Shown here one piece after another: positions 1 to 53,024 of a stretch of 53,024 nt of DNA. Under the pieces are notes generated by a model. The model was not told where the DNA came from. It saw only the letters and a program-made list of their open reading frames with translations, and made no database searches. How positions within the stretch are numbered: position 1 is the stretch's first letter; every line of letters begins with the position of its first letter. The position numbers were made by a program, and so were the translations under genes. Source of the DNA: Catajapyx aquilonaris (lineage: Eukaryota); the NCBI GenBank assembly GCA_000934665.2, contig JYFJ02002667.1, positions 1 through 53,024 of the forward strand, written 5' to 3'.

Positions 1-192
1 AGAGGGGGTTCATGGACAAGGAAGACGTGTCACGCGAGAGGCACTAGGAGAGCGGACTGTTTTGTTGATAGATGGCGAGCAGTTGTTGCCAGGTTATGGC
101 GTATCGCGTCGTTCCTTGTCTATGAACCCCCTCTAGATGGCGTTTCCGGACACGGGTTCCTATGTCAAAAATACTTGTCTTGGTCACCTCAA
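1..192. mobile_element. MITE (right part), same family and position as 10271-10737
   Basis: AGAGGGGGTTCAT...ATGAACCCCCTCT palindrome and GGACACGGGTTCCTATGTCAAAA arm. Confidence 0.6.
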
Positions 193-1135
193 TTACCGCT
201 GAAAGTCTTTGCAGAGTTACAATAAACACTCCGTATTATACCAGAACTCAAAAGAGTTTATAAATGTGTAAAGAGTGGAAAAACCGATTTCCAGGTGTCG
301 CCTTGTTTGGCCAACATGTTTGGCTGATGGCTCACTACGCGGCGCCAAGGTCGAGCGCTGTCGAGATTAATTTCAATGAAATGTGTTTATTCAATATCAA
401 GAGGCAGACAATTAAGAGTTATTAATCTAAACACAGACAGATATGAGGTCATGTGCGGTTAAGGAACTAATTTTGGACCGGGAACAGATATTCTGCGCAG
501 CTGGCCACCCTGCACCTAACAATACAAATAATTACCTCGTTGTTTGGAAATCATGTTCGAATTCTGAAATGGAACAAGTTCTTTTGCCAACAGTGGGGCC
601 GTAGAGGGTCGGGTGCCGCGTGCTACTTCTGCTGTTGGTGCACAGGTCTCGGACCACATTCTTTTCGTTACCCAAGGACCCTCCATGGCTCTCGAGTTCA
701 CAGGGAGAATGCAGTCAGGGTTGGGCAGGCAGGTGGGCCTCCCAACGGTTGTCAATGGTTCGTCTCAAACAATCGGGTGCATTGATAGGACTGCCAAATT
801 CATGCCTTCATCCTTTGCTTAGTGGGGATATACAAGGAAGAAGGGAGAAGGTATATTATATGTTATAGCAGAACTCTTTGGGCAGGGGTAAGAAGACGAC
901 CTTTGTTGTGCTTTCCCAGCAACCGATTGTTTGCGACCCGTAGCCAACATTTTTGGAGCCCTCCCAACTCCGCCGCGTCGCTGGGTGCGGATAAACGATA
1001 GTCTTTCCAGCTAAAGCTAATCCAGCACCACATTGAACTTGAGCTGTAGGGTTTTTAATGTGAAGAAATGAGGGCAATGTGAATGCACAGAAATGTTCAC
1101 TGAACCTATTGTAAACATGAAGTGTGGTATTTCAG

Positions 1136-4100
1136 CCTGAAGTGATGGAAACAATAGTTGAAGACACGTGTGGGAGTGACTCCGACTTGGACGACAGGAG
1201 TGAAATCCAGGCTGGGGTGGAACCTGCCCCCAAACGCACCATTCCTGAGGAGAGATCAGGAAGGAAGAGGGCGCAAAGAAAGGTGAGATGCGAGTTTGTA
1301 GCAAGACACAAGTTCTGAAACTATTCCTTTTCAGGTGATTGTCCAAGAAGATGAGTCCAGTACAAGAAATTCAAAAGCATCTCGAGAAGTTTTAAATCTC
1401 AGTTTGCTAAATGTAAGAGAACACCTCATCTTGTTGTGATTCCACAGTTGCATTTCCCTTTGCAATGTTAAGTAAAATCCCCGCTTGTTTAGGAGGAGGT
1501 GCCAGCAAGAGTAAGGAAGTCAAATCTGGTTGCTCAGGTCAAGATGACGGAGCAGAGCCAGACAGGCAGTGAGGACGCGATTCTAGCCGATGACCTCAAG
1601 ACTTCCAGTGCAAAGGACAGGGAACCAAAACCAATGGTAAGTCTCATTTTCCGTCATGAACAGGAAGAAATTATGCTTTTAAAAAATATATATGCTACAG
1701 GCCTACCTTGAGCAGATGAGGTCATATTTCCTCTACTTTTAAATATCCTTTCCAGCCGACCTCTGGAAATGGAAAAAGCCATAAGCCAAGCAGCTACTCA
1801 CTGGCCTTCAAGGAAAAGGTGCTTGATGCGTACGAGTTTGGCAATTCCAAATGTCGTCACAATTATGATGCAACTGCAAAGAAGTTTGGAATAAGCAATT
1901 TTGCAGTGAGGTGTTGGGTGAAGACCATGCGGCCTCACCTCCTTGCCTGCAGACAAAAGGAAGATACTGATCAGATATCTAGGAATGGGAAAAGGGTAAG
2001 ATTTGTCAGATTATTAAACAAAAAGGATAAGGACTCAACATCACTCAGAATAATTAGTAAATCAGCCACATGCTTGAGTGCTGCTAAGAAAGAGATCAAT
2101 GTTGGATAGGTACAGTTATGTACTACTGGGATGTTTGTTTTTTCACCTCTTGAATGCAGCCAAACTCCAGGAAACTGCGAATCTCCACGTCATCTCAATA
2201 CTCCCTGGATTTCAAAGAAAAGGTGCTGGAGGCCTACCAGTTTGGTGATTCCACATGTCGTCACAACATGACGGCAACTGCAAGGAAGTTTGGCCTACCC
2301 CATCAAACAGTGTGGCATTGGGTCAAGCTTCTCCAGCTCCGTCTCCTTGCCCAATCAGGCCAGAGTCAGGCCTACAAATCAAGGCGAGGCAATCATGAAT
2401 CTCATGAAATGCAGGTAAATGAACTATTTCTCTTGTCATCATACATTTGTTGGGACTTGCTGAAATGCCAAGACTACGGGCTTCTTGTCTACGGTGTGCA
2501 GTTAATTATTTTGCCAAAAATACAGGGCTCTCACAGGTCAGCAGATGGGCACACATTGTCTAGCGATTCCTCCTGGAGCGGAATGCACTGGCACCACGGG
2601 TGTGGCAGCCTCTCCCAGGCCCCCCAGGAATCCCGTTTTGGTGGTGCAGGGCGCCCACTCCCGGACGACTGCTTCCTGTTCAACAATGTCCTCGAAATGG
2701 CAATTGGGAAGGGGTTTTTTCATAGATCCGAACAGGTAAAAGTCACTGGGAGCCAGTCTGGGGTAGTACGGCAGATGTGGCGTCATCTACACCCGGATCC
2801 ATGGAAAAATCCCTTCACCGACACCATTTCAAGGACATTGTTGACAGTTGTTGACTGTGACCAGTTCTTTTCTTAGCATGTCATGGCAAAAACTATGTAA
2901 ATAATAATGCACATTTTCCTTCTTTTCGGGGAGAAAAATTATATTTTCGTTTGATCTGCTGCCATCCGGGGTCACCCACCTATCAACCACCAAAATATAT
3001 ATTATAATGTACGTTCCTATAATGAATTTTTCTACTCTTTCTAGTACTGTACACTACGCCAATTGTCTCGAATTGCAACAGGAAAGGGGGTTCTAACGTG
3101 TTGGGCCGTTGGTTTTTTTTTTGGTGGGTCGGGAACAGGTACAAATCGTATGATCATCGCGGCTAGAAAAATTACCGAATGTAGGCTTTAAAAAAATAGC
3201 GTGAAATAGCGAGGCGGAAATACTGTCCAAGTGGGGGGTGCACAAGAAGGGGGCATTTTCTGGCGGATTCCGGGTCCCTTGTTCATATGTAGCATTTATT
3301 TGCATATCGTTTTTCGCACTTTTGCAATTAATTGATGCATGTTTTTCCGTGCTTAGCCAGCAGGTTCAAGGCACAATTTATATGGACCAAACAGGCGGTC
3401 AGATTGATGATAGGCACTAAATGCTGCACACTGGCAGTCTGGCATTAGTCTACAAAGGCCGATGCACCGTCGCCAGCGGGCCGCGTCAAGATTTGCATTG
3501 TAAAATAATGAACTATAATAATAAACTACAACAAAAAAAAATCCATGAAAACGCACATATATTTCAATATAAAAATATGACAATGACAAAATAACAGGTG
3601 GTTAAGACAAATCATGACATCACATCCGCCCGCGAAATTCAAACACTACCGTATCACTACCGTAAGCGGTGCGTTGCCATCATTAAATATGGCTGTTACA
3701 AAAAAAATTGAGGGTGATGGAAACTTTCTGACTTCATATTTGGAACCAGCGCATATGAATGCATTAGAAACAGATAACATTGTTCATGTGCCGAATTCCT
3801 TGTTGACTAGTGTAATTTTAGTATGACCCTCCTATTTTTACAAAATAGCATGAACTTTTCCCTGACTGATTTTCCAACCCTAATAATTGGACAGGTGTCA
3901 TTTCGTGGCAATTGCAACACCGACCTGGCCTATTAGGATTTGAAACAATTATTATCAATTATTATGTATCTTACAAGGTTTAGGCGTAACATTGGGAAAT
4001 ATGTGAGTTGAGGGTCACGTTCGAATTCCATCATGAACATGAAGAAATTACATTTTAAAAGAAATGGTGCATCAGGCCTACCTTGAGCAGTGATATTAAC

Positions 4101-7100
4101 TTGACAACTGAACTGAACTGAGGCTGTATGATTTCCTCTACTTTTAAATTTCTGTTGCAGCCGACCTCTGGGAAAGTGACAACCCGTAAGCCACGCTTCT
4201 ACTCACTGCCCTTCAAGGAAAAGGTGCTTGATGTCTACGAGTTTAGCAATTCCAAATGTCGTCACAATGCATATGCAACTGGAAAAAAGTTTGGAGTAAG
4301 TGACTGTACCGTGAGCCGTTGGGTGCAAGCCATGCGACCTCATCTACTTGCCTGCCAACGAAAAGAAGATGCTCATCAGATGTTAGGGAATAGTAAAAAG
4401 GTAAGCCTCATCAGGTAATAATTAAGCAATGAAGAAGATGGATTCAATATTATGGGTAATAATATATTGCTAAATCAGCCACATACATCAGTGCTGGAAA
4501 GATAGCGAAAGATTGTATTGACAATATATTATGTTCTGAGATGTTTGTTTTCCATCTCTCCTGCAGCCAAACTCAGGGGAACTAAAAATCCGCAAGTCAT
4601 ATAATTACTGCCTGGATTTCAAGAGAAAAGTGCTGGAAGCCTACAAGTCTGGTGATTCCAAATGTCATCACAATGCAGCTGCAACTGCAAGGAAGTTTGG
4701 CTTACCACCAATAACAGTGTCGTCTTGGGTGAAGTTTCTCCGACCCAGTCGCCTCGCCCGTTCTGCCCAGAGTCAGGTACGTACCAATCAATGCCAGGCA
4801 GAAAGGAGTACGCCGTGGTTTTCTGTGGTTTCCCACGGTCCTTCCAGGAAAATTCCAGAGTTGCTTCCACAATTAATAGGCCACAGCCGCTTCCTTCCGT
4901 CCCTATCCTATCCTAAAAAGAGCACAATAAAATGAAAGCAAAGAGTTCCAGGCAAAACAAAAATTTCCCCCCTATAGAGCCATCGGCTGATAACGGGGTA
5001 TGAATTATTATTATTATTATTATAAATATAAACCTTGAATTTTCTACGACCTTTGCAGGAAATCAACAAGAGTGTGAAAAGACAGAGATCACACTCTCTG
5101 GACTTTAAAAATAAAGTTCTGGATGCCTATGAGTTTGGTGATTCCCCATGTCGTCACAACCAGAACGCAACTGCAAGGAAGTTTGACTTGAGCCAGGGAT
5201 TGTTGTGGATATGGCTGAAGCAGCTCCGACCCCGTCTCCTTTCCCGTTCAGCCCAAGGTCAGATGCACCAATCAAGAGGAGACGCTGATGAAAGAACAAG
5301 TGGCAATCCAAGTGTAAGAAATTGACTCTTATGGTTACTCACTGTCAGTGATGACAGAAAAAATGGAGATTCCCAGATTATTTTCTCTTCACTTACTTAA
5401 GAGCCTTTCACAATCGTTCAGGGGGTGGTGAGGGGTGGGTGATCGGGAGGGGTTTGGGCTGGAGGGGAGGAAAGACCGTACCTATAAGACTCGAGGATTA
5501 TAGGTCCGGCTTTTCCTCCCCTCCCGCCCAAACCCATCCTGATTACCTCACCACCACCTGGACAATAGCGAAAGGCTCTTAAGTAAGTGAACAGACAATA
5601 ACAAGGGACGTGCATGTTTGACCTAACATTGACAACTAATATTTCTGATAACCATGTGACAGGTACCTACTCCTTATACATTTTTAAAAAACATGCTAAC
5701 CCCTACGAAGAATCCACTTTGAACATGCTCAAGTCTCTCGGTTAAGCAAGTGTTTCTCGTGGAAGAAAAGTGGCTGTAAAGATGGGTCGCAATTCCTTTT
5801 CAAAGGCCTCGCTGCATTGTTGTCTGCTTTCCAGGAAGAGGATATATATTCTAAAACTAATCCTTTTCAGGCCAATGTCCAAGAAGATGACCGCAGCACA
5901 ACAAACTCAAAACCATCTCGACATGTTTCAAAACCCAGGCTGCAAAATGTAAGAACATTTGGACAGTGCTCTGCAATAATGAGTCAACCCGCATGAGAAC
6001 ATTGTTGTGAGAAAAGGGCTTTGAAGGTCACACCTCACTTGGAATTAATTCAGTGTCCTTTTCGGTCATTCATGGCAGATTTCGCTTGCTAGATTTTAAC
6101 TTGATCAAGTGCGATCCTTTGGGCATCCTGGGATTAGCTCAATTTCGACATTTTTGTTGGTTGACACTTTATTCTATGACACCTTCCATTTCGTCAGGAG
6201 TGACTTATTGCTGATTGGAGAGTTGCATTTCTCTCGACAAATTTGAGTGAATTCCATGCCCGTTTAGGTGGAGGTGCCAACAAGTGGAAGGAAATCAAAA
6301 CTGGTTGTTCAAGTTAAGATGAAGGAACAGAGTCAGGGAGACAGTGAGGACGCGATCACCGATGATGGCCTCAAGACATCCGGTGCAAAGGACAAGGAAC
6401 CAAAACGAATGGTAAGACTCATTTTCTGTCATGAACAGGATGAAATTACTTTAAAAAAACTATGCCAACTGAGGCTGTAAGATTTACTCTACGTACTTTC
6501 AAATATCTGTTGTAGCCGACCTCTGGGAAAGGGACAATGCGTAAAAGCAAAGGCTACTCACTGCCTTTCAAGAATAGAGTGCTAGATGTCTACGAGTTTC
6601 ACAATTCAGAATGTCGTCACAATATAAATGCAACTGCTAAGAGGTTTGGAATGAGCTTTAGTGTTGTGAGCCGTTGGGTGAAAGCCATGCGACCTCACCT
6701 CCTTGCCTGCCATCCAAAGGAAGATGCTGATCGGACGTCAAGCAATGGGACAAAGGTAAGCCTCATCAGGTTATTAAGCAATGAGGATGTGGACTCAAGG
6801 TCATTGGAAATAATTACGAAAGCTGCTGTATACTTGAGTCCTTGAAGGAAAACGAGATCAATGTTGGATAGACAGGTATGTTCAAAGTTGTTTATTCTCT
6901 TTTGTCTTCGTCTTTTGCAGTCAAACGTAAGCAGTCTGCATATCCGCACATCATCTAAATACTCCCTTGCTTTCAAGAGAAAAGTGCTGGAGGCCTACCA
7001 CTTTGATGATTCCACATGTTGTAACAATGTGTCTGCAACTGCAAGGAAGTTTGGCTTGCCACCAATAACAGTGTGGCAGTGGGTCAAGGTTCTCCAGCCC

Positions 7101-7792
7101 CGTCTCCTTGCCCGATCAGGCCAGAGTCAGGCCTACAAATTAAGACGAGGCAATCATGAATCTCATGGAATGAGGGTAAAGGAACTATTTTTATTATCAT
7201 CATACATTCGTTGGGACTCGCTGAAATGCCAAATTCTTGTCTACGGTGTGCAGTTTTTTTCCCCCCCCTTTTGCTCCTTTGTCTCTTCTCGACGTAAAGA
7301 TGAGTTTTCTTGTGAGCGATTTGATCGCCGAGCGGTAACATCGCTGAGTAACCTGAGTAACCTGTGTTGTTGGAGGAGAAAATCGATTGTGACTGTCGAT
7401 GATTTAATTAAATTGGTAACCTCTACAAACATTCGACATTGAGAACATGCTCTAATTTTGTGTTCGGTAGTAGACTAGAGTAATTGCAAACTGGAAAGTC
7501 GCATGATCTTATTGTTATTTTTCGTTCCCTTCCCGTTCAGCCTGCCCAGAAGGAAGCGGAACCCTCCGGGTCCCTCACCCAGTCGATGGACCTGAAGAGG
7601 AAGGTGCTGGACGCATTCGAGTTTGGAGATTCCTCGTGTCGTCACAACCTGGAAGCAACTGCCAGGAAATTCTGTCTCAGCACCACCACAGTGTGGTACT
7701 GGATCAGATACATTCGACCCCACCTCCTCTCCAAGAGTCAGATGAACCCGCCAAGTCAACACTCTGATGAAAGGAATGTTGGTACAAAGTAA
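1136..7792 (+). CDS. Gene A (5' end outside window): multi-exon poly-Brinker-DBD protein, 8 HTH domains
   Basis: AG/GT-bounded phase-0 exons: 1136-1282, 1335-1412, 1493-1636, 1756-1995, 2160-2414, 4161-4400, 4567-4776, 5059-5313, 5871-5948, 6268-6411, 6516-6755, 6921-7175, 7541-7792 (stop). All lengths are multiples of 3 and open. Repeated YSLxFKxKVLxxYxxxxSxCRHNxxATARKFGxxxxxVxxWVK matches the Brinker DBD pattern. Confidence 0.8.
1756..1995 (+). CDS. BrkDBD exon A1 (type I)
   Basis: 240 nt AG/GT exon; helix GISNFAVRCWVK. Confidence 0.8.
2160..2414 (+). CDS. BrkDBD exon A2 (type II)
   Basis: 255 nt; GLPHQTVWHWVK. Confidence 0.8.
2520..2870 (-). mobile_element. Mariner transposase C-terminal fragment
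   Basis: PHLPYYPRLAPSDFYLFGSMK resembles mariner HPPYSPDLAPSD(F/Y)HLF. Confidence 0.8.
4161..4400 (+). CDS. BrkDBD exon A3 (type I)
   Basis: 240 nt; GVSDCTVSRWVQ. Confidence 0.8.
4567..4776 (+). CDS. BrkDBD exon A4 (type II)
   Basis: 210 nt, donor CAG|GTACGT; GLPPITVSSWVK. Confidence 0.75.
4813..5023 (+). mobile_element. 5'-truncated SINE
   Basis: Matches body and tail of SINE 8522-8826; (TTA)n tail. Confidence 0.75.
5059..5313 (+). CDS. BrkDBD exon A5
   Basis: 255 nt; DLSQGLLWIWLK. Confidence 0.78.
5378..5600. mobile_element. MITE-like inverted repeat (copies at ~16312-16470 and ~21850-22065)
   Basis: TTCACTTACTTAAGAGCC...GGCTCTTAAGTAAGTGAA inverted arms. Confidence 0.6.
6516..6755 (+). 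CDS. BrkDBD exon A6 (type I)
   Basis: 240 nt; GMSFSVVSRWVK. Confidence 0.8.
6921..7175 (+). CDS. BrkDBD exon A7 (type II)
   Basis: 255 nt; GLPPITVWQWVK. Confidence 0.8.
7541..7792 (+). CDS. BrkDBD exon A8 (invariant terminal domain)
   Basis: DLKRKVLDAFEFGDSSCRHNLEATARKFCLSTTTVWYWIR, ends in TAA. Confidence 0.8.
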   Translation, partial: PAQKEAEPSGSLTQSMDLKRKVLDAFEFGDSSCRHNLEATARKFCLSTTTVWYWIRYIRPHLLSKSQMNPPSQHSDERNVGTK

Positions 7793-8103
7793 ACAAAACT
7801 CTAAATGCAATGTGCAATTAGTTTGAGACATCGGGACCGCAATGTGACGGACAGATCTATTCCGTAAGACATTTTTTCGATTGTGCGTGATAATTACTTC
7901 ACCCTGTACAGCAGACTTCACTTATAACAGACGTCAAGGGATGGCGGAAATTAGTCTCCTCTAACAGGGTCTGTCATAGCGTAACACACAGGACAGATGT
8001 GGTGTGCAGATATGCTGGGACCAACCTTTTCAGGTTGTTGTAACCAAGGGTATTATATCTAGAGTCAACTGTACTAGAACTGAATGTATTAAAATTGTAT
8101 CAT

Positions 8104-8205
8104 GCACATCAATTGCGCTGCTCCAACTGCAAGACATGCACCACATCTGTGTGGCGAAGGAACAATGGCAAGCCAGTGTGCTATGCTTGCGGACAGTACA
8201 CGTGA
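8104..8205 (+). pseudogene. GATA-type zinc-finger exon relic behind gene A
   Basis: [30 protein letters not shown]; acceptor AG mutated to AT; 3' part deleted relative to B/D. Confidence 0.7.
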
Positions 8206-8521
8206 AGTGGTGATCCCCTGCTTCATTGTTGTTTGATGTTGTACCATTTTCGTGCCTTTGTATTTTATACGGATCATGTGATGTTAATTATGAGAACGAA
8301 GACTGCTTCCCGAGGGTGCTGGAATGATCTCACTCAGCCAGTAAATAGGGTACTTGCTCTGTTATTTCCCAAATAAAAATAATTCCAAGAAGTTCTTACA
8401 GGAGGAACATTTATTCACTGCTTCGCAACAGCTTGGCTAACAGCACTGCCAATGTTATCTCACTAAAATGCATTGAGTGGAAGGCTTTTCACACCAGTTG
8501 TTCAGAATATCCATTGGTGAC

Positions 8522-8826
8522 AACCGAAGCAGTTTGGTGGAGTGGATAAGGTTTTCGACTGCTAATCGGGAGGTCCTGGGTTCGAGCCCCGGGGCCAGAA
8601 ATCCTAACCGTGGTTTTCTGTGATTTCCCACGGTCCCCCCAGGAGAATTCCGGGGTTGCTTCCTAAATAATTAGGCCACAGCCGCTTCCTTCCAACCCTA
8701 TCCTATCCCAAAAAGCAAAGTAAAAAATTAAAGCGAAGAGTTCCAGTCAAAACAAAATTGGGATGTACTCCGCTCCCCCCTAAAGAGCCTCCAGCTGATA
8801 ACGGGGGTATGAATTTTTATTATATT
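8522..8826 (+). mobile_element. Full-length tRNA-derived SINE
   Basis: A-box TGGTGGAGTGG, B-box GGTTCGAGCCC (8579), AT-rich tail, 16-bp TSD AATATCCATTGGTGAC at 8506-8521 and 8827-8842. Confidence 0.9.
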
Positions 8827-9374
8827 AATATCCATTGGTGACCACAAGAAGATGTCTTGTCGCCTCTTTTGGCCACTTGCTACCTTCATTTCTTCAACCT
8901 GACTACAACCAGGACTGTGACCTTGACCTTCCAACTGCAGCATGGATTGTTCCTCCAGTCCACCTCATCACATCACAAACAGTAATAGAGCTGTTGTGTT
9001 TTTACCATCATTTACTGCATACGTGTAAGCTGCATGAAAGTGTGACAAGGAGTTGGGTTTGTCATGAAAGCCTCCTCCTGCTGTCGCCATATATGCTTAG
9101 CGGACGATTTGGGAAGAAATTAACTGATGGGCATAACTGACAGCCTTTGGGTTGGTCAGAAGCATGTTCTCCAAGTTAATGTGTTGCCGGTACGTAAAAG
9201 ATGGCAGTGGGATTGGTTACCTATAATAAGTGGCGTAACTGGTGGTTAACCCTGGAAGCGTGCTGTGAGGTCCTTTAGGACTCCACGCCATGTTTTAATT
9301 TTTATGTAAGGAAGGAGGCCCTGTTTTCACCTGCACTAATCAGCTTTTCCCATTTAATTTCCACACTCTTTTTA

Positions 9375-9631
9375 AATATTGGACCAGTTCGAATAATCCC
9401 GCCAGATGACGATGGACACACACTATCGGTATCGTTAGTGAGGTGATGGACGATTGCCGGGTAGGTCTTGATCGATACCATCTTCCCTCCAAGCTTGTCT
9501 CGCCTTGTTCCATCTTTTCTTCCTCCTCCTCCTTCTCCTCCGGACCTCCTGAAGAGAGTCTTCTTCTTGTCTGGTGAGTGTGGCTTCCTCTTGCCCATCT
9601 GGGGAATTACATTGTTTGGGCATGTGCACAG
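9375..9631 (+). promoter_or_regulatory. Putative promoter / 5'UTR exon and short intron of gene B
   Basis: Conserved with C and D; DRE-like GATCGATA at 9470; donor GTGAGT 9574, acceptor CACAG 9631. Confidence 0.5.
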
Positions 9632-9650
9632 GTGGAGACCTGCAGAGGGG

Positions 9651-10010
9651 ATGATGAGCCTCCAGCCGCATCATGGACCAAGCCTGATGGCCACCGAAGA
9701 AGGGCAGTTCAGGTGCGTCTACTGCCTGGACGCCACCTTCAGGACCAGGCTGCAGCTGAGGGCACACCAGTTCGTACACGGGCCCAGGGACGAGGTCAAG
9801 GTGGAGCCAGAGGAGGATGCGGCACAGGGAAGGGTGGTCGTCGTAACAACGGAGGAGGAGAGGCCAACTGGAGGAGGGGATCAGCCGCACCAGAAGGAGG
9901 AAGAGTCCGTCTTGAACTCTGGTGGTGGTGACCCTCCAGGAGAAGCTGAACCTTCATTCGAATTCATTTCCATTGACGGCTGGCCTGGACAGAACAGGGC
10001 ACGTGCAGAG
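9651..10010 (+). CDS. Gene B first coding exon: C2H2 zinc finger + acidic region
   Basis: FRCVYCLDATFRTRLQLRAHQFVH (C-x2-C-x13-H-x3-H), then VKVEPE; donor GAG|GTAACC. Confidence 0.8.
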
Positions 10011-13000
10011 GTAACCTTCGTGGCGGTGAGGCGAAAATGGCAACCCTTCAGTACATTGTGTGTCCAGGTCACTATTGCCTGTTTAAATATAAACCCTACT
10101 GATGGGGTCGTAGCCTGCATGTAAAAAGTCGTCCTTATTTTTAAATGCGTTTTGGTGCTTTTTGTTTGAAGAAATCAATATTAGTTTTCGAGCTATGATT
10201 GATCTAAAATCATAATAATTATACGGTATTGTATTGCCCTCTCACTTCATGCTCAAACTTGTAGGGGTGATAGAGGGGACCAAGACAAGAATTTTTGACA
10301 TAGGAACCCGTGTCCGGAAACGCCATCTAGAGGGGGTTCATAGACAAGGAACGGGTGCGCTACTCAGGCTCGTCAGGCAAGAGGTGCTAGTCGAGCAGAC
10401 TGTTTTGTTGATAGGTGGCGTGCAGTTGTTGCCAGGTTATGGCGTATCGCGTAGTCACGTGGCGTCGTTGTAAAACAAACAACAACGGGACAAGCCATAA
10501 CCTGGCAACAACAGAACCGCTGTTGACTCTCCGCGCGTCTCCCAGGAGGCGGACTTTAGTTGCTAGATGGCTCTGCTGTTGCCAGGTTATGGCACATCGC
10601 ATCGTTGGTTACTATCCAAGCGCAATCTATCAACAAAACAGTCCGCCTCCCGCGTGACGCTTCTGAGCGCATCCCCTCTGGATGGCGTCTCCGGACACGG
10701 GTTCCTATGTCAAAAACACTTGTCTTGGTCCCCTCTATTACGGTACCACTGAAAGTCTTTGCAGAGTTACAATAAACACCCTGTATTATACCAGAACTCA
10801 AAAGAGTTTATAAATGTGTAACGAGTGGAAAAACCGGTTTCCAGATGTCGCCTTGGTAAGGGTGCAGTTTAGAGCCGCAAATGTCTTCCAGGTTTCTATA
10901 TATTTTCTGAATCTACTCGATGAGATGAGTCGAATGACACTATTCCTAGTGTGCGGAAATGCTTGGTGCAGGAGTAATTGAATTTTGAAATTGCAAGTAA
11001 TAACAATGAATAAATGAAAATAAACAAGTGTTCCTTTGTTGAAACAGTTTACTCCCATTGTTGAGTGAATGAATATCCGTGGTAATTTTAAACGTAGTTT
11101 GGGGGTTGTGTGTTCGCAGAAATACTGTCCGCCTTGTGGTGCCGTAGATGTGGGTGTTGCGGATGTGGATGTGGCAAAGCCACAATAACGTTCGTTGGCC
11201 TGCGGCGCCACAAGACGGCCAGTCAATGTTGCGGATACAGAAACCCACAATAAGCGCCCAGCTCCGCTTTCGCTCCGCAAAAACTAAAAATATCACGCAC
11301 AGGCGACGTACCGTGCCTGGCAGGGCCACAAGACGGACAGTACTGGTACAGTCACACCAACGCCTCACAGATAACACCAACACAATCAGAGTGGGGCATG
11401 CCTTGAGTAAAAGCTTAGGATTCATTTTGTTGGCGGGCAAGAGGCCTCGAGCAGTGGCCCAGGAGATACCAAGCAACCTCCCTCATTACTTCCAGGAAGG
11501 CTTGCCCAATTATTCCTGATAAGCACCGATGCAATGCCTTGGCCATGGACGCTCCTGAATGATGTTAAATTAAACTCCTACACTCTCGTTCCAACGAACC
11601 AAGAGCAACCGTTTATTTACATCATTCAGCATCCCTCACAGCTCGTTTCCACGGAGAATCACCTGACGCAACAATGGTAGTGAACAGTCTCAACAAAGGA
11701 ACACTTGTTTACTTTCATTTTATTCATTGTTATCACATGCAATTTCAAAATTCAATTACTCTTGAACCACACATTTCCGCACACTAGGGATAGTGTCATT
11801 CGACTCAGCTCATCGAGTAGATTCAGAAAATGTATAGAAACCTGCAAGATTTTTGCGGCTCTAAACTGCACCCAAGCCGTCGCCTTTTTTGGCCACTTGT
11901 TTGGTCAACGTGTTTGGTTGTCGGCCACTACGCGGCGCCACCGTCGAGTGCTGTCGAGATGAATTTCAATCAAATATGTTGATTTAATATCAAGAGGCAC
12001 ATAATTAAGAGTTATTAATCTAAACACTGACCGATATGAGGTCATGTGCGGTTAAGGAACTAATTTTGGACCGGAAACTGATGCTCAGGGCAGCTGGCCA
12101 CCCTGCACCTAACAATACAAATAATTACCTCAGCCTCGTTGTTTAGAAATCACGTTCGAATTTCGAAATGGAACAAGTTCCTTTGCCGACAATGGGGCTG
12201 TAGAGGGTTGGGTGCCGCGCGCTACTACTGCTGTTCGCGCACAGGGTCTCGGACCACATTCTTTTCGTTACCAAAGGACCCTCCACGGCTCTCGAGTTCA
12301 CAGGGAGAACGCTGTCAGGGTTGGGCAGGCAGGTGGGCCTCCCAACGGTTGTCAATGGTTCGTCTCAAACAATCGGGTGCATTGATAGGACTGCCAAATT
12401 CATGCCTTCATCCTTTGCGTAGTTAGTGGGGATATACAAGGAAGAAGGGAGGATTGAAAGTCCAGGTCACGTGGTTATGGAAATCATTGACGAAACCATA
12501 ATCGGTTACTGTTTGCATCCTTCACGCTTTCTTTTATCGTGACATACGTGGGCGAGTTACAATGGGGTTAAAGCTGTGGGATACAATCATCAATTAACTG
12601 TTAGCCGCACTCTCCACTTTGTGGATCCTGTGACTTGCGCAAACACTCGAGCAATCCAGTCGCAAGCTTGAAAGAAAAAGTAGGGAAGGGTGGAGTACCA
12701 AAGGCCACTTCTTTCCCTTCACTTGGCCAAGTTTCAATGGCGGAGGGAGATGAGAAGAACAGGAACTGATCCATTCATGGGATTCAAGTCTGTGGGCTGT
12801 CTTCTGGTTGTTACGTGGAACTCTGCTTTATTCTTGTTTTCGGGTCTTCAGGGGATTCTATTCGGGACAGATTTTGAGGTGATTATAAGATGGAATAGCC
12901 TTTGTGTTGGTGATGCTGTATGGCTTTTTGTCACCGCAACAGTACTGTCCCAGCACTCATCTTATCAGTTCGCATGGCACGAGTAAGAAGACGCCCTTTG

Positions 13001-16000
13001 TTGTGCTCGCCCGGCAACCGATTGTTTGCAACCCGTAACCAACATGTTTGGAGGGCACCCTGCTGTGCCGCGTCACTAGGTGCAGATAAACGATAGTATA
13101 ATCCAGCGCCACATTGAACTTGAGCTGTAGAGTTTTTAATGTCAAGAAATGAGGGCAATGTGAATGCACAGAAATGTTCATTGAACCTATTTTAAACGCC
13201 ATTGTGGTATTTCAGGGAGTCGAAAGTGTCAGAGCAGAGCAGCCTGCTGTGATGGAAACAATAGTTGAAGACACGTGCGGGAGTGACTCGGACTTGGACG
13301 ACAGGAGTGAAATCCAGGCTGGTGTGGAACCTGCCCCCAAACACACCATTCCTGAGGAGAGATCAGGAAGGAAGAGGACGCAAAGAAAGGTGAGATGCGA
13401 GTTTGTAGCATGACACAAATTCTGAAACTATTCCTTTTCAGGTGATTGTCCGAGAAGATGAGTACAGCACGAGAATTTCAAAAGCATCTCAAGAATTTTC
13501 AAATCTCAGTTTGCAAAATGTAAGGCCACACTTCATCAGGAATGACTTGTTGTGATTCCACACAGTTGCATTTCCCTTTGTAAGGTTAAAGTATAATCCC
13601 CGCTTGGTTAGGAGGAGGTGCCAGCGAGAGTAAGGAAGTCAAAACTGGTTGCTCGGGTCAAGGTGACGGAGCAGAGCCAGGCAGGCAGTGAGGACACGAT
13701 TCTAGCCGATGACCTCAAGAAATCCAGTGCAAAGGACAAGGAGCCAAAACCAATGGCAAGTCTCATTTCCCGTCATTAACTGGAAGGAATTATGCGTTTA
13801 AAAATATATGCTACACGCCTGCCTTGAGCAGATGAGGTCATGTATTTCCTCTACTTTGAAATATCCGTTGCAGCCGACAACTGGAAAGGAGAAAACCCAT
13901 AAGCCACGCACTCACTCACTGGCCTTCAAGGAAATGGTGCTTGATGTCTACGAGTTTGACAATTCCAAATGTCGTCACAATTATGATGCAACTGCACACA
14001 AGTTTGGAATAAGCGCATGTGCTGTGACGTATTGGGTGAAAGCCATGCGACCTCACCTCCTCGCCTGCCAACCAAAGGAAGCTGCCAATGAGATGTCAAG
14101 TAATGGGACGAAGGTAAGCCTCATCAGATTATTAAACAAAAAGGATGAGGACTCAACATCACGCAGAATAATTTCTGAATCTGCTGTATGATTGAGTGCT
14201 GGAAAGAAACAGATCAATGTCGGATAGGTACAGTTATGTACTGAGATGTTTTTTTTTTCACCTCTTAAATGCAGCCAAACTCCAGCCATCTGCATTTCCG
14301 CACATCACCTTATTATTCACTGGATTTCAAGAAGAAAGTACTGGAGGCCTACAAGTCTGGTGATTCCAGATGTCGTCACAACGTGACGGCAACTGCAAGG
14401 AAGTTCGGCCTACACCAACAAACAGTGCGGAAATGGGTGAAGTTTCTCCTGCCCCGTCTCCTTGCCCGATCAGGCCAGAGTCAGGCGGACCAATCCAGGC
14501 GAGGCAATCATGAATCTCATGAAATGAGGGTAAAGGAACTATTTCTCATGTCATCATACACTTGTTGGGACTTGCTGAAATGCCAAGTCTATGGGCATCT
14601 TTTCTAAGGGGCGAGTTAAATTTTTTGCCAAAAATACATGGCTCTCACATGTCAGGTGGGAACATATTATCGAGCGATTCCTTCTGGAGCCTAATGCATT
14701 GGCAGCACAGGGGTGCCAACCTCTCCTAGGCCCTGCATGAACCACATTTTGGTGGCTCGATGGTCGGCGATGGCAAACCTTGTCATCTCGTACTCCTCCA
14801 AAGCGCGAATAATTTGGGCTAAGTTGTATTGGTTTTTGCACAGCTATTCAAACCGTTTCACCACCGCACCGGGTACAATCGGAAGAACAATTTCGACTGT
14901 AGAACGGCTGATTCCCTGTCCAGGTTGCCAGGGAACCAGTTCAGACCAAATAATTTAAAAAGCGCGTGGGCAACAGGGAACCAACTGTTCTATTTCGGAA
15001 GTTCTCCCTCCGATTGTTCGAGGTGTGTTGGTGAAACCGTTTAAATAGCTGTGCAAAAACCGATAGCCCAAATCTCCGGCCATTTGAGCCTAAATCGTCT
15101 CAAACCATCGCAGTAAGACTTGACGTCGACAGATTTACCAGGAGGGAGAAACTCCATATGCACAATTGCATTTTTTTAAACCGACGCATCAGGCTTACCT
15201 TGAGCAGTGATATTAACTTGACAACTGATGCTGTATGATTTCCTCTACTTTTAAATTTCTGTTGCAGCCAACCTCTGGGAAAGGGACAACACACAAGAGA
15301 CGCATCCATGCACTGCCCTTCAAGGAAATGGTGCTCGATGTCTACGAGTTTAGCAATTCCAAATGTCGTCACAATGCATATGCAACTGGAAAAAAATTTG
15401 GAATAGGTGACTGTACCGTGAGCCGTTGGGTGAAAGCCATGCGACCTCATCTACTTGCACGCCAACGAAAAGAAGATGCTCATCAGATGTTCGGGAATAG
15501 TAAAAAGGTAAGCCTCATCAGGTAATAATTAAGCAGTGAGGAAGATGGATTCAAGATTATGGGTAGTAATAATAATAATAATGATGTTAGTGGAAGAGAG
15601 AAAGATTGTGTCGAGAATATAACATGTTTAAGATGTTTGTTTTCCACCTCTTCCGCAGCCAAACTCAGTGGAACTGCATATCCGCACCTCTCATAAATAC
15701 CCCCTGGATTTCAAGAAAAAGGTTCTGGAAACCTACGAGTCTGGTGATTCCACATGTCGTCACAATGCGGCTGCAACTGCGAGGAAGTTTGGCTTAAAAG
15801 GAATAACAGTGTGGTCTTGGGTGAAGTTCCTCCGACCCCAGCTGCTTGCCCGTTCAGGCCGGAGTCAGGTACGTGCCAATCAAGGCGAGGCAGAAAGGAC
15901 GAGTCATGAAATGAGGGTAAATGAACTATTATTTTTTTAAATAGCCACACTTCTGCTGGGAGTTGCAGAAATGCCAATTCCATGGAAAATTTGGGTTCCT

Positions 16001-19000
16001 CTTTGCTCCTTTGATTCTTCTAAGAGTAAGAAGGGATGCTGACAGGTTGTGTTTGGCATGAATGAGACGAGGATCCATTCAAAGTCTATGTGTCTTGGGC
16101 AGTTAGGGGGGCAGTTCAAAAGAATCGAAAAGGCACCCAGAATGTGTGCATTTTTAAATGCCAAAGTAATTATACTACATGACGCCACTGATATGCCCAC
16201 AAGGGATTTATTTTTTAAGACTACAGTAAAACTTCCAGAAGTCGAATCTCCATGGGACCGGAATTTTTTTTCGAGTTACAGAAGATTCCAGTTAGAGAAG
16301 TTTGGAATTTTTTAAGAGCCCTTACAATCGTCCCAAGGGGTGGTTAGGGGTGGGTAATCCGGAGGGGTTCGGGCGGGAGGGGAGGACAAACAGGACCTAT
16401 AAGACTTGAGGATTATAGGTCCGGTTTTTCCTCCCCTCCTGATTACGAACCCCTCACCATCCCCTGGACATGCATATTTGACCTAACATTGACAATATTT
16501 CTGATAACCATGTGACTGGTACATAGGCTACTGCTTAAATACATTTTAAAAACATGCTTACCCCTATTCAGAATTCAGTTTGAACATGCTCAAGTCTCTC
16601 AGTTGAGCTGTTGTTTCTCGTGCAAGAAAAGTGGTTGTAAAGATGGGTCCTTTTCAAAGGCCTCACATACATCGTTGCCTGCTTTCCAGGAAGAGACGTG
16701 CGGCAGTGACTCAGACTTGGACGACAAGGGTGAACTGACCACTGGTGTGAAACCTGTCGTCAAACACGCCTTTCACAATGGGAGAGCAGGAAGGAAGAGA
16801 GCACAAAGAGGGGTGGGGAGGAGAGTTTGACGCAAGACACAAATTCTAAAACTATTCCTTTTCAGGCCAATGTCCGTGAAGATGACTGCAGCGCAACAAA
16901 TTCAAAACCATCTCGACATGTTTCAAAACCAAAGTTGCAAAATGTAAGAACATTTGTACAGTGTTATGCAATAACGAGTCAACCCGCATGAGAACAGTGT
17001 TGTGGGAAAAGGGGCTTTGAAGGTCACAACTCTGGAATTAATTCACTGTCCTTTTCGGTCATTCATGGCAGAAGCATGCAGATTTCGCCAGCTTGCTTTT
17101 AACTTATTCCAGTGCGATCCTTTGGGCATCATGGGATTAACTCGATTTCGACATTTTTGTTGGTTGACACATTATTCCATGACACCTTCCATTTCGTCAG
17201 GAGTGACTTGTTGTGATTGCAGAGTTGCATTTCCCTCGACAAATTTGAGTGAATTCCCTGCCCGTTTAGGTGGAGGTGCCAACAAGAGGAAGGAAATCAA
17301 AACTGGTTGCTCAAGTTAAGATGAAGGAACAGAGTCAGGGAGGAATTGAGGACGCAATCACCGATGATGGCCTCAAGACATCCGGTGCGAAGGACAAGGA
17401 ACCAAAACGAATGGTAAAATTCATTTTCTGTCAAGGCTGATGAAATTCCTTTAAATAAAATATGCCAACTGAGGCTGTAAGATTTCCTCTCCTTTTAAAT
17501 ATCCATTGCAGCCGACCTCTGGAAAAGGGACAACCCGTAAGCCACGCATCCACTCACTGGCCTTCAAGGAAAAGGTGCTTGATGTCTACGAGTTTGACAA
17601 TTCAGAATGTCGTCACAATGAAAATGCAACTGCAAGAAAGTTTGGAATAAGCTCATTTGCTCTGAGGTATTGGGTGAAAGCCATGCGACCTCACCTCCTC
17701 GCCTGCAGACGAAAGGAAGATGCTCATCAGACGTCAAGCAATGGGACAAAGGTAAGCCTCATCAGATGATTAAGCAATGAGGATGTGGACTCCAGGTCAT
17801 AGGAAATAATTACCAAAGCTGCTGTATGCTTGAGTCCTTGAAAGAAAGAGCTCATGATTGTTGGATAGACAGTTATGTTCAAAATCGTTTGTTGTCCATG
17901 TCTTTTGCAGCCAAACTCAGGCGAACTGCAAATCCGCACATCGCAATACTCCCTGGATTTCAAGAAGAAAGTGCTGGAAGCCTACCAGTTTGGTGATTCC
18001 ACTTGTCGTCACAACACGGGTGCAACTGCTAGGAAGTTCGGATTACCAAAGGCAACAGTGATGTATTGGGTCAAGTTTCTCCTGCCCCGTCTCCTAGCCC
18101 GATCAGGCCAGAGTCTGGCCTACAAATCAAGACAAGGCAATCATGAATCTCATGAAATGAGGGTAAAGGAACTATTTTTATTATCATCATACATTTGTTG
18201 GGACTTGCTGAAATGCCAAGTCTATGGACTTCTCATATACAGGCTATAGTTTATTTCCCCCCGGAAAATGCAGGGCTCTCACAGGTTGGCAGCTTGTCAG
18301 GCATTATCGAGAGCTTCCGATTGGAGCCTAATGCACTGGCACCACAGGTGTATGTGGCAGCCTCTCCAGGCCCTCCAGGAACCACTTTTTGGTGGGGTAG
18401 CGTGCCCATTCCCGGACAACTGCTTCCTGTTCAACAATGTCCTCGAAATGGCAATGGCGAATGAGTTTTTCTACGGCTCTGAACAGGTGAAAGTCACTGG
18501 GGGCCAGTTCAGGGTAGTACGGCGGGTGTGGAAGCATCCACAACCAGATCCATGGAAACATCCCTTCACAGACACCATTTCAAGGACATTGATGACAGTT
18601 GTTGACTGTGTGCAGTTGTCCGGGAGAGGGTGCTTAGCATCATGAAATTGGTTCTTCGAAGGCCTGCAGGGGTGTGTCAATCGAAATTCCTTGTTAGCCC
18701 AGATATGCCGAGTGTCCCCTACAGGGGACACCTGCACAGTTGTTATATTTTAATTTTTTTGAGCTGGTTCTTCTGATGCTAAAGAGCTGGCAGTAGTCGC
18801 GGGTGATTCAGTAGAGTCCCAGCTAACGATGCAAGTTCAAACCTGCTCAAATATTGCTTCAGCTTTTTAAGATACAGGTGTTTGATTTTTAACGCAGGAA
18901 ATAATGGCTTCACCTCCACGTTCCAAATATGATTACCAATTAATTCTCAAATTTGATTAATGTTATGAGTTATGAGCGACACATTGAACTGGAGCTGCAG

Positions 19001-22000
19001 AGTTTTTTGTGTCAAGAAATGAGGGCAATGTGAATGCACAGAATGCACTGAACCTATTAAAACTTCATTGTGGTATTTCAGGGAGTCGAAAGTGTAAGAG
19101 CAGAGCAGCCTGATGTGATGGAAACAATAGTTGAAGACACGTGTGGGGGTGACTCCGACTTGGACGACAGTAGTGAAATCCAGGCTGGTGTGGAACCTGC
19201 CCCGAAACGCACCATTCCTGACGAGAGATCAGTCTGGGAGAGAGCCCAAAGAAAGGTGAGATGCGAGTTTGTAGCATGACACAAATTCTGAAACTATTCC
19301 TTTTCAGGTGATTGTCCAAGAAGATGAGTACAGTACAAGAAATTCAAAAGCATCTCGAGAAGTTTCAAATCTCAGTTTGCAAAATGTAAGAACACACCTC
19401 GTCAGGAATGACTTGTTGTGAATCCACAGTTCCATTTCCGTTTGCAAGGTTAAGTAAAATCCCTGCTTGTTCAGGTGGAGGTCCCAGTGAGAGTAAGGAA
19501 GTCAAAACTGGTTGCTCGGGTCAAGATGACAGAACAGAGCCAGGCAGGCAGTGAGGACACGATTCTAGCCGATGACCTCAAGACATCCAGTGCAAAGGGC
19601 AAGGGACCAAAACCAATGGTAAGTCTCACTTTCCGTCATGAACATGACGAAATTATGCCTTTAAAAAATATGCTACAGGCCTGCCTTGAGCAGATGAGGT
19701 CATGTATTTCCTCTACTTTTAAATATCCGTTTCAGCCGACCTCTGGAAAGGGGAAAACCAGTAAGCGAAACATCTACTCACTGGCATTCAAGAAAAAGGT
19801 GCTTGATGTTTACGAGTTTGACCATTCAGAATGTCGTCACAATGTAAATGCAACTGCTAAGAGGTTTGGAATGAGCTTTAGTCTTGTGAGATATTGGGTG
19901 AAAACCATACGACCTCACCTCCTTGCCTGCCAACCAAAGGAAGATGTTGATCAGACGTCCAGCAGTGGGACAAAGGTAAGCCTCATCAGATTATTAAGCA
20001 ATGAGGATGTGGATTCACGGTCATAGGAAATAATTGCGAAAGCTGCTGTATGCTTGAGTCCATGAGAGAAAGAGATCAATGTTGGATATAGACAGTTATG
20101 TTCAAAGGTGTTTGTTTTCCACCTCTTTTGCAGTCAAACTCAGGCAATCTGCATATCCACACATCACAATCTTATTCACTGGATTTCAAGAAGAAAGTGC
20201 TGGAGGCCTACAAGTCTGGTGATTCCAGATGTCGTCACAACGTGATGGCAACTGCAAGGAAGTTTGGCATACCCCAACAAACAGTGTGGAAATGGGTCAA
20301 GTGTCTCCTGCCCCGTCTCCTTGCCCGATCAGGCCAGAGTCAGGCGGACCAATCCAGGCGAGGCAATCATGAATCTCATGAAATGAGGGTAAAGGAACTA
20401 TTTCTCATGTCATCATACACTTGTTGGGACTTGCTGAAATGCCAAGTCTATGGGCATCTTTTCTAAGGGGCGAGTTAAATTTTTTGCCAAAAATACATGG
20501 CTCTCACATGTCAGGTGGGAACATATTATCGAGCAATTCCTTCTGGAGCCTAATGCATTGGCGGCACAGGTGTGCCAACCTCTCCCAGGCCCTGCAAGAA
20601 ACAAATTTTGGTGGCTCGATGGTCGGCGATGGCAAACCTTGTCATCTCGTACTCCTCCAAAGCGCGAATAATTTGGGCTAAGTTTTATTGGTTTTTGCAC
20701 AGCTATTCAAACCGTTTCACCACCGCACCGGGTAAAATCGGAAAAACCATTTCGACTGTAGAACAGCTGATTCCCTGTCCAGTTGCCAGGGAACCAGTAC
20801 AGACCAAATAATTTAAAAAGTGCGTGGGGAACCAACTGTTCTATTTCGGAAGTTCTCCCTCCGATTTTTCGAGGTGTGTTGGTGAAGCCGTTTAAATAGC
20901 TGTGCAAAAACCAATAGCCCAAATCTCCGGCCATTTGAGCCTAAATCGTCTCAAACCATCGCAGTAAGACTTGACGTCGACAGATTTACCAGGAGGGAGA
21001 CACTCCATATGCACAATTACATTTCTTTTAAACCAATGCATCAGGCTTACCTTGAGCAGTGATATTAACTTGACAACTGATGCTGTATGATTTCCTCTAC
21101 TTTTAAATTTCCGTTGCAGCCGACCTCTGGGACAGGGACAACCCGCAAGCGACCCACCCATTCACTGGCCTTCAAGGAAATGGTGCTCGATGTCTACGAG
21201 TTTAGCAATTCCAAATGTCGTCACAATGCATTTGCAACTGGAAAAAAGTTTGGAATAGGTGACTGTACTGTGAGCCGTTGGGTGAAAGCCATGCGACCTC
21301 ATCTACTTGCCTGCCAACGAAAAGAAGATGCTCATCAGATGTTAGGGAATAGTAAAAAGGTAAGCCTCATCAGGTAATGATTAAGCAGTGAGGAAGATGG
21401 ATTCAAGATTATGGGTAGTAATAATAATAATAATGTTGTTTGTGGAAGAGAGGAAGATTGCGTCGAGAATATAACATGTTTAATATGTTTGTTTTCCACC
21501 TCTTCCGCAGCCAAACTCAGTGGAACTGCATATCCGCACCTCTCATAAATACCCCCTGGATTTCAAGAAAAAGGTTCTGGAAACCTACGAGTCTGGTGAT
21601 TCCACATGTCGTCACAATGCGGCTGCAACTGCGAGGAAGTTTGGCTTAAAAGGAATAACAGTGTGGTCTTGGGTGAAGTTTCTCCGACCCCAGCTGCTTG
21701 CCCGTTCAGGCCGGAGTCAGGTATGTACCAATCAAGGCGAGGCAGAAAGGACAAGTCATGAAATGAGGGTAAATGAACTATTATTTTCTTAAATAACCAC
21801 ACTTATGCTGGGATTAGTCAGTGATGGCAGAAAAAATAGAGATTCCCAGATTATTGTCTGTTCACTTAGTTAAGAGCCCTGGCAATCGTCCCAAGGGGTG
21901 GTGAAGGGTGGGTAATCAGGAGGGGTTCGGGCGGGAGGGGAGGACAAACAGGACCTATGAGACTTGAGGATTATAGGTCCGGTTTTTCCTCCCCTCCCGA

Positions 22001-25000
22001 TAACGCACCCCTCACCATCCCCTGGACAATAGCGAAAGGCTCTTAAGTAAGTGAGCAAACAATAACAAGGGACATGCATATTTGACCTAACATTGGCAAC
22101 TAATATTTCTGATAACCATGTGACTGGTGCATAGGCTACTGCTTAAATACATTTTAAAAACATGCTTACCCCTATTAAGAATTCAGTTTGAACATGCTCA
22201 AGTCTCTCAGTTGAGCTGTTGTTTCTCGTGCAAGAAAAGTGGTTGTAAAGATGGGTCCTTTTCAAAGGCCTCACATACATCGTTGCCTGCTTTCCAGGAA
22301 GAGACGTGCGGCAGTGACTCTGACTTGGACGACAAGGGTGAACTGACCACTGGTGTGAAACCTGTCGTCAAACACGCCTTTCACAATGGGAGAGCAGGAA
22401 GGAAGAGAGCACAAAGAGAGGTGGGGAGGAGAGTTTGACGCAAGACACAAATTCTAAAACTATTCCTTTTCAGGCCAATGTCCGTGAAGATGACTGCAGC
22501 GCAACAAATTCAAAACCATCTCGACATGTTTCAAAACCAAGGTTGCAAATTGTAAGAACATTTGGACAGTGTTATGGAATTACGAGTCAACCCACATGAG
22601 AACAAAGTTGTGGGAAAAGGGGCTTTGAAGGTCACACCTCTGAAATTAATTCAGTGTCCTTTTCGGTCATTCTTGGCAGAAGCATGCCGATTTCGCCAGC
22701 TTGATTTTAACTTATTCCAGTGCGATCCTTTGGGCATCATGGGATTAACTCGATTTCGACATTTTTGTTGGTTGACACATTATTCCATGACACCTTCCAT
22801 TTCGTCAGGAGTGACTTGTTGTGATTGCAGAGTTGCATTTCCCTCGACAAATTTGAGTGAATTCCCTGCCCGTTTAGGTGGAGGTGCCAACAAGAGGAAG
22901 GAAATCAAAACTGGTAGCTCAAGTTAAGATGAAGGAACACAGTCAGGGAGACAGTGAGGACGCAATCACCGATGATGGCCTCAAGACATCCGGTGCGAAG
23001 GACAAGGAACCTAAACGAATGGTAAGACTCATTTTCTGTCAAGAACAGGATGAAATTACTTTAAAAAAACTATGCCAACTGAGGCTGTAAGATTTACTCT
23101 ACGTACTTTAAAATATCTGTTGTAGCCGACCTCTGGGAAAGGGACAATGCGTAAAAGAAAAGGCTACTCACTGCCTTTCAAGAATAGAGTGCTTGATGTC
23201 TACGAGTCTGACAATTCAGAATGTCGTCACAATGCAGCTGCAACTGCAAAAAAGTTTGGAATAGGCTCACGTGGTCTGAGGTATTGGGTGAAAGCCATGC
23301 GACCTCACCTCCGTGCCTGCCAACCAAAGGAAGATGCTCATCAGACGTCAAGCAATGCGACAAAGGTAAGCCTCATCAGATTATTAAGCAAGGAGGATGG
23401 GGACTCCAGGTCATCGGAAATAATTGCGAAAGCTGCTGTATGCTTGAGTCCTTGAAAGAAAGAGCTCGTGTTGGATAGACAGTTATGTTCAAAATCGTTT
23501 GTTTTCCATGTCTTTTGCAGCCAAACTCAGGCGAACAGCAAATCCGCACATCACAATACTCCCTGGATTTCAAGAAGAAAGTGCTGGAGGCCTACCAGTT
23601 TGGTGATTCCACTTGTCGTCACAACACGAGTGCAACTGCAAGGAAGTTTGGCGTAAATCAACCCACAGTGTGGCATTGGGTCAAGTTTCTCCTGCCCCGT
23701 CTCCTTGCCCGATCAGACCAGAGTCAGGCCTACAAATCAAGACGAGGCAATCATGAATCTGATGAAATGCGGGTAAAGGAACTATTTTTATTATCATCAT
23801 ACATTTGTTGGGACTTGCTGAAATGCCAAGTCTATGGACTTCTCATATACAGGCTACAGTTTATTTTCCTCCGGAAAATACAGGGCTCTCACAGGTTGGC
23901 AGCTTGTCAGGCATTATCGAGAGCTTCCGATTGGAGCCTAATGCACTGGCACCACAGGTGTGGCAGTTGCTCCAGGCCCTCCAGGAACCACTTTTTGGTG
24001 GGGTCGCGTGCCCACTCCCGGACAACTGCTTCCTGTTCAACAATGTCCTCGAAATGGCAACGGCGAATGAGTTTTTCTACGGCTCTGAACAGGTGAAAGT
24101 CACTGGGGACCAGTTCAGGGTAGTACGGCGGGTGTGGCATCATCTAAACCCGGATCCATGGAAGAATTCCCTTCACAGACACCATTTCAAGGACATTGAT
24201 GACAGTTGTTGACTGTGAGCAGTTGTCCATGAGCTGGTGCTTAGCATCACGAAATTGGTTCTTGGAAGGCCTGGAGATGTTGGCACAGCCGTGGTGCCAG
24301 TGCATTCGGCTCCAGGAGGATTCTATTGATAATGTGTGCCCAACTCAAAAATCGCTCCGATATCCGGCGCCCTTGAGCAAAACCCAATATTGCCCAAAAA
24401 ATTAATCGTATTGAGATATGCAAAACAGGCCTACTCTCGGCAGAGTAAGGCCTGTTACAAGAAAATGGATACAGATAGAAATATTTTGACTTCCAATTCA
24501 AACTCAGCGCATACTAATACTAACTAATACACAATAAAAAATGAAAATTGCTCATTTAACAAAACCATTGTTAATTGTTCATATATGAGGTGTGATCGAA
24601 AGTTCCCAGACTTTGTTCATAAAAACATTAATATTTACTTTAAGTCCTTAATTTCCACTGCCACCTTGGGCACGTATACAATGATCCCAGCGAATTTCCA
24701 ATTTTTGGAAGCACCCCAAAAAATTGGTCAACCATAGCTTGTTCAGCACCTGCTACGATTTTGCTTAGATCTCTTTAGTGGAGTCAGAATGGCTCCTTTT
24801 CTACCCAAATTTCATTTTAGGGAAGAGGTAGAAATCACATGGGGTCAGGCCAAGCGAATAGGAAGGGAAGGGAACAGTGGTCATGTTGTTTTTTTGTCTG
24901 GAAGTCCCTACTTGACGCGTGGGGTGTGTGCAAGAGGCATTGTCATGGTGCAGCAACCAGTCCCTGTTCTTTCACATCTCCGGCCATTTAGGCCTACGTC

Positions 25001-28000
25001 TCAAACCATCGCAGTAAGACTTGCCGTTGACAGTTTCACCAGGAGGGGGAAACTCCCTATGCACAAATCCTATTACGTCAAAGAATATGATCAGCATCGA
25101 GTTGATTTTGATGCGAACTTGGCGCGCCACCATTGATGCTGTTAGACCACACACATGTTATTGCCTGTCTTACAGCTTGCTCATCAAAAGCCTTGTTCAG
25201 CATTCGGTGGGTTGCAGCCCAAGTTTTGTTGAGCTGGAAGCAGAATTTGATACAAATCATTTGCTCCGTAACATCAGCCATTTCGAAAAATCGCAGAAGC
25301 ACAAGAACGCGGTGTCAAGAAAACTGCTGCAACTCGGAAACATGTGCACCTCTGAAGACGATATTTTTCAGACTAATAGCTCAAAGGTGCTCCTGGCGCC
25401 CGCTAGAGTCACAAGATCTGACCTCCACTGGTTTTCGCGGTATATCGAAAATCCAGGAAATTTTCGATCACACCTCGTATTAGTCACATTGTTCGATGTG
25501 CAAAGTACTTTCCGCAAAATAACGTATGGCTGTTACAAAAAAAAGGAGGGTGATGGACACTTTCTGACTTCATATTCGGAACCATCTCATATGAATGCAT
25601 TAGAGACAGCTGAAATTGTTCATGTGCCAAAAACCTTGTTGACTAGTTTCATTTTCGTATGGCCCTCCTATTTTTACAAAATAACATGAACTCTTCCCGG
25701 ACTGATTTTCAAACCCTAATTGGACAGGTGCCTTTTCGTGGCAACTGCAACACCTGTCCCGACCTGCCCTATTAGGATTTGAAAAACTTGTTATCAATTG
25801 TTATTGATCTTGCACGGTTCAGGCTTAACATTGGGAAATATGTGAGTTGAGGGTCACGTTCGAATTCCATCATGAACATGAAGAAATTACATTTTTAAAA
25901 GAAATTATGCATTAGGCCTACCTTGAGTGGTGATATTAACATGGTAACTGAGGCTGTAAGATTTCCTCTAGCTTTAAATATCTGTTGCAGCCAACCTCTG
26001 GGAAAGGGACAACCCGCAAGAGACGCGTCCATGCACTGGCCTTCAAGGAAATGGTGCTCGATGTCTACGAGTTTAGCAATTCCAAATGTCGTCACAATGC
26101 ATGTGCAACTGGAAAAAAGTTTGGAATAAGTGACTGTACCGTGAGCCGTTGGGTGCAAGCCATGCGACCTCATCTACTTGACTGCCAACCAAAGGAAGAT
26201 GCTCATCAGATGTTAGAGAATAGGAAAAAGGTAAGCCTCATCAGGTAATAATTAAGCAATGAGGAAGATGGATTCAAGATTATGGGTAGTAATACGTATT
26301 ACTAAATCTGCCACATACGTCAGGGCTGGAAAGAAAGAGAGCAAGATTGTGTTGACAATATAATATTATGTTCAAGATGTTTGTTTTCCACCTCTTCCGC
26401 AGCCAAAGTCAGGGAAACTGAAAATCCGCACGTCACCTTTTTATTCACTGGATTTCAAGAGAAAAGTGCTGGAAGCCTACAAGTCTGGTGATTCCAAATG
26501 TCGTCACAATGTGGCTGCAACTGCAAGGAAGTTTGGCGTACCACAAGGAACAGTGAGGCAGTGGGGGAAGTTTTTCCGACCCCGACTCCTTGCCCGTTCA
26601 ACCCAGGATCAGGTACGTACCAATCAAGGCCAGGCACTCATGGAAGGACTAACCCCTACGAAGAATCCACTTTGAACATGCTCAAGTCTCTCGGTTAAGC
26701 AAGTGTTTCTCGTGGAAGAAATTGCGACCCATTTTTACAGCACTTTTCTTCTCGTGGAAGAAAAGTGCTGTAAAGATGGGTCGCAATTTCTTTTCAAAGG
26801 CCTCGCTTCATTGTTGTCTGCTTTCCAGGAAGAGGCGTGTGGCAGTGACTCAGACTTGGAAGACAGGGATGAAGTTACGCCAAGTGTGAAACCTGCCCCC
26901 AAACACGCCATTCCCAACGAGGGAGCAGGAAGGAAGAGAGCACGAAGAAAGGTGGAAAATAGGGTTTGTAGGAAGACGCAAGTTCTAAAACTAATCCTTT
27001 TCAGGTCCAAGAAGATGACTGCAGCACCGCCAATTCAAAACCATCTGGACATGTTTCAAAACCAAGGTTGCAAAATGTAAGAGCATTTGGACAGTCCTAT
27101 GCAATAATGAGTCAACCCACATGAGAACAGTGTTGTGAGAGGAAGGGCTTTGAGGGTCACACCTCTGGAATTAATTCGGTGTCCTTTTCCGTCATTCATG
27201 GCAGAATTCGCCAGCTTGATTTTAACTTGATCAAGTGCGATCCTTTGGGCGTCATGGGATTAGCTCAATTTCGACTGTTTTGTGAGCTGACACATTATTC
27301 CATGGCACCTTCCATTTCGTCAGGAGTGACTTGTTGTGATTGGAGAGTTGCATTTCCCTCAACAAATTTGAGTGAATTCCCTGCCTGTATAGGTGGAGAT
27401 GCCAAAAAGAGGACGGAAATCAAAACTGGTAGCTGAAGTGAAGATGAAGGAACAGAGTCAGGAAGGCAGTGAGGACGCAATCACCGATGATGACCTCAAG
27501 ACATCCAGTGCAAAGGACAAGGAACCTAAACGAATGGTAAGACTCATTTTCTGTCATGAACAGGATGAAATTACTTTAAAAAAACTATGCCAGCTGAGGC
27601 TGTAAGATTTACTCTACTTTTACAAATATCCATTGCAGCCGACCTGTGGAAAAGGGACAACCCATAAGACACGCGGCTACTCACTGGCCTTCAGGGAAAA
27701 GGCGCTTGATGTCTACGAGTTTGGCAATTCCAAATGTCGTTACAATGCAGCTGCAACTGCAAAAAAGTTTGGAATAAGCTCACGTGGTCTGAGATTTTGG
27801 GTGCAAGCCATGCGACCTCACCTCCGTGCCTGCCAACCAAAGGAAGATGCTGCTCACAAGTCAGGGAATGGGACAAAGGTAAGCCTCATCAGATTATTAA
27901 GCAATGAGGATGTGGATTCCAGGTCATAGGAAATAATTGCGAAAGCTGCTGTATGCTTGAGTCCTTGAAAAAAAGAGATCAATGTTGGATATAGACAGTT

Positions 28001-30906
28001 ATGTTCAAAGGTGTTTGTTTTCCACCTCTTTTGCAGTCAAACTCAGGCAATCTGCATATCCGCACCTCATCTCATTATTCACTGGATTTCAAGAAAAAAG
28101 TGCTGGAGGCCTACCAGTTTGGTGATTCCACATGTCACAATGCAGCTGCAACTGCAAGGAAGTTTGGCCTACCCCAACCAACAGTGAAGCATTGGGTCAA
28201 GTTTCTCCTGCCCCGTCTCCTTGCCCGATCAGGTCATAGTCAGGCGGACCAATCAAGACGAGGCAATCATGAATCTCCTGAAATGAGGGTAAAGGAACTA
28301 TTTTTATTATCATCATACATTTGTTGGGACTGGCTGAAATGCCAAGTCTACGGGCTTCTTGTCTACCGTGTGCAGTTTATTTTCCCTTCAAAATTACATG
28401 GCTCTCACAGGACAGGTGCCATTTCGTGGCAATTGCAACACCCGTCCTGTTAAGGTTTGAAACAATAATTATTATCAATCATTATTGATCCTGCAGTGTT
28501 TAGGCTTAACAATTGTAAATCTGCGTTGATGGTCAAGTTTGAATTCGGTAGGCCGCAATCATGAAAAGCCAATCACCATGCTGGATGTCAGTTTGCTTAT
28601 TTTTGCTCGCTGTTTGACGAACATCCAAATTTGCCACCTTCTGCATGACAGTCCCATTTACACACTTGATTGGTTAGTGTGCCAGGGGTATCAACAGACC
28701 TTTCACTCTCTCCCGCCAATCAATTGTTGGCGATGCACCTTTGCCAAGGCGCCAGGAGCCCACCCACCCCGCCCGCCCTACCCCACCCTCCTTGTAAGGT
28801 TCAGATAAACTCTAGATCAGCCCATGTGATTTTTCTGGCAGTGATTAGGCCAGGCCCTCCACAGGTCTCTGAATGGAGACGTCACACCAGTTTATTTCTG
28901 CCTGGTTTCAGGAAGAGGAGTTACACGAGAGGGACAAAGAAGCGAGAGTAGGGAAATCAAAACTGGTTGCTCGATTCAAGTTGATGGGACAGAATCAGGG
29001 AGGAAGTGAGGACCTCAACACATCCAGTGCCAAGAAGAAGGAACCAAAGCCAATGGTAATAATTCCTACACATGCAGATTAGTCACTATAGTTATATGTA
29101 GATTGAATAGTTATTCCCCTTTAAAGAAGTCAAATTTTCCGAGCAATATTTTCCAAGAAACTGCAAAATATGATCTAATATGCTTATTCCAGCTAAATTA
29201 TATCAGTGAGGGGAAGGGATAAATGTTTTTATTACCACACTGTGTGTCTCTGTTGGGACTTGCTGAAATGCCAAGTATCTGAACTTCTTCTCTACGGGCT
29301 GCTTTTGCTCCTTTGTCTCTTCTCGACGTAAAGATGAGTTTTCATGTGAGCGATTTGAGCGGTAACATCGCTGAGTAACCTGAGTAACCAGTGTTGTTGG
29401 AGGAGAAAGTAGATTGTTACTTTCACCTCAAACAATGTTGGTTACTTTGCATGTCAAGTCACTCTCATGTAAACGCATCTTATGGGGAAGGAAACACAGG
29501 ATGGGGACAGGTTGTGTTTGACATGAATGGTGCAGAACTCCTTTAAAATTCTTGCACTTTGGTGCACTTTAGCCCTGCAAAAATATTGCAGGTTTCTATG
29601 GATTCCCTTAATGTACTTGATGAGCCGAGTCGAGCCTCTTGCTTACCAACAAGTGTTGCCCTAAAAGCCATCTTGTGATTGTCGATTATCATTCAAGGCA
29701 TGTATTCCACCGCTGACTTTGTGGCTGTTGTCTGCGTGGCGTTGGAGTGACAGAACCGGTACTGCCCGTCTTGTGGGCCAGCCAGGCATGGTATGTCACC
29801 TGGTGTGATGATATTAGTTAATTGGGGGCGTTAGCGAGCAGGGCACTTATTGTGGGTTGTGTAGTCAAGTATATTGAGGAAGAATATTGAAACCTGCAGA
29901 AAGAAGATAAAGAAAGAGTTTGCAGGGGCCAGTTGTCCTCTTCAGGTGACAGTCCAAGGAGACCGTGATGTTGTAATAAACACTTAGCTGCCTATCCGGC
30001 CATCAGCGTACTCGACGTTTCTCCCCACTACATTTTTTAAATGCCTTGATCCAACGAGTGCCTCATGAGTGAGAATCAATCTTGTCTCTTCCATCACCTG
30101 TGCAGCCTACTTCAGGTGGAGCGAGAGGACGCCAGTCACGCTACTCACTGGATTTCAAGGAGAAAGTGATGGATGCCTACGAGTTTGGTGATTCCAAATG
30201 TCGTCACAACGCATATGCAACTGCAAAGAAGTTTGACTTAAACATAGGAATGGTGTGGTATTGGGTGAAGGTCCTCCGACCCCATCTCCTGGCCTCCCCA
30301 GCCCAGAGTCAGACGTGCCAACCAAGGCGAAAAGCTGATGAAAGAACAAGGGAGGAAACAAAGGTAAGCAAGCGACTCATCAGATTACCTAGTGATGGCT
30401 GGAAAAGCGCATAAACCCAGACGACAAAAGAATGTATCTGTCCAACCGTACTATGGCAGCCATTATTATTTTATTATAACTTACAAATGAAGGAAGTGCA
30501 GAGTTACTGTCAATGATGCAATTAAATTGGTAACCACTACAAACATTCCACATTAAGAACATGCTCTAATTTTGTGTTCGGTAGTAGACTAGAGAATTTG
30601 CAAACTGGAAAGTTGTATGATCTTAATATCATTTTTCATTCATTTCCTGTGCAGCCTCCCCAGAAGGAAGCGGAACCCTCTGGGTCCCTCACCCAGTCGA
30701 TGGACTTGAAGAGGAAGGTGCTGGACGCATTCGAGTTTGGAGATTCCTCATGTCGTCACAACCTGGAAGCAACTGCCAGGAAATTCTGTCTCAGCACCAC
30801 CACAGTGTGGTACTGGATCAGATACATTCGACCCCACCTCCTCTCCAAGAGTCAGATGAATCCACCAAATCAAAACTCTGATGAAAGGAATGGTGGTACA
30901 AAGTAA
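9651..30906 (+). CDS. Gene B: C2H2-ZF + 18 Brinker-type HTH domains, ~35 coding exons, ~2,200 aa if all are included
   Basis: ZF exon 9651-10010. Linker exons 13216-13389, 13442-13519, 13612-13755 (GC donor), 16690-16812, 16866-16943, 17270-17413, 19082-19255, 19308-19385, 19475-19618, 22298-22420, 22474-22551, 22878-23021, 26829-26951, 27005-27076, 27393-27536, 28912-29055. 18 BrkDBD exons listed separately. All phase 0 and open. Confidence 0.75.
10271..10737. mobile_element. MITE with ~65-bp TIRs
   Basis: TAGAGGGGACCAAGACAAG...CTTGTCTTGGTCCCCTCTA; internal GTTGCCAGGTTATGGC repeats. Confidence 0.75.
12447..12750 (+). mobile_element. Merlin / ISXO2-like (IS1595 family) transposase relic
   Basis: GRIESPGHVVMEIIDET; WASYNGVKAVGYNHQLTVSRTLHFVDPVTCANTRAIQS; HLAKFQWRR resemble Merlin motifs GGPGxxVEIDE, HxTVNHSxxFVDP, YLxEFxWR. 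Confidence 0.7.
13874..14113 (+). CDS. BrkDBD exon B1 (type I)
   Basis: 240 nt; GISACAVTYWVK. Confidence 0.8.
14275..14529 (+). CDS. BrkDBD exon B2 (type II)
   Basis: 255 nt; GLHQQTVRKWVK. Confidence 0.8.
14620..15165 (-). mobile_element. Mariner relic interrupted by ~250-bp hairpin MITE (14814-15073)
   Basis: Shares sequence with mariner copies at 2520 and 25000; GGTTTTTGCACAGCTAT...ATAGCTGTGCAAAAACC inverted arms. Confidence 0.65.
15268..15507 (+). CDS. BrkDBD exon B3 (type I)
   Basis: 240 nt; GIGDCTVSRWVK. Confidence 0.8.
15659..15868 (+). CDS. BrkDBD exon B4 (type II; alternative donor after 15916)
   Basis: 210/258 nt; GLKGITVWSWVK. Confidence 0.75.
17512..17751 (+). CDS. BrkDBD exon B5 (type I)
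   Basis: 240 nt; GISSFALRYWVK. Confidence 0.8.
17911..18162 (+). CDS. BrkDBD exon B6 (type II)
   Basis: 252 nt; GLPKATVMYWVK. Confidence 0.8.
18260..18670 (-). mobile_element. Mariner transposase fragment
   Basis: LPHPPYYPELAPSDFHLF. Confidence 0.8.
19736..19975 (+). CDS. BrkDBD exon B7 (type I)
   Basis: 240 nt; GMSFSLVRYWVK. Confidence 0.8.
20134..20388 (+). CDS. BrkDBD exon B8 (type II)
   Basis: 255 nt; GIPQQTVWKWVK. Confidence 0.8.
20480..21015 (-). mobile_element. Mariner relic + hairpin MITE (duplicate of 14620-15165)
   Basis: Near-identical to 14620-15165; LPPGKSVDVKSYCDGLRR. Confidence 0.65.
21120..21359 (+). CDS. BrkDBD exon B9 (type I)
   Basis: 240 nt; GIGDCTVSRWVK. Confidence 0.8.
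21511..21720 (+). CDS. BrkDBD exon B10 (type II; alternative donor after 21768)
   Basis: 210/258 nt; GLKGITVWSWVK. Confidence 0.75.
23126..23365 (+). CDS. BrkDBD exon B11 (type I)
   Basis: 240 nt; GIGSRGLRYWVK. Confidence 0.8.
23521..23772 (+). CDS. BrkDBD exon B12 (type II)
   Basis: 252 nt; GVNQPTVWHWVK. Confidence 0.8.
23870..24340 (-). mobile_element. Mariner transposase fragment
   Basis: MPHPPYYPELVPSDFHLF...LPHLWCQCI. Confidence 0.8.
24584..25479 (-). mobile_element. Internally deleted mariner element with both TIRs
   Basis: TA-TGAGGTGTGATCGAAA ... TTTCGATCACACCTCG-TA; minus-strand EQMICIKFCFQLNKT and MLIIFFDVIGFVHREFPPPGETVN. Confidence 0.85.
25991..26230 (+). CDS. BrkDBD exon B13 (type I)
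   Basis: 240 nt; GISDCTVSRWVQ. Confidence 0.8.
26403..26612 (+). CDS. BrkDBD exon B14 (type II)
   Basis: 210 nt; GVPQGTVRQWGK. Confidence 0.75.
27639..27878 (+). CDS. BrkDBD exon B15 (type I)
   Basis: 240 nt; GISSRGLRFWVQ. Confidence 0.8.
28037..28288 (+). CDS. BrkDBD exon B16 (type II)
   Basis: 252 nt; GLPQPTVKHWVK. Confidence 0.8.
30106..30363 (+). CDS. BrkDBD exon B17
   Basis: 258 nt; DLNIGMVWYWVK. Confidence 0.8.
30655..30906 (+). CDS. BrkDBD exon B18 (invariant terminal domain)
   Basis: CLSTTTVWYWIR; ends in TAA. Confidence 0.8.
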   Translation, partial: PPQKEAEPSGSLTQSMDLKRKVLDAFEFGDSSCRHNLEATARKFCLSTTTVWYWIRYIRPHLLSKSQMNPPNQNSDERNGGTK

Positions 30907-31173
30907 ACAAATCTCTAAATGCAATGTGCAATTAGTGTGAGACATCGGGACCACAATGTAAAGGACAGATCCATTCCGTAAGACTTTTTTTTTGATTGGG
31001 CACTAAAATTACTTCACCTTGTATAGCAGACTCCAGTAGTTATAACCAAGGTTTGTCATATTGTAACACACAGGGCAGATGTGGTGTGGACCAACCTTTC
31101 GAGACTGTTGTATCCAGGGCTATTATATCAAGCGTCAACTGTACTAGAACAGAATGTATTAAAATTGCATCAG

Positions 31174-31338
31174 GCACTTCAATTGCGCGGCTCCAACTGC
31201 AAGACATGTACCGCATCTGTGTGGCGAAGGAACAACAGCAAGCGAGTGCGCAATGCTTGCGGACAGTACTTCAAAGTGTATGGTGGGAATCTGACTCTGA
31301 CCCCAGGGAAGAATGTCATCAAAAGTTATAGCTGGTGA
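31174..31338 (+). pseudogene. GATA-type zinc-finger exon behind gene B (two Cys lost)
   Basis: CAG|ALQLRGSNCKTCTASVWRRNNSKRVRNACGQYFKVYG...*. Confidence 0.7.
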
Positions 31339-32429
31339 TAATAATAATAATAGTTCTCGGCTGCAATTCTGATGACAACATTACATCAAGACTGCAGGTA
31401 AAATGAGTGCTTGGTGCAGTTGATGTCCTAGGTGCGAAATTCTTCACGTAGAATTTCCCAGTGACGCACCACTCACCATGCCTTTACCCGATGGAACTTT
31501 GGAAGACAAGTGGCATGTAAAGCACATTGGAGTCGAGGAACATGTGAAGTACGGATCCCCTGCTTCATTGTTGTTTGATGTTGTGTCATTTTAGTCCCTT
31601 TATATTTTATACGGATCATGTGATTTTAATTATGAGAACAAAGACTGCTTCCTGAGGGCGCTGGAACTTGAATGATCTCGCTCAGCCAGTAAATATCAGG
31701 CTCGCTCTGGAAACAAACTGTGTTTAATTTGTATTGCTTTACATGTGGTGGAGTCCCCGCAACTGAAGAATCCCTCCTCTGCCTGCACACCTATATGTGG
31801 AGCAACGAACATGAATGTATGACCTTGCAGCAATCACGGAATTTCCCCAATCAATGGTTGGACTTATGTGTGGCTTTTCCACCTTGCCTGACTACAGCAA
31901 CCAGGGCTGTGACCTTGACCTTCCAATAACTGCAGCATGGAATGTTCCTCCAGTTCATCTCATCACACCCAATGATTAGTTAACGACACGACTGCTATTA
32001 TTAAAGACCTCTATTATTACAATTATTATTTTAAAGTGTTTTTTTTTTACTGCCATTTACTGCATACTATAGCAGTGGAGCCCGTTCTTCGCATGGCCTC
32101 TTTCCATGATAATCACCAAGAAAAACATGCTGCGATGGACAAACAAACAAATCAACCAACCAAATTTGCCTTATAAACACCTGTCACTAAAATATTTCCC
32201 ACACCTCAAAGACCTCATTCCTTCGCACGGGACCCTCACGTTTTTCTGTAATGGATAAGTTTTCTGCAACGTCTGGAACCGCAGGTAATGAGAGTTGGTT
32301 TCAAGTTTTGCCAACTCCAAATTTGGGAAGACTGTGCTCAACCTTTTTCTGACTGTCAACAGAGTGTGGCACAACTTGTTAGAAGCCAGCAATACAATCC
32401 TGCAATGCAACCATTACTCTTTTTTTCAA

Positions 32430-32685
32430 AGTAATTGACCAGTTCGAATAATCCCGCCAGATATCGATGGACACGCCCTATCGGCATCGCCAGGGAGGAG
32501 ATTGACGATTTCCGGGTAGGTCTCGCGTCGATAGGATCTTCCCACCGAGAGTCTCTCTTCTTATTCCATCATTTAATTCTTCTTCCTCCTCCTCTGGACC
32601 TCAAGAGTCTTCTTCTTCTTGTCTGGTGAGTCTGTGGCTTCCTCTTGCCCATCTTGAATTACCCATTGTTTGGGCACGTGCACAG
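32430..32685 (+). promoter_or_regulatory. Putative promoter / 5'UTR of gene C
   Basis: TATCGATG at 32462; intron 32626-32685. Confidence 0.5.
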
Positions 32686-32704
32686 GTGGAGACCTGCAGA
32701 GGGG

Positions 32705-33070
32705 ATGATGAGCCTCCCTCAGCCCCAACCAGGACCAAGCCTGATGGCCACCGAAGAAGGGCAGTTCAGGTGCGTCTACTGCCTGGACGCCACCTTCAGG
32801 ACCAGGCTGCAGCTGAGGGCACACCAGTTCATACACGGGCCAAGGGACTGGGTGAAGGTGGAGCCAGAGGAGGATGCGGCAGAGGGAAGGGTGGTCGTCG
32901 TAACAACAGAGGAGGAGAGGCCAACTGGAGGAGGGGATCAGACGCACCAGAAGGAGGAAGAGTCCATCTTGAGCTCTGGTGGTGGTGGTGACCCTCCAGG
33001 AGACGCCGAACCTTCATTCGAATTCATTTCCATTGACGGCTGGCCTGGACGGAACAGGGCACTTGCCGGG
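32705..33070 (+). CDS. Gene C first coding exon: C2H2 zinc finger
   Basis: FRCVYCLDATFRTRLQLRAHQFIH; donor GGG|GTAAGG. Confidence 0.8.
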
Positions 33071-36000
33071 GTAAGGGTCATCAATCTCATCAGTTAACAC
33101 TTAACTACCGACGTGAATCTGCCACACATTGGCTACGACGTGGTGTATTTTTCTACCCCACGCGGTTTTCATTTTTAAAAAAATTTGCCTTAAGAGCACT
33201 AAAGCCATTCTTCTGCGCTAAATTCGGCCTGTATTCTCATCTGTATGTGTAAAAAAAAAATCGATCTCCTGTGACCATTAGTTGAGTCATAAGGGACTTG
33301 AGACTCCGTTACCGCACCTTCGTAGCCTTCCAGCTCGATGCCGTAAGTAATGACTTATAACGTAAACATTCCCGGCTGCAAGGTCTGCAAGATTTTAGTT
33401 CCAAGCAATATTTATTGCTGAATAACAACACACACAATTTATAAAATACAATTTTGCTGTGATGCGCTGTGATGGGCTCTCTAAAAAAATTATGTACATT
33501 GGCTACGACGTGGGGTATATTTCTACCCCATCAGTGACGCTTAGCAGCATAAAAGTACCGGTAACTCCGCAAAAAAAAATTCTACTAATGTCAAAAATTG
33601 TCTTTGGATCGAAGAAAGTATGTCTGAGGAATATGGGCCTGCCATTTTTCATTTCATACAAAATTTATTAATCGCGATGGTATTATCTACATTGTGGGGT
33701 AGAAAAATACCTTGGTAGTTAAGTGTTAATAACAGACACACAAAATTGGCAACCCTTCAGTATACTGTGGGTCCAGGTCACTATTGCCTGTGTAAATAAT
33801 ATATAAACCCTAGTAATTAATGAATGATAAGGGAACTCTCCGGAATGTAAACAACCTCATTAGAAATGATTATTGTCATGTGAGCTGAAGCTAATCCAGC
33901 AACACGTTGAACTGGAGCTGCATTGTTTTTGATGTCAAGAAATGCTAGGGCAATGTGAATGCATGTGAATGTGTTCGCTGCACCTGTCTATCATATTAAA
34001 ATCCTTGCGGGAGTTGGCCAAGCCCTCTGATTGGTCCGCCGCATATTGTTAAACCACCACCACCTCATTTGCCAGCGTTCTACTCATGCGCAATGGGGTG
34101 TAAACAACAACTCTGTTGGATCCCCAGGGAAACTGTCCATTCTTTCTCTGGATTGTTGCCCAGTCGACACTACTGTGAAGTTGTTATACTTGTGTCAGTT
34201 CCCTTTATGGAACGACAGACACAGGACAGGCATGTTCTCACTTCTCACTAATCGGGCCGTTCGAAGACTGCTGGAGGGCTAACGTTAAGGCCATTTCACA
34301 AAATGCGGCAAATTTTTATTTATATTTATTGTTGCCAATTGTTGGCAGCAATAAAATTTGCCGCAAGTCGCGCCGTTTGCCGCGCGACATTTTTTTGGTG
34401 AAATGGCCTTTACACCCTCCTGCGGCGATATGGTGTGCCGAACAGGTACCCCAGTAGGAAAATGAGAGTGGAGCGAGGGTTTTCCTAGTTGTAAACATGA
34501 AGTGTGTTATTGCAGGGACTTGAAAGTGTCAGAGCAGAGCAGCCTGAAGTGATGGAAACAATAGTTGAAGACACGTGTGGCAGTGACTCTGACTTGGACA
34601 ACAGGAGTGAAATCCAGGCTTGTGTGGAACATGCACACAAACACACCACTCCCAACGAGAGATCAGGAAGGAAGAGGACGCAAAGAAAGGTGGAAAGGAG
34701 AGTTTGCAGCAAGACACAAAATTTGAAACTGTTCCGTTTCAGGTGAATAGCCAAGAAGATGACCGCAAGTCAAAAAAGTCAAACCCTTCTCGGGATGTTT
34801 CAAATCTCAGTTTGGAAAACGTAAGAACACACTTCATCAGGAATGACTTGCTGTGATTCCACAGTTGCATTTCCCTTTGCAAGGTTAAAGTAAAATCCCC
34901 GCTTGTTTAGGAGGAGGTGCCATCAAGAGCAAGGAGATCAAAACGGGTTGCTCGGGTCAAGATGACGGAACAGAGCCAGGCAGGCAGCGAGGACAAGATC
35001 CTAGTGGACGCCCTCAAGACATCCAGTGCAAAGGGCAAGGAACCAAAACCAATGGTAAGTCTCACTTTCTGTCATGGACATGAAGAAATGATGCTTTTAA
35101 AAAATATGCTACAGGCCTGCCTTGAACAGATGAGGTTGTATTTCATCTACTTTTAAATAACTGTTCCAGCTGACCTCTGGAAAGGGGAAAACCAGTAAGC
35201 GAAACAGATACTCACTGGCATTCAAGGAAAAGGTGCTTGATGTTTACGAGTTTGATAATTCAAAATGTCGCCACAATTATGATGCAACTGCACGGAAGTT
35301 TGGAATAGATTCAAAGACTGTGAGGCTTTGGGTGAAAGCCATGCGACCTCACCTCCGTGCCTACCAACCAAAGGAAGATGCTGATGAGATGTTAGGGAAT
35401 AGGAAAAAGGTAAGCCTCGTCAGATTATTAAGAAAAGAGGAAGATGGATTCAAGATCACTGATAGTAATTAATAAATCTGCCACATACCCCGTCAGTGCT
35501 GGGAAGCAAGAGAGGGAGATTGTATTGACAATATAATATGTTCAAAATGTTTGTTTTCCACCTTCCGCAGCCAAAGTCAGGGAAACTGAAAATCCCCACG
35601 TCACCTTTTTATTCACTGGATTTCAAGAAAAAAGTGCTGGAAGCCTACAAGTCTGGTGATTCCAAAGGTCGTCACAACATGAGTGCAACTTCAAAGAAGT
35701 TTGGCTTACCACAAGGAACAGTGTGGAAATGGGTGAAGTTTCTTCAACCCAGTCTCCTTGCCCCTTCAACCCAGGGTCAGGTACGTACAAATCAAGGCCA
35801 GGCACTCGTGAAAGGAGAAGTCATGAAATGAGGGTGGATGACCTATATTTTAAATAACCGCACTTCTGCTGGGACTTGCAGAAATGCCATGGGGTATCCA
35901 TCAGTGCTGGAAAGAAAGAAAGAGCAAGATTGCATTGACAATATAATATTATGTTCAAGATGTTTGTTTTCCACCTCTTCTGCAGCCAAGGTCAGGGAAA

Positions 36001-39000
36001 CTGAAAATCCGCACATCTTGCTACTCCATGGAATTCAAGAAAAAAGTGCTGGAAGCCTACGAGTCTGGTGATTCCAAATGTCGTCTCAATACAGTTGCAA
36101 CTGCAAGGAAGTTTGGCCTACACCAACGAACCGTGTGGCAGTGGGTGAAGTCCCTCCGACCCCAGCTGCTTGCCCATTCAGCCCAGAGTCTGGTACGTAC
36201 CAATCAAGGCCAGGCACTCGTGAAAGGAGAAGGCATGAAATGAGGGTAAATGAACTATTATTTTCCTAAATCACCACACTTCTGCTGGGAGTTGCAGAAA
36301 TGCCAATTCCATGGAAAATATAGGTTGCTCTTTGCTCCTTTGATTCCCTACGAGTATAAGAAGGGGTGCTGACAGGTTGTGTTTGACATGAATGAGGCGA
36401 GAATCCATTCAAAGTCTGTGTCTTGGGCAGTTAGGGGGGCAGTTCAAAAGAATCGAAAAGGCACCCAGAATGTGCGCATTTTAAAATGCCAAGGGTGCAA
36501 ATTAATTTCCTGCCACAATATGAAGCCACTGATATGCCCACAAGGGATTTATTTTTAAAGATTATATTATGTTGGTTGTAGAGAAGATCCCGGATAATTC
36601 GATCTCTGATTATTATCCGACTCCTCTGATTATCCCGTGTTTTTTGTGTTCCTACCATGCCCCGCTCCCGTGGGTGATGGATAATCGGGTTTCTACTGTA
36701 CATGTTTTGGAACAATCATTATAAATAATATTGATCTCGCACAGTTGAGGTGTAACAATTTGAAATATGTTCGAATTCGTTTTCCATCATGAACAGGAAG
36801 AAATTACCTTTTTTTAAAAAAAAACCTATGCATCAGGCCTACCTTGGGCAATGATGTTTACTTAATGACTGATGATGTCAGATTTCCTCAACTTTTAAAT
36901 ATCCATTGCAGCCGACCTCTGGGAAAGGGACAACCCGCAAAAGACGCATCCACTCACTGGCCTTCAAGGAAAAGGTGCTTGATGAGTACGAGTTTGGTGA
37001 TTCCAAGTGTCGTCACAATGGAAGTGCAACTGCAAGGAAGTTTGGCATAGATGAAAGTGCTGTGAGGCGTTGGGTGAAAGCCATGCGACCTCACCTCCTT
37101 GCCTGCCAACCAAAGGAAGATGCTCATCGGATGTTAGGGAATAGGAAAAGAGTAAGCCTCATCAGATTGTTATTAAGCACAGAAGAAAATGGTTTCAAGA
37201 TTATGGGTAGTAATTACTAAATCAGTCATATACATCAGTGCTGGAAGGAAAGAGAGCGAGATTGTGTAGACAATATATTATGTTCTGAGATGTTTGTTTT
37301 CCACCTCTTCTGCAGCCAAAGTCAGGGAAATTGGAAATCCACACGTCATCTTGCTACTCCCTGGATTTCAAGAAAAAAGTGCTGGAAGCCTACGAGTCGG
37401 GTGATTCCAAATGTTGTCACAATGTGGCTGCAACTGCAAGGAAGTTTGGCTTACCACGAGTAACAGTGATGCAGTGGATGAAGTTTCTCCGACCTCGGCT
37501 GCTTGCCCGTTCAGCCCAGAGTCAGGTACGTACCAATCAAGGCGAGGCAGAAACGACGAGTCATGAAACGAGGGTAAATTAACTGTTTCTTAAAATAGCC
37601 ACACTTGTCCGGTTGTTCCACAAAACCCTTCAATGGGGAACTAGCCTTCATTTTAGAAACTACATAATAAATTCGCCCATATTTTTTGGATTTTTTTGGC
37701 ATATTTCGTTTTAAGAAATCAAGTTCCAGTTCCGGAGTAATTTGGGTTTTTTCGAAGGAAAATGGTGACGTCACTGTTTTCCTCGAAAATGTTGTCGTCA
37801 CGGGAAGTGAAATGAACGCAAAAATGATGTTATAGAACGCGCCCCGGCAGGGTCGTAAAATAATTCCTTGTACTGTGCTGGACACGGCTGGACATTTGAG
37901 CAGTCCAAGTGTTTACTTAGTTGCCAGGTAACGGGCGAGTTTTTACTCTAAGGCCGGGTTGCACCGGCTCCCGGAAAATTTGCCTAGCCGAAGAAGAGCC
38001 AAGATAGTTTGTTATTCATTGTTGACATCATTGTTGACAACAATGAATAACAAACTATCCTGGCTCTTTTTCGACCGGATAAATTTTCCAGGAGCCGGTG
38101 CAACCCAGCCTAAGCCACTCAAACCGCTTTGTACAGTACGTGGCAGTGATGCCACCAGCTCGGAAATATCTGTCTCATGAATTAGGCACATGAATTTGAC
38201 CCTTTTCCACCTCGATGGCCTACAGCCGCCTTGCGAATGCTTTCCGTCGTGTCCGCGGTTAATTCAAAGTCAAATTCCTCATATCTCGCTGTCAACCAGG
38301 CATTTCAGTGTACACTTTCGCTTGGCACCACCCGGCCGCCCTGTTTTTCCCGCCAATTCTGAAGGCACTTTTGAATGTGCCGTAATTTATCCAGTAATGT
38401 CATTTTGATGCAACAGAGTGATGGAATGTATGTTTACAGGCATGGGCTAGCTAGTTATGAACAAAAATCCCAAATCCCAGACCAAGGCTAGATCCCCATT
38501 CCTACATGTGCAGGATAGTCTCTAATTATATGTCGATTGAATAGTTATTCCCCCTTTAAAGAAGCCAAATTATTTGCCAAGCAATGTTATGCAAGAATCT
38601 GCAAAATATGTTCCAATATATTCCAGGTGAATGATTTCATATGCTGCATTTCTGCTGGCTTGAATAATTTTTATGAAAGGCCTTCTACATCACTGAGCAA
38701 TGTTGGACATGCTTATGCTGAAAATACTACGCCAACATTAAGGGTTCAGGAAGGGATGTTTCATGATTGTGTGACAGATTCCTTTTCCATCATGTACAAG
38801 AAGAAATTGTGCAAAAGAAACTTTGCTAACATGACCAGTGACGTTAACTTGACAAGTGCTTATGTAAGATTTTAATTTCGTAATGTAGCATATTATATAT
38901 TTATATTACGGCCAACTTCTCAGAACAGGACAATCCACAATAGACGCGTGTACTCCCTGGCTTTCAAGAGAAAAGTGCTGGAGGCCTACCAGTTTGGCGA

Positions 39001-40632
39001 TTCCTCATGTCGTCACAATGTGATGGGAACTGCAAAGAAGTTTGGCTTAAACAGAGGTAATGTATGGGTTTGGGTGAATCACCTCCAGCCACGTCTCCTT
39101 GCCTCCTCGGGCCAGAGTCAGAGGAACCAACCAAGGCGAGGAACTCTTGAAAGGACAAGTGACGAAGCGAGGGTGAGGATGTGACTGTTTCTATTGCCAC
39201 ACTCTTGTTGGGGCTTGCTGATATGACGAGTTTCTAAACTTCTTTTTCTGTGGGGTGCTTTTAGTCCTTTGTCTCTCATCAGAGTAAGGGGAAGTAAGGG
39301 GGCTTTGGTGCACTTGAGCCCCTCAAAAATATTGAGTGTTTCTATAGATTTCCTGAATCTACGTGATGAGCTGAGTTGATTGATACTATACGTATGTTGC
39401 AGAAACCTTTGGTTCAAAAGTTTTGGACTTTTGAAATTGCAATGAATTAACAATCAGTCAACAAAAGTTGTTGTGGCCTTGCCAGGGCCACCTCACGCAG
39501 CATCAACAGCTACTGTGCCACACAACCGCCAGTAATGTTGTGGATGCACAGCCTACAAATTACTTTTCAAATTACGATGGGAATGCCCTCATGCAACAAC
39601 AGGAGTAAACAGTTTCAACAAAGGAACACCGATTTCTTGTCATTCGTTGATTGTTAATTAAGTGCAATTTCAAAACTCAATAATTACTCTTGAAGGAAAC
39701 GTTTCTCCACCCTAGGGATAGTGCCAGTCGACTCAGCTCGTCGAGTAGACTCAGGAAATGTATGGACACCTGCACTGTTTTTGCGGGGATAAAGTGAACC
39801 CTTATCGACATGTTTTCATATCTCTCCTGGCTGACCTTCTATCTGAATCTGCCTGAAGTGAGCTTGAAACCATTCTTCAGCTGTAACTTAATCTTCAAAG
39901 AACTCATGTGTTCATGATGGTTGGTTCCAGAAGAAGACGAGATGTGGTAATGCCAACTCAGGTGACCTCGCACCAGATGGGGAACAGGCATCCAAGTCAA
40001 CGTTGCCTGCTGAGGGAGAAAAACCGAAGGGAGTGCAAAAGAAGGTAAGACCAGATTTTGTAGGAGGGAGGAACGAGTAAAAGTGATCCTCTTCAGATGA
40101 TGATTCAAGGAGATCATGATATTATAATAAACTCTTAGCTGCATATCCGGCCATCAGCGTACTCTCTGTTCCAAAAGAAATGGAGGAGCAAAATGCAGAT
40201 TTCCAGACAATAAAATGATGCACATATTCCACCCAACATTTGCAGCTAATAAGTGTGATAACATTAAAACGTAACTGATCCAAGGTTACTGCTTATCATG
40301 CAAAAAAAGATTTGTTAACTGCACATATGTGTGATATTTGAATTGCTTTTGTTGCCCTTCCTGTGCAGCCTCCCCAGAGGGAAGCGGAACCCTCTGGGTC
40401 CCTCACCCAGTCGATGGACTTGAAGAGGAAGGTGCTGGACGCATTCGAGTTTGGAGATTCCTCTTGTCGTCACAACCTGGAAGCAACTGCCAGGAAATTC
40501 TGTCTCAGCACCACCACAGTGTGGTACTGGATCAGATACATCCGACCCCACCTCCTCTCCAAGAGTCAGATGAATCCGCCAAATCAGGACTCTGCTGGAA
40601 GGAGGAATGACGGAACAAAGGTGGGGAAATAA
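32705..40632 (+). CDS. Gene C: C2H2-ZF + 7 Brinker-type HTH domains
   Basis: Exons 32705-33070, 34516-34689, 34743-34820, 34911-35054, 35170-35409, 35571-35780, 35986-36192, 36912-37151, 37316-37525, 38912(or 38924)-39172, 39931-40044, 40369-40632; phase 0, open. Confidence 0.78.
33098..33725. mobile_element. piggyBac-like non-autonomous element
   Basis: TTAA|CACTTAACTACC ... GGTAGTTAAGTG|TTAA plus subterminal GTATTTTTCTACCCCAC inverted repeat. Confidence 0.8.
34288..34409. mobile_element. PIF/Harbinger-like MITE
   Basis: TTA|AGGCCATTTCAC...GTGAAATGGCCT|TTA. Confidence 0.7.
35170..35409 (+). CDS. BrkDBD exon C1 (type I)
   Basis: 240 nt; GIDSKTVRLWVK. Confidence 0.8.
35571..35780 (+). CDS. 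BrkDBD exon C2 (type II)
   Basis: 210 nt; GLPQGTVWKWVK. Confidence 0.75.
35986..36192 (+). CDS. BrkDBD exon C3 (type II)
   Basis: 207 nt; GLHQRTVWQWVK. Confidence 0.72.
36579..36700. mobile_element. pogo/Tigger-like MITE (paralogous copy 47093-47196)
   Basis: GGATAATCGGG(G)TTCTACTGTA terminus; same intronic position in C and D. Confidence 0.6.
36912..37151 (+). CDS. BrkDBD exon C4 (type I)
   Basis: 240 nt; GIDESAVRRWVK. Confidence 0.8.
37316..37525 (+). CDS. BrkDBD exon C5 (type II; alternative donor after 37573)
   Basis: 210/258 nt; GLPRVTVMQWMK. Confidence 0.75.
37952..38110. mobile_element. PIF/Harbinger-like MITE
   Basis: TAA|GGCCGGGTTGCACCGGCTCC...GGAGCCGGTGCAACCCAGCC|TAA. Confidence 0.8.
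38912..39172 (+). CDS. BrkDBD exon C6 (canonical acceptor mutated)
   Basis: GLNRGNVWVWVN; acceptor ATTACGG vs ATTACAG in paralog D4. Confidence 0.6.
40369..40632 (+). CDS. BrkDBD exon C7 (invariant terminal domain)
   Basis: CLSTTTVWYWIR; stop at 40632 or donor AAG|GTGGGG after 40620. Confidence 0.8.
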   Translation, partial: PPQREAEPSGSLTQSMDLKRKVLDAFEFGDSSCRHNLEATARKFCLSTTTVWYWIRYIRPHLLSKSQMNPPNQDSAGRRNDGTKVGK

Positions 40633-40897
40633 CTGAAGTATGAGGAATCACGACCACTAGTAATATTTCCTGCATGTGCAGAGTAGTGCTCAAGTGCTTG
40701 TGAGCAGGCAAACTGCTGGCTTGACAGAGATATTCTATCATTTCTGTTGCCGGTGTATGTGTTGCCATCAAGGTTAATGTAATAACAGTTTTTAAAATGC
40801 TCTGACCGTACTGTACGTACAACAACAGCTGAATGAATAGAGTGGGTAGGTCGAAAAAGTTACCTGTTCTGAAAAGGATTATCCTGTGTGCTTGCAG

Positions 40898-41021
40898 CAA
40901 CAGGGAATAACATTGCACTTGCTTCTCCATCTGCAAAACAAGTAGTGTACCGCATTCCAATGGTGAAGGAACAACCCCAAGCGAGTGTGCAATGCTTGCG
41001 GACTGCGCCTCAAAATGCACG
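40898..41021 (+). pseudogene. GATA-type zinc-finger exon relic behind gene C
   Basis: ...SICKTSS/TAFQW*RNNPKRVCNACGLRLKMHG; frameshift near 40947 and CGA>TGA at 40964; phase-1 donor G|GTACAA would match acceptor at 41150. Confidence 0.65.
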
Positions 41022-41292
41022 GTACAAATTGGACTGCGATAGAATGGTCATCAATAAGTTGTAGAAAGTTGTTGTTGTTGTTATTATTATTATCATCTTT
41101 TAGTTAATAATTGATATGCTTTGAGCAGTGATCCATGTTGTTTCTTGCAGGGTCTGATGACGATACTACATCAAGACTGAAGGTGAACGAGTCCTTGATG
41201 AGGTGGAAGTCTTTGTTGCCAAATTCTGCATGTATAATTTCCCAGTGATGCATCATACGTACATAAGGAGACAAGCCACATGTGGTAGTTAA

Positions 41293-41857
41293 GGTCCGTT
41301 CTCAAAGCAGCGGGTTGGAGCAAAGCGTGCGCTTGCAAGCGCCTTGGAGCGGGTGGTTTGGCCGCTCGAGAATATTATGGTCTTCACGAAGTAGCTGGCG
41401 TGCGTGGCTGGTGCGCGCTAGAGTAAGCGCGTATAGACCATTTTCGGCGGCGAGCTAATTAAAATATTTCAAATAATTACGCTTGCCTATGAACTTATGA
41501 CATAATAGTGACATTTAATACCAAATACACCTGCAATTTTGTAAACTATTTTCAAGTAAATAAAGACCACGTCACGTGACATATTCCAAAACATTCGAAT
41601 CGGAGCCCACTTGATTACGTCACGTGACCACGTGACTCCCACAGGGCCACCGGATTGGTCCCCATGGAGCGGGTGGTGGGCCAAAGTGGGTAGAAATGAA
41701 CCCGGAGTAGATCGCACCCGCTAGCCCCTAGCAGCTGGCAAGTGTATCTCTACTGATCTCTACCCACTTTCGAATGACGTCAGAGCGGGCAAACCACCCG
41801 CTCCAAGGCGCTTGCAAGCGCACGTTTTGCTCCAACCCGCTGCTTTGAGAACAGACC
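41293..41857. mobile_element. Non-autonomous DNA transposon, ~75-bp TIRs, TTAA flanks (Kolobok- or Harbinger-like)
   Basis: TTAA|GGTCCGTTCTCAAAGCAGCGGG...CCCGCTGCTTTGAGAACAGACC|TTAA. Confidence 0.8.
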
Positions 41858-41961
41858 TTAAGTCACGCTGGAATTGACAAGGAGCAAGTGAGGTACTGAT
41901 GGCTCACTCCAGTCTGGTTTATAATATTGTGTACTACCATTTAAAGTGCCTTTGTATTATA

Positions 41962-42881
41962 CAGGGTGATCCAACTCTATGGCACCAGTAGTTATTGGAA
42001 AAATCGCGCAAGCTGCTTGTTTATAAGCAGGTCGTTGCTAAGAGATCAATAAGAGATACTTTCTGGAGAATTGGGAATAGCACCTGCTGATATTAGGTCC
42101 AATGCCCATGTAACAATTAATGAGGGAAAAAAGATCATACGTGGGAAACAGGCCTGTTCTGGTGTTCGCTGGAGGGTTTCACATGAGGTCACTAGCTGCC
42201 AAACCAAAGGTCTAATCCGTCGGAACTGGACAGACCCGGGTGTGTCAATAAATAGGCCTTCTGGTCTGTTCATTGTTGGCCGCAGTTGGCGCAACTGATA
42301 ATAGGTCAACAGGCAGCGTTGTTTAGTTACCAGTCTTAGCACCTGCTGATATTAGGTCCAATGCCCATGCATGTACCAATTAATGAGAGAATGCCCAATG
42401 CAGACTGTACTGTTAGAACCCTAGGAGCCCTTGGGCGGCCCTCAAACAGGCCCCCTGAGTAAGGCATGTCCTGGTCCTGACTCTACAAGAACTATTTATT
42501 TATACTGGTAACTAAACAACGCTGCCTGTTGACCTGTCTCAGTTGCGCCAACTGCGGCCAACAATGAACAGACCAAAAGGCCTACTTATTGACACACCCG
42601 GGTCTGTCCAGTTCCGACGGATTAGGCCTGTGGTTTGGCAGCTATAGTGACCTCATGTGAAACCCTCCAGCGAACACCAGAACAGGCCTGTTTCCCACTG
42701 ATGACCCCTTTTTTTCCCTCATTAATATTGTTACATGGGCATTGGACCTAATATCAGCAGGCGCTATTCCCGATTCTCCAGAAAGTATCTCTTATTGATC
42801 TCTTAGCAACGACCTGCTTGTAAACAAGCAGCTTGCTCATTTTTTCAATAACTGTTGGTGCCATAGAGTTGGATCACCCTG
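41962..42881. mobile_element. Tc1/mariner-superfamily foldback MITE with ~375-bp TIRs
   Basis: TA|CAGGGTGATCCAACTCTATGGCACCA ... TGGTGCCATAGAGTTGGATCACCCTG|TA. Confidence 0.88.
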
Positions 42882-43224
42882 TACAAAGATCCTGTTATTT
42901 TCATCTCGAGAGCAAAGACTTGGATGCTTCCTGAAGGCAGGTGTGTACTGGAATGCTCTCATGTCCAGTAAATATCATTCTTGCTCTGCAAACTGGTTAT
43001 TTTCTATCCTGGTTTGAATATCCCGCGTACCTGTGACTGCTGAATCCCTCGTCCGTGTCAGTACGTAAGAGATGGGGATTGGTTACCGATAACAAGTGGC
43101 ATAACTGGTGGTTAAGGTGAGAAGCAGAGGAAGCAAGCCTTAAAACTACCTGGTATTTTCTCACCTCCACTAAACAGCTTTTTCCCATTTAACCTGTTCA
43201 TTTGCACACTTAACAAGCTGTTTA

Positions 43225-43492
43225 AATAATTGACCAGTTCGAATAATCCCGCCAGATGTCGATGGACACACACTATCGGTATCGTTCTATCGTTTGTGAT
43301 GAGGACGATCGCCGTGGGTAGATCTATATCGATACGATCTTCCCTCCAAGCGTGTCTCGCCTTGTTCCATCGTTTCTTCTTCTTCCTCCTTCTCCTCCGG
43401 ACCCTGAAGAGTCTTCTTCTTCTTGTCGGGTGAGTGACTGAAGCTGCCTCTTCTTGCCCATCTTGAATTACATTGTTTGGGCAGGTGCACAG
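43225..43492 (+). promoter_or_regulatory. Putative promoter / 5'UTR of gene D with perfect DRE
   Basis: TATCGATA at 43327-43334; intron 43430-43492. Confidence 0.55.
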
Positions 43493-43510
43493 GAATATCC
43501 TGCAAAGGGG

Positions 43511-43807
43511 ATGAGTCTCCACCAGCCCCACCGTGGCCCGCTAATAAGCAGCATGGCCACCGAAGAAGGGCAGTTCAGGTGCGTCTACTGCCTGGACGCC
43601 ACCTTCAGAACGAGGCTGCAGCTGCTGTGCCACCAGTTCATACACGGGCCTGGAGACACTGTGAAGGTGGAGCCGAAGGAGGATGCCGCAGAGGCGGTCG
43701 TAACAATGTTGGAGACGGAGAGACGTGAAGGAGGGGATCAGTCGCACCAGAAGGAGGAACCTTCATTCGAATTCATTTCAATTGGAGGCTGGCCTGGACA
43801 GGGGGAG
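43511..43807 (+). CDS. Gene D first coding exon: C2H2 zinc finger
   Basis: FRCVYCLDATFRTRLQLLCHQFIH; donor GAG|GTGAGG. Confidence 0.8.
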
Positions 43808-46800
43808 GTGAGGGTCGGTTCATTAAAATGGCCTACCCTCCATACTTGGCATGGGAATGCCCAGGGGCGGGGGCAAAATTCCCCGGGCCCGCGTGACCCG
43901 GTAGTATAATATTAATAAGAGATGGATTTCCAGAAGGAAAGTATAAAAAGTGAGACACGATCGTAAATGGGGCAGCAGCGACTGATTTCCTTGGGAATGT
44001 TATGCCTTAATGCCACTCTTGCCCTGAAATTGAATTCCGACGACATCACTGACAGAATTCGCCCTGGATAGGAAGGCCGGACAAGTTGAGTTGACCAAGT
44101 AGTGCGCATGGGTATGTCTTATGTGCATCAGTGCATACAGGAATCACATGAGAAGATCAAGTATTTCATGTGCTGCATTCCAACAGTTTTGCCATCCTGG
44201 ACCAATTTGCCATAATTTACATACGGCTACTACAAAATTGTCGAAAGTTACCGGGTTATCGCTGCCTCGCCATATCTGTAATATGTTTGCGTGGACAGTA
44301 AATACAGCCTACGACTGATTATTATGGGAGTCCGGATTTTTAGGCAAATGCCTATTTAATTCATTAACAGTTGGGATGGTTTTGTGAAGAGATCTATTCA
44401 TTTCATAAGTGCCGAATGCGGGGAATGTAGGTTTTATAGTGCCTATAATGGCCTATTTCGTGGTTTTGGTTGACTTTCTGCGACTTTTCATGCCTACTTG
44501 GCCTTTTTTGGGATGGTTTTTGAACTTTTTGAGGCGATTTTGAGACTTTTTTTTGAAAAAATTCCAATTTCAGGACTTTTTGGGCTTATTTCTTCATATG
44601 CATGTTTGGTTTTTTTTAAAGAGTTTTTTTTGTGCTCCTGAAAGGACCAAAATGGTTCAGAAGTAATACTACAAGTCATGTTTGTGTGGCGCTTATGCCA
44701 AATATTTTTCTTAATTTTCCTCTTATTGTTCCAACCAGAGGAAAATTTAGAAAAATATTTGGCAACATATATTGTGCAAGTGGAAACTGGCTATACCCGG
44801 TAATAGAGTCCAGCACAAGTGATACTTGTTTGCACTGTGTGTCTTTTGCCCAAGTTTCCTAATTTCCTGTCGGTTGTTCGGGTTATGCTCTGGTTTGTGA
44901 CCTTACATTCATACTTATAAAATTATTCTAGCTTTTTTATTTTTGGTAACATTATCCTCCAGTATTTAAAAATGTGTGCCTATTTGAGGGTTTATTCGTG
45001 CCCATTTCTGGGTTTTTTCGTGCCTAAAAATCCGGACTCTACTGATTATGTTTCCCGATATAATCCCACTGCCTTTTTCTTGCGGACAGCAATTTCGAAC
45101 GAAAATGTTTAACTGTCACTGTCTGTATTTGAGCGAAGGGGGCCTGAATCTTTGTCGTCCATGGGGCAAGGCTCGACATGTCTCTGGCCCTGGCCATGCC
45201 AGTATGGTCTGTTTAAATATAAACCCTAGGGATGAATGAATGTTAATTGAACTGTCCTGAATGTAAAGTATACAACCTCATTAGAAATTATTGTGATGTT
45301 AGCTGAAGCTAATCCAGCAACGCATTCAACTTCAGCTTCAGAGCTTGTAATGCCATGAAATGAGGGCAATGCAAATGGACAGAAATGTTCACTGAACCTA
45401 TGGTATTTAAAAATTTAATGTGGTATTGCAGGGAGTCGAAAGTGTAAGAGCAGAGCAGCCTGATGTGATGGAAACAGGAGATGAAGACACATGTGGGAGT
45501 GACTCCGACATGGATAGCAGGGGTGAAATCCAGGCTGGTGTGGAACCTGCCCCCAAACGCACCATTCCTGAGGAGAGAGCAGGAAGGAAGAGGACGAAAA
45601 GAAAGGTGAGATGAGAGTTTGTAGCGAGACACAAATTCTGAAACTCTTCCTTTTCAGGTGACTGTCCAAGAAGACGAGTACGGTACAAGAAATTCAAAAG
45701 CATCTCGAGAAGTTTCAAATCTCAGTTTAAACAACGTAAGAGAACACTGCATCAGGAATGACATGTTGTGATTCCACAGTTGCATTTCTCTTTGCAAAGT
45801 TAAGTATAATCCCTGCATGTTTAGGAGGAGGTGCCAGCGAGAGAATCAAAGCTGCTTGCGCGGGTGAAGATGATGCAGCAGAGCCAGGCAGGCAGTGAGC
45901 GCACGATTCTAGCCGATGACCTCAAGACATCCAGTGCAAAGGACAAGGAACCAAAACCAATGGTAAGCCTCACTTTCCGTCATGGACTGGACGAAAATAC
46001 GCTTCAAAAAATTTATGGTACAGACCTACCTTGAGCAGATGAGGTCATATTTCCTCTACTTTTAAATATCCGTTTCAGCCGAACTCTGGAAAGGGAAAAA
46101 CCAGTAAGCAAAACAGCTACTCACAGGCCTTCAAGAATAAGGTGCTCGATGTCTACGAGTTTGACAATGCCGAATGTCGTCACAATTACGATGCAACTGC
46201 ACGGAAGTTTGGAATAAGCGCATGTGCTGTGAGGAATTGGTTGAAATCCATGCGACCTCACCTCCTTGCCTGCCGAGCAAAGGAAGATGCTCATCAGATG
46301 TTAGGGAATAGGAAAAAGGTAAGCCTCATAAGATTATTTATAAGCAAAGAGGAAGATGGATTCAAGATCACCGGTAGTAATTACTAAATCTGCCACATAC
46401 CCCATCAGTGCTGGGAAGAAAGAGAGCGAGATTGTCTTGACAATATAATATTATGTTCAAAATGTTTGTTTTCCACCTCTTCTGCAGCCAAAGGCAGGGG
46501 AACTGGAAATCCACGCGTCATATCGTTACTCCCTGGAATTCAAGAAGAAAGTGCTGGAAGCTTACCAGTCTGGGGACTCCAAATGTCGTCACAATGGAGC
46601 TGCAACTGCAAGGAAGTTTGGTGTACCCCAACAAACACTGTCGAAATGGGTGAAGTTTCTGCAGTCCCGTCACCTTCTCCAATCAGCCCAGAGTCAGGTA
46701 CGTACCAATCAAGGCCAGGCACTCGTGAAAGGAGAAGTCACGACAGGAGGGTAAATGAACTATTATTTTCCTAAATCACCACACTTCTGCTGGTAGTTGC

Positions 46801-49800
46801 AGAAATGCCAATTCCATGAAATGTGGGTTGCTCTTTGCTCCTTTGATTCCCTCCGAATAAGAAGGGATGCTGGCAGGTTGTGTTTGGCATGAATGAGACG
46901 AGAATCCATTCAAAGTCTGTGTGTCTTGGGCAGTTAGGGGAGCAGTTTCAAAAGAATCGAAAAGGCACCCAGAATATGTGCATTTTTAAATGCCAACGAT
47001 GCAAACTTATGCAAAGTAATGTTATACCACAATATGAAGCCAGTGATATGCCCACAAGGGATTTATTTTTAAAGATTATATTATTTTGGTTATACAGAAG
47101 AACCCGATAATTCGATCTCTGATTATCCGAGGCCCTTTTATGTGCTCCGACCATGGCTTGATCCCGTGGGTGACGGATAATCGGGGTTCTACTGTACATG
47201 TTTTTTGAATCCCTCTGGGCTCACATTTCTCACCCCTACATTTTTCACTTCGTTTGGGCCAACAAGTGTGCTCCTAGTCAGAGGAGATAGACTAAATATA
47301 CACCTTGAATTTTCCACCACCTTTGCAGGAAATCAAGGGGAGTGGGAAAAGATGTAGATCACACTCTCTGGACTTTAAAAATAAAGTTCTGGATGCCTAT
47401 GAGTTTGGTGATTCCTCATGTCGTCACAACCAGAGCGCAACTGGAAGGAAGTTTGGCTTAAACCAAGGAATGTTGTGTAGATGGGTGAAGCGGCTCCGAC
47501 CCCATCTCCATGGCCTTTCAGCCCAAGGTCAGATGCACCAACCACAACAAGATGCTGATGAAATAGCAAATGACAAAACAAGGGTAAGAATTTGACTCTT
47601 AACATTACTCAGTGATGGCAGAAAAAAATGTAGAATCGAGAGAAAGGAGACCAAAACTGGTTGCTCCGGTTAATGTGATGGGACAGAGTCAGGGAGACAG
47701 TGAGGACACAATCCTTGCTCACGAGCTCAACACATCCAGTGCAAAGGACAAGGAACCAAAACCACATGTAATAATTCCTTCATATGCAGGATAGTCTCTA
47801 ATAATATATAGATTGAACAGTTATTCTGCTTTAAAGAAGCCAAATTCGCCAAGCAATATCATACCACTAATTCCCTAATTCTGTGACGATGCTTTTATGT
47901 CCCGTCAACACTCATTGCCTTGATATAGTAACCATGGTTGATCACTTATGCCGTTCATTAGACGCCACATGGCGGTCAGAAAATGTGGGTTCCACTTCAG
48001 TGGAGGCGAGACACGTACTGATCATCATACCACTAGAAGCCTTATCCTCTCTGTATGCTTGTACTACTAATCCCCATATTCTCTCCGTCTGGCCCTGCTG
48101 AAATTGTTTAAGTGAATTTAAAGCTCAGCCATTTGCGGAATGCATTTAAGCGGCAAAATGTCAGGTGTGTCCAACCCCTCATATAGGGCTCATTATTCCC
48201 CACACTGGGGCTAAATTGACTTCGGAAAACACGGAATCCTTTTCTAGCATGGCAATTCTCTGCCGTACTTATGAAGATGTATACATCAAATCAATGCAAA
48301 AGTTAATTGCATTTTGGAGGGGGAGAGTCAAAGCTATACCTAAGCCCAGACTCTTTGATCACAGAAGACAATGAGGATATGTAAGATTACCATGCCGAAT
48401 TTCTGACATGTTTGCCGAAAATACGATGGCAACTTTATCTGGAATGGATGTTACATGAGTGTGTGACAGATTCCTTTTCCTTCATAAGGAGGAAGAAATT
48501 GTGTAGAAGAAACTATGCTAACATGACCAGTGACGTTAACTTGACAAGTGATTATGTAAGATTTTAATTTCGTAATATAGCATATACGTTTATATTACAG
48601 CCAATTTCTCAGGACAGGACAATCCACAAGAGATGCGTCTACTCCCTGGCTTTCAAGAGAGAAGTTCTGGAGGCCTACCAGTTTGGTGATTCCTCATGTC
48701 GTCACAATGTGATTGCAACTGCAAAGAAGTTTGGATTAAACAAAGGAACGGTGTGGTATTGGGTGAATCGCCTCCAGCCACGGCTCCTTGCCTCCTCGGC
48801 CAAGAGTCAGAGGAACCAACCAAGGCCAGGCACTCGTGAAAGGACAAGTGACGAAATGAGGGTGAGGATCTGACCGTTTCTATTGCCACACTTTTGTTGG
48901 GACTTGCTGATATGAGAAGTTACCAAACTTCTTTTTCTGTGGGGTGCTTTTTGCCCATTAGTCTCTTATCAGAGTAAGGGGAAGAAAAAAAAATGTATGC
49001 TGATAGGTTGTGGTTGACATGAATGAGGCAGAAGTCCATAAAAATGCTGGGCTTTGGTGCTCATTAGTCCCACAAAAATATTGCATGTTTCTTTAGATTT
49101 CCCGAATCTACTTGAGGAGCTGAGTCGAATGATTCTATTCGTAGGTTGCAGAAACTATTGGTTCAAAAGTTATTGAGTTCTGAAATTGTAATGAATTAAC
49201 AATCAGTCAGCAAACATTGTTGTAGCCTTGCCAGAGCCGCCTCACGCAACATCAACATCTACTGCGCCACACAACCGACAGTAATGTTGTGGATGCACAG
49301 CCTACAAATTACTTTTCAAATTACAACGGGGATGCCCTCATGCAACAACAGGAGTGAACAGTTTCAACAAAGGAACACTGGTTTATTTTCATTTCATTCA
49401 TTGTTAATTAAGTGCAATTTCAAGATTCAGTTGCCCTGGAATGAATCGTTTCTCCACCCTAGGGATAGTGCCAGTCGACTCAGGAAATGTATGGACACCT
49501 GGAATATTTTTGCGGGGATAAAGTGCACCCTTACCGACGTGTTTTCCTATCTCTCCTGGCTGACTTTCTTTCTGAAGCTGTCTGCAGCAAGCTTGAAACC
49601 ATGCTTCAGCTGTAATTTAATGTTCAAAGAACTCATATGTTCCTATGGTTGGTTCCAGAAGAAGACGAGATATGGTAATGCCAACTCAAGTGACCTGGCA
49701 CCAGATGGGGAACAGGCATCCAAGTCCACGTTGCCTGCTGAGGGAGCAAAACGGAAGGGAGCAGAGAAGAAGGTAAGGCCAGATTTTGTAGGAGGGAGGA

Positions 49801-50453
49801 ACGAGTAAAAGTGATCCTCTTCAGATGATGGTTCAAGTAGACAATGATATTACCATAAACACTTAACTGCCTATCCAGCCATCAGCGTACTTTATGGGCA
49901 AAAGAAATGGGGGTGCAAAATGCAGATTGCCCGACAATAAAATGATGCACATATTCCACCCAACATTTGCTGCTCATAAGTGTGATAACATTTAAATGTA
50001 ACTGATCCAGAGTTACTGCTTATCATCCAAAAGAAGATTTGCTAACCACTCTTAAGAATTCACATGGAACATGCTGCAGAGTTATATGCAGAAATGATTC
50101 GGATAGTTGCAAACTGCAAACTTATGTGATTAATAAATTGCTTTTTTTTTCCACTTCCTGAGCAGCCTCCCCAGAAGGAAGCGGAACCCTCTGGGTCCCT
50201 CTCCCAGTCGATGGACTTGAAGAGGAAGGTGCTGGACGCATTTGAGTTTGGAGATTCCTCGTGTCGTCACAACCTGGAAGCAACTGCCAGGAAATTCTGT
50301 CTCAGCACCACCACAGTGTGGTACTGGATCAGATACATTCGACCCCACCTCCTCTCCAAGAGTCAGATGAACCCGCCAAATCAGGACTCTCCTGGAAGGA
50401 GGAATGACGGAAACAAAGATGAACGAATAATTACTAAATGCAATAAGCAATAA
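43511..50453 (+). CDS. Gene D: C2H2-ZF + 5 Brinker-type HTH domains
   Basis: Exons 43511-43807, 45432-45605, 45658-45735, 45825-45962, 46079-46318, 46488-46697, 47329-47583, 48601-48861, 49659-49772, 50166-50453; phase 0, open. Confidence 0.78.
44323..45041. mobile_element. hAT-like non-autonomous element
   Basis: GAGTCCGGATTTTTAGGCA / TGCCTAAAAATCCGGACTCTA TIRs; CTGATTAT repeated on both flanks. Confidence 0.65.
46079..46318 (+). CDS. BrkDBD exon D1 (type I)
   Basis: 240 nt; GISACAVRNWLK. Confidence 0.8.
46488..46697 (+). CDS. BrkDBD exon D2 (type II)
   Basis: 210 nt; GVPQQTLSKWVK. Confidence 0.75.
47329..47583 (+). CDS. BrkDBD exon D3
   Basis: 255 nt; GLNQGMLCRWVK. Confidence 0.8.
48601..48861 (+). 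CDS. BrkDBD exon D4 (absent from ORF track)
   Basis: 261 nt; YSLAFKREVLEAYQFGDSSCRHNVIATAKKFGLNKGTVWYWVN. Confidence 0.8.
50166..50453 (+). CDS. BrkDBD exon D5 (invariant terminal domain)
   Basis: CLSTTTVWYWIR; stop at 50453. Confidence 0.8.
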   Translation, partial: PPQKEAEPSGSLSQSMDLKRKVLDAFEFGDSSCRHNLEATARKFCLSTTTVWYWIRYIRPHLLSKSQMNPPNQDSPGRRNDGNKDERIITKCNKQ

Positions 50454-50702
50454 TTAGTGTGAGAGGTCGGGACCGCAATGTAACTGACAGATCCATTCCA
50501 TAAGTCATTTTTTCGATTGGACGTGATAATTACTTCAACCTGTGTAGCAGACTCCAGTTATAACCGAGGTTTGTCATAGCTAACACACTGGACAGATGTG
50601 GTCTGGAGATATGCTGGGACCAACCTTTTCAGACTGTTGTAACCAAGGCAATTATATCTAGCATCCACTGTACAAGAACTGAATGTATTAAAATTTCATC
50701 AG

Positions 50703-50870
50703 GCACATCAATTGCGCTGCTCCAACTGCAAGACATGTAGTACCACATCTGTGTGGCGAAGGAATAATGGCAAGCGAGTGTGTAATTCTTGCGGCCAGTA
50801 CTTCAAAGTGTATGGTACGAATCTGACTCTGACCCAAGCGAAGAATGTCATCAAAAGTTATAGCTGGTGA
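50703..50870 (+). CDS. Intact GATA-type zinc-finger exon behind gene D
   Basis: [64 protein letters not shown] = C-x2-C-x17-C-x2-C with WRR; phase-0 acceptor. Confidence 0.6.
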   Translation, partial: AHQLRCSNCKTCSTTSVWRRNNGKRVCNSCGQYFKVYGTNLTLTQAKNVIKSYSW

Positions 50871-51140
50871 TAATAATAATAGTTCTCGGCTACAATTCTG
50901 ATGACAACATTACATCAAGACTACAGGTAAAATGAGTGCTTGGTGCAGTCGAAGTCCTAGTTGCGAAATTCTTCACGTAGAATTTCCCAGTGACGCACCA
51001 CTCACCATGCCTTTACCCGATGGAACCTTGGAAGACAAGTGACTTGTAGTACTTAACGCATTGGAGTCGAGGAAGTGCTGATCCCCTGCTTCATCGTTGT
51101 GTGATGTTGTACCATTTTTGTGCCTTTGTATTTTATACGC

Positions 51141-51376
51141 GGATTCCAAAGTCCCCTAAGTCCATTTTTGTTGTTTTGAGAAATTTGAGATTTTATTGGT
51201 ATCAATAACATGGGATTATATGGGATTTGAGAAAACTCTCTGATTTTTGCGCTTGGAGTTAGGGACATCATTTTGGTGTGTTCTGACCTCGGGAGGAGGA
51301 GGGGAGTACCATAAGCTACCAACAGATGCCATCAGCTCATTTTTCATGAAAATGGACTTAGGGGACTTTGGAATCC
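51141..51376. mobile_element. MITE with 28-bp TIR
   Basis: GGATTCCAAAGTCCCCTAAGTCCATTTT...AAAATGGACTTAGGGGACTTTGGAATCC; absent at the paralogous sites (~8270, ~31615). Confidence 0.75.
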
Positions 51377-51939
51377 CACTCTTATTATGAGAACAAATAA
51401 TGCGCTTCCTGAGGGTGCTGGAACTTGAATGATCTCATTCAGCCAGTAAATATCTGACTTGCTCTGGAAACAAACTGTGTTTCATTTTCATGGCTTTACA
51501 TGTTGTGGAGTCCCCGCAACTGATGGATCCCTCCTCTGCCTGCACACCTATACGTGGAGCAACGAACATGAATGTATGACCTTGCAGCAATCACGGAATT
51601 TCCCCAATCAATGTTTGGACTTCTGTGTGGCTTTTCCACCTTATTGCCTGACTACAGCAACCAGGGCTGTGACCTTGACCTTCCAATAACTGCAGCATGG
51701 AATGTTCCTCCAGTTCATCTCATCACACCCAATGATTAGTTAAAAACTTATATTATTATTTTTAAGTGTGTGTTTGTTTTTTTTACTGTCAAACTCCATA
51801 TGTAAGCTGCATCAAAGTGTGACAATAGGGGTTGCGGGTTGGGTTTGTCATGAAAGCCTCCTCCTGCTGTCGCCATATGTTTAGCAGACGATTTGGGAAG
51901 AAATGAACTGATGGGCATAACCGACAGCCTTTTCAACAG

Positions 51940-52223
51940 GCGCCACCTTCAGGACCAGGCTGCAGCTGAGGGCACACCAGTTCATACACGGACCAAGGGA
52001 CGAGGTCATGGTTAAGCCTGAGGTGGATGCGGCAGAGGGAAGGGTGGTCGTGACAATGGTGAAGAAGGAGAGACGTGAAGGAGGGGATCAGCCGCAAGAG
52101 GAGGAGGAGGAAGAGTCCATCTTGAACTCCGGTGGTGGTGACGACCCTCCAGGAGATGCTGAACCTTCATTCGAATTCATTTCCATTGACGACTGGCCTG
52201 GACGGAACAGGGCACGTGCCGAG
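51940..52223 (+). pseudogene. Gene E first exon, 5'-truncated (promoter, ATG and both ZF cysteines deleted)
   Basis: ATFRTRLQLRAHQFIHGPRDEVMVKPE...PSFEFISIDDWPGRNRARAE|GTGAG is paralogous to the B/C/D ZF exon. Upstream sequence jumps from the equivalent of ~9148 to ~9730 of gene B. Confidence 0.7.
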
Positions 52224-52928
52224 GTGAGGGTCCCTTCATGGCGGAGATGCAAAATTGGCAGCCCTTCAGTACGCTGCGTGTCCAGGTCACTATTGCCTGT
52301 CTATAATATTTAAATGCTTGCGTTGCTTGGCCGAGCCCTCTGATTGGTCTGTCGCCGCGTATTGTTGCTTCCACCTCCCCATTGGTCCCCGTTCATTATT
52401 ACATAAAAGCATTGTTACCATGACGCCTCCGACTGGCCCCCCTTCCGAGCATGCGCAATGGGTGGGAGAACGCCACAGTCGCTTGCTGGACGTCAACGAG
52501 GACAGGTCATTCTCCTCTCCCGTGAAGACCCCTCTGCCCCTTCCACCTTCCTCCGCCCGCACGTCTTCACGGTGACCTCACAACAGGGGAGGATAAACAA
52601 GGTCCTTACTGGCATCCCCACTGGGAAGATTAACCGCGATATTCAACACTGAACCTGGGGATAGGCCGAGAACGTCAAAAGAAAGTGGCGGGAAGAGTTA
52701 AACCAGTTTTTGATCATCTAATATCTTCTGCGTGGACTGACCAGTCACCAGAAGAGTCATTGTAATGGTCATATGAGACGGCCAGGCACAAACTAGTTGT
52801 CGCTGGCTACCCCATGTCTGGGATTATGCCGTGATGTTATGAATGAGTGAATGAATGAATAATATTACAGTAAGACTTCTATAAGTCGAATCTCCATGGG
52901 ACCGGAAAAAACTTCGAGTTATAGAAGA

Positions 52929-53024
52929 CTAGCAGCGGTACCCGTTCTTCGCACGGGGAAAGAAAAGGGCGTGGAGAAGTACCAAAAACTTCTCAGGCAA
53001 TATTAAAAGCAAAACTGCTCAATC
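52929..53024 (-). mobile_element. Helitron-like 3' terminus
   Basis: Minus strand CCCGTGCGAAGAACGGG hairpin followed by CTAG|T; degenerate copy near 32068. Confidence 0.55.

Follow-up and report, generated by a model that had tools for sequence, protein, structure and literature searches.

Do the repeated helix-turn-helix (HTH) exons in a 53,024-nucleotide stretch of Catajapyx aquilonaris DNA (the window, taken here at its full length) belong to genes whose proteins carry long arrays of DNA-binding modules, or are they alternative exons, transposon relics or a product of assembly? A first-pass annotation had read them as a tandem cluster of modular genes. The DNA of the window is animal-type, CpG-depleted (observed/expected 0.59) and has short introns.

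Domain identity and make-up of the cluster

By motif scan we identified exactly 38 full-length Brinker-type (BrkDBD-type, here Brk) HTH domain exons in the window, all on the + strand. We made a family profile HMM from these 38 copies and searched every open reading frame (ORF) of at least 25 aa in all six frames; it recovered the same 38 domains, each with E ≤ 5e-31 to the family profile. The one extra profile row was noise (E = 46), and across the whole window this search returned no partial or decayed copies and none on the − strand. The domains fall into four arrays (g0 to g3, Table 1), in agreement with the 5-18 domains per gene and 38 in all that the first-pass annotation had counted. 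Its assignment to the Brinker type also holds: BrkDBD (PF09607) is the top Pfam family for 34 of the 38 modules, named at E ≤ 0.01 (best 1.3e-10), and the family profile matches the solved Brinker domain, PDB 2glo (E = 5.2e-9). The module is a three-helix HTH of ~58 aa, with linkers of 20-30 aa. Its AlphaFold model (pLDDT 87.7, three helices) has 2glo, a Brinker-DNA complex, as first Foldseek match (TM 0.73, probability 1.00, E 0.05).

The cluster of paralogues comprises three complete genes, a fourth whose 5' end falls outside the window, and one remnant. At least five genes had been proposed earlier; the supposed fifth is a 5'-truncated first exon in which ~580 bp (counterpart of g1 9149-9730) is absent, including the ATG and the Cys pair, and which retains the donor GAG/GTGAGG at 52223. 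The proposed order of zinc-finger exon, linkers and array fits three of the four arrays, each preceded by an ATG-bearing C2H2-like first exon, but not g0, which has no such exon within the window because the window begins about where the first intron of g0 would be. The first coding exon of g1 starts with MMSL..MATEEGQFRCVYC...H-x3-H. In every copy of this exon a phase-0 donor sits at the corresponding position, and the EPSFEFISI..WPG motif at the exon end is invariant in all four copies, remnant included. The pattern C-x2-C-x13-H-x3-H agrees with the zinc finger claimed for this exon, whereas Pfam support for it (zf-C2H2_4) is below threshold (E 0.019, 0.024 and 0.23).

Among the linker exons, the N type has an acidic CGSDSDLDD stretch followed by a K/R-rich one, with AG acceptor, GT donor and phase 0 in all copies, and the L type follows the consensus ..KLVA.VKM.EQSQ..SSAKDKEPKPM; a Pfam search matched neither type to a family. 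Downstream of all four arrays lie GATA-type zinc-finger ORFs that were overlooked in the first reading, one intact and three decayed. The g3 copy is intact (Pfam GATA 35.3 bits, cut-off 26.8) and is bounded by phase-0 splice signals (AG acceptor, GT donor). The g0 relic has lost its acceptor and its ORF ends after CGQYT, the g1 relic has two of four Cys replaced (20.6 bits), and in g2 the DNA similarity is down to 74%. We found no conserved donor joining the GATA ORF to an array.

Table 1. Positions of the gene units, exons and related features in the window
Feature	Position	Strand	Remarks
Gene unit g0	1136..7792	+	5' end outside window; N, L and 8 Brk exons
Brk array, g0	1756-7792	+	8 domains
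Brk exons, g0	1756-1995, 2160-2414, 4161-4400, 4567-4776, 5059-5313, 6516-6755, 6921-7175, 7541-7792	+	
Gene unit g1	9651..30906	+	30 exons, 18 Brk domains
Brk array, g1	13874-30906	+	18 domains
Brk exons 1-9, g1	13874-14113, 14275-14529, 15268-15507, 15659-15868, 17512-17751, 17911-18162, 19736-19975, 20134-20388, 21120-21359	+	
Brk exons 10-18, g1	21511-21720, 23126-23365, 23521-23772, 25991-26230, 26403-26612, 27639-27878, 28037-28288, 30106-30363, 30655-30906	+	
g1 duplication, part 1	13105-15961 vs 18975-21813		92%
g1 duplication, part 2	16466-18666 vs 22070-24273		93.5%
Gene unit g2	32705..40632	+	11 exons, 7 Brk domains
Brk array, g2	35170-40632	+	7 domains
Brk exons, g2	35170-35409, 35571-35780, 35986-36192, 36912-37151, 37316-37525, 38924-39172, 40369-40632	+	
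Gene unit g3	43511..50453	+	9 exons, 5 Brk domains
Brk array, g3	46079-50453	+	5 domains
Brk exons, g3	46079-46318, 46488-46697, 47329-47583, 48601-48861, 50166-50453	+	
Terminal T-type Brk exons	7541-7792, 30655-30906, 40369-40632, 50166-50453	+	Last coding exons
First coding exon, g1	9651..10010	+	ATG, one C2H2-like finger
First coding exons, paralogues of that of g1	32705-33070 (g2), 43511-43807 (g3)	+	
Fifth-unit first-exon remnant	51942..52223	+	86% match to g1 9731-10090
N-type linker exons	1136-1282 (g0), 13216-13389, 16690-16812, 19082-19255, 22298-22420, 26829-26951, 34516-34689, 45432-45605	+	8 copies
N' exons	39931-40044, 49659-49772	+	Short, n = 2
L-type linker exons, canonical	1493-1636 (g0), 6268-6411 (g0), 13612-13755, 17270-17413, 19475-19618, 22878-23021, 27393-27536, 34911-35054, 45825-45962	+	n = 9
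L' exon	28912-29055	+	n = 1
GATA-type zinc-finger ORF, g3	50703..50807	+	~250 nt downstream of terminal Brk exon
GATA relics	8104-8202 (g0), 31174-31275 (g1), ~40921-41029 (g2)	+	

Splice structure and coding constraint

All 38 Brk exons are divisible by 3 in length, are in phase 0-0 and follow an in-frame AG acceptor with a pyrimidine tract; the 34 internal ones end in GT donors of the types AAG/GTAAGC, AGG/GTAAAG or CAG/GTACGT, and the N, L and first exons are likewise in phase 0. When all exons were joined in silico the frame stayed open in all four units, giving at least 793 aa for g0 (ending at a stop, pI 9.9), 2088 aa for g1 (pI 9.84; introns of 98-3205 nt), 805 aa for g2 and 658 aa for g3. 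These signals match the earlier description of spliced, gene-type exons and suggest that the exons are spliced and that all modules of a gene lie in one protein. Not all splice signals are intact. In the g2 exon at 38963 the usual acceptor is mutated from CAG to CGG, and our model takes the in-frame AG 12 nt further on; the donor of the L exon 13612-13755 is GC (at 13755); and an L-like piece of g3 at ~47603-47767, which has no usable phase-0 acceptor, is excluded from the model.

Coding constraint on the Brk exons is strong. In 4470 alignment columns they have 4 indels, all of 3 nt and none frameshifting, compared to 65 indels in 9116 columns of the flanks, 51 of which are not multiples of 3 (Fisher p = 1e-7 for exon versus flank indels; Poisson probability of zero frameshifting indels = 1e-11). 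The chance of all 38 exons staying open under random substitution of 3-8% is 2e-6 to 1e-14. The first-pass observation that every domain exon is open while introns carry indels is thereby confirmed, and the transposable element (TE) debris it placed in introns can be recognised as MITE-like inverted repeats, located in introns and intergenic DNA.

Variable positions and growth of the arrays

Per-site omega, from parsimony counts on a tree, is 0-0.12 at F18, K19, V22, L23, Y26, S31, C33, N36, A39, T40, F44 and W54, and at least 2 at columns 13, 37, 38, 48, 49 and 53. A predicted contact set, chosen in advance on the basis of the model, comprises positions 1-2 of helix 2 and positions 1, 2, 5 and 6 of helix 3; its omega is 1.48, compared to 0.42 at all other positions of the domain (Fisher p = 2.5e-9), and a one-sided test for omega above 1 at this set is borderline (p = 0.05). 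The module model and general HTH geometry predict that the variable sites are the DNA-facing positions, and 34 of the 38 recognition signatures are distinct.

Whole-exon dN/dS has a median of 0.66 over 21 internal pairs (6 above 1), and in all 9 paralogous segment pairs compared, similarity is lower in the Brk exons than in the non-Brk DNA around them (for example 0.884 versus 0.957, and 0.797 versus 0.916), where the pairs of both comparisons share exons and so are not independent, and the flank class of the likeness comparison includes N and L exons. For some positional pairs dS (0.31 for 13925/19787) is far above intron divergence (~0.07), a sign of gene conversion more than of selection acting on new mutations. 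Some of the divergence among exons looks like gene conversion between array exons and not like selection on point mutations.

Growth of the paralogue cluster by recent block duplication is supported, for example by a 5.9-kb block duplicated in tandem within g1 at 92-93% identity. A-type and B-type modules alternate and duplicate together, and the g2 B-type exons at 35571 and 35986 were produced by a 412-bp tandem repeat at 35493-36305. The core of the terminal module has 97-98% DNA identity among the four genes, compared to 87-92% in its flanks, with a dN/dS of 0.21-0.30 and an identical recognition signature in 4/4 genes. In each of them the stop lies within 0-15 codons of the homologous point, and no conserved donor follows the terminal exon in the four genes.

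Competing readings and known systems

The strongest alternative, which we consider doubtful, is alternative use of the Brk exons (or of A-B pairs) as cassettes, in which an mRNA includes one or a few together with the conserved terminal module. Many small isoforms with one to three HTHs would then come from the locus, as with the variable exons of Dscam or protocadherins. All exons are symmetric and hold one whole module each, so that any subset preserves the frame; the terminal module is constant and the internal ones variable, as with a constant region behind variable exons, and N and L linker exons recur ahead of module blocks. However, the strict A/B alternation, duplicated as a pair with a short intron, fits joint use better than mutual exclusion. 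Moreover, the 98-220 nt introns between adjacent exons are of ordinary constitutive size, and the arrays contain neither a further first exon with an ATG nor a promoter-like unit.

We regard it as very improbable that the locus is transposon-derived or decaying DNA, its modules being N-terminal HTHs of pogo/Passer-type transposases or a locally multiplied non-autonomous element. POGK and the Passer-group pogo transposases do contain BrkDBD (PMC7386202), weak Pfam matches to transposase-type HTHs are present (HTH_Tnp_ISL3 6/38, HTH_Tnp_1 3/38, CENP-B_N 3/38) and MITE-like repeats lie nearby. The Brk modules are nevertheless not transposase parts. The first-pass annotation had raised a better fit to transposase HTHs inside elements bounded by terminal inverted repeats; instead, BrkDBD is the best family as described above, Pfam HTH_Tnp_Tc5 matches 0/38 modules, none of the 18 inverted-repeat pairs in the window brackets a Brk exon, and 94 further ORFs of at least 85 aa on both strands of the window contain no DDE or other TE protein domain. 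Every copy lies on one strand, within splice signals and in phase 0, and the frame is strongly conserved while the flanks gather frameshifting indels. Least credible of all is an assembly artefact, with the long arrays being over-expanded or mis-joined copies of a far smaller locus: the repeats are 75-93% alike, and among short-read contigs of the DNA runs 347 of 3841 records of run X1 fit two places, yet the divergence between paralogous blocks is 7-25% and signatures differ from module to module in nearly all cases, unlike collapsed or duplicated reads of one copy, and 63-69% of sampled 31-mers of 43400-52300 are found in four DNA runs, which come from one sample and may be the source data rather than independent.

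What the window shows directly is the identity of the domains, their exon structure, the coding constraint, the variability by site and the history of the cluster. The whole is best explained, we believe with moderate confidence, by a cluster of array genes encoding multi-module HTH DNA binders. Each gene would give a very basic, nuclear-type protein (pI 9.5-10) in which a C2H2-like finger and EPSFEFISI..WPG exon is followed by acidic/K-R-rich linkers, an array of 5 to 18 BrkDBD three-helix modules, one per phase-0 exon, and a conserved anchor module. The arrays would have expanded as blocks of exons duplicated in tandem; what recurs is an A-type and B-type pair with an intron of ~160 nt between them, and patch-wise gene conversion among array exons appears to have taken place as well. 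Selection would hold the modules open and preserve their hydrophobic/structural scaffold, whereas the first residues of helix 2 and those on the outward side of helix 3 would be free, or even pushed, to vary, such that almost every module would have its own recognition signature. By homology with Brinker, each module may bind a short DNA site via helix 3, and the proteins may be multi-site, sequence-specific DNA binders. They are probably repressor-like regulators; their specificity may turn over quickly between paralogues, and their targets may be fast-evolving ones such as transposons or satellites. The arrays might also read long contiguous targets, the first-pass annotation having proposed long ones. 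Its word "programmable" should be taken as no more than an analogy.

The core FK..VL..Y...C..N..ATA.K[FY]G.....[IV]..W is common to the window modules and to Drosophila Brinker and arthropod Brinker-like proteins (PF09607, 2glo), the module's fold model matches 2glo best, and the best library matches are insect proteins with 2-3 such domains. However, Brinker-type proteins have 1-3 domains with a near-fixed recognition helix (..IHRRQIQKWL.. in the matched proteins), whereas the window genes have 5-18 in which exactly those positions vary, and nothing in those proteins corresponds to the N-terminal C2H2-like exon or to the N/L linker exons. A scan of the window proteins for CtBP- and Groucho-type motifs found neither.

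In Pipsqueak, Psq HTH repeats form a short tandem row. Pipsqueak, CENP-B and pogo-derived factors have related small HTHs, partly of transposase origin, and lineage-specific family expansions (PMC10027918, PMC7386202), but there it is the number of genes that has expanded, each protein having one or two HTHs (a few in Psq). The window modules differ in matching Pfam HTH_psq in 0/38 cases at E ≤ 0.01 and in having no DDE remnant. In a representative library, P0110 has five CENP-B_N/BrkDBD-like HTH domains in alternation with C2H2 fingers, its finger weakly resembling that of the window first exon (pairwise E = 0.009), and P0111 has six HTH domains; these distant, eukaryote-type proteins have low similarity to the window modules (profile E = 1.7e-7, whole protein) and at most 5-6 modules. 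Database searches returned no poly-Brk relative or protein of the same architecture and a literature search no publication describing it, in line with the first-pass annotation, which had not recognised any described gene of this kind.

KRAB-ZNF, ZAD-ZNF and fish FiNZ-ZNF genes form tandem clusters of young paralogues, with arrays of small modules that combine a conserved scaffold with variable specificity residues, grow by module duplication and lie in one exon. The likeness of the window to KRAB-ZNF/ZAD-ZNF clusters drawn by the first-pass annotation, which FiNZ-ZNF clusters share, is upheld as regards tandem paralogues, recent block duplication and variation at predicted DNA-facing sites on a frozen scaffold. 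Unlike in those clusters, the module is a three-helix HTH and not a C2H2 finger, each module has an exon of its own, and a KRAB, ZAD or FiNZ effector domain is absent. If our reading is true, the locus would be a helix-turn-helix counterpart of the KRAB-/ZAD-/FiNZ-type zinc-finger clusters, built from another module.

Brinker-type domains and the exons that carry them

A motif scan of all six-frame open reading frames (ORFs) in the window finds 38 copies of one domain of about 58 residues, all on the + strand. When a profile built from the alignment of these 38 modules (A1) was run against every ORF of at least 25 aa, the same 38 domains were regained, each at full length and with E <= 5e-31, and no partial or decayed copy was found on either strand, the sole extra row being noise (E = 46). 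The cluster is real and far beyond chance. The count of 38 Brinker-type domains given by the first-pass annotation is therefore exact, and its five genes become four arrays (g0 to g3) and one remnant, the fifth being a truncated first exon.

The Pfam family with most members matched is BrkDBD (PF09607; 34/38 modules at E <= 0.01, best 1.3e-10), followed by the generic models HTH_28 (26/38) and HTH_23 (14/38); the comparison of BrkDBD with other helix-turn-helix (HTH) models that the annotation had proposed thus comes out for BrkDBD. Transposase-type models are rare among the 38 modules (HTH_Tnp_ISL3 6, HTH_Tnp_1 3, CENP-B_N 3), and HTH_psq (PF05225) matches none of them at E <= 0.01, so that these are not arrays of the Pipsqueak type. 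Against the curated BrkDBD cut-off of 23.4 bits, five of seven whole-exon ORFs score above and two below (14.3 and 21.3 bits). The A1 profile also matches the solved Brinker domain 2glo (E = 5.2e-9; next PDB chain E = 0.21). An AlphaFold model made with A1 (mean pLDDT 87.7) has three helices, at A1 residues 7-19, 28-35 and 39-57, and its first-ranked Foldseek match in the PDB is again 2glo, a Brinker-DNA complex (TM 0.73, probability 1.00), with an E of 0.05 because the domain is so small. By HMM match and by a modelled Brinker-like helical HTH fold, the modules belong to the BrkDBD family.

Each copy occupies a separate exon (Brk exon). An in-frame AG acceptor after a pyrimidine tract and a length divisible by 3 are common to all 38, and each of the 34 internal exons is followed by a phase-0 GT donor (AAG/GTAAGC, AGG/GTAAAG or CAG/GTACGT). 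At one Brk exon of g2 (38963) the normal acceptor is mutated from CAG to CGG, and an alternative in-frame AG lies 12 nt on. Two kinds of short linker exon, likewise phase 0-0, stand between Brk exons: N, an acidic ..CGSDSDLDD.. followed by a K/R-rich stretch (eight copies and two short N' exons), and L, ..SSAKDKEPKPM (nine canonical copies, one with a GC donor, and one L' copy). Joined in silico, the exons of g0 to g3 give frames unbroken to a stop, and the predicted proteins are all strongly basic (pI 9.5-10).

This sequence is best read as a tandem gene family, young and still growing, for predicted poly-Brinker-domain proteins, with a conserved terminal module and near-unique recognition signatures in the others. 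Its chief competitor is that the Brk exons serve as cassettes, instead of all modules being in one protein; the common phase of the exons is compatible with such use, and the unbroken joined frames are compatible with the poly-domain proteins that we prefer. None of the 15 listed contig joints from sequencing runs X1 (DNA) and X5 (32400-52300) lies at a predicted exon junction, an observation with no bearing on expression.

The three ATG-bearing first exons share a phase-0 donor at the identical place and a finger pattern C-x2-C-x13-H-x3-H, which scores below threshold against Pfam zf-C2H2_4 (12.7-16.1 bits, cut-off 27; E 0.019-0.23). Pfam assigns no family to the first, N and L exons and finds no recognisable effector domain there. 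Each of the four copies of the first coding exon, the truncated one among them, ends in an invariant EPSFEFISI(D/G)(G/D)WPG; this sequence matches no family and, as a candidate short linear motif, might be bound by a partner protein. Immediately ahead of every start codon we see a GG/GTGAGT-type donor and, about 55-60 nt on, a ..GGGCAG/ or ..CACAG/ acceptor, possibly a very short 5' UTR intron. A block of about 350 bp further upstream is 93.6% identical between units, against about 87% for adjacent DNA; the units may have a promoter or regulatory element in common here, or the block may be a young repeat. In the N exons the ..IVEDTCGSDSDLDD.. followed by the K/R-rich stretch may resemble a phospho-regulated SUMO-interaction motif beside a nuclear localisation signal. 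The second N-type exon of g0 has been lost to a deletion of about 115 bp that joins its first codons to the downstream intron, and the g0 frame is unharmed because all exons are phase 0.

Positions of the gene units and associated features in the window
Feature	Position	Strand	Description
g0	1136-7792	+	at least 793 aa, 8 Brk domains; 5' end beyond the window
g1	9651-30906	+	2088 aa, 18 Brk domains, 30 exons
g2	32705-40632	+	805 aa, 7 Brk domains
g3	43511-50453	+	658 aa, 5 Brk domains
ATG-bearing first exons	9651-10010, 32705-33070, 43511-43807	+	MMSL..MATEEGQFRCVYC..H-x3-H, one C2H2-like finger
Fifth first-exon copy, truncated	51942-52223		about 580 bp missing, including ATG and Cys pair
EPSFEFISI..WPG motif	9980-10010, 33040-33070, 43780-43807, 52190-52223		
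Candidate 5' UTR intron sites	9585-9650, 32640-32704, 43420-43490		
Block of about 350 bp	31629-31983, 51384-51743, partly 8898-8972		0.7-1 kb upstream of first exons
N exons with acidic and K/R-rich stretches	1150-1200, 13250-13300, 34550-34600		
Deleted second N-type exon of g0	5700-5993		compare 16690-16988
ATTAAA	8088, 31158, 50687		234-296 nt after T-exon stop
g0 GATA copy	8104-8202		acceptor gone, ORF cut
g1 GATA copy	31174-31275		2/4 Cys replaced; 20.6 bits
g2 GATA copy	about 40921-41029		just 74% DNA similarity left
g3 GATA copy	50703-50807		intact; Pfam GATA (PF00320) 35.3 bits, cut-off 26.8; AG acceptor, GT donor, phase 0
MITE-like elements	10860-11873, 41289-42886, 37948-38114		g1 first intron, g2-g3 interval
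Very high word depth, run X1	37050-39040		

A transposon origin of the present copies would account for a domain that, in the part of PMC7386202 available, is present in Passer-type pogo transposases and POGK, and is unlikely. A pogo/Passer transposase or a POGK-type domesticate was rejected on three counts: HTH_Tnp_Tc5 matches none of the 38 modules, no DDE_1 was found, and none of the 18 inverted-repeat pairs in the window, which are MITE-like and lie in introns and between genes, brackets a Brk exon. Transposase HTHs inside TIR-bounded elements, the outcome named beforehand as fatal to the cluster, were thus not encountered. Among 94 further ORFs of at least 85 aa on both strands, no DDE domain was found, and no Pfam match at E <= 0.001 bar the GATA relic described below and one sub-threshold match at chance level; Rfam gave no match to the window at gathering threshold. 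The window has about 45% G+C throughout, a CpG observed/expected ratio of 0.59, and TG and CA in excess. The MITE-like elements have long inverted arms that are 92-96% complementary, and the very high word depth in the DNA run points to a high-copy repeat at that place.

Constraint, variable sites and duplication

Nine aligned paralogous segment pairs, which share exons and are not independent, show four indels, each 3 nt long, across 4470 columns of Brk exons, against 65 in 9116 columns of remaining DNA (51 not multiples of 3), a flank class that includes N and L exons (Fisher p = 1e-7; Poisson chance of zero frameshifting exon indels 1e-11). Brk exons are less alike than their flanks in all nine pairs (e.g. 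0.884 vs 0.957 and 0.797 vs 0.916). Decay is unlikely; the probability of all 38 exons staying open under random substitution of 3-8% is 2e-6 to 1e-14. Whole-exon dN/dS over 21 internal pairs ranges from 0 to 2.5 (median 0.66), with 6/21 above 1. The last Brk exon of each array (T) has values of 0.21-0.30, and the T domain core is 97-98% DNA-identical between genes, its flanks 87-92%.

Omega per site, obtained from parsimony counts on a tree, is 0-0.12, that is near-absolute conservation, at F18, K19, V22, L23, Y26, S31, C33, N36, A39, T40, F44 and W54, and 2 or more at alignment columns 13, 37, 38, 48, 49 and 53. On the AlphaFold model the latter correspond to the position immediately preceding the domain, residues 1 and 2 of helix 2, and helix 3 positions 1, 2 and 6. 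A predicted contact set was chosen in advance from the model and standard HTH geometry (helix 2 positions 1-2; helix 3 positions 1, 2, 5 and 6); its omega is 1.48 compared to 0.42 in the rest of the domain (heterogeneity p = 2.5e-9; one-sided omega > 1 p = 0.05). The literature search yielded nothing usable on Brinker-DNA contact residues. At nine variable positions 34/38 modules have distinct signatures, and the four T modules share one.

In self-comparison of the window, duplication of blocks emerges as the way in which the locus grew. Within g1, a block of 5.9 kb is present twice, at 92-93.5% identity, and a 412-bp tandem repeat made two adjacent exons of class B in g2. That such repeated blocks are an assembly artefact is unlikely; many older pairs of class A and B exons are 75-88% alike. 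The module tree gives classes A (14), B (15), C (1), D (2), E (2) and T (4). A and B modules alternate and have been duplicated as pairs together with an intron of about 160 nt, suggesting a working unit of two HTHs. Some positional partners, such as exons 13925 and 19787 within g1, match each other at only about 80% in a setting of introns with 93% identity; dS for this pair is 0.31, and the exon most similar to 19787 belongs to another gene. Judged from this mismatch, patch-wise gene conversion between array exons probably contributes to the diversity.

Array ends and a GATA-type relic

Every array closes with a distinct T-type Brk exon, and in all four the stop codon falls within 0-15 codons of one homologous point. 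An in-frame GT ahead of the stop is absent from three of them, which makes the T exon look like the final coding one. Three units have an ATTAAA at the homologous place after the stop; as a candidate polyadenylation signal, it would put the GATA ORF outside the mRNA.

This GATA-type zinc-finger ORF, overlooked by the first-pass annotation, lies about 250 nt downstream of each T exon. One of its four copies, that of g3, has C-x2-C-x17-C-x2-C and a score above cut-off, and the other three are damaged. As a general rule the GATA exon was rejected as the true 3' end of the genes, both on this damage and on the lack of an in-frame donor in most T exons. To us it is probably a relic left from the ancestral unit that may still be in use in g3. 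Its presence after every array, with increasing decay outside g3, suggests that the ancestral unit joined C2H2, Brk and GATA DNA-binding parts.

Relatives and known array clusters

Among 1.84 billion representative proteins, the profile found 239 matches at E <= 0.001, of which 79 reach 1e-10. The top matches are Brinker-like proteins of 2-3 domains with an almost fixed recognition helix, two of which carry insect names. Among matched proteins with many stretches, P0007 (13) and P0082 (9) look bacterial by sequence and P0084 (13) is a low-complexity repeat protein. P0110 and P0111 are distant eukaryote-type proteins with 5-6 CENP-B_N/BrkDBD-like HTH domains; in P0110 these alternate with C2H2 fingers, and its finger weakly resembles the first-exon finger of the window (E = 0.009). 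In word-indexed searches, the terminal exon had no match among longer proteins and A1 none among proteins of similar length; A1 against longer proteins gave three matches, two insect Brinker-like proteins and one unnamed record. A metagenome contig scan gave 409 pattern matches, none of them confirmed, and the ESM Atlas matches, which are generic HTH clusters of bacterial and viral type, score no higher than 0.86 and are leads only.

The window genes differ from Brinker orthologues, which have 1-3 domains and a conserved recognition helix, in having 5-18 domains and variable recognition positions. Brinker, a Dpp-pathway repressor of insects, is marked by CtBP and Groucho recruitment motifs. 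The four predicted proteins contain none of P.DL[ST], FKPY and WRPW, and are therefore not Brinker orthologues. In the accessible portion of PMC4263296, pufferfish BrkDBD genes number 42 on 38 scaffolds in T. flavidus, 5 in Tetraodon and 0 in T. rubripes, a dispersed, single-gene pattern in contrast to the cluster here; on that portion, and with no close match in the protein library, identity with the window's family is not supported. Lineage-specific expansions of pogo-derived HTH factor genes occur across animals as gene families rather than arrays, according to the excerpted text of PMC10027918. Literature on BrkDBD and Brinker, including fish, contained no arrays of such domains among the matches listed. 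The remark that no described gene has this architecture has held up, both among the representative proteins and among the literature matches listed.

Helix-turn-helix factors usually carry one to few domains, and the Brinker-type domain is poorly studied and folds on binding. To our knowledge, large evolvable arrays of DNA-reading modules in animals come almost only from C2H2 zinc fingers. A tentative reading, which we consider possible and rather unlikely, is that the cluster is an HTH-based, exon-modular equivalent of the KRAB-zinc-finger system, with arrays that keep pace with rapidly evolving repeats, for instance transposons or satellites. Every Brk module would recognise one short DNA word, and arrays of up to 18 modules would be reshuffled by exon duplication and gene conversion, with further recombination possibly through alternative splicing, every exon being phase 0-0. 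What the proteins would share is an anchoring or effector function, supplied by the invariant last module together with the first-exon motif.

If this reading were true, animals would have a second, independent route to an evolvable reader of long DNA targets. A cluster whose reading frames hold as many as 18 Brinker-type modules, with a frozen scaffold and near-unique recognition signatures, would show the array-plus-cluster strategy not to be tied to zinc fingers. The 34 distinct recognition-helix variants on one scaffold would offer a natural series for decoding how the domain reads DNA, and with one module per symmetric exon the cluster illustrates cleanly how proteins grow when exons are duplicated.

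The first-pass view of the cluster as an HTH analogue of KRAB-ZNF and ZAD-ZNF clusters stands for its arrangement and its pattern of scaffold and variable sites, and not for an effector domain recognisable by Pfam. In kind, the cluster would be a helix-turn-helix variant of zinc-finger array clusters, built from symmetric one-module exons. With the KZFP, ZAD and FiNZ clusters it has in common, by analogy and not homology, tandem paralogues, arrays of modules, a frozen scaffold and variable specificity residues.

Follow-up and report, generated by a model that had tools for sequence, protein, structure and literature searches.

The stretch of DNA analysed (the window: 53,024 nt of Catajapyx aquilonaris, GCA_000934665.2, contig JYFJ02002667.1, forward strand) is best read, with a probability of about 0.72, as carrying tandem multi-Brinker-domain genes in which contact residues evolve under positive selection on a conserved scaffold, the arrays reading composite DNA sites. 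On this reading there are four or more protein-coding genes, arisen by tandem duplication and with spliceosomal introns, as in a eukaryote. The variation in the recognition helix far exceeds chance or neutral drift, and its interpretation as diversifying selection, advanced in the original prediction, is supported. A search for a close relative or an earlier description of the gene cluster returned none.

With an HMM built from the open reading frames of the window, 38 Brinker-type (BrkDBD) helix-turn-helix domains were found (E <= 7e-25), all on the + strand and with core starts from 1795 to 50208. Each domain is an exon of its own, with phase 0 at both ends, and reads open from an in-frame AG to an in-frame GT. 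Pfam BrkDBD matched 34 of the 141 ORFs of at least 85 aa, with 31 matches reaching the gathering score, the terminal (T-type) domains lying under the cut-off at 15.7 bits. A profile of the domains aligned with Brinker's DNA-binding domain (PDB 2GLO) at E = 4e-9, helix 3 falling on IHRRQIQKW, which bears out the equivalence proposed for that segment. In addition, 2GLO was the top structural match (Foldseek TM 0.71) of an AF2 model of the domain (pLDDT 86.3; helices 7-19, 28-35 and 39-57), and by VIA it gave Z 7.7 and rmsd 2.8 over 57 residues, the runner-up reaching 6.5. The helix-turn-helix is of probable pogo-transposase ancestry. As to extent, the range first assigned, 1756..48861, begins and ends exactly at the acceptor and the donor of domain exons and holds 37 of the 38 domains, but the last (exon 50166-50453) lies beyond its end coordinate.

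The domains are shared among genes alpha (8; its 5' end is cut by the window), beta (18), gamma (7) and delta (5). The first exon of each gene is apparently a short one encoding one C2H2-like finger (Z); repeated modules of linker exons E, X and S and BrkDBD exons of types A, B and C follow, and an invariant terminal Brinker-type domain (T) closes the gene, with 0/51 residue changes in all 6 pairs of the four copies and flanks that differ by 9-38%. Since all exons are phase 0/0, modules can be duplicated, lost or skipped with the frame intact. Splicing was observed in contigs of the public run X1, the kind of which is not on record: 11 of the 15 listed joints have GT..AG ends, 8 of these at predicted domain-exon borders, linking exons in the orders A-B-C-X-S and A-B-T. 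In the same contigs, paralogous exons are joined non-canonically at least once (2257 to 4668) and one joint runs backwards, so some of the contigs are chimeric or ambiguously placed. The Z-to-E splice into the modules and the full-length isoforms are putative. In the lists below, every domain exon was located with the HMM and every non-terminal one is bounded by AG/GT; helix strings and further evidence are given in brackets. The exons of alpha are:

1756..1995 (+) BrkDBD exon A (ISNFAVRC; HMM E 9e-32; in-frame AG/GT, 240 nt, phase 0/0; Pfam BrkDBD 28.6 bits)
2160..2414 (+) BrkDBD exon B (LPHQTVWH; Pfam 25.1 bits)
4161..4400 (+) BrkDBD exon A (VSDCTVSR; contig joint 4400 to 4567, GT..AG)
4567..4776 (+) BrkDBD exon short B (LPPITVSS; joints 4400 to 4567, 4776 to 5059)
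5059..5313 (+) BrkDBD exon C (LSQGLLWI; joints 4776 to 5059, 5313 to 5871)
5871..5948 (+) linker exon X, 26 codons, open, phase 0/0 (joints 5313 to 5871, 5948 to 6268; sequence)
6268..6411 (+) linker exon S, 48 codons, in-frame ATG inside (joint 5948 to 6268; sequence; paralogues)
6516..6755 (+) BrkDBD exon A (MSFSVVSR; joint 6755 to 6921)
6921..7175 (+) BrkDBD exon B (LPPITVWQ; joints 6755 to 6921, 7175 to 7541)
7541..7792 (+) terminal BrkDBD exon T, stop codon, end of alpha (LSTTTVWY; joint 7175 to 7541; unspliced contig 7725-8133; 0/51 differences among 4 T copies)

Those of beta are:

9687..10010 (+) Z exon, putative first coding exon: ATG, one C2H2-like finger, acidic tract, phase-0 donor (Pfam zf-C2H2_4 16.2 bits, under cut-off; onward splicing putative)
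13216..13389 (+) linker exon E, acidic DSDLDD and basic GRKR tract, first module (donor 13389 in contig joint)
13612..13755 (+) linker exon S (joints 13519 to 13612, 13754/5 to 13873/4; paralogues)
13874..14113 (+) BrkDBD exon A (ISACAVTY)
14275..14529 (+) BrkDBD exon B (LHQQTVRK; Pfam 39.4 bits)
15268..15507 (+) BrkDBD exon A (IGDCTVSR)
15659..15868 (+) BrkDBD exon short B (LKGITVWS; joint 15868 to 16690)
16690..16812 (+) linker exon E (acceptor in joint 15868 to 16690)
16866..16943 (+) linker exon X (paralogues)
17270..17413 (+) linker exon S (paralogues)
17512..17751 (+) BrkDBD exon A (ISSFALRY; joint 17751 to 17911)
17911..18162 (+) BrkDBD exon B (LPKATVMY; joints 17751 to 17911, 18162 to 19082)
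19082..19255 (+) linker exon E, long form (acceptor in joint 18162 to 19082)
19308..19385 (+) linker exon X (contigs; paralogues)
19475..19618 (+) linker exon S (paralogues)
19736..19975 (+) BrkDBD exon A (MSFSLVRY)
20134..20388 (+) BrkDBD exon B (IPQQTVWK)
21120..21359 (+) BrkDBD exon A (IGDCTVSR)
21511..21720 (+) BrkDBD exon short B, recent duplicate of 15659-15868 (LKGITVWS)
22298..22420 (+) linker exon E (paralogues)
22474..22551 (+) linker exon X (paralogues)
22878..23021 (+) linker exon S (paralogues)
23126..23365 (+) BrkDBD exon A (IGSRGLRY)
23521..23772 (+) BrkDBD exon B (VNQPTVWH)
25991..26230 (+) BrkDBD exon A (ISDCTVSR)
26403..26612 (+) BrkDBD exon short B (VPQGTVRQ)
26829..26951 (+) linker exon E (paralogues)
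27005..27076 (+) linker exon X (paralogues)
27393..27536 (+) linker exon S (paralogues)
27639..27878 (+) BrkDBD exon A (ISSRGLRF)
28037..28288 (+) BrkDBD exon B, CRHN short by one codon (LPQPTVKH)
30106..30363 (+) BrkDBD exon (LNIGMVWY; Pfam 21.3 bits, under cut-off)
30655..30906 (+) terminal T-type BrkDBD exon, stop, end of beta (identical T residues)

Gamma, delta and the downstream sequence comprise:

32744..33070 (+) Z exon (C2H2-like), putative first coding exon of gamma
34516..34689 (+) linker exon E (paralogues)
34743..34820 (+) linker exon X (paralogues)
34911..35054 (+) linker exon S (paralogues)
35170..35409 (+) BrkDBD exon A, gamma (IDSKTVRL)
35571..35780 (+) BrkDBD exon short B, gamma, within a 412-nt tandem duplication (LPQGTVWK)
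35986..36192 (+) BrkDBD exon short B, gamma (LHQRTVWQ)
36912..37151 (+) BrkDBD exon A, gamma (IDESAVRR)
37316..37525 (+) BrkDBD exon short B, gamma (LPRVTVMQ)
38924..39172 (+) BrkDBD exon, GG at the paralogue's acceptor site, next in-frame AG 12 nt downstream (LNRGNVWV)
40369..40632 (+) terminal T-type BrkDBD exon, stop, end of gamma (identical T residues)
43553..43807 (+) Z exon (C2H2-like), putative first coding exon of delta
45432..45605 (+) linker exon E (paralogues)
45658..45735 (+) linker exon X (paralogues)
45825..45962 (+) linker exon S (paralogues)
46079..46318 (+) BrkDBD exon A, delta (ISACAVRN)
46488..46697 (+) BrkDBD exon short B, delta (VPQQTLSK)
47329..47583 (+) BrkDBD exon C, delta (LNQGMLCR)
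48601..48861 (+) BrkDBD exon, delta, its donor being the end of the range first assigned (LNKGTVWY)
50166..50453 (+) terminal T-type BrkDBD exon, stop, end of delta, outside that range (identical T residues)
51941..52213 (+) fourth Z-exon copy, upstream sequence different, possible start of a fifth gene leaving the window

The eight-residue strings between FG and W are unique in 33 of the 38 domains, the repeated ones belonging to the four terminal-type copies and to two pairs of recent duplicates, and all 15 strings originally quoted are present in the window. The segment from ATA(R/K)KFG to WVK does differ in nearly every domain, as had been claimed, but not at all eight positions, codons 33, 37 and 38 remaining hydrophobic or small (I/L/V/M, T/A and V/L). 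Column entropy is 2.1-3.4 bits (mean 2.92) at codons 24, 25, 34, 35, 36, 39, 40 and 44, and averages 0.81 bits over the remaining 43 columns. Codons 24 and 25, the two residues after CRHN that were also expected to vary, carry 10 and 13 residue types and are among the most variable. Hypervariability is limited to 5-8 positions; none of the four terminal domains shows it, and one A-type clade retaining DCTVSR shows it weakly.

Codon models were fitted with our own code (topology and relative branch lengths fixed, 5 beta classes), the selection tests covering paralogues of this one locus only. Under M0, omega was 0.64, at a likelihood equal to that of IQ-TREE. Neutrality was rejected by the site models on the domain exons, both in M1a/M2a (2dlnL 58.2, omega2 2.86 at 14.5% of sites) and in M7/M8 (2dlnL 78.7), as well as in M8a/M8 (53.8, omega 2.53), the class with omega > 1 in M2a and M8 standing at about 2.5-2.9 for 15-19% of sites. 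Selection fell on both residues that follow CRHN and on helix-3 positions 1, 2 and 6, and less firmly on the helix-3 N-cap and positions 5 and 10. The signal persisted in the A-type subset (14.8), in the B-type subset (35.4) and on a tree without the hot codons (84.6). Among paralogues, site-model tests can be inflated by gene conversion and by multi-nucleotide changes. The ten sites 24, 25 and 33-40, given a synonymous rate of their own, had omega 1.65 (p = 0.0097 in an LRT against omega = 1), and partition estimates overall were 1.65-1.99 (p = 0.0097-0.0015) against 0.39 at the other 41 sites; dN/dS at the helix sites is therefore above both 1 and background. Per-site FEL pointed only to codons 25, 35, 36 and 40, at nominal p = 0.02-0.054, and gave no support at codons 34 and 39, where beta < alpha.

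A tree-free count over 16 independent paralogue pairs, with the hot set picked from the same data, gave pN 0.329 and dN 0.43 for the hot codons. The pooled pS was 0.158 (dS about 0.177-0.18), and flanking introns differed by 0.156 (524/3357), or 0.175 as the neutral yardstick. The linkers (pN 0.165, dN about 0.19, dN/dS 1.07) are unconstrained, and the scaffold has a dN/dS of about 0.4. Within the hot codons themselves NG86 pS is elevated (0.247), which makes the like-for-like ratio 1.44 and not 2.45. That low ratio would suit relaxed constraint alone, with exposed residues drifting over a constrained scaffold and no positive selection, as would the frequent tolerance of exposed helix faces to substitution, the marginal FEL significance, and the fact that sites 39 and 44 partly track the A/B exon types, an old divergence. 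Drift, however, cannot outrun the neutral rate, and the hot dN exceeds the synonymous, intron and linker values alike; moreover, M8 improves on M8a, in which the extra class is neutral, and omega = 1 is rejected by the partition test. In the pair 17947/23557, with introns 4% apart, non-synonymous changes number 8.5/19.7 at hot sites against 1/97.7 elsewhere. Relaxed constraint alone is thus an unlikely account.

Purifying selection holds the fold-forming residues of internal domains, and 5-8 residues outpace neutral sequence, namely the first two of helix 2 and the helix-3 N-cap and positions 1, 2, 5, 6 and 10, those of helix 3 probably forming one face of the recognition helix. In the mechanism proposed, each domain would, like Brinker, place helix 3 in the major groove to read a short DNA element, an array would read a long composite site, and new specificities would keep arising through duplication combined with positive selection at the contact residues. 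The logic would be that of KRAB or PRDM9 zinc-finger arrays, although the cluster uses helix-turn-helix domains instead. Homology with the Brinker-DNA complex suggests that specificity for DNA lies in the variable residues and that there may be a recognition code; DNA binding, specificities differing among domains, and targets such as transposons or satellites would be expected. Real selection on a face that binds protein partners or RNA, the arrays being adaptor or decoy proteins, is improbable. The hot positions are rich in small or aromatic residues (S 38, A 34, Y 22, F 17 and W 16 of 304), with fewer R/K/N/Q than in Brinker's HRRQ..QK, as such partners might entail; nevertheless, they correspond to helix 3 and the beginning of helix 2 in the closest solved structure, a DNA complex, the flanking basic residues (R/K at codons 29, 30, 43 and 46) are conserved, and the i, i+1, i+4, i+5, i+9 spacing would place them on one helix face, opposite the conserved hydrophobics.

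Positive selection for DNA recognition is also to be preferred to a very improbable artefact in which gene conversion homogenises the scaffold and an older or more mutable helix-3 patch mimics dN/dS > 1: tandem paralogues with clear recent segmental duplications, a raised synonymous difference in the hot codons (0.23-0.29) and more than one differing base in 32 of 128 hot-codon comparisons would fit it, but the conserved codons interleaved in helix 3 (37, 38, 41-43) are ordinary (pS 0.144, pN 0.072), so there is no divergent or hypermutated patch, the signal is kept on the tree without the hot codons, hot codons with a single difference show 43 non-synonymous against 5 synonymous changes, and the intron value (0.175) matches the synonymous one (0.177) in these pairs, so homogenisation is no stronger in the exons than in their flanks.

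The domain, of about 50 residues, was found in 38 copies, all on the + strand, when the window was scanned in six frames with an HMM built from its own ORFs (E <= 7e-25, all non-domain matches having E >= 0.03), the core starts running from 1795 to 50208. Every copy lies in an open frame delimited by an AG and a GT, both in frame, with a pyrimidine tract ahead of the AG; the domain exons measure 207-261 nt with phase 0/0 throughout, and in the four terminal exons a stop codon takes the place of the donor. The range of the original prediction, 1756..48861, starts and ends at an acceptor and a donor of domain exons but misses the domain exon at 50166-50453. All 15 helix strings that it quoted are present, and the segment does differ in nearly every domain, 33 of the 38 eight-residue strings between FG and W being unique, while the FG before and the W after it are invariant in the 38 domains. 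Numbering codons from the Y of YSLAFK, column entropy reaches 2.1-3.4 bits at codons 24, 25, 34, 35, 36, 39, 40 and 44 (hereafter hot codons, the remaining domain codons being the scaffold), with a mean of 0.81 bits elsewhere. Codons 24 and 25, the two residues after CRHN, thus vary as had been proposed; in helix 3, by contrast, the claim had to be narrowed, since codons 33, 37 and 38 stay hydrophobic or small, so that hypervariability is a matter of certain positions rather than of the helix throughout. Codons N23, T27, F31 and W41 are invariant. The CRHN motif occurs in several variants, with a codon deleted (28076, exon 28037-28288) or as CHHN (4606), CCNN (6960), CCHN (37355), CRLN (36022), CRYN (27678) and GRHN (35610), N being the only invariant residue across them.

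The Pfam scan covered 141 ORFs of at least 85 aa on both strands (E <= 0.001), of which 34 match BrkDBD (PF09607), 31 at or above its gathering score (23.4 bits); these ORFs, which hold non-terminal domains, score 23.5-39.8 bits in 31 cases and 21.3-22.7 bits in three. The terminal domains stay below the BrkDBD cut-off at 15.7 bits, with no match at E <= 0.001 in any of the four copies, and no other Pfam family exceeded its cut-off in the 141 ORFs of at least 85 aa; GATA (31027-31335) and NCD3G (46847-47107), below theirs, were taken as chance. When a profile of the 34 domains was compared with all PDB sequences, the solved Brinker domain was retrieved (2GLO chain A, E = 4e-9, 45 of 59 positions), the runner-up having E = 0.18. 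In this match the segment held to be equivalent to IHRRQIQKW of Brinker is indeed aligned with it, the variable positions falling on H, R, R, Q and K of Brinker helix 3 and the two residues after CRHN on the QR of GNQRATARKY. The AlphaFold2 model (pLDDT 86.3, pTM 0.70) has helices at 7-19, 28-35 and 39-57, a Brinker-like helical HTH fold for which 2GLO ranks first both by Foldseek (TM 0.71, E 0.059) and by VIA-align (57 residues aligned at rmsd 2.8, Z 7.7; next match 6.5, CENP-B 6.1), a Z below 8 being moderate for a small helical domain. In the model, helix 2 starts with codons 24 and 25, and helix 3 has codon 34 as its N-cap and codons 35, 36, 39, 40 and 44 as its positions 1, 2, 5, 6 and 10; from helix geometry, the selected helix-3 sites would lie on one face, with T/A37, V/L38, W41, V42 and the hydrophobic 45 on the other. 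Helix 3 is reportedly the base-contacting helix of Brinker in the 2GLO work, and by analogy the window domains would bind DNA sequence-specifically through it.

The domain exons belong to tandem genes, alpha to delta, with internal domains of types A, B and C and a terminal domain of type T. Their main features, together with the exon joints seen in contigs of a single public sequencing run (X1), are as follows.

Genes, terminal and Z exons, and contig joints
Gene alpha, + strand, truncated at its 5' end by the window edge: 8 domains
Gene beta, + strand: 18 domains
Gene gamma, + strand: 7 domains
Gene delta, + strand: 5 domains
Possible fifth gene, + strand: only its Z-exon copy at 51941 inside the window
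7541-7792, 30655-30906, 40369-40632, 50166-50453, + strand: terminal T-type exons, domain protein sequence identical
9687-10010, 32744-33070, 43553-43807, 51941-52213, + strand: copies of the Z exon, conserved in sequence
4400 to 4567, + strand: X1 contig joint at predicted domain-exon border
4776 to 5059, + strand: X1 contig joint at predicted domain-exon border
5313 to 5871, + strand: X1 contig joint at predicted domain-exon border
6755 to 6921, + strand: X1 contig joint at predicted domain-exon border
7175 to 7541, + strand: X1 contig joint at predicted domain-exon border
15868 to 16690, + strand: X1 contig joint at predicted domain-exon border
17751 to 17911, + strand: X1 contig joint at predicted domain-exon border
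18162 to 19082, + strand: X1 contig joint at predicted domain-exon border

The Z exon lies 1.8-3.2 kb downstream of each terminal exon, starts with ATG and encodes a single C-x2-C-x12-H-x4-H motif (16.2 bits against Pfam zf-C2H2_4, under the cut-off) as well as an acidic tract. With a conserved phase-0 donor at its end, it probably opens the coding sequence of the gene that follows. Its fourth copy (51941-52213) has unrelated sequence in place of the others' start. Between domain exons, the linker exons E, X and S, brought to light by the contig joints, recur throughout the locus with phase-0 borders. In exon E (13216-13389, 16690-16812, 19082-19255 and paralogues), the acidic DSDLDD tract precedes a basic GRKR or GRKRAQRK-like one, which in sequence looks like a nuclear localisation signal; X has 26 codons and S has 48, including an in-frame ATG. 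The gene model predicted from these elements is Z, repeated modules (E X S A B ...) and then T, the splice from Z to E being putative.

Run X1, whose kind is not on record, contains 27% of the sampled words of 1500-10200, and its contigs were mapped on 1401-21400. GT..AG ends mark 11 of the 15 listed joints, and eight of these fall at predicted borders of domain exons, indicating, for a run of unrecorded kind, that the exons are spliced one after another into transcripts with several domains. A Dscam-like, mutually exclusive choice of exons was ruled out, since contigs join adjoining domain exons serially. A further joint, 13754/5 to 13873/4, becomes GC..AG if, in our reading, a single ambiguous base is shifted. 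Three joints are anomalous (2257 to 4668, non-canonical and between two B-type exons; one on the opposite strand; one backwards), a warning that some X1 contigs are chimeric or ambiguously placed among paralogues, the first of the three probably being a chimeric contig. The joint 13387 to 19306, with GT..AG ends, skips 5.9 kb with six domain exons, and represents either a skipped module block or an ambiguous placement among near-identical X exons. In gene beta, the joint 18162 to 19082 links what look like two ancestral units. As regards array growth, a 412-nt tandem duplication at 35493-36305 (2.0 copies, 84% matches) has given two adjacent short-B exons and is a recent case of growth by exon duplication. 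The acceptor AG of the exon at 48601 (48589-48601) is GG in the paralogue at ~38912 (38912-38924), the next in-frame AG lying 12 nt downstream, and that exon may therefore be shortened or skipped.

Selection was assessed without a tree in 16 phylogenetically independent paralogue pairs and, with one, by codon models.

Divergence in the 16 paralogue pairs
Hot codons: 100.7 non-synonymous differences over 305.8 sites, pN 0.329, dN 0.433
Other codons: pN 0.063
Pooled synonymous sites: difference 0.158, dS 0.177
Flanking introns: K 0.175, from 524 differences in 3357 aligned bases
Linker portions of these domain exons: pN 0.165, dN/dS 1.07

The dN of the hot codons is thus some 2.3-2.5 times three independent neutral rates (synonymous, intron and linker), the scaffold standing at about 0.4; the linkers E, X and S are neutral, the dN/dS of 1.07 having been measured on the linker parts of domain exons. 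When NG86 is applied to the hot codons alone, their synonymous value is raised (0.247) and the ratio becomes 1.44. Nevertheless, the conserved helix-3 codons lying between them show an ordinary pS of 0.144, and hot codons with a single difference comprise 43 non-synonymous and 5 synonymous cases; on these two results a divergent or hypermutated patch was rejected, and both also argue against a gene-conversion mosaic. Pseudogenes were ruled out, as each of the 38 domain exons has an open frame and splice sites, and omega in the scaffold is 0.39.

The Goldman-Yang codon likelihood was written for the analysis, with topology and relative branch lengths fixed and beta in 5 classes, and its M0 likelihood is identical to that of IQ-TREE (-2481.64, omega 0.64).

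Site-model comparisons
M1a vs M2a: lnL -2379.75 / -2350.63, 2dlnL 58.2, omega2 2.86 at 14.5% of sites
M7 vs M8: lnL -2389.10 / -2349.77, 2dlnL 78.7, omega 2.53 at 19% of sites
M8a vs M8: lnL -2376.68 / -2349.77, 2dlnL 53.8

The M7/M8 models, which had been suggested for the claim of diversifying selection, place codons 24, 25, 34, 35, 36, 39, 40 and 44 in the class with omega > 1, each with an M8 posterior > 0.99. The result persists in subsets and on another tree, the 2dlnL being 14.8 for A-type domains alone (n=14), 35.4 for B-type and related domains (n=19) and 84.6 on a tree built without the hot codons. When given their own synonymous rate, the eight hot sites have an omega of 1.99 (p = 0.0015), the other 41 sites one of 0.39, and the ten sites to which the claim referred one of 1.65 (p = 0.0097), which bears it out. 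Site by site FEL is weak, only codons 25, 35, 36 and 40 having p = 0.054-0.020 and beta lying below alpha at codons 34 and 39, and the selection tests as a whole rest on paralogues of one locus, simplified models and weak per-site power.

The locus also contains its own contrasts. The four T domains differ in 0 of 51 residues and in 2-3 of 153 bases in all six pairs, while their upstream introns differ by 14-38% and their exon tails by 9-17%, and a clade of A-type domains (4200, 15307, 21159, 26030) also retains DCTVSR; consequently, the diversification is selective and not general to the locus, the T domain acting as an invariant anchor beside diversifying domains. Several tests, in part independent of one another, speak for diversifying selection on the recognition face. 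By analogy with Brinker, the variable residues would set specificity, and they may follow a recognition code.

Among known systems, KRAB/PRDM9-type C2H2 arrays are made of tandem small DNA-binding modules, in genes lying in tandem clusters, with a conserved scaffold, few positively selected DNA-contact residues and a quickly changing module number. The window genes resemble them in their clustered tandem modules, conserved scaffold, selected predicted contact residues and quickly changing number of modules, and work alike in that positive selection is confined to the predicted contact positions of a repeated module (M8 vs M8a 53.8, scaffold 0.39). However, the window modules are three-helix HTH domains, a fold unrelated to the zinc finger, and each sits in its own symmetric exon, with introns and long unconstrained linkers between, unlike zinc-finger arrays. 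Instead of tandem fingers with KRAB, SCAN or BTB there is one weak C2H2-like motif per gene, and these three domains have no match in the 141 ORFs of at least 85 aa. To our knowledge, DNA-binding modules in arrays that evolve quickly are hardly known outside C2H2 zinc fingers and, in bacteria, TAL effectors.

Brinker and the arthropod Brinker-like proteins share with the window domains the family and fold (PF09607, 2GLO) and the pattern F.FK..VL..Y...C..N..ATA.K...W. Nevertheless, the Brinker-like proteins that are the best library matches have 2-3 domains with an almost invariant helix 3 (IHRRQIQKW or INRRQVQKW), while the window genes have 5-18 domains, one per exon, with 33 distinct helices in 38, CRHN where Brinker has CKGN, and positive selection on the predicted contact face. 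An orthologue of Brinker would carry 1-3 BrkDBDs with either motif, which is found in 0 of the 38 domains, and the window genes are paralogous relatives of Brinker, not its orthologues. Pipsqueak-type PSQ and other multi-HTH proteins also carry several HTH motifs of the same superfamily in tandem. PSQ-type repeats are few per protein and alike, and we know of no hypervariable contact face in them; HTH_psq gave no match to the window, either at E <= 1 for 4 domains or at E <= 0.001 for all 141 ORFs. Passer-type pogo transposases and POGK use the same Pfam domain as an N-terminal DNA-binding HTH but carry one BrkDBD where the window genes carry arrays, and neither HTH_Tnp_Tc5 nor DDE_1, taken as marks of a transposase, has a match at E <= 0.001 in the 141 ORFs of at least 85 aa on both strands. 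BrkDBD is described as the leading domain of Passer-type pogo transposases and of POGK, a domesticated relative (PMC7386202), and transposase-derived Brinker/CENP-B domains give long, specific motifs in human TFs (PMC13538051); by analogy, a transposase-derived Brinker/CENP-B ancestry of the window genes is plausible.

An exhaustive profile search of 1.84 billion representatives returned 244 proteins at E <= 0.001, distant relatives only and no close family member, the best being arthropod Brinker-like proteins, which carry 2-3 domains and keep helix 3 conserved, and others being multi-HTH proteins and bacterial HTH repeats; word-index protein searches with an A-type exon and the terminal exon found no longer relatives. 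The window genes are thus a gene family absent from the protein libraries searched. A literature search gave no account of multi-BrkDBD arrays, of this architecture or of a hypervariable Brinker helix, the only published vertebrate BrkDBD multiplicity that it found being a count in pufferfish (PMC4263296). That study, in its accessible part, counts genes (42 in Takifugu flavidus, 5 on one Tetraodon chromosome) and ties the expansion to body size via Dpp/Brinker, and the same part is without the multi-domain arrays, one-domain exons and helix hypervariability seen in the window. Compared by description only, the pufferfish genes may belong to the same family.

Our tentative reading, to which we would give a probability of about 0.3, is that the locus encodes an undescribed class of modular and fast-evolving readers of DNA, an HTH counterpart of zinc-finger arrays, in which some five hypervariable residues per one-exon module would read a few bp, exon duplication (and perhaps skipping) would shuffle modules, the invariant T domain and the N-terminal finger would anchor or recruit, and an arms race with transposons or satellites would drive the change. 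An independent HTH-based case would show that the array strategy is not tied to the zinc-finger fold, a comparison resting on clean one-domain exons, a neutral linker and intron yardstick, and a control domain that stays invariant within those proteins. Moreover, if the array reading is true, 34 natural variants of one scaffold would map how five to eight residues set specificity, which opens the question of an HTH recognition code to direct testing; were the residue-to-base relation regular, such a code could be deciphered.

Other elements accompany the genes, Rfam giving nothing at gathering scores in the window. An open stretch translated as ...FLFNNVLEMA...SEQVKVTG... is repeated at 2415-2873, 18250-18642 and 23766-24209, in introns after B-type exons; it has no Pfam match and may be an exon that went unrecognised or the decayed remains of a repeat element. 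In beta, the intron predicted to come first contains MITE-like inverted repeats at 10267-10741 and 10860-11873 (arms of 69 nt at 93% and 155 nt at 92%). On the - strand, 10409-10447 carries a short element that is found again at 51-107, which suggests a further Z exon just upstream of the window. The summed word depth of X1 rises to 2141 at 4736-5402 and 684 at 8071-8737, against 0-34 elsewhere, which points to high-copy repeats, and a palindromic element lies within 5400-5600.

Follow-up and report, generated by a model that had tools for sequence, protein, structure and literature searches.

An HTH domain of 58 residues (QSMDLKRK...SQMNPP) was found with identical translation at four places on the plus strand of the DNA studied here, a stretch of 53,024 nucleotides from Catajapyx aquilonaris (the window). 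The four peptides probably represent the folded core of the final coding exon in four tandem paralogous genes, held by strong purifying selection, since only synonymous changes have occurred in this core after the duplications, while the internal units encoded upstream of it changed at many residues. The first-pass annotation had described an identical terminal domain in four copies and a constant module beside variable ones, and both descriptions were substantiated, with the addition that the variable upstream modules have the same fold as the constant one. Its remark that these are all the complete 3' ends is right within the window; a fifth gene extends beyond the window end.

In total, 38 BrkDBD-type units were detected, all of them on the plus strand, and first exons alternate with terminal ones along its length (Table 1). 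The window looks like an animal locus comprising four to five tandem paralogous genes, designated A to E. Each gene appears to be built from a first exon encoding a single C2H2-like finger together with an acidic stretch, followed by short linker exons, 4 to 17 exons for one HTH domain each, and a terminal exon with the stop codon; these gene models, including the terms 'first' and 'terminal' and the gene limits, were derived from splice sites and reading frames alone. Among the 34 internal unit exons, an AG acceptor at the homologous place was present in 33, and in all 34 the reading frame is open over the whole exon and followed by a GT donor in phase 0. Because the unit exons are in phase 0 at both ends, the arrays can grow, shrink or be spliced alternatively, with the frame of the terminal exon being kept; the first-exon donors are likewise in phase 0. 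An organization as one giant gene with alternative 'terminal' ends was also considered, but separate genes are the simpler reading, given that every terminal exon has an in-frame stop and is followed by an ATG-led first exon.

Several further features of the locus were recorded. Unit 28076 carries a one-codon deletion, and in unit 35610 a Cys is replaced by Gly. The first exon of gene B matched the Pfam family zf-C2H2_4 with an E value of 0.017, a score that falls short of the cut-off. The three runs matching the window consist of contigs, none of them recorded as RNA. Three contigs of run X5, the kind of which is unrecorded, stop 1 to 3 nt from the predicted splice sites 46078, 46486/46694, and 48860, with unmatched letters beyond; their ends miss the exact predicted junctions, and divergent paralogues are an equally good cause. 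No Rfam family reached its gathering score in the window, and two fragments, which we presume to be mariner-like remnants from a motif alone, gave no Pfam match when scanned.

Table 1. Coordinates of the inferred exons and exon arrays in the window.
Feature	Position	Strand	Remarks
Gene A array, 7 internal BrkDBD-type unit exons	1756..7175	+	5' end of the gene outside the window
Gene A terminal exon, acceptor to stop	7541..7792	+	Core 7580-7753; acceptor ..ccgttcag|CCT; in-frame stop 7790-7792
Gene B inferred first coding exon	9687..10010	+	MATEEGQ.., one C2H2-like finger, acidic stretch, phase-0 donor GAG|gtaacc
Gene B array, 17 internal BrkDBD-type unit exons	13874..30363	+	Includes a duplicated block of ~5.6 kb
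Gene B terminal exon	30655..30906	+	Core 30694-30867; Pfam BrkDBD 14.9 bits; source copy of the AF2 model
Gene C inferred first coding exon	32744..33070	+	C2H2-like finger
Gene C array, 6 internal unit exons	35170..39172	+	Last one, unit 38951, with CGG in place of the AG acceptor
Gene C terminal exon	40369..40632	+	Core 40408-40581; resemblance to the other copies lost at ~40623, shortly ahead of its stop
Gene D inferred first coding exon	43553..43807	+	C2H2-like finger; far more diverged than the first exons of B and C
Gene D array, 4 internal unit exons	46079..48861	+	From profile scan and splice sites
Gene D terminal exon	50166..50453	+	Core 50205-50378; 50453 is the end of the stop codon
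Gene E first-exon homologue	51942..52223	+	Without start codon and Cys pair; remainder beyond the window

The positions 7541, 30655, 40369, and 50166, previously given as the starts of the identical peptide, proved to be exon starts, each being the base that immediately follows a conserved ..cag acceptor; the peptide itself begins 39 nt downstream. A profile scan of the window recovered exactly four terminal-type units among the 38. A degenerate pattern built on the first nine core codons matched the four terminal places with one mismatch each, and, at three mismatches, three internal units as well, the chance expectation being 0.01 matches. The region 50350-50732 was covered by DNA contigs of runs X1 and X2 and by one X5 contig with zero differences. 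Nucleotide similarity of all terminal copies starts at the polypyrimidine tract and acceptor, approximately 10-20 nt before the acceptor, and stops a few codons past ..NPP. The 13 codons ahead of the core contain three replacements and one silent change, and beyond ..NPP the tails diverge through replacements and indels and end at different stops. Past the stop, an ATTAAA motif that could serve polyadenylation is present at +234 to +296 in A, B, and D.

Within the 174 nt of the core, seven changes at six variable columns were counted across the four copies, and all of them are synonymous, in agreement with the few synonymous changes noted before. Pairwise dN is 0 and dS ranges between 0.056 and 0.117, a result of the suggested dN/dS comparison that favors selection. 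Under no constraint, the probability that seven out of seven changes are synonymous is 2e-5 to 1e-4 for kappa values of 1-4. The ratio of replacement to silent changes is 0/7 in the terminal core versus 181/76 in the internal units (16 independent pairs; Fisher p = 2.5e-4), and this argument for constraint covers four paralogues in one window.

The HTH nature of the domain was confirmed, and the domain was assigned to the Brinker (BrkDBD) type in a divergent form. Five out of six internal units tested pass the gathering cut-off (23.4) of Pfam BrkDBD (PF09607) with 25.6-31.6 bits, one unit reaching 21.3, and the terminal exon scores below it in both copies tested (14.9 bits, E 0.025). By the Pfam cut-off, the array is thus a BrkDBD member, and the terminal unit alone is not. 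A family profile of the units matched Brinker structure 2GLO with an E value of 1.1e-8; this is the solved Drosophila Brinker domain bound to omb enhancer DNA. 2GLO was also the top match of the terminal exon alone, with an E value of only 0.077. In a library of 1.84 billion proteins, the terminal exon alone matched P0002 with an E value of 3.8e-8, and P0002 contains three Pfam BrkDBD domains (E 1.1e-65), so that similarity of the terminal exon to undoubted family members was found. The AF2 model of the gene B terminal copy (mean pLDDT 70.5) predicts helices at residues 10-28, 37-44, 48-58, and 60-67. A Foldseek search with this model placed 2GLO on top with a probability of 0.99 but an E value of 0.19, and the VIA comparison with 2GLO (Z 5.1, rmsd 2.9 A over 49 residues) was tied with unrelated DNA-binding HTH domains (Z 5.0-5.7). 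The ESM Atlas returned generic small HTH clusters alone, at values of at most 0.88, under the 0.9 mark. The collections searched yielded neither an orthologue nor a close relative of the terminal domain, the best matches being at most 42% identical. Word-based protein searches with the terminal exon, a 190-aa internal ORF, and the first exon yielded nothing at E ≤0.001 among longer proteins, such blanks being weak evidence.

The terminal unit is 30-45% identical to the 33 aligned internal exon products. In a tree of the units, the terminal units form one clade with a support of 100/100, the stem of which (0.46) is the longest branch in the tree, and its tips measure 0-0.014 versus a median tip of 0.046. 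As this long stem branch shows, the separation of the terminal domain from the internal units is old. Within the internal units, the highest entropy was observed at unit positions 24, 25, 34-36, 39, 40, and 44, which in the AF2 model fall at the very beginning of helix 2 and on helix 3, the latter being the recognition helix of the fold. The pN/pS ratio at the variable positions was 1.55 when the positions were picked after seeing the data. Pairwise counts with cross-validation resulted in 1.00 at the variable positions versus 0.42 at the rest (8 pairs, Fisher p 0.003) and in 0.99 versus 0.32 (7 pairs, p 0.008). A ratio of about 1 shows a lack of constraint at these positions and not positive selection, and the framework positions ranged between 0.32 and 0.44 across analyses.

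Taken as a working model, the variable HTH exons would confer an own DNA specificity on each paralogue and possibly on each splice form, and the constant C-terminal HTH would supply a function needed by all paralogues. This function may well be that of an anchor on a fixed DNA half-site, by analogy with the single domain of Brinker, which binds DNA. It is possible, though rather unlikely, that the constraint is real and the conserved function is instead a protein-protein contact, with the domain serving as a surface for dimerization or co-factor recruitment and not binding DNA; other roles, for example in folding or localization, take up the remaining probability. A contact surface would suit the exchange of residues that are invariant in 34/34 internal units (F5L and Y13F) or nearly so (G32C, 32/34), as well as the aromatic-rich helix 3 of the terminal unit (TTTVWYWIRYI). 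Moreover, effector domains elsewhere are constant modules common to paralogues with variable DNA-binding arrays, and the combination described here fits such behavior in other transcription-factor families. However, the terminal unit has kept the framework common to Brinker and the internal units (K6, C20-R-H-N23, A26-T27, R29-K30-F31, and W41), at positions 39 and 40 it carries W and Y, the commonest states in the internal units, and the best structural matches of its predicted model are all DNA-binding HTH domains.

The question whether the identity reflects recent copying rather than protein constraint was addressed through the flanks. These diverge, as had been claimed, with Jukes-Cantor (JC) distances of 0.14-0.23 where alignable, and are not alignable elsewhere. 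The intron distances are 0.143 for A-B (100 nt) and 0.154 for C-D, the tail and 3' flank of A, B, and D differ by 0.161-0.226, and B-D differ by 0.144 further downstream. Core dS, in comparison, roughly equals the divergence of the alignable flanks or falls somewhat short of it: for A-B (0.116) and C-D (0.117) it is near the adjoining intron distances, and for A-D and B-D it is about half of the 3'-flank distance. Identity therefore does not extend equally to synonymous sites and flanks (dS 0.06-0.12 versus 0.14-0.23); such an equal extension is what the first-pass annotation had named as a sign of recent conversion. Concerted evolution, in which gene conversion or unequal crossing-over homogenizes the terminal exon, is considered improbable as the cause of the invariance. 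It would account for a core dS lower than most flank distances and far below the first-exon dS in pairs with D (0.67-0.81 by the NG method, from only ~41 synonymous sites in a gapped alignment), and it agrees with the mosaic character of the locus, where first exons pair B with C, the introns 5' of the terminal exon pair A with B and C with D, and the 3' flank groups these A and B copies together with D. In the core itself, nt 168, the sole parsimony-informative site, and nt 57 (G in A and D) pair A with D, and the flanks pair A with B. On the other hand, with approximately 37 synonymous sites in the core, 2-4 differences are not significantly below the ~5-6 expected at a distance of 0.15, and for A-B and C-D core dS lies close to the distance of the adjoining intron. 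In all pairs, the similarity begins at the acceptor, and replacements occur just outside the folded core, which is unlike random conversion tracts. Since seven out of seven changes are synonymous (P ≤1e-4), selection is needed whatever the copying history was; exon-limited gene conversion or unequal crossing-over may have contributed to the low core dS, but cannot account for zero replacements.

That the units are decaying repeat DNA, either a transposase-derived HTH array or pseudogenes, with copies alike because they are young, is highly improbable: neither RNA evidence nor annotated relatives were found, BrkDBD-type HTH domains also occur in pogo/Passer transposases according to the excerpt of PMC7386202, and damage is visible in the lost acceptor of unit 38951, in units 28076 and 35610 as described above, and in the truncated first exon of gene E, but the internal exons are open in 34/34 cases and retain the acceptor in 33/34, their framework pN/pS is 0.32-0.44, the terminal core has zero replacements against seven silent changes, and strand and phase are the same in all units.

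Purifying selection on a BrkDBD-type terminal domain is the preferred reading. The locus was compared with known systems. It shares with Brinker the HTH family and the motif FK..VL..Y...D..C..N..ATARK(F/Y).......W, and among solved structures 2GLO ranked first in Foldseek for the four helices predicted in the terminal unit, at the weak E value given above. The Brinker domain is described as folding only on DNA. Unlike Brinker with its one domain, each inferred gene encodes 5 to 18 BrkDBD-type domains, one per exon, and the terminal unit is a divergent subtype below the Pfam cut-off. Several BrkDBD domains per chain are also found in P0002, P0003, P0006, and others, which the terminal exon matched best (E 3.8e-8 to 9e-4); Pfam BrkDBD was present in 8 out of the 10 best protein matches scanned and absent from the other two. 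These proteins are 32-42% identical, comprise 2-3 domains near the Brinker consensus (..GNQRATARKFGIHRRQIQKWL..), and feature no recognizable long arrays, C2H2-like first exon, or constant terminal subtype.

Clusters of KRAB-ZNF genes consist of tandem paralogues combining a constant module with a DNA-binding array, in which the base-reading positions vary and the framework is conserved. The locus described here would resemble them in its way of working alone, being composed of tandem paralogues whose framework positions were found constrained and whose predicted reading positions were found unconstrained. In contrast to the C2H2 array of KRAB-ZNF proteins, the units here have an HTH fold, the constant module is C-terminal and of the same fold as the variable units, and each unit has its own phase-0 exon instead of being part of one large finger exon. 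The KRAB domain and the C2H2 array are absent, and hence the locus is not a member of this group.

BrkDBD genes were counted in pufferfishes, with 42 in Takifugu flavidus, five on one chromosome of Tetraodon nigroviridis, and none in T. rubripes, as given in the excerpt of PMC4263296. Because these copy numbers differ strongly between close species, BrkDBD genes can evidently be lineage-specific and clustered; the excerpt provides counts alone and gives no domain arrays, exon structure, or constant terminal domain. A BrkDBD-type N-terminal HTH has furthermore been described for pogo/Passer transposases and the domesticated POGK (excerpt of PMC7386202), which connects the fold of the units with transposases. 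Unlike in these proteins, no HTH_Tnp_Tc5 was found beside the units and no DDE_1 in the ORFs scanned with Pfam, and the units are arrayed as what appear to be spliced exons.

C2H2 zinc fingers are a familiar case of DNA-binding domains strung into long arrays whose reading residues vary; for Brinker-type HTH domains, the literature searched contained no description of such arrays. The locus adds a new architecture to an established domain family. A more far-reaching interpretation, which we regard as unlikely at present and put forward tentatively, is that it represents an undescribed class of animal transcription factors, consisting of clustered genes with one-exon-per-domain arrays of up to 18 Brinker-type HTH domains, whose recognition positions change freely, which grow by exon duplication and possibly recombine by splicing, and which are capped by an invariant C-terminal BrkDBD anchor or partner module; such proteins would be the HTH counterpart of fast-evolving repressors of the KRAB-ZNF type. 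If the locus is not expressed, the finding shrinks to an ordinary young tandem repeat. If it is expressed, it is a natural experiment in which, within one gene, many copies of the same fold are free at the predicted recognition positions and one copy is frozen, and the comparison of frozen and free copies should reveal both the residues that set specificity and the function common to the paralogues. The phase-0, one-domain-per-exon layout suggests a simple route to new DNA specificities through exon duplication and alternative splicing.

The window was read as animal nuclear DNA. Its GC content is 0.45 and its CpG observed/expected ratio 0.59, long bacterial-type ORFs were not found in it, and it contains exon-like blocks preceded by ..yyyyncag and followed by gtaag. 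Scanning with a profile derived from units of the window itself recovered 38 of them, each 51 residues long and on the + strand, of which four are terminal and 34 internal; one extra match with a score of 0.8 was dropped from the count. The units are arranged in blocks of 8, 18, 7 and 5, and a terminal-type unit closes every block, in agreement with the first-pass annotation, which had placed the domain at all four 3' ends. The blocks are separated by an exon starting MATEEGQFRCVYCLDATFRTRLQLRAHQF.., which encodes a single C2H2-like finger (Pfam E 0.017-0.037, below cut-off) together with an acidic stretch and ends in a phase-0 donor. Each internal unit occupies one exon (207-261 nt); all 34 have an uninterrupted frame between acceptor and donor and carry an in-frame (phase-0) GT donor, and AG was found at the homologous acceptor place in 33. 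The terminal exons start in phase 0 and run to a stop codon at their last nucleotide. The simplest reading of this layout would be a row of four tandem paralogues, complete or nearly so (A to D in window order), and the beginning of a fifth (E); according to these inferred gene models, B, C and D would be whole and A truncated on its 5' side by the window edge.

In gene C, the penultimate unit exon is preceded by ..attacgg, and its gene D counterpart by ..attacag; CGG replaces the acceptor AG at unit 38951, its exon being still open. Two further units are changed at otherwise conserved framework places, one by a one-codon deletion in C-R-H-N and the other by Cys20 to Gly. The first-exon homologue of gene E, at 51942, is missing the MATEEGQFRCVYCLD part and with it the start codon and the finger Cys pair, its similarity to gene B skipping from 9148 to 9731, and may be a damaged copy. 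Downstream of the stops of A, B and D, ATTAAA occurs at a distance of ~234-296 nt, and the 3' flank of gene C is unrelated, with no ATTAAA before +826. The antisense strand is also open opposite the terminal exons (84-148 aa), which may merely reflect their codon composition.

Positions of the features discussed in the text (nt, window numbering)
Feature	Position	Strand	Invariant core	ATTAAA	Antisense open stretch (-)
Terminal exon, gene A	7541-7792	+	7580-7753	8088	7475-7921
Terminal exon, gene B	30655-30906	+	30694-30867	31158	30748-31002
Terminal exon, gene C	40369-40632	+	40408-40581		40315-40647
Terminal exon, gene D	50166-50453	+	50205-50378	50687	50130-50453
First exon, gene D	43553-43807
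First-exon homologue, gene E	51921-52313
Acceptor side of penultimate unit exon, gene C	38900-38951	+
Acceptor side of penultimate unit exon, gene D	48590-48640	+
Altered units	28076-28225, 35610-35762	+
Tandem duplication, gene B	13105-24276
Duplicated segments, 91.8% identity	13105-15961 / 18975-21813
Duplicated segments, 91.5% identity	16312-18669 / 21870-24276
Inverted repeat, arms	41957-42334 / 42504-42886
High-copy repeats	37148-38475, 41796-43123
Mariner-like ORF fragments	2538-2786, 18328-18579, 23907-24143	-

The terminal domain is related to the DNA-binding domain of Brinker but divergent from it. Five of the six internal units tested were recognized as BrkDBD (PF09607) by Pfam at 25.6-31.6 bits and the sixth scored 21.3, the cut-off being 23.4 bits; the terminal exon reached 14.9 bits in both copies tested, below the cut-off. 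A profile combining 37 exon products (all four terminal ones plus 33 internal ones; of the 34, unit 21550 was omitted because its core protein is that of unit 15698) matched 2GLO, the solved structure of the Brinker domain, with E 1.1e-8, and 2GLO was also the top match of the terminal exon alone (E 0.077). In a library of 1.84 billion protein clusters, each entered as one representative, 16 proteins matched the terminal exon searched by itself at E <= 0.001 (best 3.8e-8, identity <= 42%); Pfam detected BrkDBD two or three times in 8 of the 10 matches scanned, and these repeats follow the Brinker consensus. Modelled by AlphaFold2 with the 37-row alignment (mean pLDDT 70.5), the terminal exon product has helices at 10-28, 37-44, 48-58 and 60-67. 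Its best PDB match in Foldseek was again 2GLO (prob 0.99, E 0.19), and VIA-align superposed 49 residues on 2GLO at Z 5.1 and rmsd 2.9 A, a score level with other DNA-binding HTH domains (Z 5.0-5.7). Taken together, these results bear out the earlier HTH label.

Within the terminal exons, a peptide of 58 residues (QSMDLKRK...SQMNPP; 174 nt) is identical in all four genes. The identity claimed previously therefore stands; its positions do not, since they mark the exon start after the conserved acceptor, 39 nt upstream of the peptide. A degenerate pattern covering the first nine codons retrieved the four core sites, each at one mismatch, and also matched three related internal units at three mismatches (0.01 matches expected by chance). 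In the four-way alignment, nucleotide similarity climbs sharply at the polypyrimidine tract and acceptor, reaches 97.7-98.9% over the core, and fades a few codons past ..NPP. Seven changes, all synonymous, fall in six columns of the core, and flank JC distances amount to 0.143-0.226, in line with the few silent changes and diverging flanks reported in the first-pass annotation. Pairwise Nei-Gojobori estimates over the 58 codons gave dN = 0 and dS = 0.056-0.117 (S ~37, 2-4 silent differences per pair). Flank distances were 0.143 for A-B (100 nt) and 0.154 for C-D in the intron 5' of the exon, 0.161 (A-B), 0.209 (A-D) and 0.226 (B-D) in the tail and 3' flank, and 0.144 for B-D further downstream; the remaining pairs could not be aligned. 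For A-B and C-D, core synonymous divergence is hence similar to that of the adjoining non-coding DNA; for A-D and B-D it is ~1/4 to 1/2 of the flank value, the per-pair differences being non-significant with ~37 synonymous sites (own arithmetic). These distances indicate that identity does not extend equally to synonymous sites and flanks, the pattern previously named as a sign of recent conversion.

The probability of 7 of 7 synonymous changes under random core mutation is 2e-5 to 1e-4 (kappa 1 to 4). Likewise, 0 replacements to 7 silent changes in the terminal core compare with 181 to 76 in 16 independent nearest pairs of internal units (Fisher p = 2.5e-4). The 13 codons 5' of the core contain three replacements and one silent change, and the tail past ..NPP varies in replacements, indels and stop positions. 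The constraint pattern tracks the protein. As judged from the sequence, purifying selection acting on a folded HTH domain of Brinker type, encoded in the last exon that the tandem paralogues share, best accounts for the invariance of the core. Homogenisation by unequal crossing-over or conversion may, in addition, have depressed core dS. Gene D has a first exon widely separated from its B and C counterparts (NG dS 0.67-0.68, dN 0.20-0.22; gapped, S ~41) and a terminal exon as close to those of B and C as the latter are to each other (dS 0.12). Furthermore, the locus is a mosaic, grouping B with C in the first exons, A with B and C with D in the 5' intron, and A, B and D in the 3' flank; core nt 168, together with nt 57 (G shared by A and D), groups A with D. 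The cluster was clearly shaped by unequal crossing-over or conversion; however, the total lack of replacements lies beyond the reach of either process, and purifying selection is preferred for the core.

The internal units behave differently. When all 38 unit cores were placed in an ML tree, the terminal ones formed one clade (100/100) on the longest branch (stem 0.46), with tips of 0-0.014 vs. a median tip of 0.046; terminal and internal exon products share 30-45% identity. Internal units fall into types common to several genes (within-type mean dN 0.08-0.13, dS 0.06-0.32). F5, Y13, N23, T27, F31 and W41 are invariant in all 34, and entropy is highest at positions 24, 25, 34-36, 39, 40 and 44, with 7-13 residues each. 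On the model (unit position p = model residue p+13), they map to the opening two residues of helix 2, to the turn and the start of helix 3, and to places one and two turns further on in that helix; in the 2GLO alignment they face Brinker Q-R, H-R-R and Q-K. For these positions, picked after viewing the data, pN/pS was 1.55 vs. 0.44 elsewhere. When positions were taken from one data half and scored in independent pairs from the second half, the values were 1.00 vs. 0.42 (8 pairs, Fisher p 0.003) and 0.99 vs. 0.32 (7 pairs, Fisher p 0.008); pN/pS above 1, and hence positive selection, was not found at the variable positions in this cross-validation. These values indicate a moderately constrained internal framework and unconstrained predicted reading positions.

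Repetitive DNA was also observed. The ~380-nt inverted repeat between genes C and D (93% identity) is probably a foldback or terminal-inverted-repeat element, and contig depth is very high there. Two regions are high-copy repeats: in X1 and X2, DNA runs whose contigs were compared with the window, their summed contig depth is ~100 to 400x that of neighbouring bins (20,000-46,000 and 9,000-25,000, vs. ~80-130 in X1). Three ORF fragments bear ..HPPYYP.LAPSDF.LF.., which we take to recall the C-terminal part of mariner-type transposases, and the two scanned with Pfam gave no match; they are located in the intron that follows certain unit exons and were copied along with the block.

Brinker has one BrkDBD and the best library matches two or three, whereas the arrays ahead of the terminal domain comprise 4 to 17 internal units here and also differ in sequence. 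Clustered KRAB zinc-finger genes recall the logic of this locus, a likeness that would be one of analogy, as the locus lies outside that family. BrkDBD-type HTH domains also occur in pogo/Passer transposases and POGK (PMC7386202), and a pufferfish genome paper gives counts only, namely 42, 5 and 0 BrkDBD genes in three species (PMC4263296). A search of open-access full text turned up no account of extended BrkDBD arrays or of an unvarying terminal unit. The architecture is a new arrangement within the known BrkDBD family.

A constant, strongly constrained domain of predicted BrkDBD type was thus shown to close each paralogue. The arrays would let each paralogue recognise its own DNA sequences, and the terminal domain would serve a function that all of them share. 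For the latter, fixed DNA binding as an anchor half-site is tentatively ranked first, because the domain retains framework residues found in Brinker and the internal units, and at positions 39 and 40 it carries the residues seen most often in internal units. The conservative swaps F5L, Y13F and G32C at otherwise invariant framework positions, together with an aromatic helix 3, keep open a role in protein contact, which we consider less likely. The ~5.6-kb duplication within gene B, with six unit exons and linker exons in each copy, indicates array growth by block duplication and exemplifies growth in phase 0. Because every exon is in phase 0, unit exons could be duplicated, lost or skipped without putting the terminal exon out of frame.

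Follow-up and report, generated by a model that had tools for sequence, protein, structure and literature searches.

The window analysed here, a 53,024-nucleotide stretch of DNA from Catajapyx aquilonaris (contig JYFJ02002667.1 of assembly GCA_000934665.2), carries an array of 38 intact helix-turn-helix (HTH) exons on the + strand between positions 1798 and 50357. A six-frame hmmsearch of the window returned 38 matches of 76.7–97.5 bits, all on the + strand and none with a stop. In fact, the frame is open in 38 of 38 exons, and residues K5, V8, N22, T26, F30 and W40 are invariant. Each exon holds one HTH module, and the introns between them measure 0.1–2 kb. By the order of its exon types, the array divides into four super-units, also on the + strand, that span approximately 1169–9951, 13276–33011, 34576–43760 and 45492–52164. 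Each of these has its own set of N-terminal-like and C-terminal-like exons and ends in conserved HTH, GATA-finger and C2H2-like exons. The exons of the array are presumably expressed. Rfam gave no match at gathering scores.

The conserved HTH domain that occurs near the end of each super-unit (C-type; 7583–7732, + strand, with further copies at 30697, 40411 and 50208) is the same at 147–148 of 150 nt in all six pairs, whereas the introns flanking these domains are about 63–87% identical or barely alignable. A GATA-type zinc-finger exon lies at 8044–8202 (+ strand) in the first super-unit and a second at 50643–50867; the Pfam GATA scores of the two are 26.8 bits (at the cut-off) and 34.3 bits.

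The lola and mod(mdg4) genes of Drosophila have arrays of alternative 3′ exons that code for different DNA-binding domains. The array in the window is similar in that many tandem-duplicated exons, all on one strand, each encode a variant DNA-binding module. However, 28 of the 37 array exons examined have both a phase-0 acceptor and a phase-0 donor at the standard position, and because of this they look internal, not terminal. Moreover, a scan of 29 of the 198 open reading frames (≥75 aa) revealed no BTB or other shared 5′ exon, and the super-units have end exons of their own. A lola-like array of terminal exons was consequently rejected on the grounds of the donors retained in predicted splicing.

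Each array exon encodes one three-helix HTH of the Brinker type (Pfam BrkDBD, PF09607; PDB 2GLO). Five of six exons scanned exceeded the BrkDBD gathering cut-off of 23.4 bits, namely B6 (24.5), B12 (28.2), B5 (32.4) and the exons at 5032 (25.6) and 38876 (31.6); the C-type exon at 7484–7789 matched no Pfam family at E 0.01. A profile match to the Brinker DNA-binding domain (2glo_A) was obtained at E 5.6e-9. An AlphaFold2 model of the module (pLDDT 95.5) has helices at residues 2–14, 23–30 and 34–44, and 2GLO ranked first in a Foldseek search with it (rmsd 1.2 Å over 40 columns, probability 1.00, E 0.069). The likeness to the Brinker domain thus extends to the three-helix fold and to the signature FK..VL..Y...C..N..ATARK[FY]....W. 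The term Brinker-type refers here to fold and sequence and does not imply orthology to brinker. The difference lies in the number and variety of modules. The best library relatives have two or three domains with near-constant helices (IHRRQIQKW or INRRQVQKW), and all seven relatives retrieved keep the conserved recognition helix (..HRRQIQKW..), whereas the exons in the window do not keep it and form 38 modules with 34 different reading surfaces. A word-index protein search with exon B6 gave no relatives, and matches in the ESM Atlas were only to generic transposase-type HTH clusters from bacteria. Among the papers listed for BrkDBD or the Brinker DNA-binding domain, no description of such an exon array was found, and nothing relevant appeared in that on recognition-helix exon duplication with positive selection or gene conversion, or on tandem or domesticated Brinker/pipsqueak arrays. 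One paper gives 42 BrkDBD genes for a pufferfish draft genome (PMC4263296), which does not imply that the family is the same.

Variation among the modules is concentrated at eight hypervariable codons (positions 23, 24, 33, 34, 35, 38, 39 and 43), where family-wide pN per codon is 0.4–0.7, compared with 0–0.2 at most others. The 38 exons have 34 distinct variable-position peptides, which is near saturation. In the structure, they fall on the first part of helix 2 (two residues), on the residue that precedes helix 3 and on the side of helix 3 that faces outward. Helix 3 of Brinker sits in the major groove of DNA, and both homology to the Brinker–DNA complex and the periodicity of the helix suggest that the variable residues contact DNA.

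Part of the array has been duplicated internally. BLAST and MAFFT self-alignment delimited one repeat unit at 13105–18666 (X, Y, B1, B2, B3, B4, X′, Y, B5, B6) and another at 18975–24273 (X, Y, B7–B10, X′, Y, B11, B12), both on the + strand. The second is 91.9% identical to the first over 2861 nt and 93.5% identical over 2216 nt, with the offset between them shifting from 5870 to 5604; in the MAFFT alignment, 388 of 5241 aligned columns (7.4%) are mismatched. An earlier note on this DNA had described a young, nearly identical duplication of 5.85 kb. The 5.6–5.9-kb duplication is actually 92.6% identical and mosaic, with 0–28 mismatches per 100 nt and blocks at 0–1%, 6–10% and about 20% divergence. 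The premise of a simple young duplicate was too simple, and it was rejected in view of this mosaic divergence.

The same note had held that three exon pairs of the duplication differ mainly in the recognition helix, and this applies to them unequally. For B2 (14275–14529, + strand) and its partner B8 (20134–20388), all five replacements within the HTH domain fall in or beside variable codons, where 5 of 27 nt differ, but seven more lie in the N-terminal linker; over the 231 nt at 14445–14675, the two units do not differ at all. For B5 (17512–17751, + strand) and its partner B11 the claim fails, as the 33 differences in 240 nt are spread throughout the exon, with only 6 of them in variable codons. 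B1 and B7 likewise differ along the whole exon, at 48 of 240 nt. Helix 3 is indeed unchanged in B3/B9 and B4/B10, as had been noted, although its identity in B4/B10 says little because that pair is near-identical throughout (4 of 258 nt differ).

For the third pair, B6 and B12, the observation holds. Exon B6 (17911–18162, + strand) has 252 nt, or 84 codons, is in phase 0 at both ends and encodes one HTH, with an acceptor (pyrimidine tract and CAG) 48 nt before the FK codon and a donor (AGG/GTAAAG) at +204. Exon B12 (23521–23772, + strand) is its positional counterpart with the same splice signals, and the earlier note's outer limits of 17911 and 23772 are where B6 is predicted to begin and B12 to end. 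The two are 90.8% identical over 250 nt and are mutual best matches within the window. Their divergent patch, domain codons 24–39, lies at 18019–18066 in B6 and, at an alignment register offset of 5610, at 23629–23676 in B12 (both + strand). By the AlphaFold2 helix limits, it includes the beginning of helix 2, then the turn and the initial turns of helix 3. Between the exons, 15 of its 48 nt are different, as are 7 of its 16 residues. The 30-nt helix sequences quoted earlier were each present once (18040–18069 and 23650–23679). As claimed, the differences are concentrated in the helix, with 12 of 27 nt at 18040–18066 compared with 30 of 673 in the rest of 17768–18475 (binomial P 5.7e-10; Fisher P 3.9e-9); local shuffling never gave 12 mismatches in 5000 trials, and shuffling of the whole alignment did so once in 2000. 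Outside the variable codons the exons differ at 12 of 225 nt; in the introns on either side there are 8 differences in 146 nt and 4 in 150. The claim had been staked on the helix codons being more divergent than the flanking intron; they are, and it is thus not refuted.

Silent sites also bear on the origin of the patch. Three of its codons carry 2–3 changes each, and silent changes at 18030, 18039 and 18042 adjoin it. The silent rate beside the patch is 3 per 8.7 sites, compared with 4 per 41.8 elsewhere in the exon, a borderline excess (Poisson P 0.05, or 0.006 against the intron rate) in counts made by NG86 pathway averaging, which may produce spurious silent steps in multi-hit codons. Moreover, the divergence of the B6/B12 patch (0.40 over 30 nt) is on a par with that between other family members of similar scaffold, such as B8/B12 (0.40) and B12 and the exon at 28079 (0.367), pairs with scaffold distances of 0.035–0.044. 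Among B8, B12 and exon 28079, there are no silent differences at conserved codons within or beside the patch, while the variable codons differ by 37–40%. This is as expected either from point changes limited to the variable codons or from donors whose silent states are alike.

One means by which such a cluster could arise is relaxed constraint or a local mutational hotspot, with helix codons drifting or mutating quickly without functional meaning. Across 16 independent close pairs, the variable codons have a pN/pS of 1.43 (Fisher P 0.13), which is indistinguishable from 1, as this reading would predict. In the same pairs, scaffold pN/pS is 0.36 (P 3e-8), so that the scaffold is under purifying selection; the variable codons show about 10 times the nonsynonymous divergence of the scaffold (P 3e-39) and 2.1 times its silent divergence (P 0.018). 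However, the very codons that vary elsewhere are identical in the four C-type copies despite their diverging introns, and hardly vary among the four A-type exons that have a ...DCTVSRW helix (patch distances 0.067–0.133), which argues that variability is not a mutational property. Nor could neutral drift yield 44% divergence in the patch against 4–5% in its flanks, and the open frames and invariant residues of all 38 exons also speak against relaxation. This explanation is very unlikely. As pN/pS does not significantly exceed 1, it does not prove selection for diversity, although we infer that selection keeps the helices diverse.

Another means is exchange between paralogous exons, which is demonstrable at this locus. 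Exon B11 (23126–23365, + strand) is a chimera. Compared with the A-type exon at 6516–6755 (+ strand), which has its 5′ part in common with B11 and its helix patch in common with B7, B11 differs at only 5 of 168 nt in the left part and at 17 of 63 in the helix patch. Compared with the A-type exon at 27639–27878 (+ strand), which has a helix like that of B11, it differs at only 4 of 63 nt in the helix patch and at 29 of 166 in the left part. In fact, B11 is 91.8% identical to 6416–6720 and 84.6% identical to its partner B5, and the 300 nt immediately 5′ of B11 and B5 are 98% identical between the units. The B11 chimera can also be explained by a single breakpoint instead of a short patch. The nearest relative switches along the duplication, and in a four-gamete/PHI-like homoplasy test (63 and 55 informative sites for the two exon types), 0 of 5000 permutations reached the observed value for the seven B-type and the six A-type exons alike. 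Of the earlier note's alternatives, positive selection or gene conversion, exchange between exons thus finds support at the locus; positive selection is not formally shown, and the window contains no donor of either B6/B12 helix, 7 of 27 nt being the smallest difference between either patch and any of the 35 other exons.

That missing donor favours a third possibility, in which point mutations were fixed by strong positive selection after duplication, without templated exchange, and each copy gained a new DNA specificity. Derived changes are found on both lineages (7 B6-derived, 2 B12-derived and 6 ambiguous states in the patch), and therefore a single replacement cannot explain everything. 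The five domain replacements of B2/B8 are single-nucleotide changes beside a perfectly conserved 3′ stretch, the variable-codon pN/pS has a point estimate above 1, and the silent identity of B8, B12 and exon 28079 around the patch is also as expected from point changes. However, this explanation needs a roughly ninefold excess of change over the neutral flanks and must account for 2–3 changes per codon, for the three adjoining silent changes that come with the patch and for a patch divergence equal to that between other family members. With a pN/pS not significantly above 1 and exon exchange demonstrably active at the locus, we regard it as unlikely.

A fourth possibility is that the patch is old and its flanks young: B6 and B12 would be older paralogues with introns and scaffold homogenised by conversion on both sides, conversions that erased a helix having been selected out. 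The blocks of 0–1% divergence beside blocks of 6–10% within the duplication are in keeping with this, as are the short scaffold distances (0.035–0.044) and long patch distances (0.37–0.40) among B6, B8, B12 and exon 28079, and the fact that B6 and B12 both differ from other paralogues in the patch. This history nevertheless requires two conversion tracts, one stopping on each side of the same 46 nt. Silent divergence of the scaffold in B8, B12 and exon 28079 is, by eye only, comparable to that of introns, so purifying selection alone may explain the conserved scaffold. Data from the window do not distinguish this history from import of a patch, and we consider it distinctly improbable.

Assembly could also have merged reads of other paralogues into one copy. 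Contigs from three of four DNA runs of one sample, and from one run of unrecorded kind, were compared with the window. Similar copies are many: 2171–2315 DNA-run contigs fall on 12.5 kb, most at 90–95% likeness, and neither patch is spanned by any contig piece among those listed. However, the patch preserves the reading frame and the invariant residues and conforms to the pattern of the whole family. Its flanks, left and right alike, are specific to B6 and B12, and no row with another letter falls in either patch among the 40 listed of 364 rows. An artefact of this kind is extremely improbable.

On balance, the best reading of the B6/B12 cluster is probably, by a modest degree of confidence, patch exchange with retention of distinct helices, in the manner of zinc-finger arrays. 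B6 and B12 occupy matching places in a mosaic duplication within a tandem exon array, and their cluster of differences would mark the hypervariable DNA-reading surface of the family. The scaffold, kept by purifying selection, would be repeatedly mixed among paralogous exons through ectopic gene conversion or unequal recombination, and copies with different helices would be retained. Neighbouring exons are therefore predicted to have near-identical frames and introns and to read different DNA. In the case of B6/B12, a putative donor paralogue outside the window would most likely have supplied a patch of about 46 nt, at most about 116 nt, that replaced the earlier sequence.

Other systems offer parallels for patch exchange. 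Short-tract gene conversion in multigene families is known from the peptide-binding exons of the MHC, where, as here, motifs form a patchwork among paralogues, replacements cluster at ligand contacts and silent divergence is raised there; here, unlike in the MHC, the ligand would be DNA, the units are exons of one array and the window holds no donor for the B6/B12 patch. C2H2 zinc-finger arrays with fast-changing contacts underlie the turnover of recombination hotspots and the silencing of transposons. Like the array described here, those of PRDM9 and KRAB proteins consist of tandem DNA-binding modules with a conserved scaffold and few hypervariable contact positions, and concerted evolution and proposed positive selection are treated for such arrays by Oliver et al. 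2009 (PMC2779102). In contrast, the fold in the window is an HTH, there is one module per exon rather than a single-exon coding minisatellite, and pN/pS is not significantly above 1.

The HTH module itself could possibly have originated from a transposase. Passer and pogo transposases and POGK have an N-terminal HTH of the BrkDBD type, according to PMC7386202, and hence the same Pfam domain type as the window modules. The latter, however, are predicted spliced exons in an array, and the 29 of 198 open reading frames scanned contained no transposase (DDE) domain; an array of transposon copies was, if weakly, rejected on this basis.

It is conceivable, if doubtful, that the locus represents an undescribed kind of gene. 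Its products would be poly-HTH proteins with one Brinker-type module per phase-0 exon, up to 18 per super-unit, together with GATA and C2H2 fingers. Their helices would diversify on a conserved scaffold as in KRAB proteins or PRDM9, and they might be derived from pogo or Passer and might be in conflict with repeats or other fast-moving DNA targets. If true, this HTH counterpart would show that the evolutionary mode of zinc-finger arrays is independent of the zinc-finger fold. Being compact, the locus also lends itself to telling gene conversion apart from selection in arrays of exons. Finally, it would offer natural pairs distinguished by little more than the reading helix (B6/B12 and, within the HTH domain, B2/B8), and these could reveal a recognition code for HTH domains of the Brinker type.

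The two internal repeat units align in two segments when the window is compared with itself by BLAST, namely 13105–15961 with 18975–21813 (91.9% over 2861 nt) and 16466–18666 with 22070–24273 (93.5% over 2216 nt), and the offset between the units drops from 5870 to 5604, a change of 266 nt that is located at 15962–16310. A MAFFT alignment of the units shows 388 mismatches in 5241 aligned columns (7.4%), unevenly spread. Blocks with 0–1 mismatches per 100 nt occur at 14466–14665, 15674–15823, 16468–16917 and 17118–17317, and blocks with 6–13 lie within 13105–13860; broad blocks with about 20 cover all of the exon pairs B1/B7 and B5/B11 (B1 to B6 being helix-turn-helix (HTH) exons of unit 1 and B7 to B12 their partners in unit 2), and a single sharp peak lies inside B6/B12 (17911–18162 and 23521–23772). 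Summed contig depth in the DNA runs is in the thousands in the bins 15836–16669, 18338–19171, 22508–22924 and 24176–24999 and about 100–300 over the exons; these high-depth bins are probably interspersed repeats. Contigs from the DNA runs and from X5, a run of unrecorded kind from another study, join 18353–18640 and 24255–24300 on opposite strands, suggesting that each unit has an inverted repeat element at its 3′ end. The observed/expected CpG ratio of the window is 0.59.

The earlier note had held that B6/B12, B2/B8 and B5/B11 differ mainly in the recognition helix, through positive selection or short-patch gene conversion. The helix focus is right for B6/B12, where 12 of 27 nt differ in the core of the patch (18040–18066) versus 30 of 673 in the remainder of 17768–18475 (binomial P 5.7e-10); as many as 12 differences were reached in none of 5000 local shuffles and in one of 2000 global ones. 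The helix codons also diverge more than the flanking introns, in which 8 of 146 nt and 4 of 150 nt are changed. Three nearby changes widen the patch to 18019–18066, where differences affect 15 of 48 nt, and 7 residues out of 16 (B6 to B12: G24S, L32V, P33N, K34Q, A35P, M38W and Y39H). The quoted 30-mers each occur once in the window, at 18040–18069 in B6 and 23650–23679 in B12, and it is scarcely credible that the patch is an artefact of assembly.

The other pairs behaved differently from one another. For B2/B8 (17 of 255 exon nt and 5 of 27 in variable codons differing, with 231 nt downstream identical), the note was half right, in that all five replacements within the domain fall in or next to the variable codons, that is, the hypervariable positions, but seven more occur in the N-terminal linker. 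A helix focus did not hold for B5/B11, where 33 of 240 nt differ across the exon and only 6 of 27 in variable codons; the differences of B1/B7 (48 of 240 nt, 12 of 27 in variable codons) are also spread over the exon. The helices of B3/B9 and B4/B10 are unchanged, as had been noted: helix 3 is the same in B3 and B9 (15 of 240 nt and 1 of 27 differing), and B4/B10 (4 of 258 and 1 of 27) has no replacement in the 50-residue domain and two near the C-terminal end of the exon.

This domain occurs in 38 full-length copies, all on the + strand and with 0 stops, which scored 76.7–97.5 bits in a six-frame profile search of the window. Pfam BrkDBD (PF09607) was above cut-off in five of six scanned exons, and a profile built from 33 copies matches the solved Brinker domain 2glo_A (E 5.6e-9). 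An AlphaFold2 model of the module (pLDDT 95.5) has helices at residues 2–14, 23–30 and 34–44, and Foldseek ranks 2GLO, in which the Brinker domain is bound to DNA, as its closest structure (rmsd 1.2 Å over 40 columns, prob 1.00, E 0.069). Together, these helix limits and this match place the patch over the beginning of helix 2, the turn and the first two helical turns of helix 3, which is the recognition helix in Brinker.

Splice sites were inspected in 37 of the 38 exons. All 37 have a phase-0 acceptor with a pyrimidine tract and AG, 39–51 nt upstream of a conserved FK codon, and 28 have a phase-0 GT donor at +189, +201 to +207 or +210; in five the donor is weak or absent and reading ends at a stop, while the four C-type exons either carry a donor in phase 2 or show no match to the donor pattern. 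The five B-type exons without the usual phase-0 donor (domain starts 4609, 26445, 35613, 36025 and 46530) are closed by a stop that follows …VRTNQ…; in three of the five it follows …VRTNQGQALVKGE…. They may serve as terminal exons or may be copies in decay. Another B-type exon (28079–28225) is one codon short (R20; CHN for CRHN) and otherwise intact. Of the X5 sequence that matched the window, 45% continues into unlike sequence, versus 3% for the DNA runs, and 4 of 8 X5 pieces listed end 0–5 nt from predicted splice sites (piece end/site: 13612/13612, 13754/13755, 22295/22298 and 23767/23772), a weak hint of spliced RNA rather than proof. In unit 1, linker exon Y is predicted to use a GC donor (ATG/GCAAGT, 13753–13761) since it reads KPMASL where other copies read KPMVSL; an X5 contig matches 13612–13754 without mismatch and then continues unlike.

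Exon order defines four super-units, at about 1169–9951, 13276–33011, 34576–43760 and 45492–52164. Their layout runs from an acidic exon X with an in-frame ATG inside, through linker exon Y, A-type and B-type HTH exons arranged in pairs (3, 8, 2–3 and 1 pairs in super-units 1–4), D- or E-type HTH exons and a C-type HTH exon, to a GATA-type finger exon and lastly a C2H2-like exon, whose tail is conserved. GATA-type exons lie at 8044–8202, 31027–31335 and 50643–50867 (Pfam GATA 26.8 and 34.3 bits in the two scanned), and a pattern search found no GATA motif in super-unit 3. The C2H2-like exons at 9708, 32765 and 43574 share an acidic tail (…EPSFEFISI…); that of super-unit 4 is without the first Cys motif. 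No further Pfam domains were found in 29 scanned of the window's 198 ORFs of at least 75 aa. A 206-nt direct repeat (333–538 and 11926–12131, 91%) precedes the X exons in super-units 1 and 2 and may be part of the super-unit 5′ ends.

Computed within 13 A-type exons, within 15 B-type exons and over 37 exons together, nonsynonymous diversity is 0.4–0.7 at positions 23, 24, 33, 34, 35, 38, 39 and 43 and mostly 0–0.2 elsewhere, with K5, V8, N22, T26, F30 and W40 invariant; the 38 exons carry 34 distinct variable peptides. The variable positions of helix 3 are spaced i, i+1, i+4, i+5 and i+9, on one helix face, and T36, V37, W40, V41 and L44 are conserved on the opposite one, which we infer to be the core-facing side. 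Across 16 independent nearest pairs (scaffold distance <0.12), pN/pS is 1.43 at variable codons (Nd 95.2/306.5 sites, Sd 16.8/77.5, Fisher P 0.13) and 0.36 in the conserved scaffold (P 3e-8). At variable codons, nonsynonymous divergence is higher than in the scaffold by a factor of about ten (P 3e-39) and silent divergence by a factor of 2.1 (P 0.018); the silent figure can be raised by averaging over pathways in codons hit more than once. The four C-type domains, one per super-unit (7583–7732, 30697–30846, 40411–40560 and 50208–50357, + strand), are identical at 147–148 of 150 nt (98–99%), helix and silent sites included, and their introns are 63–87% identical or barely alignable, a contrast that indicates either strong constraint or a very recent conversion restricted to the exon. 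Patch distances among A-type exons with a …DCTVSRW helix are 0.067–0.133. Since the C-type helices are identical and these A-type patches close, helix variability is not inherent in the sequence itself, and drift or a mutational hotspot is a very improbable explanation for the B6/B12 patch.

No donor for the B6 or B12 helix was found among the window's exons, the nearest differing at 7 of 27 nt from either patch. Polarised against five related exons, the changes in 18019–18066 are B6-derived in seven cases, B12-derived in two and ambiguous in six; both copies changed, B6 more than B12. In B6, three silent changes (giving GCT, TTC and GGA) lie immediately 5′ of the codons that were replaced (3 per 8.7 silent sites versus 4 per 41.8 in the remaining exon; P 0.05 relative to the rate of the exon and 0.006 relative to that of the introns). 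We hold, with moderate confidence, that the B6/B12 difference most likely arose by exchange of the patch with a paralogue outside the window, retained because distinct helices are favored. The patch distances are 0.40 for B6/B12, 0.40 for B8/B12 and 0.367 for B12 and the exon at 28079, with scaffolds differing by 0.035–0.044, and conserved codons in and beside the patch show 0 silent differences among B8, B12 and the exon at 28079. This sameness is consistent either with point changes limited to the variable codons or with donors whose silent states were the same. Point mutation driven by strong positive selection is an unlikely, if conceivable, origin of the B6/B12 difference.

Exchange between exons is evident elsewhere in the array. 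The block 23026–23330 around B11 is 91.8% identical to 6416–6720 and 84.6% to that of its partner B5, and over the 300 nt directly upstream the two units share 98.0% identity. B11 and exon 6516–6755 are close in their left parts (5 of 168 nt differ) and distant in the helix patch (17 of 63), the same picture as in B6/B12. Between B11 and exon 27639–27878, 4 of 63 nt differ in the patch and 29 of 166 in the left part. B7 and exon 6516–6755 have a helix patch in common (5 of 63 differ) and left parts that differ at 47 of 167. B1 and B7 each match other sequence better than their partner. In a PHI-like four-gamete test, neighboring informative sites were more compatible than shuffled ones, with 0 of 5000 permutations reaching the observed value in either set (7 B-type exons, 63 sites; 6 A-type exons, 55 sites). 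That B6 and B12 instead hold old helices whose flanks were homogenized seems doubtful.

A library of 1.84 billion representative proteins held 211 matches to the module profile at E up to 0.001. The best relatives have two or three domains, and all seven inspected keep a constant helix (IHRRQIQKW or INRRQVQKW). Among matches with at least five matched stretches, four were inspected and only the HTH core matched; three look bacterial, and one is long and eukaryote-like, with CENP-B/pogo-type repeats. The bacterial-looking P0005, P0080 and P0086 have 7–13 tandem HTH repeats with helices differing between repeats, and are an independent case of poly-HTH arrays. Published work describes the BrkDBD-type HTH as the first DNA-binding motif in Passer/pogo transposases and POGK (PMC7386202) and counts 42 BrkDBD genes in a draft pufferfish genome (PMC4263296). 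In behavior, the array comes closest to the C2H2 finger arrays in PRDM9 and KRAB zinc-finger genes (PMC2779102), from which it differs in its fold and its layout of one module per exon. We take the cluster of differences between B6 and B12 to mark a hypervariable surface with which this modular HTH family would read DNA.

Follow-up and report, generated by a model that had tools for sequence, protein, structure and literature searches.

In this study, we examined a GATA-type zinc finger exon lying behind gene D in a contig of Catajapyx aquilonaris; the window, that is, the whole stretch of DNA analysed, comprises 53,024 nucleotides. This exon is probably, though with a margin of doubt, a relic, the former last exon of an ancestral Brinker-GATA gene, which would have been disabled independently in each unit of a gene array and which, in unit D, would have been stranded in the 3'UTR by the loss of a splice donor. 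We read the window as a tandem array of animal genes, each apparently composed of a C2H2-like first exon, phase-0 exons with one Brinker-type helix-turn-helix (HTH) domain apiece, and short basic linker exons. The ancestral gene most likely carried an additional phase-0 exon at its end, encoding a divergent copy of a GATA-1/2/3-class C-terminal finger, and the donor of the last Brinker exon (AAG/GT, the slash marking the splice boundary) would have been joined to the acceptor cag/G. After duplication of the units, this terminal exon would have fallen out of use, and each unit appears to have lost it in a different way. In unit D, the donor would have been lost by a GT>AT change together with an inserted A, so that translation would end at the TAA at 50451-53. 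The finger exon would now be found about 250 bases beyond this stop, in the transcribed but untranslated tail of the mRNA.

The array character of the window is apparent from its repeated exons. The C2H2-like first exon recurs at about 9.6, 32.7, 43.5 and 51.9 kb, with many exons encoding one Brinker HTH in between, and one particular Brinker exon closes every unit (7484-7792, 30526-30906, 40342-40632 and 50130-50453). The exon model of gene D was built from phase-0 AG/GT pairs and contains the following elements:

43553..43807, plus strand: first coding exon with a single C2H2-like motif, from ORF and model, boundaries predicted
46079-46318, plus strand: BrkDBD exon, Pfam BrkDBD 38.2 bits, phase-0 AG/GT boundaries predicted
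46488-46697, plus strand: BrkDBD exon, Pfam BrkDBD 35.0 bits, phase-0 AG/GT boundaries predicted
47329-47583, plus strand: BrkDBD exon, Pfam BrkDBD 24.3 bits (47296 ORF), phase-0 AG/GT boundaries predicted
48601..48861, plus strand: BrkDBD exon, Pfam BrkDBD 26.6 bits (48568 ORF), donor verified by contig
49659..49772, plus strand: basic linker exon of 38 codons, both ends in phase 0, joints 48861>49659 and 49772>50166
50166..50453, plus strand: last BrkDBD exon, ending in TAA at 50451-50453, acceptor verified by spliced contig

Four of the five BrkDBD exons score above the Pfam cut-off for this family (PF09607, 23.4 bits). The last one (50130 ORF) stays under it with 14.2 bits and shows clear paralogy to exons scoring 24-38 bits. 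When compared with the ESM Atlas, this last exon retrieved only generic bacterial and viral HTH clusters, with scores <= 0.86. The C2H2 motif of the first exon is a C-x2-C ... H-x3-H-like pattern recognized by eye in the units, and the exon at 43553-43807 matched no Pfam family at E <= 0.1. The residues preceding the first His of this motif differ in D from those of the other units.

The finger itself is delimited by two features:

50703..50870, plus strand: GATA-type finger exon of unit D, 55 codons plus TGA, supported by the ORF, Pfam and exact contigs; the best-preserved copy
50718..50792, plus strand: Cys4 core C-x2-C-x17-C-x2-C, found by a regex over six frames and by alignment to GATA-1/3

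The open plus-strand frame extends from 50643 to 50870, with 55 codons between the acceptor and the TGA at 50868-50870. An earlier note on this DNA had described a canonical C-x2-C-x17-C-x2-C GATA finger behind a phase-0 acceptor and had proposed a Pfam scan as a check. The scan bears this description out: the exon matches the GATA family PF00320 with 34.3 bits (E 1.8e-08, profile positions 1-35 of 36), above the curated gathering cut-off of 26.8 bits, and the cag of the acceptor stands in phase with the finger. The best solved-structure matches in phmmer are GATA-1 (3vd6_C, E 5.5e-18) and GATA-3 (4hc7_A, E 6.2e-18). Of the two fingers in each of these chains, the C-terminal one gives the higher score, with 42.1 and 41.5 bits, respectively, against 27.8 and 29.0 bits for the first. 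Moreover, the alignment to GATA-1/3 spans query residues 5-51 and continues uninterrupted past the finger. As judged from these alignments, the finger of D is truly homologous to GATA fingers and no chance arrangement of Cys residues.

The word "canonical" holds for the spacing of the ligands, but not for the rest of the finger. Relative to GATA-1/3, the 17-residue loop of D arises through one additional residue before the W and one residue fewer after the RRN. In addition, D reads C-N-S-C-G-Q-Y where all the aligned solved fingers have C-N-A-C-G-L-Y, with Leu replaced by Gln; the A>S change within CNAC arose on the D branch. Behind the finger, the R-P and two basic positions are gone, and the frame stops four codons past the aligned part. 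The basic segment directly behind the finger is needed for DNA binding by the C-finger of GATA-1. Compared with this DNA-binding C-finger module, the D exon falls short in its basic post-finger segment. A stand-alone small gene at 50643-50870 was also considered and was ruled out, as the open frame contains no Met codon. On the minus strand, the ORF at 50691-50909 matched no Pfam family.

The signals between the last Brinker exon and the GATA exon are central to the relic reading:

50410..50424, plus strand: former donor, GGAAACAAAG/ATGAAC in D versus GGAACAAAG/GTGGGG in unit 40k
50687..50692, plus strand: ATTAAA, 11 bases upstream of the acceptor, present at the same place in units 30k (31158-31163) and 7k (8088-8093)
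50700..50702, plus strand: cag acceptor, in phase 0 to the finger frame, with 9/17 pyrimidines in its tract

That the last exon of gene D ends in a stop and that its donor is mutated had already been noticed from the sequence, and both observations were confirmed. When aligned to unit 40k, the AAAG/ATGAAC of D reveals a GT>AT change plus one extra A that shifts the phase. Unit 40k keeps a consensus phase-0 donor (AAG/GTGGGG) at the end of its last Brk exon, three codons before the stop, and units 30k and 7k read AAG/TAAAC at this position. No GT is present in D between 50363 and the stop codon. An in-frame cryptic donor in the last Brk exon was likewise ruled out, as the only phase-0 GTs (50228 and 50315) lie inside the HTH domain. 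Both upstream exons, 48601-48861 and 49659-49772, end in phase 0. Since the donor of D reads AT, is shifted by +1 and is followed by no GT up to the stop, only exon skipping from 49772 or 48861 fits an entry at 50703.

On the acceptor side, D and 30k keep the phase-0 cag/G. The tract before 50703 is weak, with pyrimidines at 9 of 17 positions as compared with 11/17 and 13/17 at two transcript-verified acceptors. The phase-0 donor surviving in 40k fits the phase-0 acceptor surviving in D and 30k, which is the chief argument for a former splice between Brinker and GATA exons. None of the units now retains donor, acceptor and GATA exon all intact. The ATTAAA at 50687 is the only AWTAAA on the plus strand between the stop of D and 53002 (about 2.5 kb). 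It may represent a poly(A) signal, perhaps one competing with the old acceptor; the contigs continue past it.

The window contains four copies of the GATA exon. Their position within the unit is constant: each follows the last Brk exon at a distance of about 250-300 bases and precedes the first exon of the unit that comes after. Besides the copy of D, these are:

8104..8205 (about), plus strand: GATA exon of unit 7k, with the acceptor AG changed to AT, an x16 loop, and a deletion after the fourth Cys plus four residues
31174..31338, plus strand: GATA exon of unit 30k, with an open frame, Cys1 and Cys3 changed to G and R, and 3 bases missing in the loop
40904..41064, plus strand: GATA exon of unit 40k, with insertions of 4 and 2 bases, TAG and TGA in frame, and the first Cys codon changed

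Only D keeps the four ligands, the open frame and the AG acceptor together, and the exon is disabled in all three of the other in-window copies. In the Pfam scan, the 30k copy reaches 20.6 bits, below the GATA cut-off, and the 7k copy 27.7 bits over profile positions 1-29 of 36 only. The deletion of 7k corresponds to D 50802-51071 (270 bases), and this unit has the same three-base deletion in the loop as 30k. Over this stretch, unit 40k is only about 72% identical, with indels. The identity of about 50% to GATA fingers, the retention of the Cys residues, the W, the RR and the core, and the in-frame compensating indels suggest that the exon was once coding. From the paralogues, we infer that it was coding while spliced to the Brinker exon.

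Transcript evidence comes from one public run (X1, share of words 0.21), which covers part of the locus as assembled contigs and for which the library type is unrecorded. The run behaves as cDNA, with spliced contigs and with depth 0 in the bins inside introns at 48025-48359 and 49030-49364. A 321-base exact contig joins 48861>49659 and 49772>50166, both with GT..AG. At the finger, a 383-base exact contig (depth 11.4) spans 50350-50732 unspliced, passing through the stop, the supposed intron and the acceptor, and a 162-base exact contig (depth 6.7) covers 50708-50869. The summed depth, which pools paralogues, stays at 16-26 up to about 51374. Among the 15 of 27 joints examined, none enters 50703 in the contigs of this run, which drop rare isoforms. 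The same run contains 30k-type contigs, with an ATA insertion at 50869, and 7k-type contigs, with the joint 50801>51072 bearing four letters in between and with three bases left out at 50739. The presence of contigs with these differences indicates that the relics of other units are transcribed as well. Altogether, the contig pattern fits a 3'UTR position of the GATA exon of D.

Rates of change were compared by Fisher tests on a three-way alignment of D, 30k and 7k, in which the GATA exon was counted to 50801. The Brinker core of the last Brinker exon was delimited in four units:

50166-50390, approx. 30654-30878, 40372-40596 and 7545-7769: Brinker core

On the D branch, changes were found at 4 of 96 positions of the GATA exon, 16 of 237 of the intron and 3 of 225 of the Brinker core. 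No difference between the GATA exon and the intron is apparent from these counts (p 0.45), whereas the Brinker core differs from the intron (p 0.004). Over all branches, the corresponding counts are 13/96, 53/237 and 11/225, and the Brinker core differs both from the intron (p 3e-08) and from the GATA exon (p 0.01). Counted in this way, divergence is slightly lower in the GATA exon than in the intron (p 0.07), which speaks against the relic reading. Between D and 30k, identity amounts to 91.4% in the exon, 85.2% in the intron and 93.8% in the non-coding stretch 50871-51100, and the exon differences are distributed 6/4/4 over the codon positions. The Brinker core is 95.6-97.3% identical in the six unit pairs, as compared with 38-87% for flanks and introns; its variable sites are distributed 4/2/7 over the codon positions. 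The conservation of the last Brinker exon would reflect either unusually strong purifying selection or local gene conversion. In these alignments, the constraint seen on the neighbouring Brinker exon is not visible on the GATA exon.

When the whole exon is considered (165 bases, with 40k as the outgroup), five substitutions fall on the D branch. Three of them are synonymous (codons 21, 27 and 31) and two are non-synonymous, namely the A>S change in CNAC and one in the tail. If a quarter of the changes were expected to be synonymous, this proportion corresponds to a rough binomial p of about 0.10, a weak hint of residual constraint drawn from too few events to decide. The small number of D-branch substitutions accounts for the intact appearance of the D exon, as neutrality usually leaves as much.

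To look for relatives, the GATA exon was compared by HMMER with 1.84 billion representatives, yielding 2720 proteins at E <= 0.001, of which 383 lie at E <= 1e-10. The 150 matches listed are about 40-57% identical, and most of them show two matched stretches, like ordinary two-finger GATA factors. A Pfam scan of 14 of the 15 best among these 150 (P0001-P0013 and P0015) identified GATA in 13 of the 14 and BrkDBD in none of the 14. P0003 is an odd low-complexity match without GATA. Word-index protein searches with the GATA exon and with the last Brk exon as queries found no homologue. Literature searches for BrkDBD together with GATA found no paper, and the excerpts available for papers on BrkDBD alone contain no link between the two. 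Expansions of BrkDBD-encoding genes in pufferfish genomes have been described, with no GATA link in the excerpt available (PMC4263296). Within these searches, the ancestral Brinker-GATA architecture that we propose seems to be undescribed.

The relic reading has to be weighed against three other explanations. According to the earlier note, any upstream phase-0 exon could splice to 50703 and so use the finger as an alternative last exon. The D copy would then be live: in a certain tissue or stage, the joint 49772>50703 would skip the last Brinker exon, and the product would combine the C2H2-like motif, four BrkDBD domains and the GATA finger. The phase-0 ends at 48861 and 49772 on which this proposal depends are verified, and D keeps the phase-0 AG, so a skipping isoform is mechanically possible. 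D alone, moreover, combines a complete set of ligands with an open frame, an AG acceptor and a GATA score exceeding the Pfam cut-off, and the ratio of three synonymous to two non-synonymous changes on its branch points in the same direction. We nevertheless regard a live exon as quite unlikely. The unspliced exact contig crosses 50703 and no joint among the 15 of 27 enters it; the acceptor follows a weak pyrimidine tract and stands 11 bases behind the ATTAAA; and the exon that would have to be skipped is the most conserved of the unit. Furthermore, the D-branch rate shows no difference from that of the intron, and with only five substitutions an intact exon is not informative. As the paralogues demonstrate, the GATA exon is dispensable, and in D itself CNAC has become CNSC and the basic segment behind the finger is degraded and shortened. 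The two observations that the earlier note had named as telling against its own proposal, namely no reads splicing into 50703 and neutral evolution of the exon, were both made, to the extent that the contigs of one run bear on the former and the in-window paralogues on the latter. We infer no present coding role for the D exon. As for the union of C2H2, multiple BrkDBD and GATA folds that the note had envisaged in one protein, the BrkDBD exons and the GATA homology hold, the C2H2 part is without Pfam support in D, and a present-day protein is not upheld; the three-fold architecture most plausibly belonged to the ancestor and has since been lost. In a weaker form of the proposal, a Brinker-GATA fusion of the array ancestor may survive intact elsewhere in the genome or in related species. 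If the live reading were true, the combination of multiple Brinker HTH domains with a GATA finger would be a transcription-factor architecture that we did not find described.

A second explanation, unlikely but more plausible than a live exon, is that the founder unit acquired, behind its last exon, a piece of a GATA-1/2/3-class gene or mRNA that never coded there, was passively copied and is decaying, with the phase-0 AG being coincidental. The continuation aligned behind the finger in D presumably belongs to the next exon of canonical GATA genes; if so, the GATA piece is intron-less and came from a processed transcript or has lost an intron. According to the excerpt available from Gillis and co-workers, animal GATA genes share two introns that separate first-finger, second-finger and 3' lysine-rich exons, such that a conserved intron follows the second-finger exon (PMC2857956). 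The uninterrupted similarity from the finger into the following segment (query 5-51) supports a captured fragment, with or without a later coding use. It is also in line with a never-coding fragment that all copies are non-functional or unspliced today, and that no BrkDBD-GATA protein was found in the 14 of the 15 best matches scanned among the 150 listed or by the word-index searches. On the other hand, the homologous stretch starts within five codons of the first Cys, right behind an AG and in the usual phase of the gene, and in unit 40k the last Brk exon ends precisely at a phase-0 GT donor of consensus type. The retention of ligands and core at about 50% identity argues for a long coding period, possibly in the donor gene. 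Finally, the stretch might act as RNA or DNA, either as a 3'UTR element of D-type mRNAs or as an upstream control region of the next unit, with the reading frame being a historical accident. Its transcription in at least three units and the better conservation of 50871-51100 than of the exon between D and 30k (93.8% versus 91.4%) would agree with such a role. We hold it to be very improbable, as 7k has lost 270 bases of the stretch, 40k is only about 72% identical with indels, no Rfam family matches anywhere in the whole window, and there is no specific pointer to such a function.

Comparison with known systems places the D exon closest to the C-finger of vertebrate GATA-1/2/3 (3vd6, 4hc7, 1gat and 3dfv). 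It shares with this finger the Cys4 arrangement with 17-residue spacing, and it keeps C-x-N-C, T, W-R-R-N, G and V-C-N-x-C-G-x-Y-x-K. Unlike GATA-1/2/3, the D exon is found without an N-finger, behind a Brinker-domain gene, and is apparently unspliced. The upstream exons of gene D resemble Drosophila Brinker (PF09607) in that each encodes one BrkDBD-type HTH. Brinker has a single BrkDBD domain and is not known to carry zinc fingers, whereas gene D has five BrkDBD domains, one per phase-0 exon, within a tandem gene array. TRPS1-type proteins combine one GATA finger with C2H2 fingers, and TRPS1 is not known to have HTH domains. As a mixed-domain factor in which a GATA finger shares a protein with C2H2-type fingers, TRPS1 is comparable to the proposed ancestor of the array; the sequence relation is limited to the GATA finger, and unlike that of TRPS1 the D finger is probably untranslated now. 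For Drosophila serpent, isoforms with one or two GATA fingers produced by splicing are reported in the excerpt available (PMC8844375). On the strength of this excerpt, serpent provides a precedent for inclusion or skipping of a GATA finger exon, the mechanism put forward in the earlier note. The serpent isoforms, both documented, come from a gene that is itself a GATA gene, whereas no spliced form of the D exon was seen in the contigs.

In its present state, the GATA finger exon of the window is a domain exon in ordinary decay. Should the relic reading hold, it ought to be left out of the coding model of gene D. More generally, a domain ORF that looks "intact" behind a stop is expected by chance in a young tandem array when substitutions are few. 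Under the relic reading, the locus would illustrate, on a small scale, exon shuffling as a source of domain gain and loss, with one ancestral terminal exon and four distinct lesions in four units, beside a Brinker exon kept at 96-97% identity.

Several further observations were made along the array. The first exon of unit E (51780-52000) has lost its 5' part: its similarity to other units begins only behind the Cys pair, and unrelated sequence stands where the start codon and the C-x2-C of the C2H2-like motif would be expected. This may mean that unit E is a pseudogene, or that it is translated from a different start. The stretch from the first exon at about 9.6 kb to the GATA relic at 31.2 kb (9.6-31.3 kb) forms a unit of about 22 kb with many more Brinker exons than the other units. 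It contains near-duplicate stretches, such as 16516-16830 and 22124-22438, which suggests either internal segmental duplication within one gene or that first exons are missing from some units. Contig depth is very high at 44340-44674 (77.8) and 52715-53024 (54.6), with many short joints and loose ends, as might be expected of an interspersed repeat that is expressed or occurs in many copies. At 51150-51430, a short motif occurs on both strands, and the same peptide-like strings appear in the ORFs 51053-51331 (minus strand), 51216-51434 (minus strand) and 51244-51390 (plus strand); this motif is probably a small inverted or dispersed repeat.
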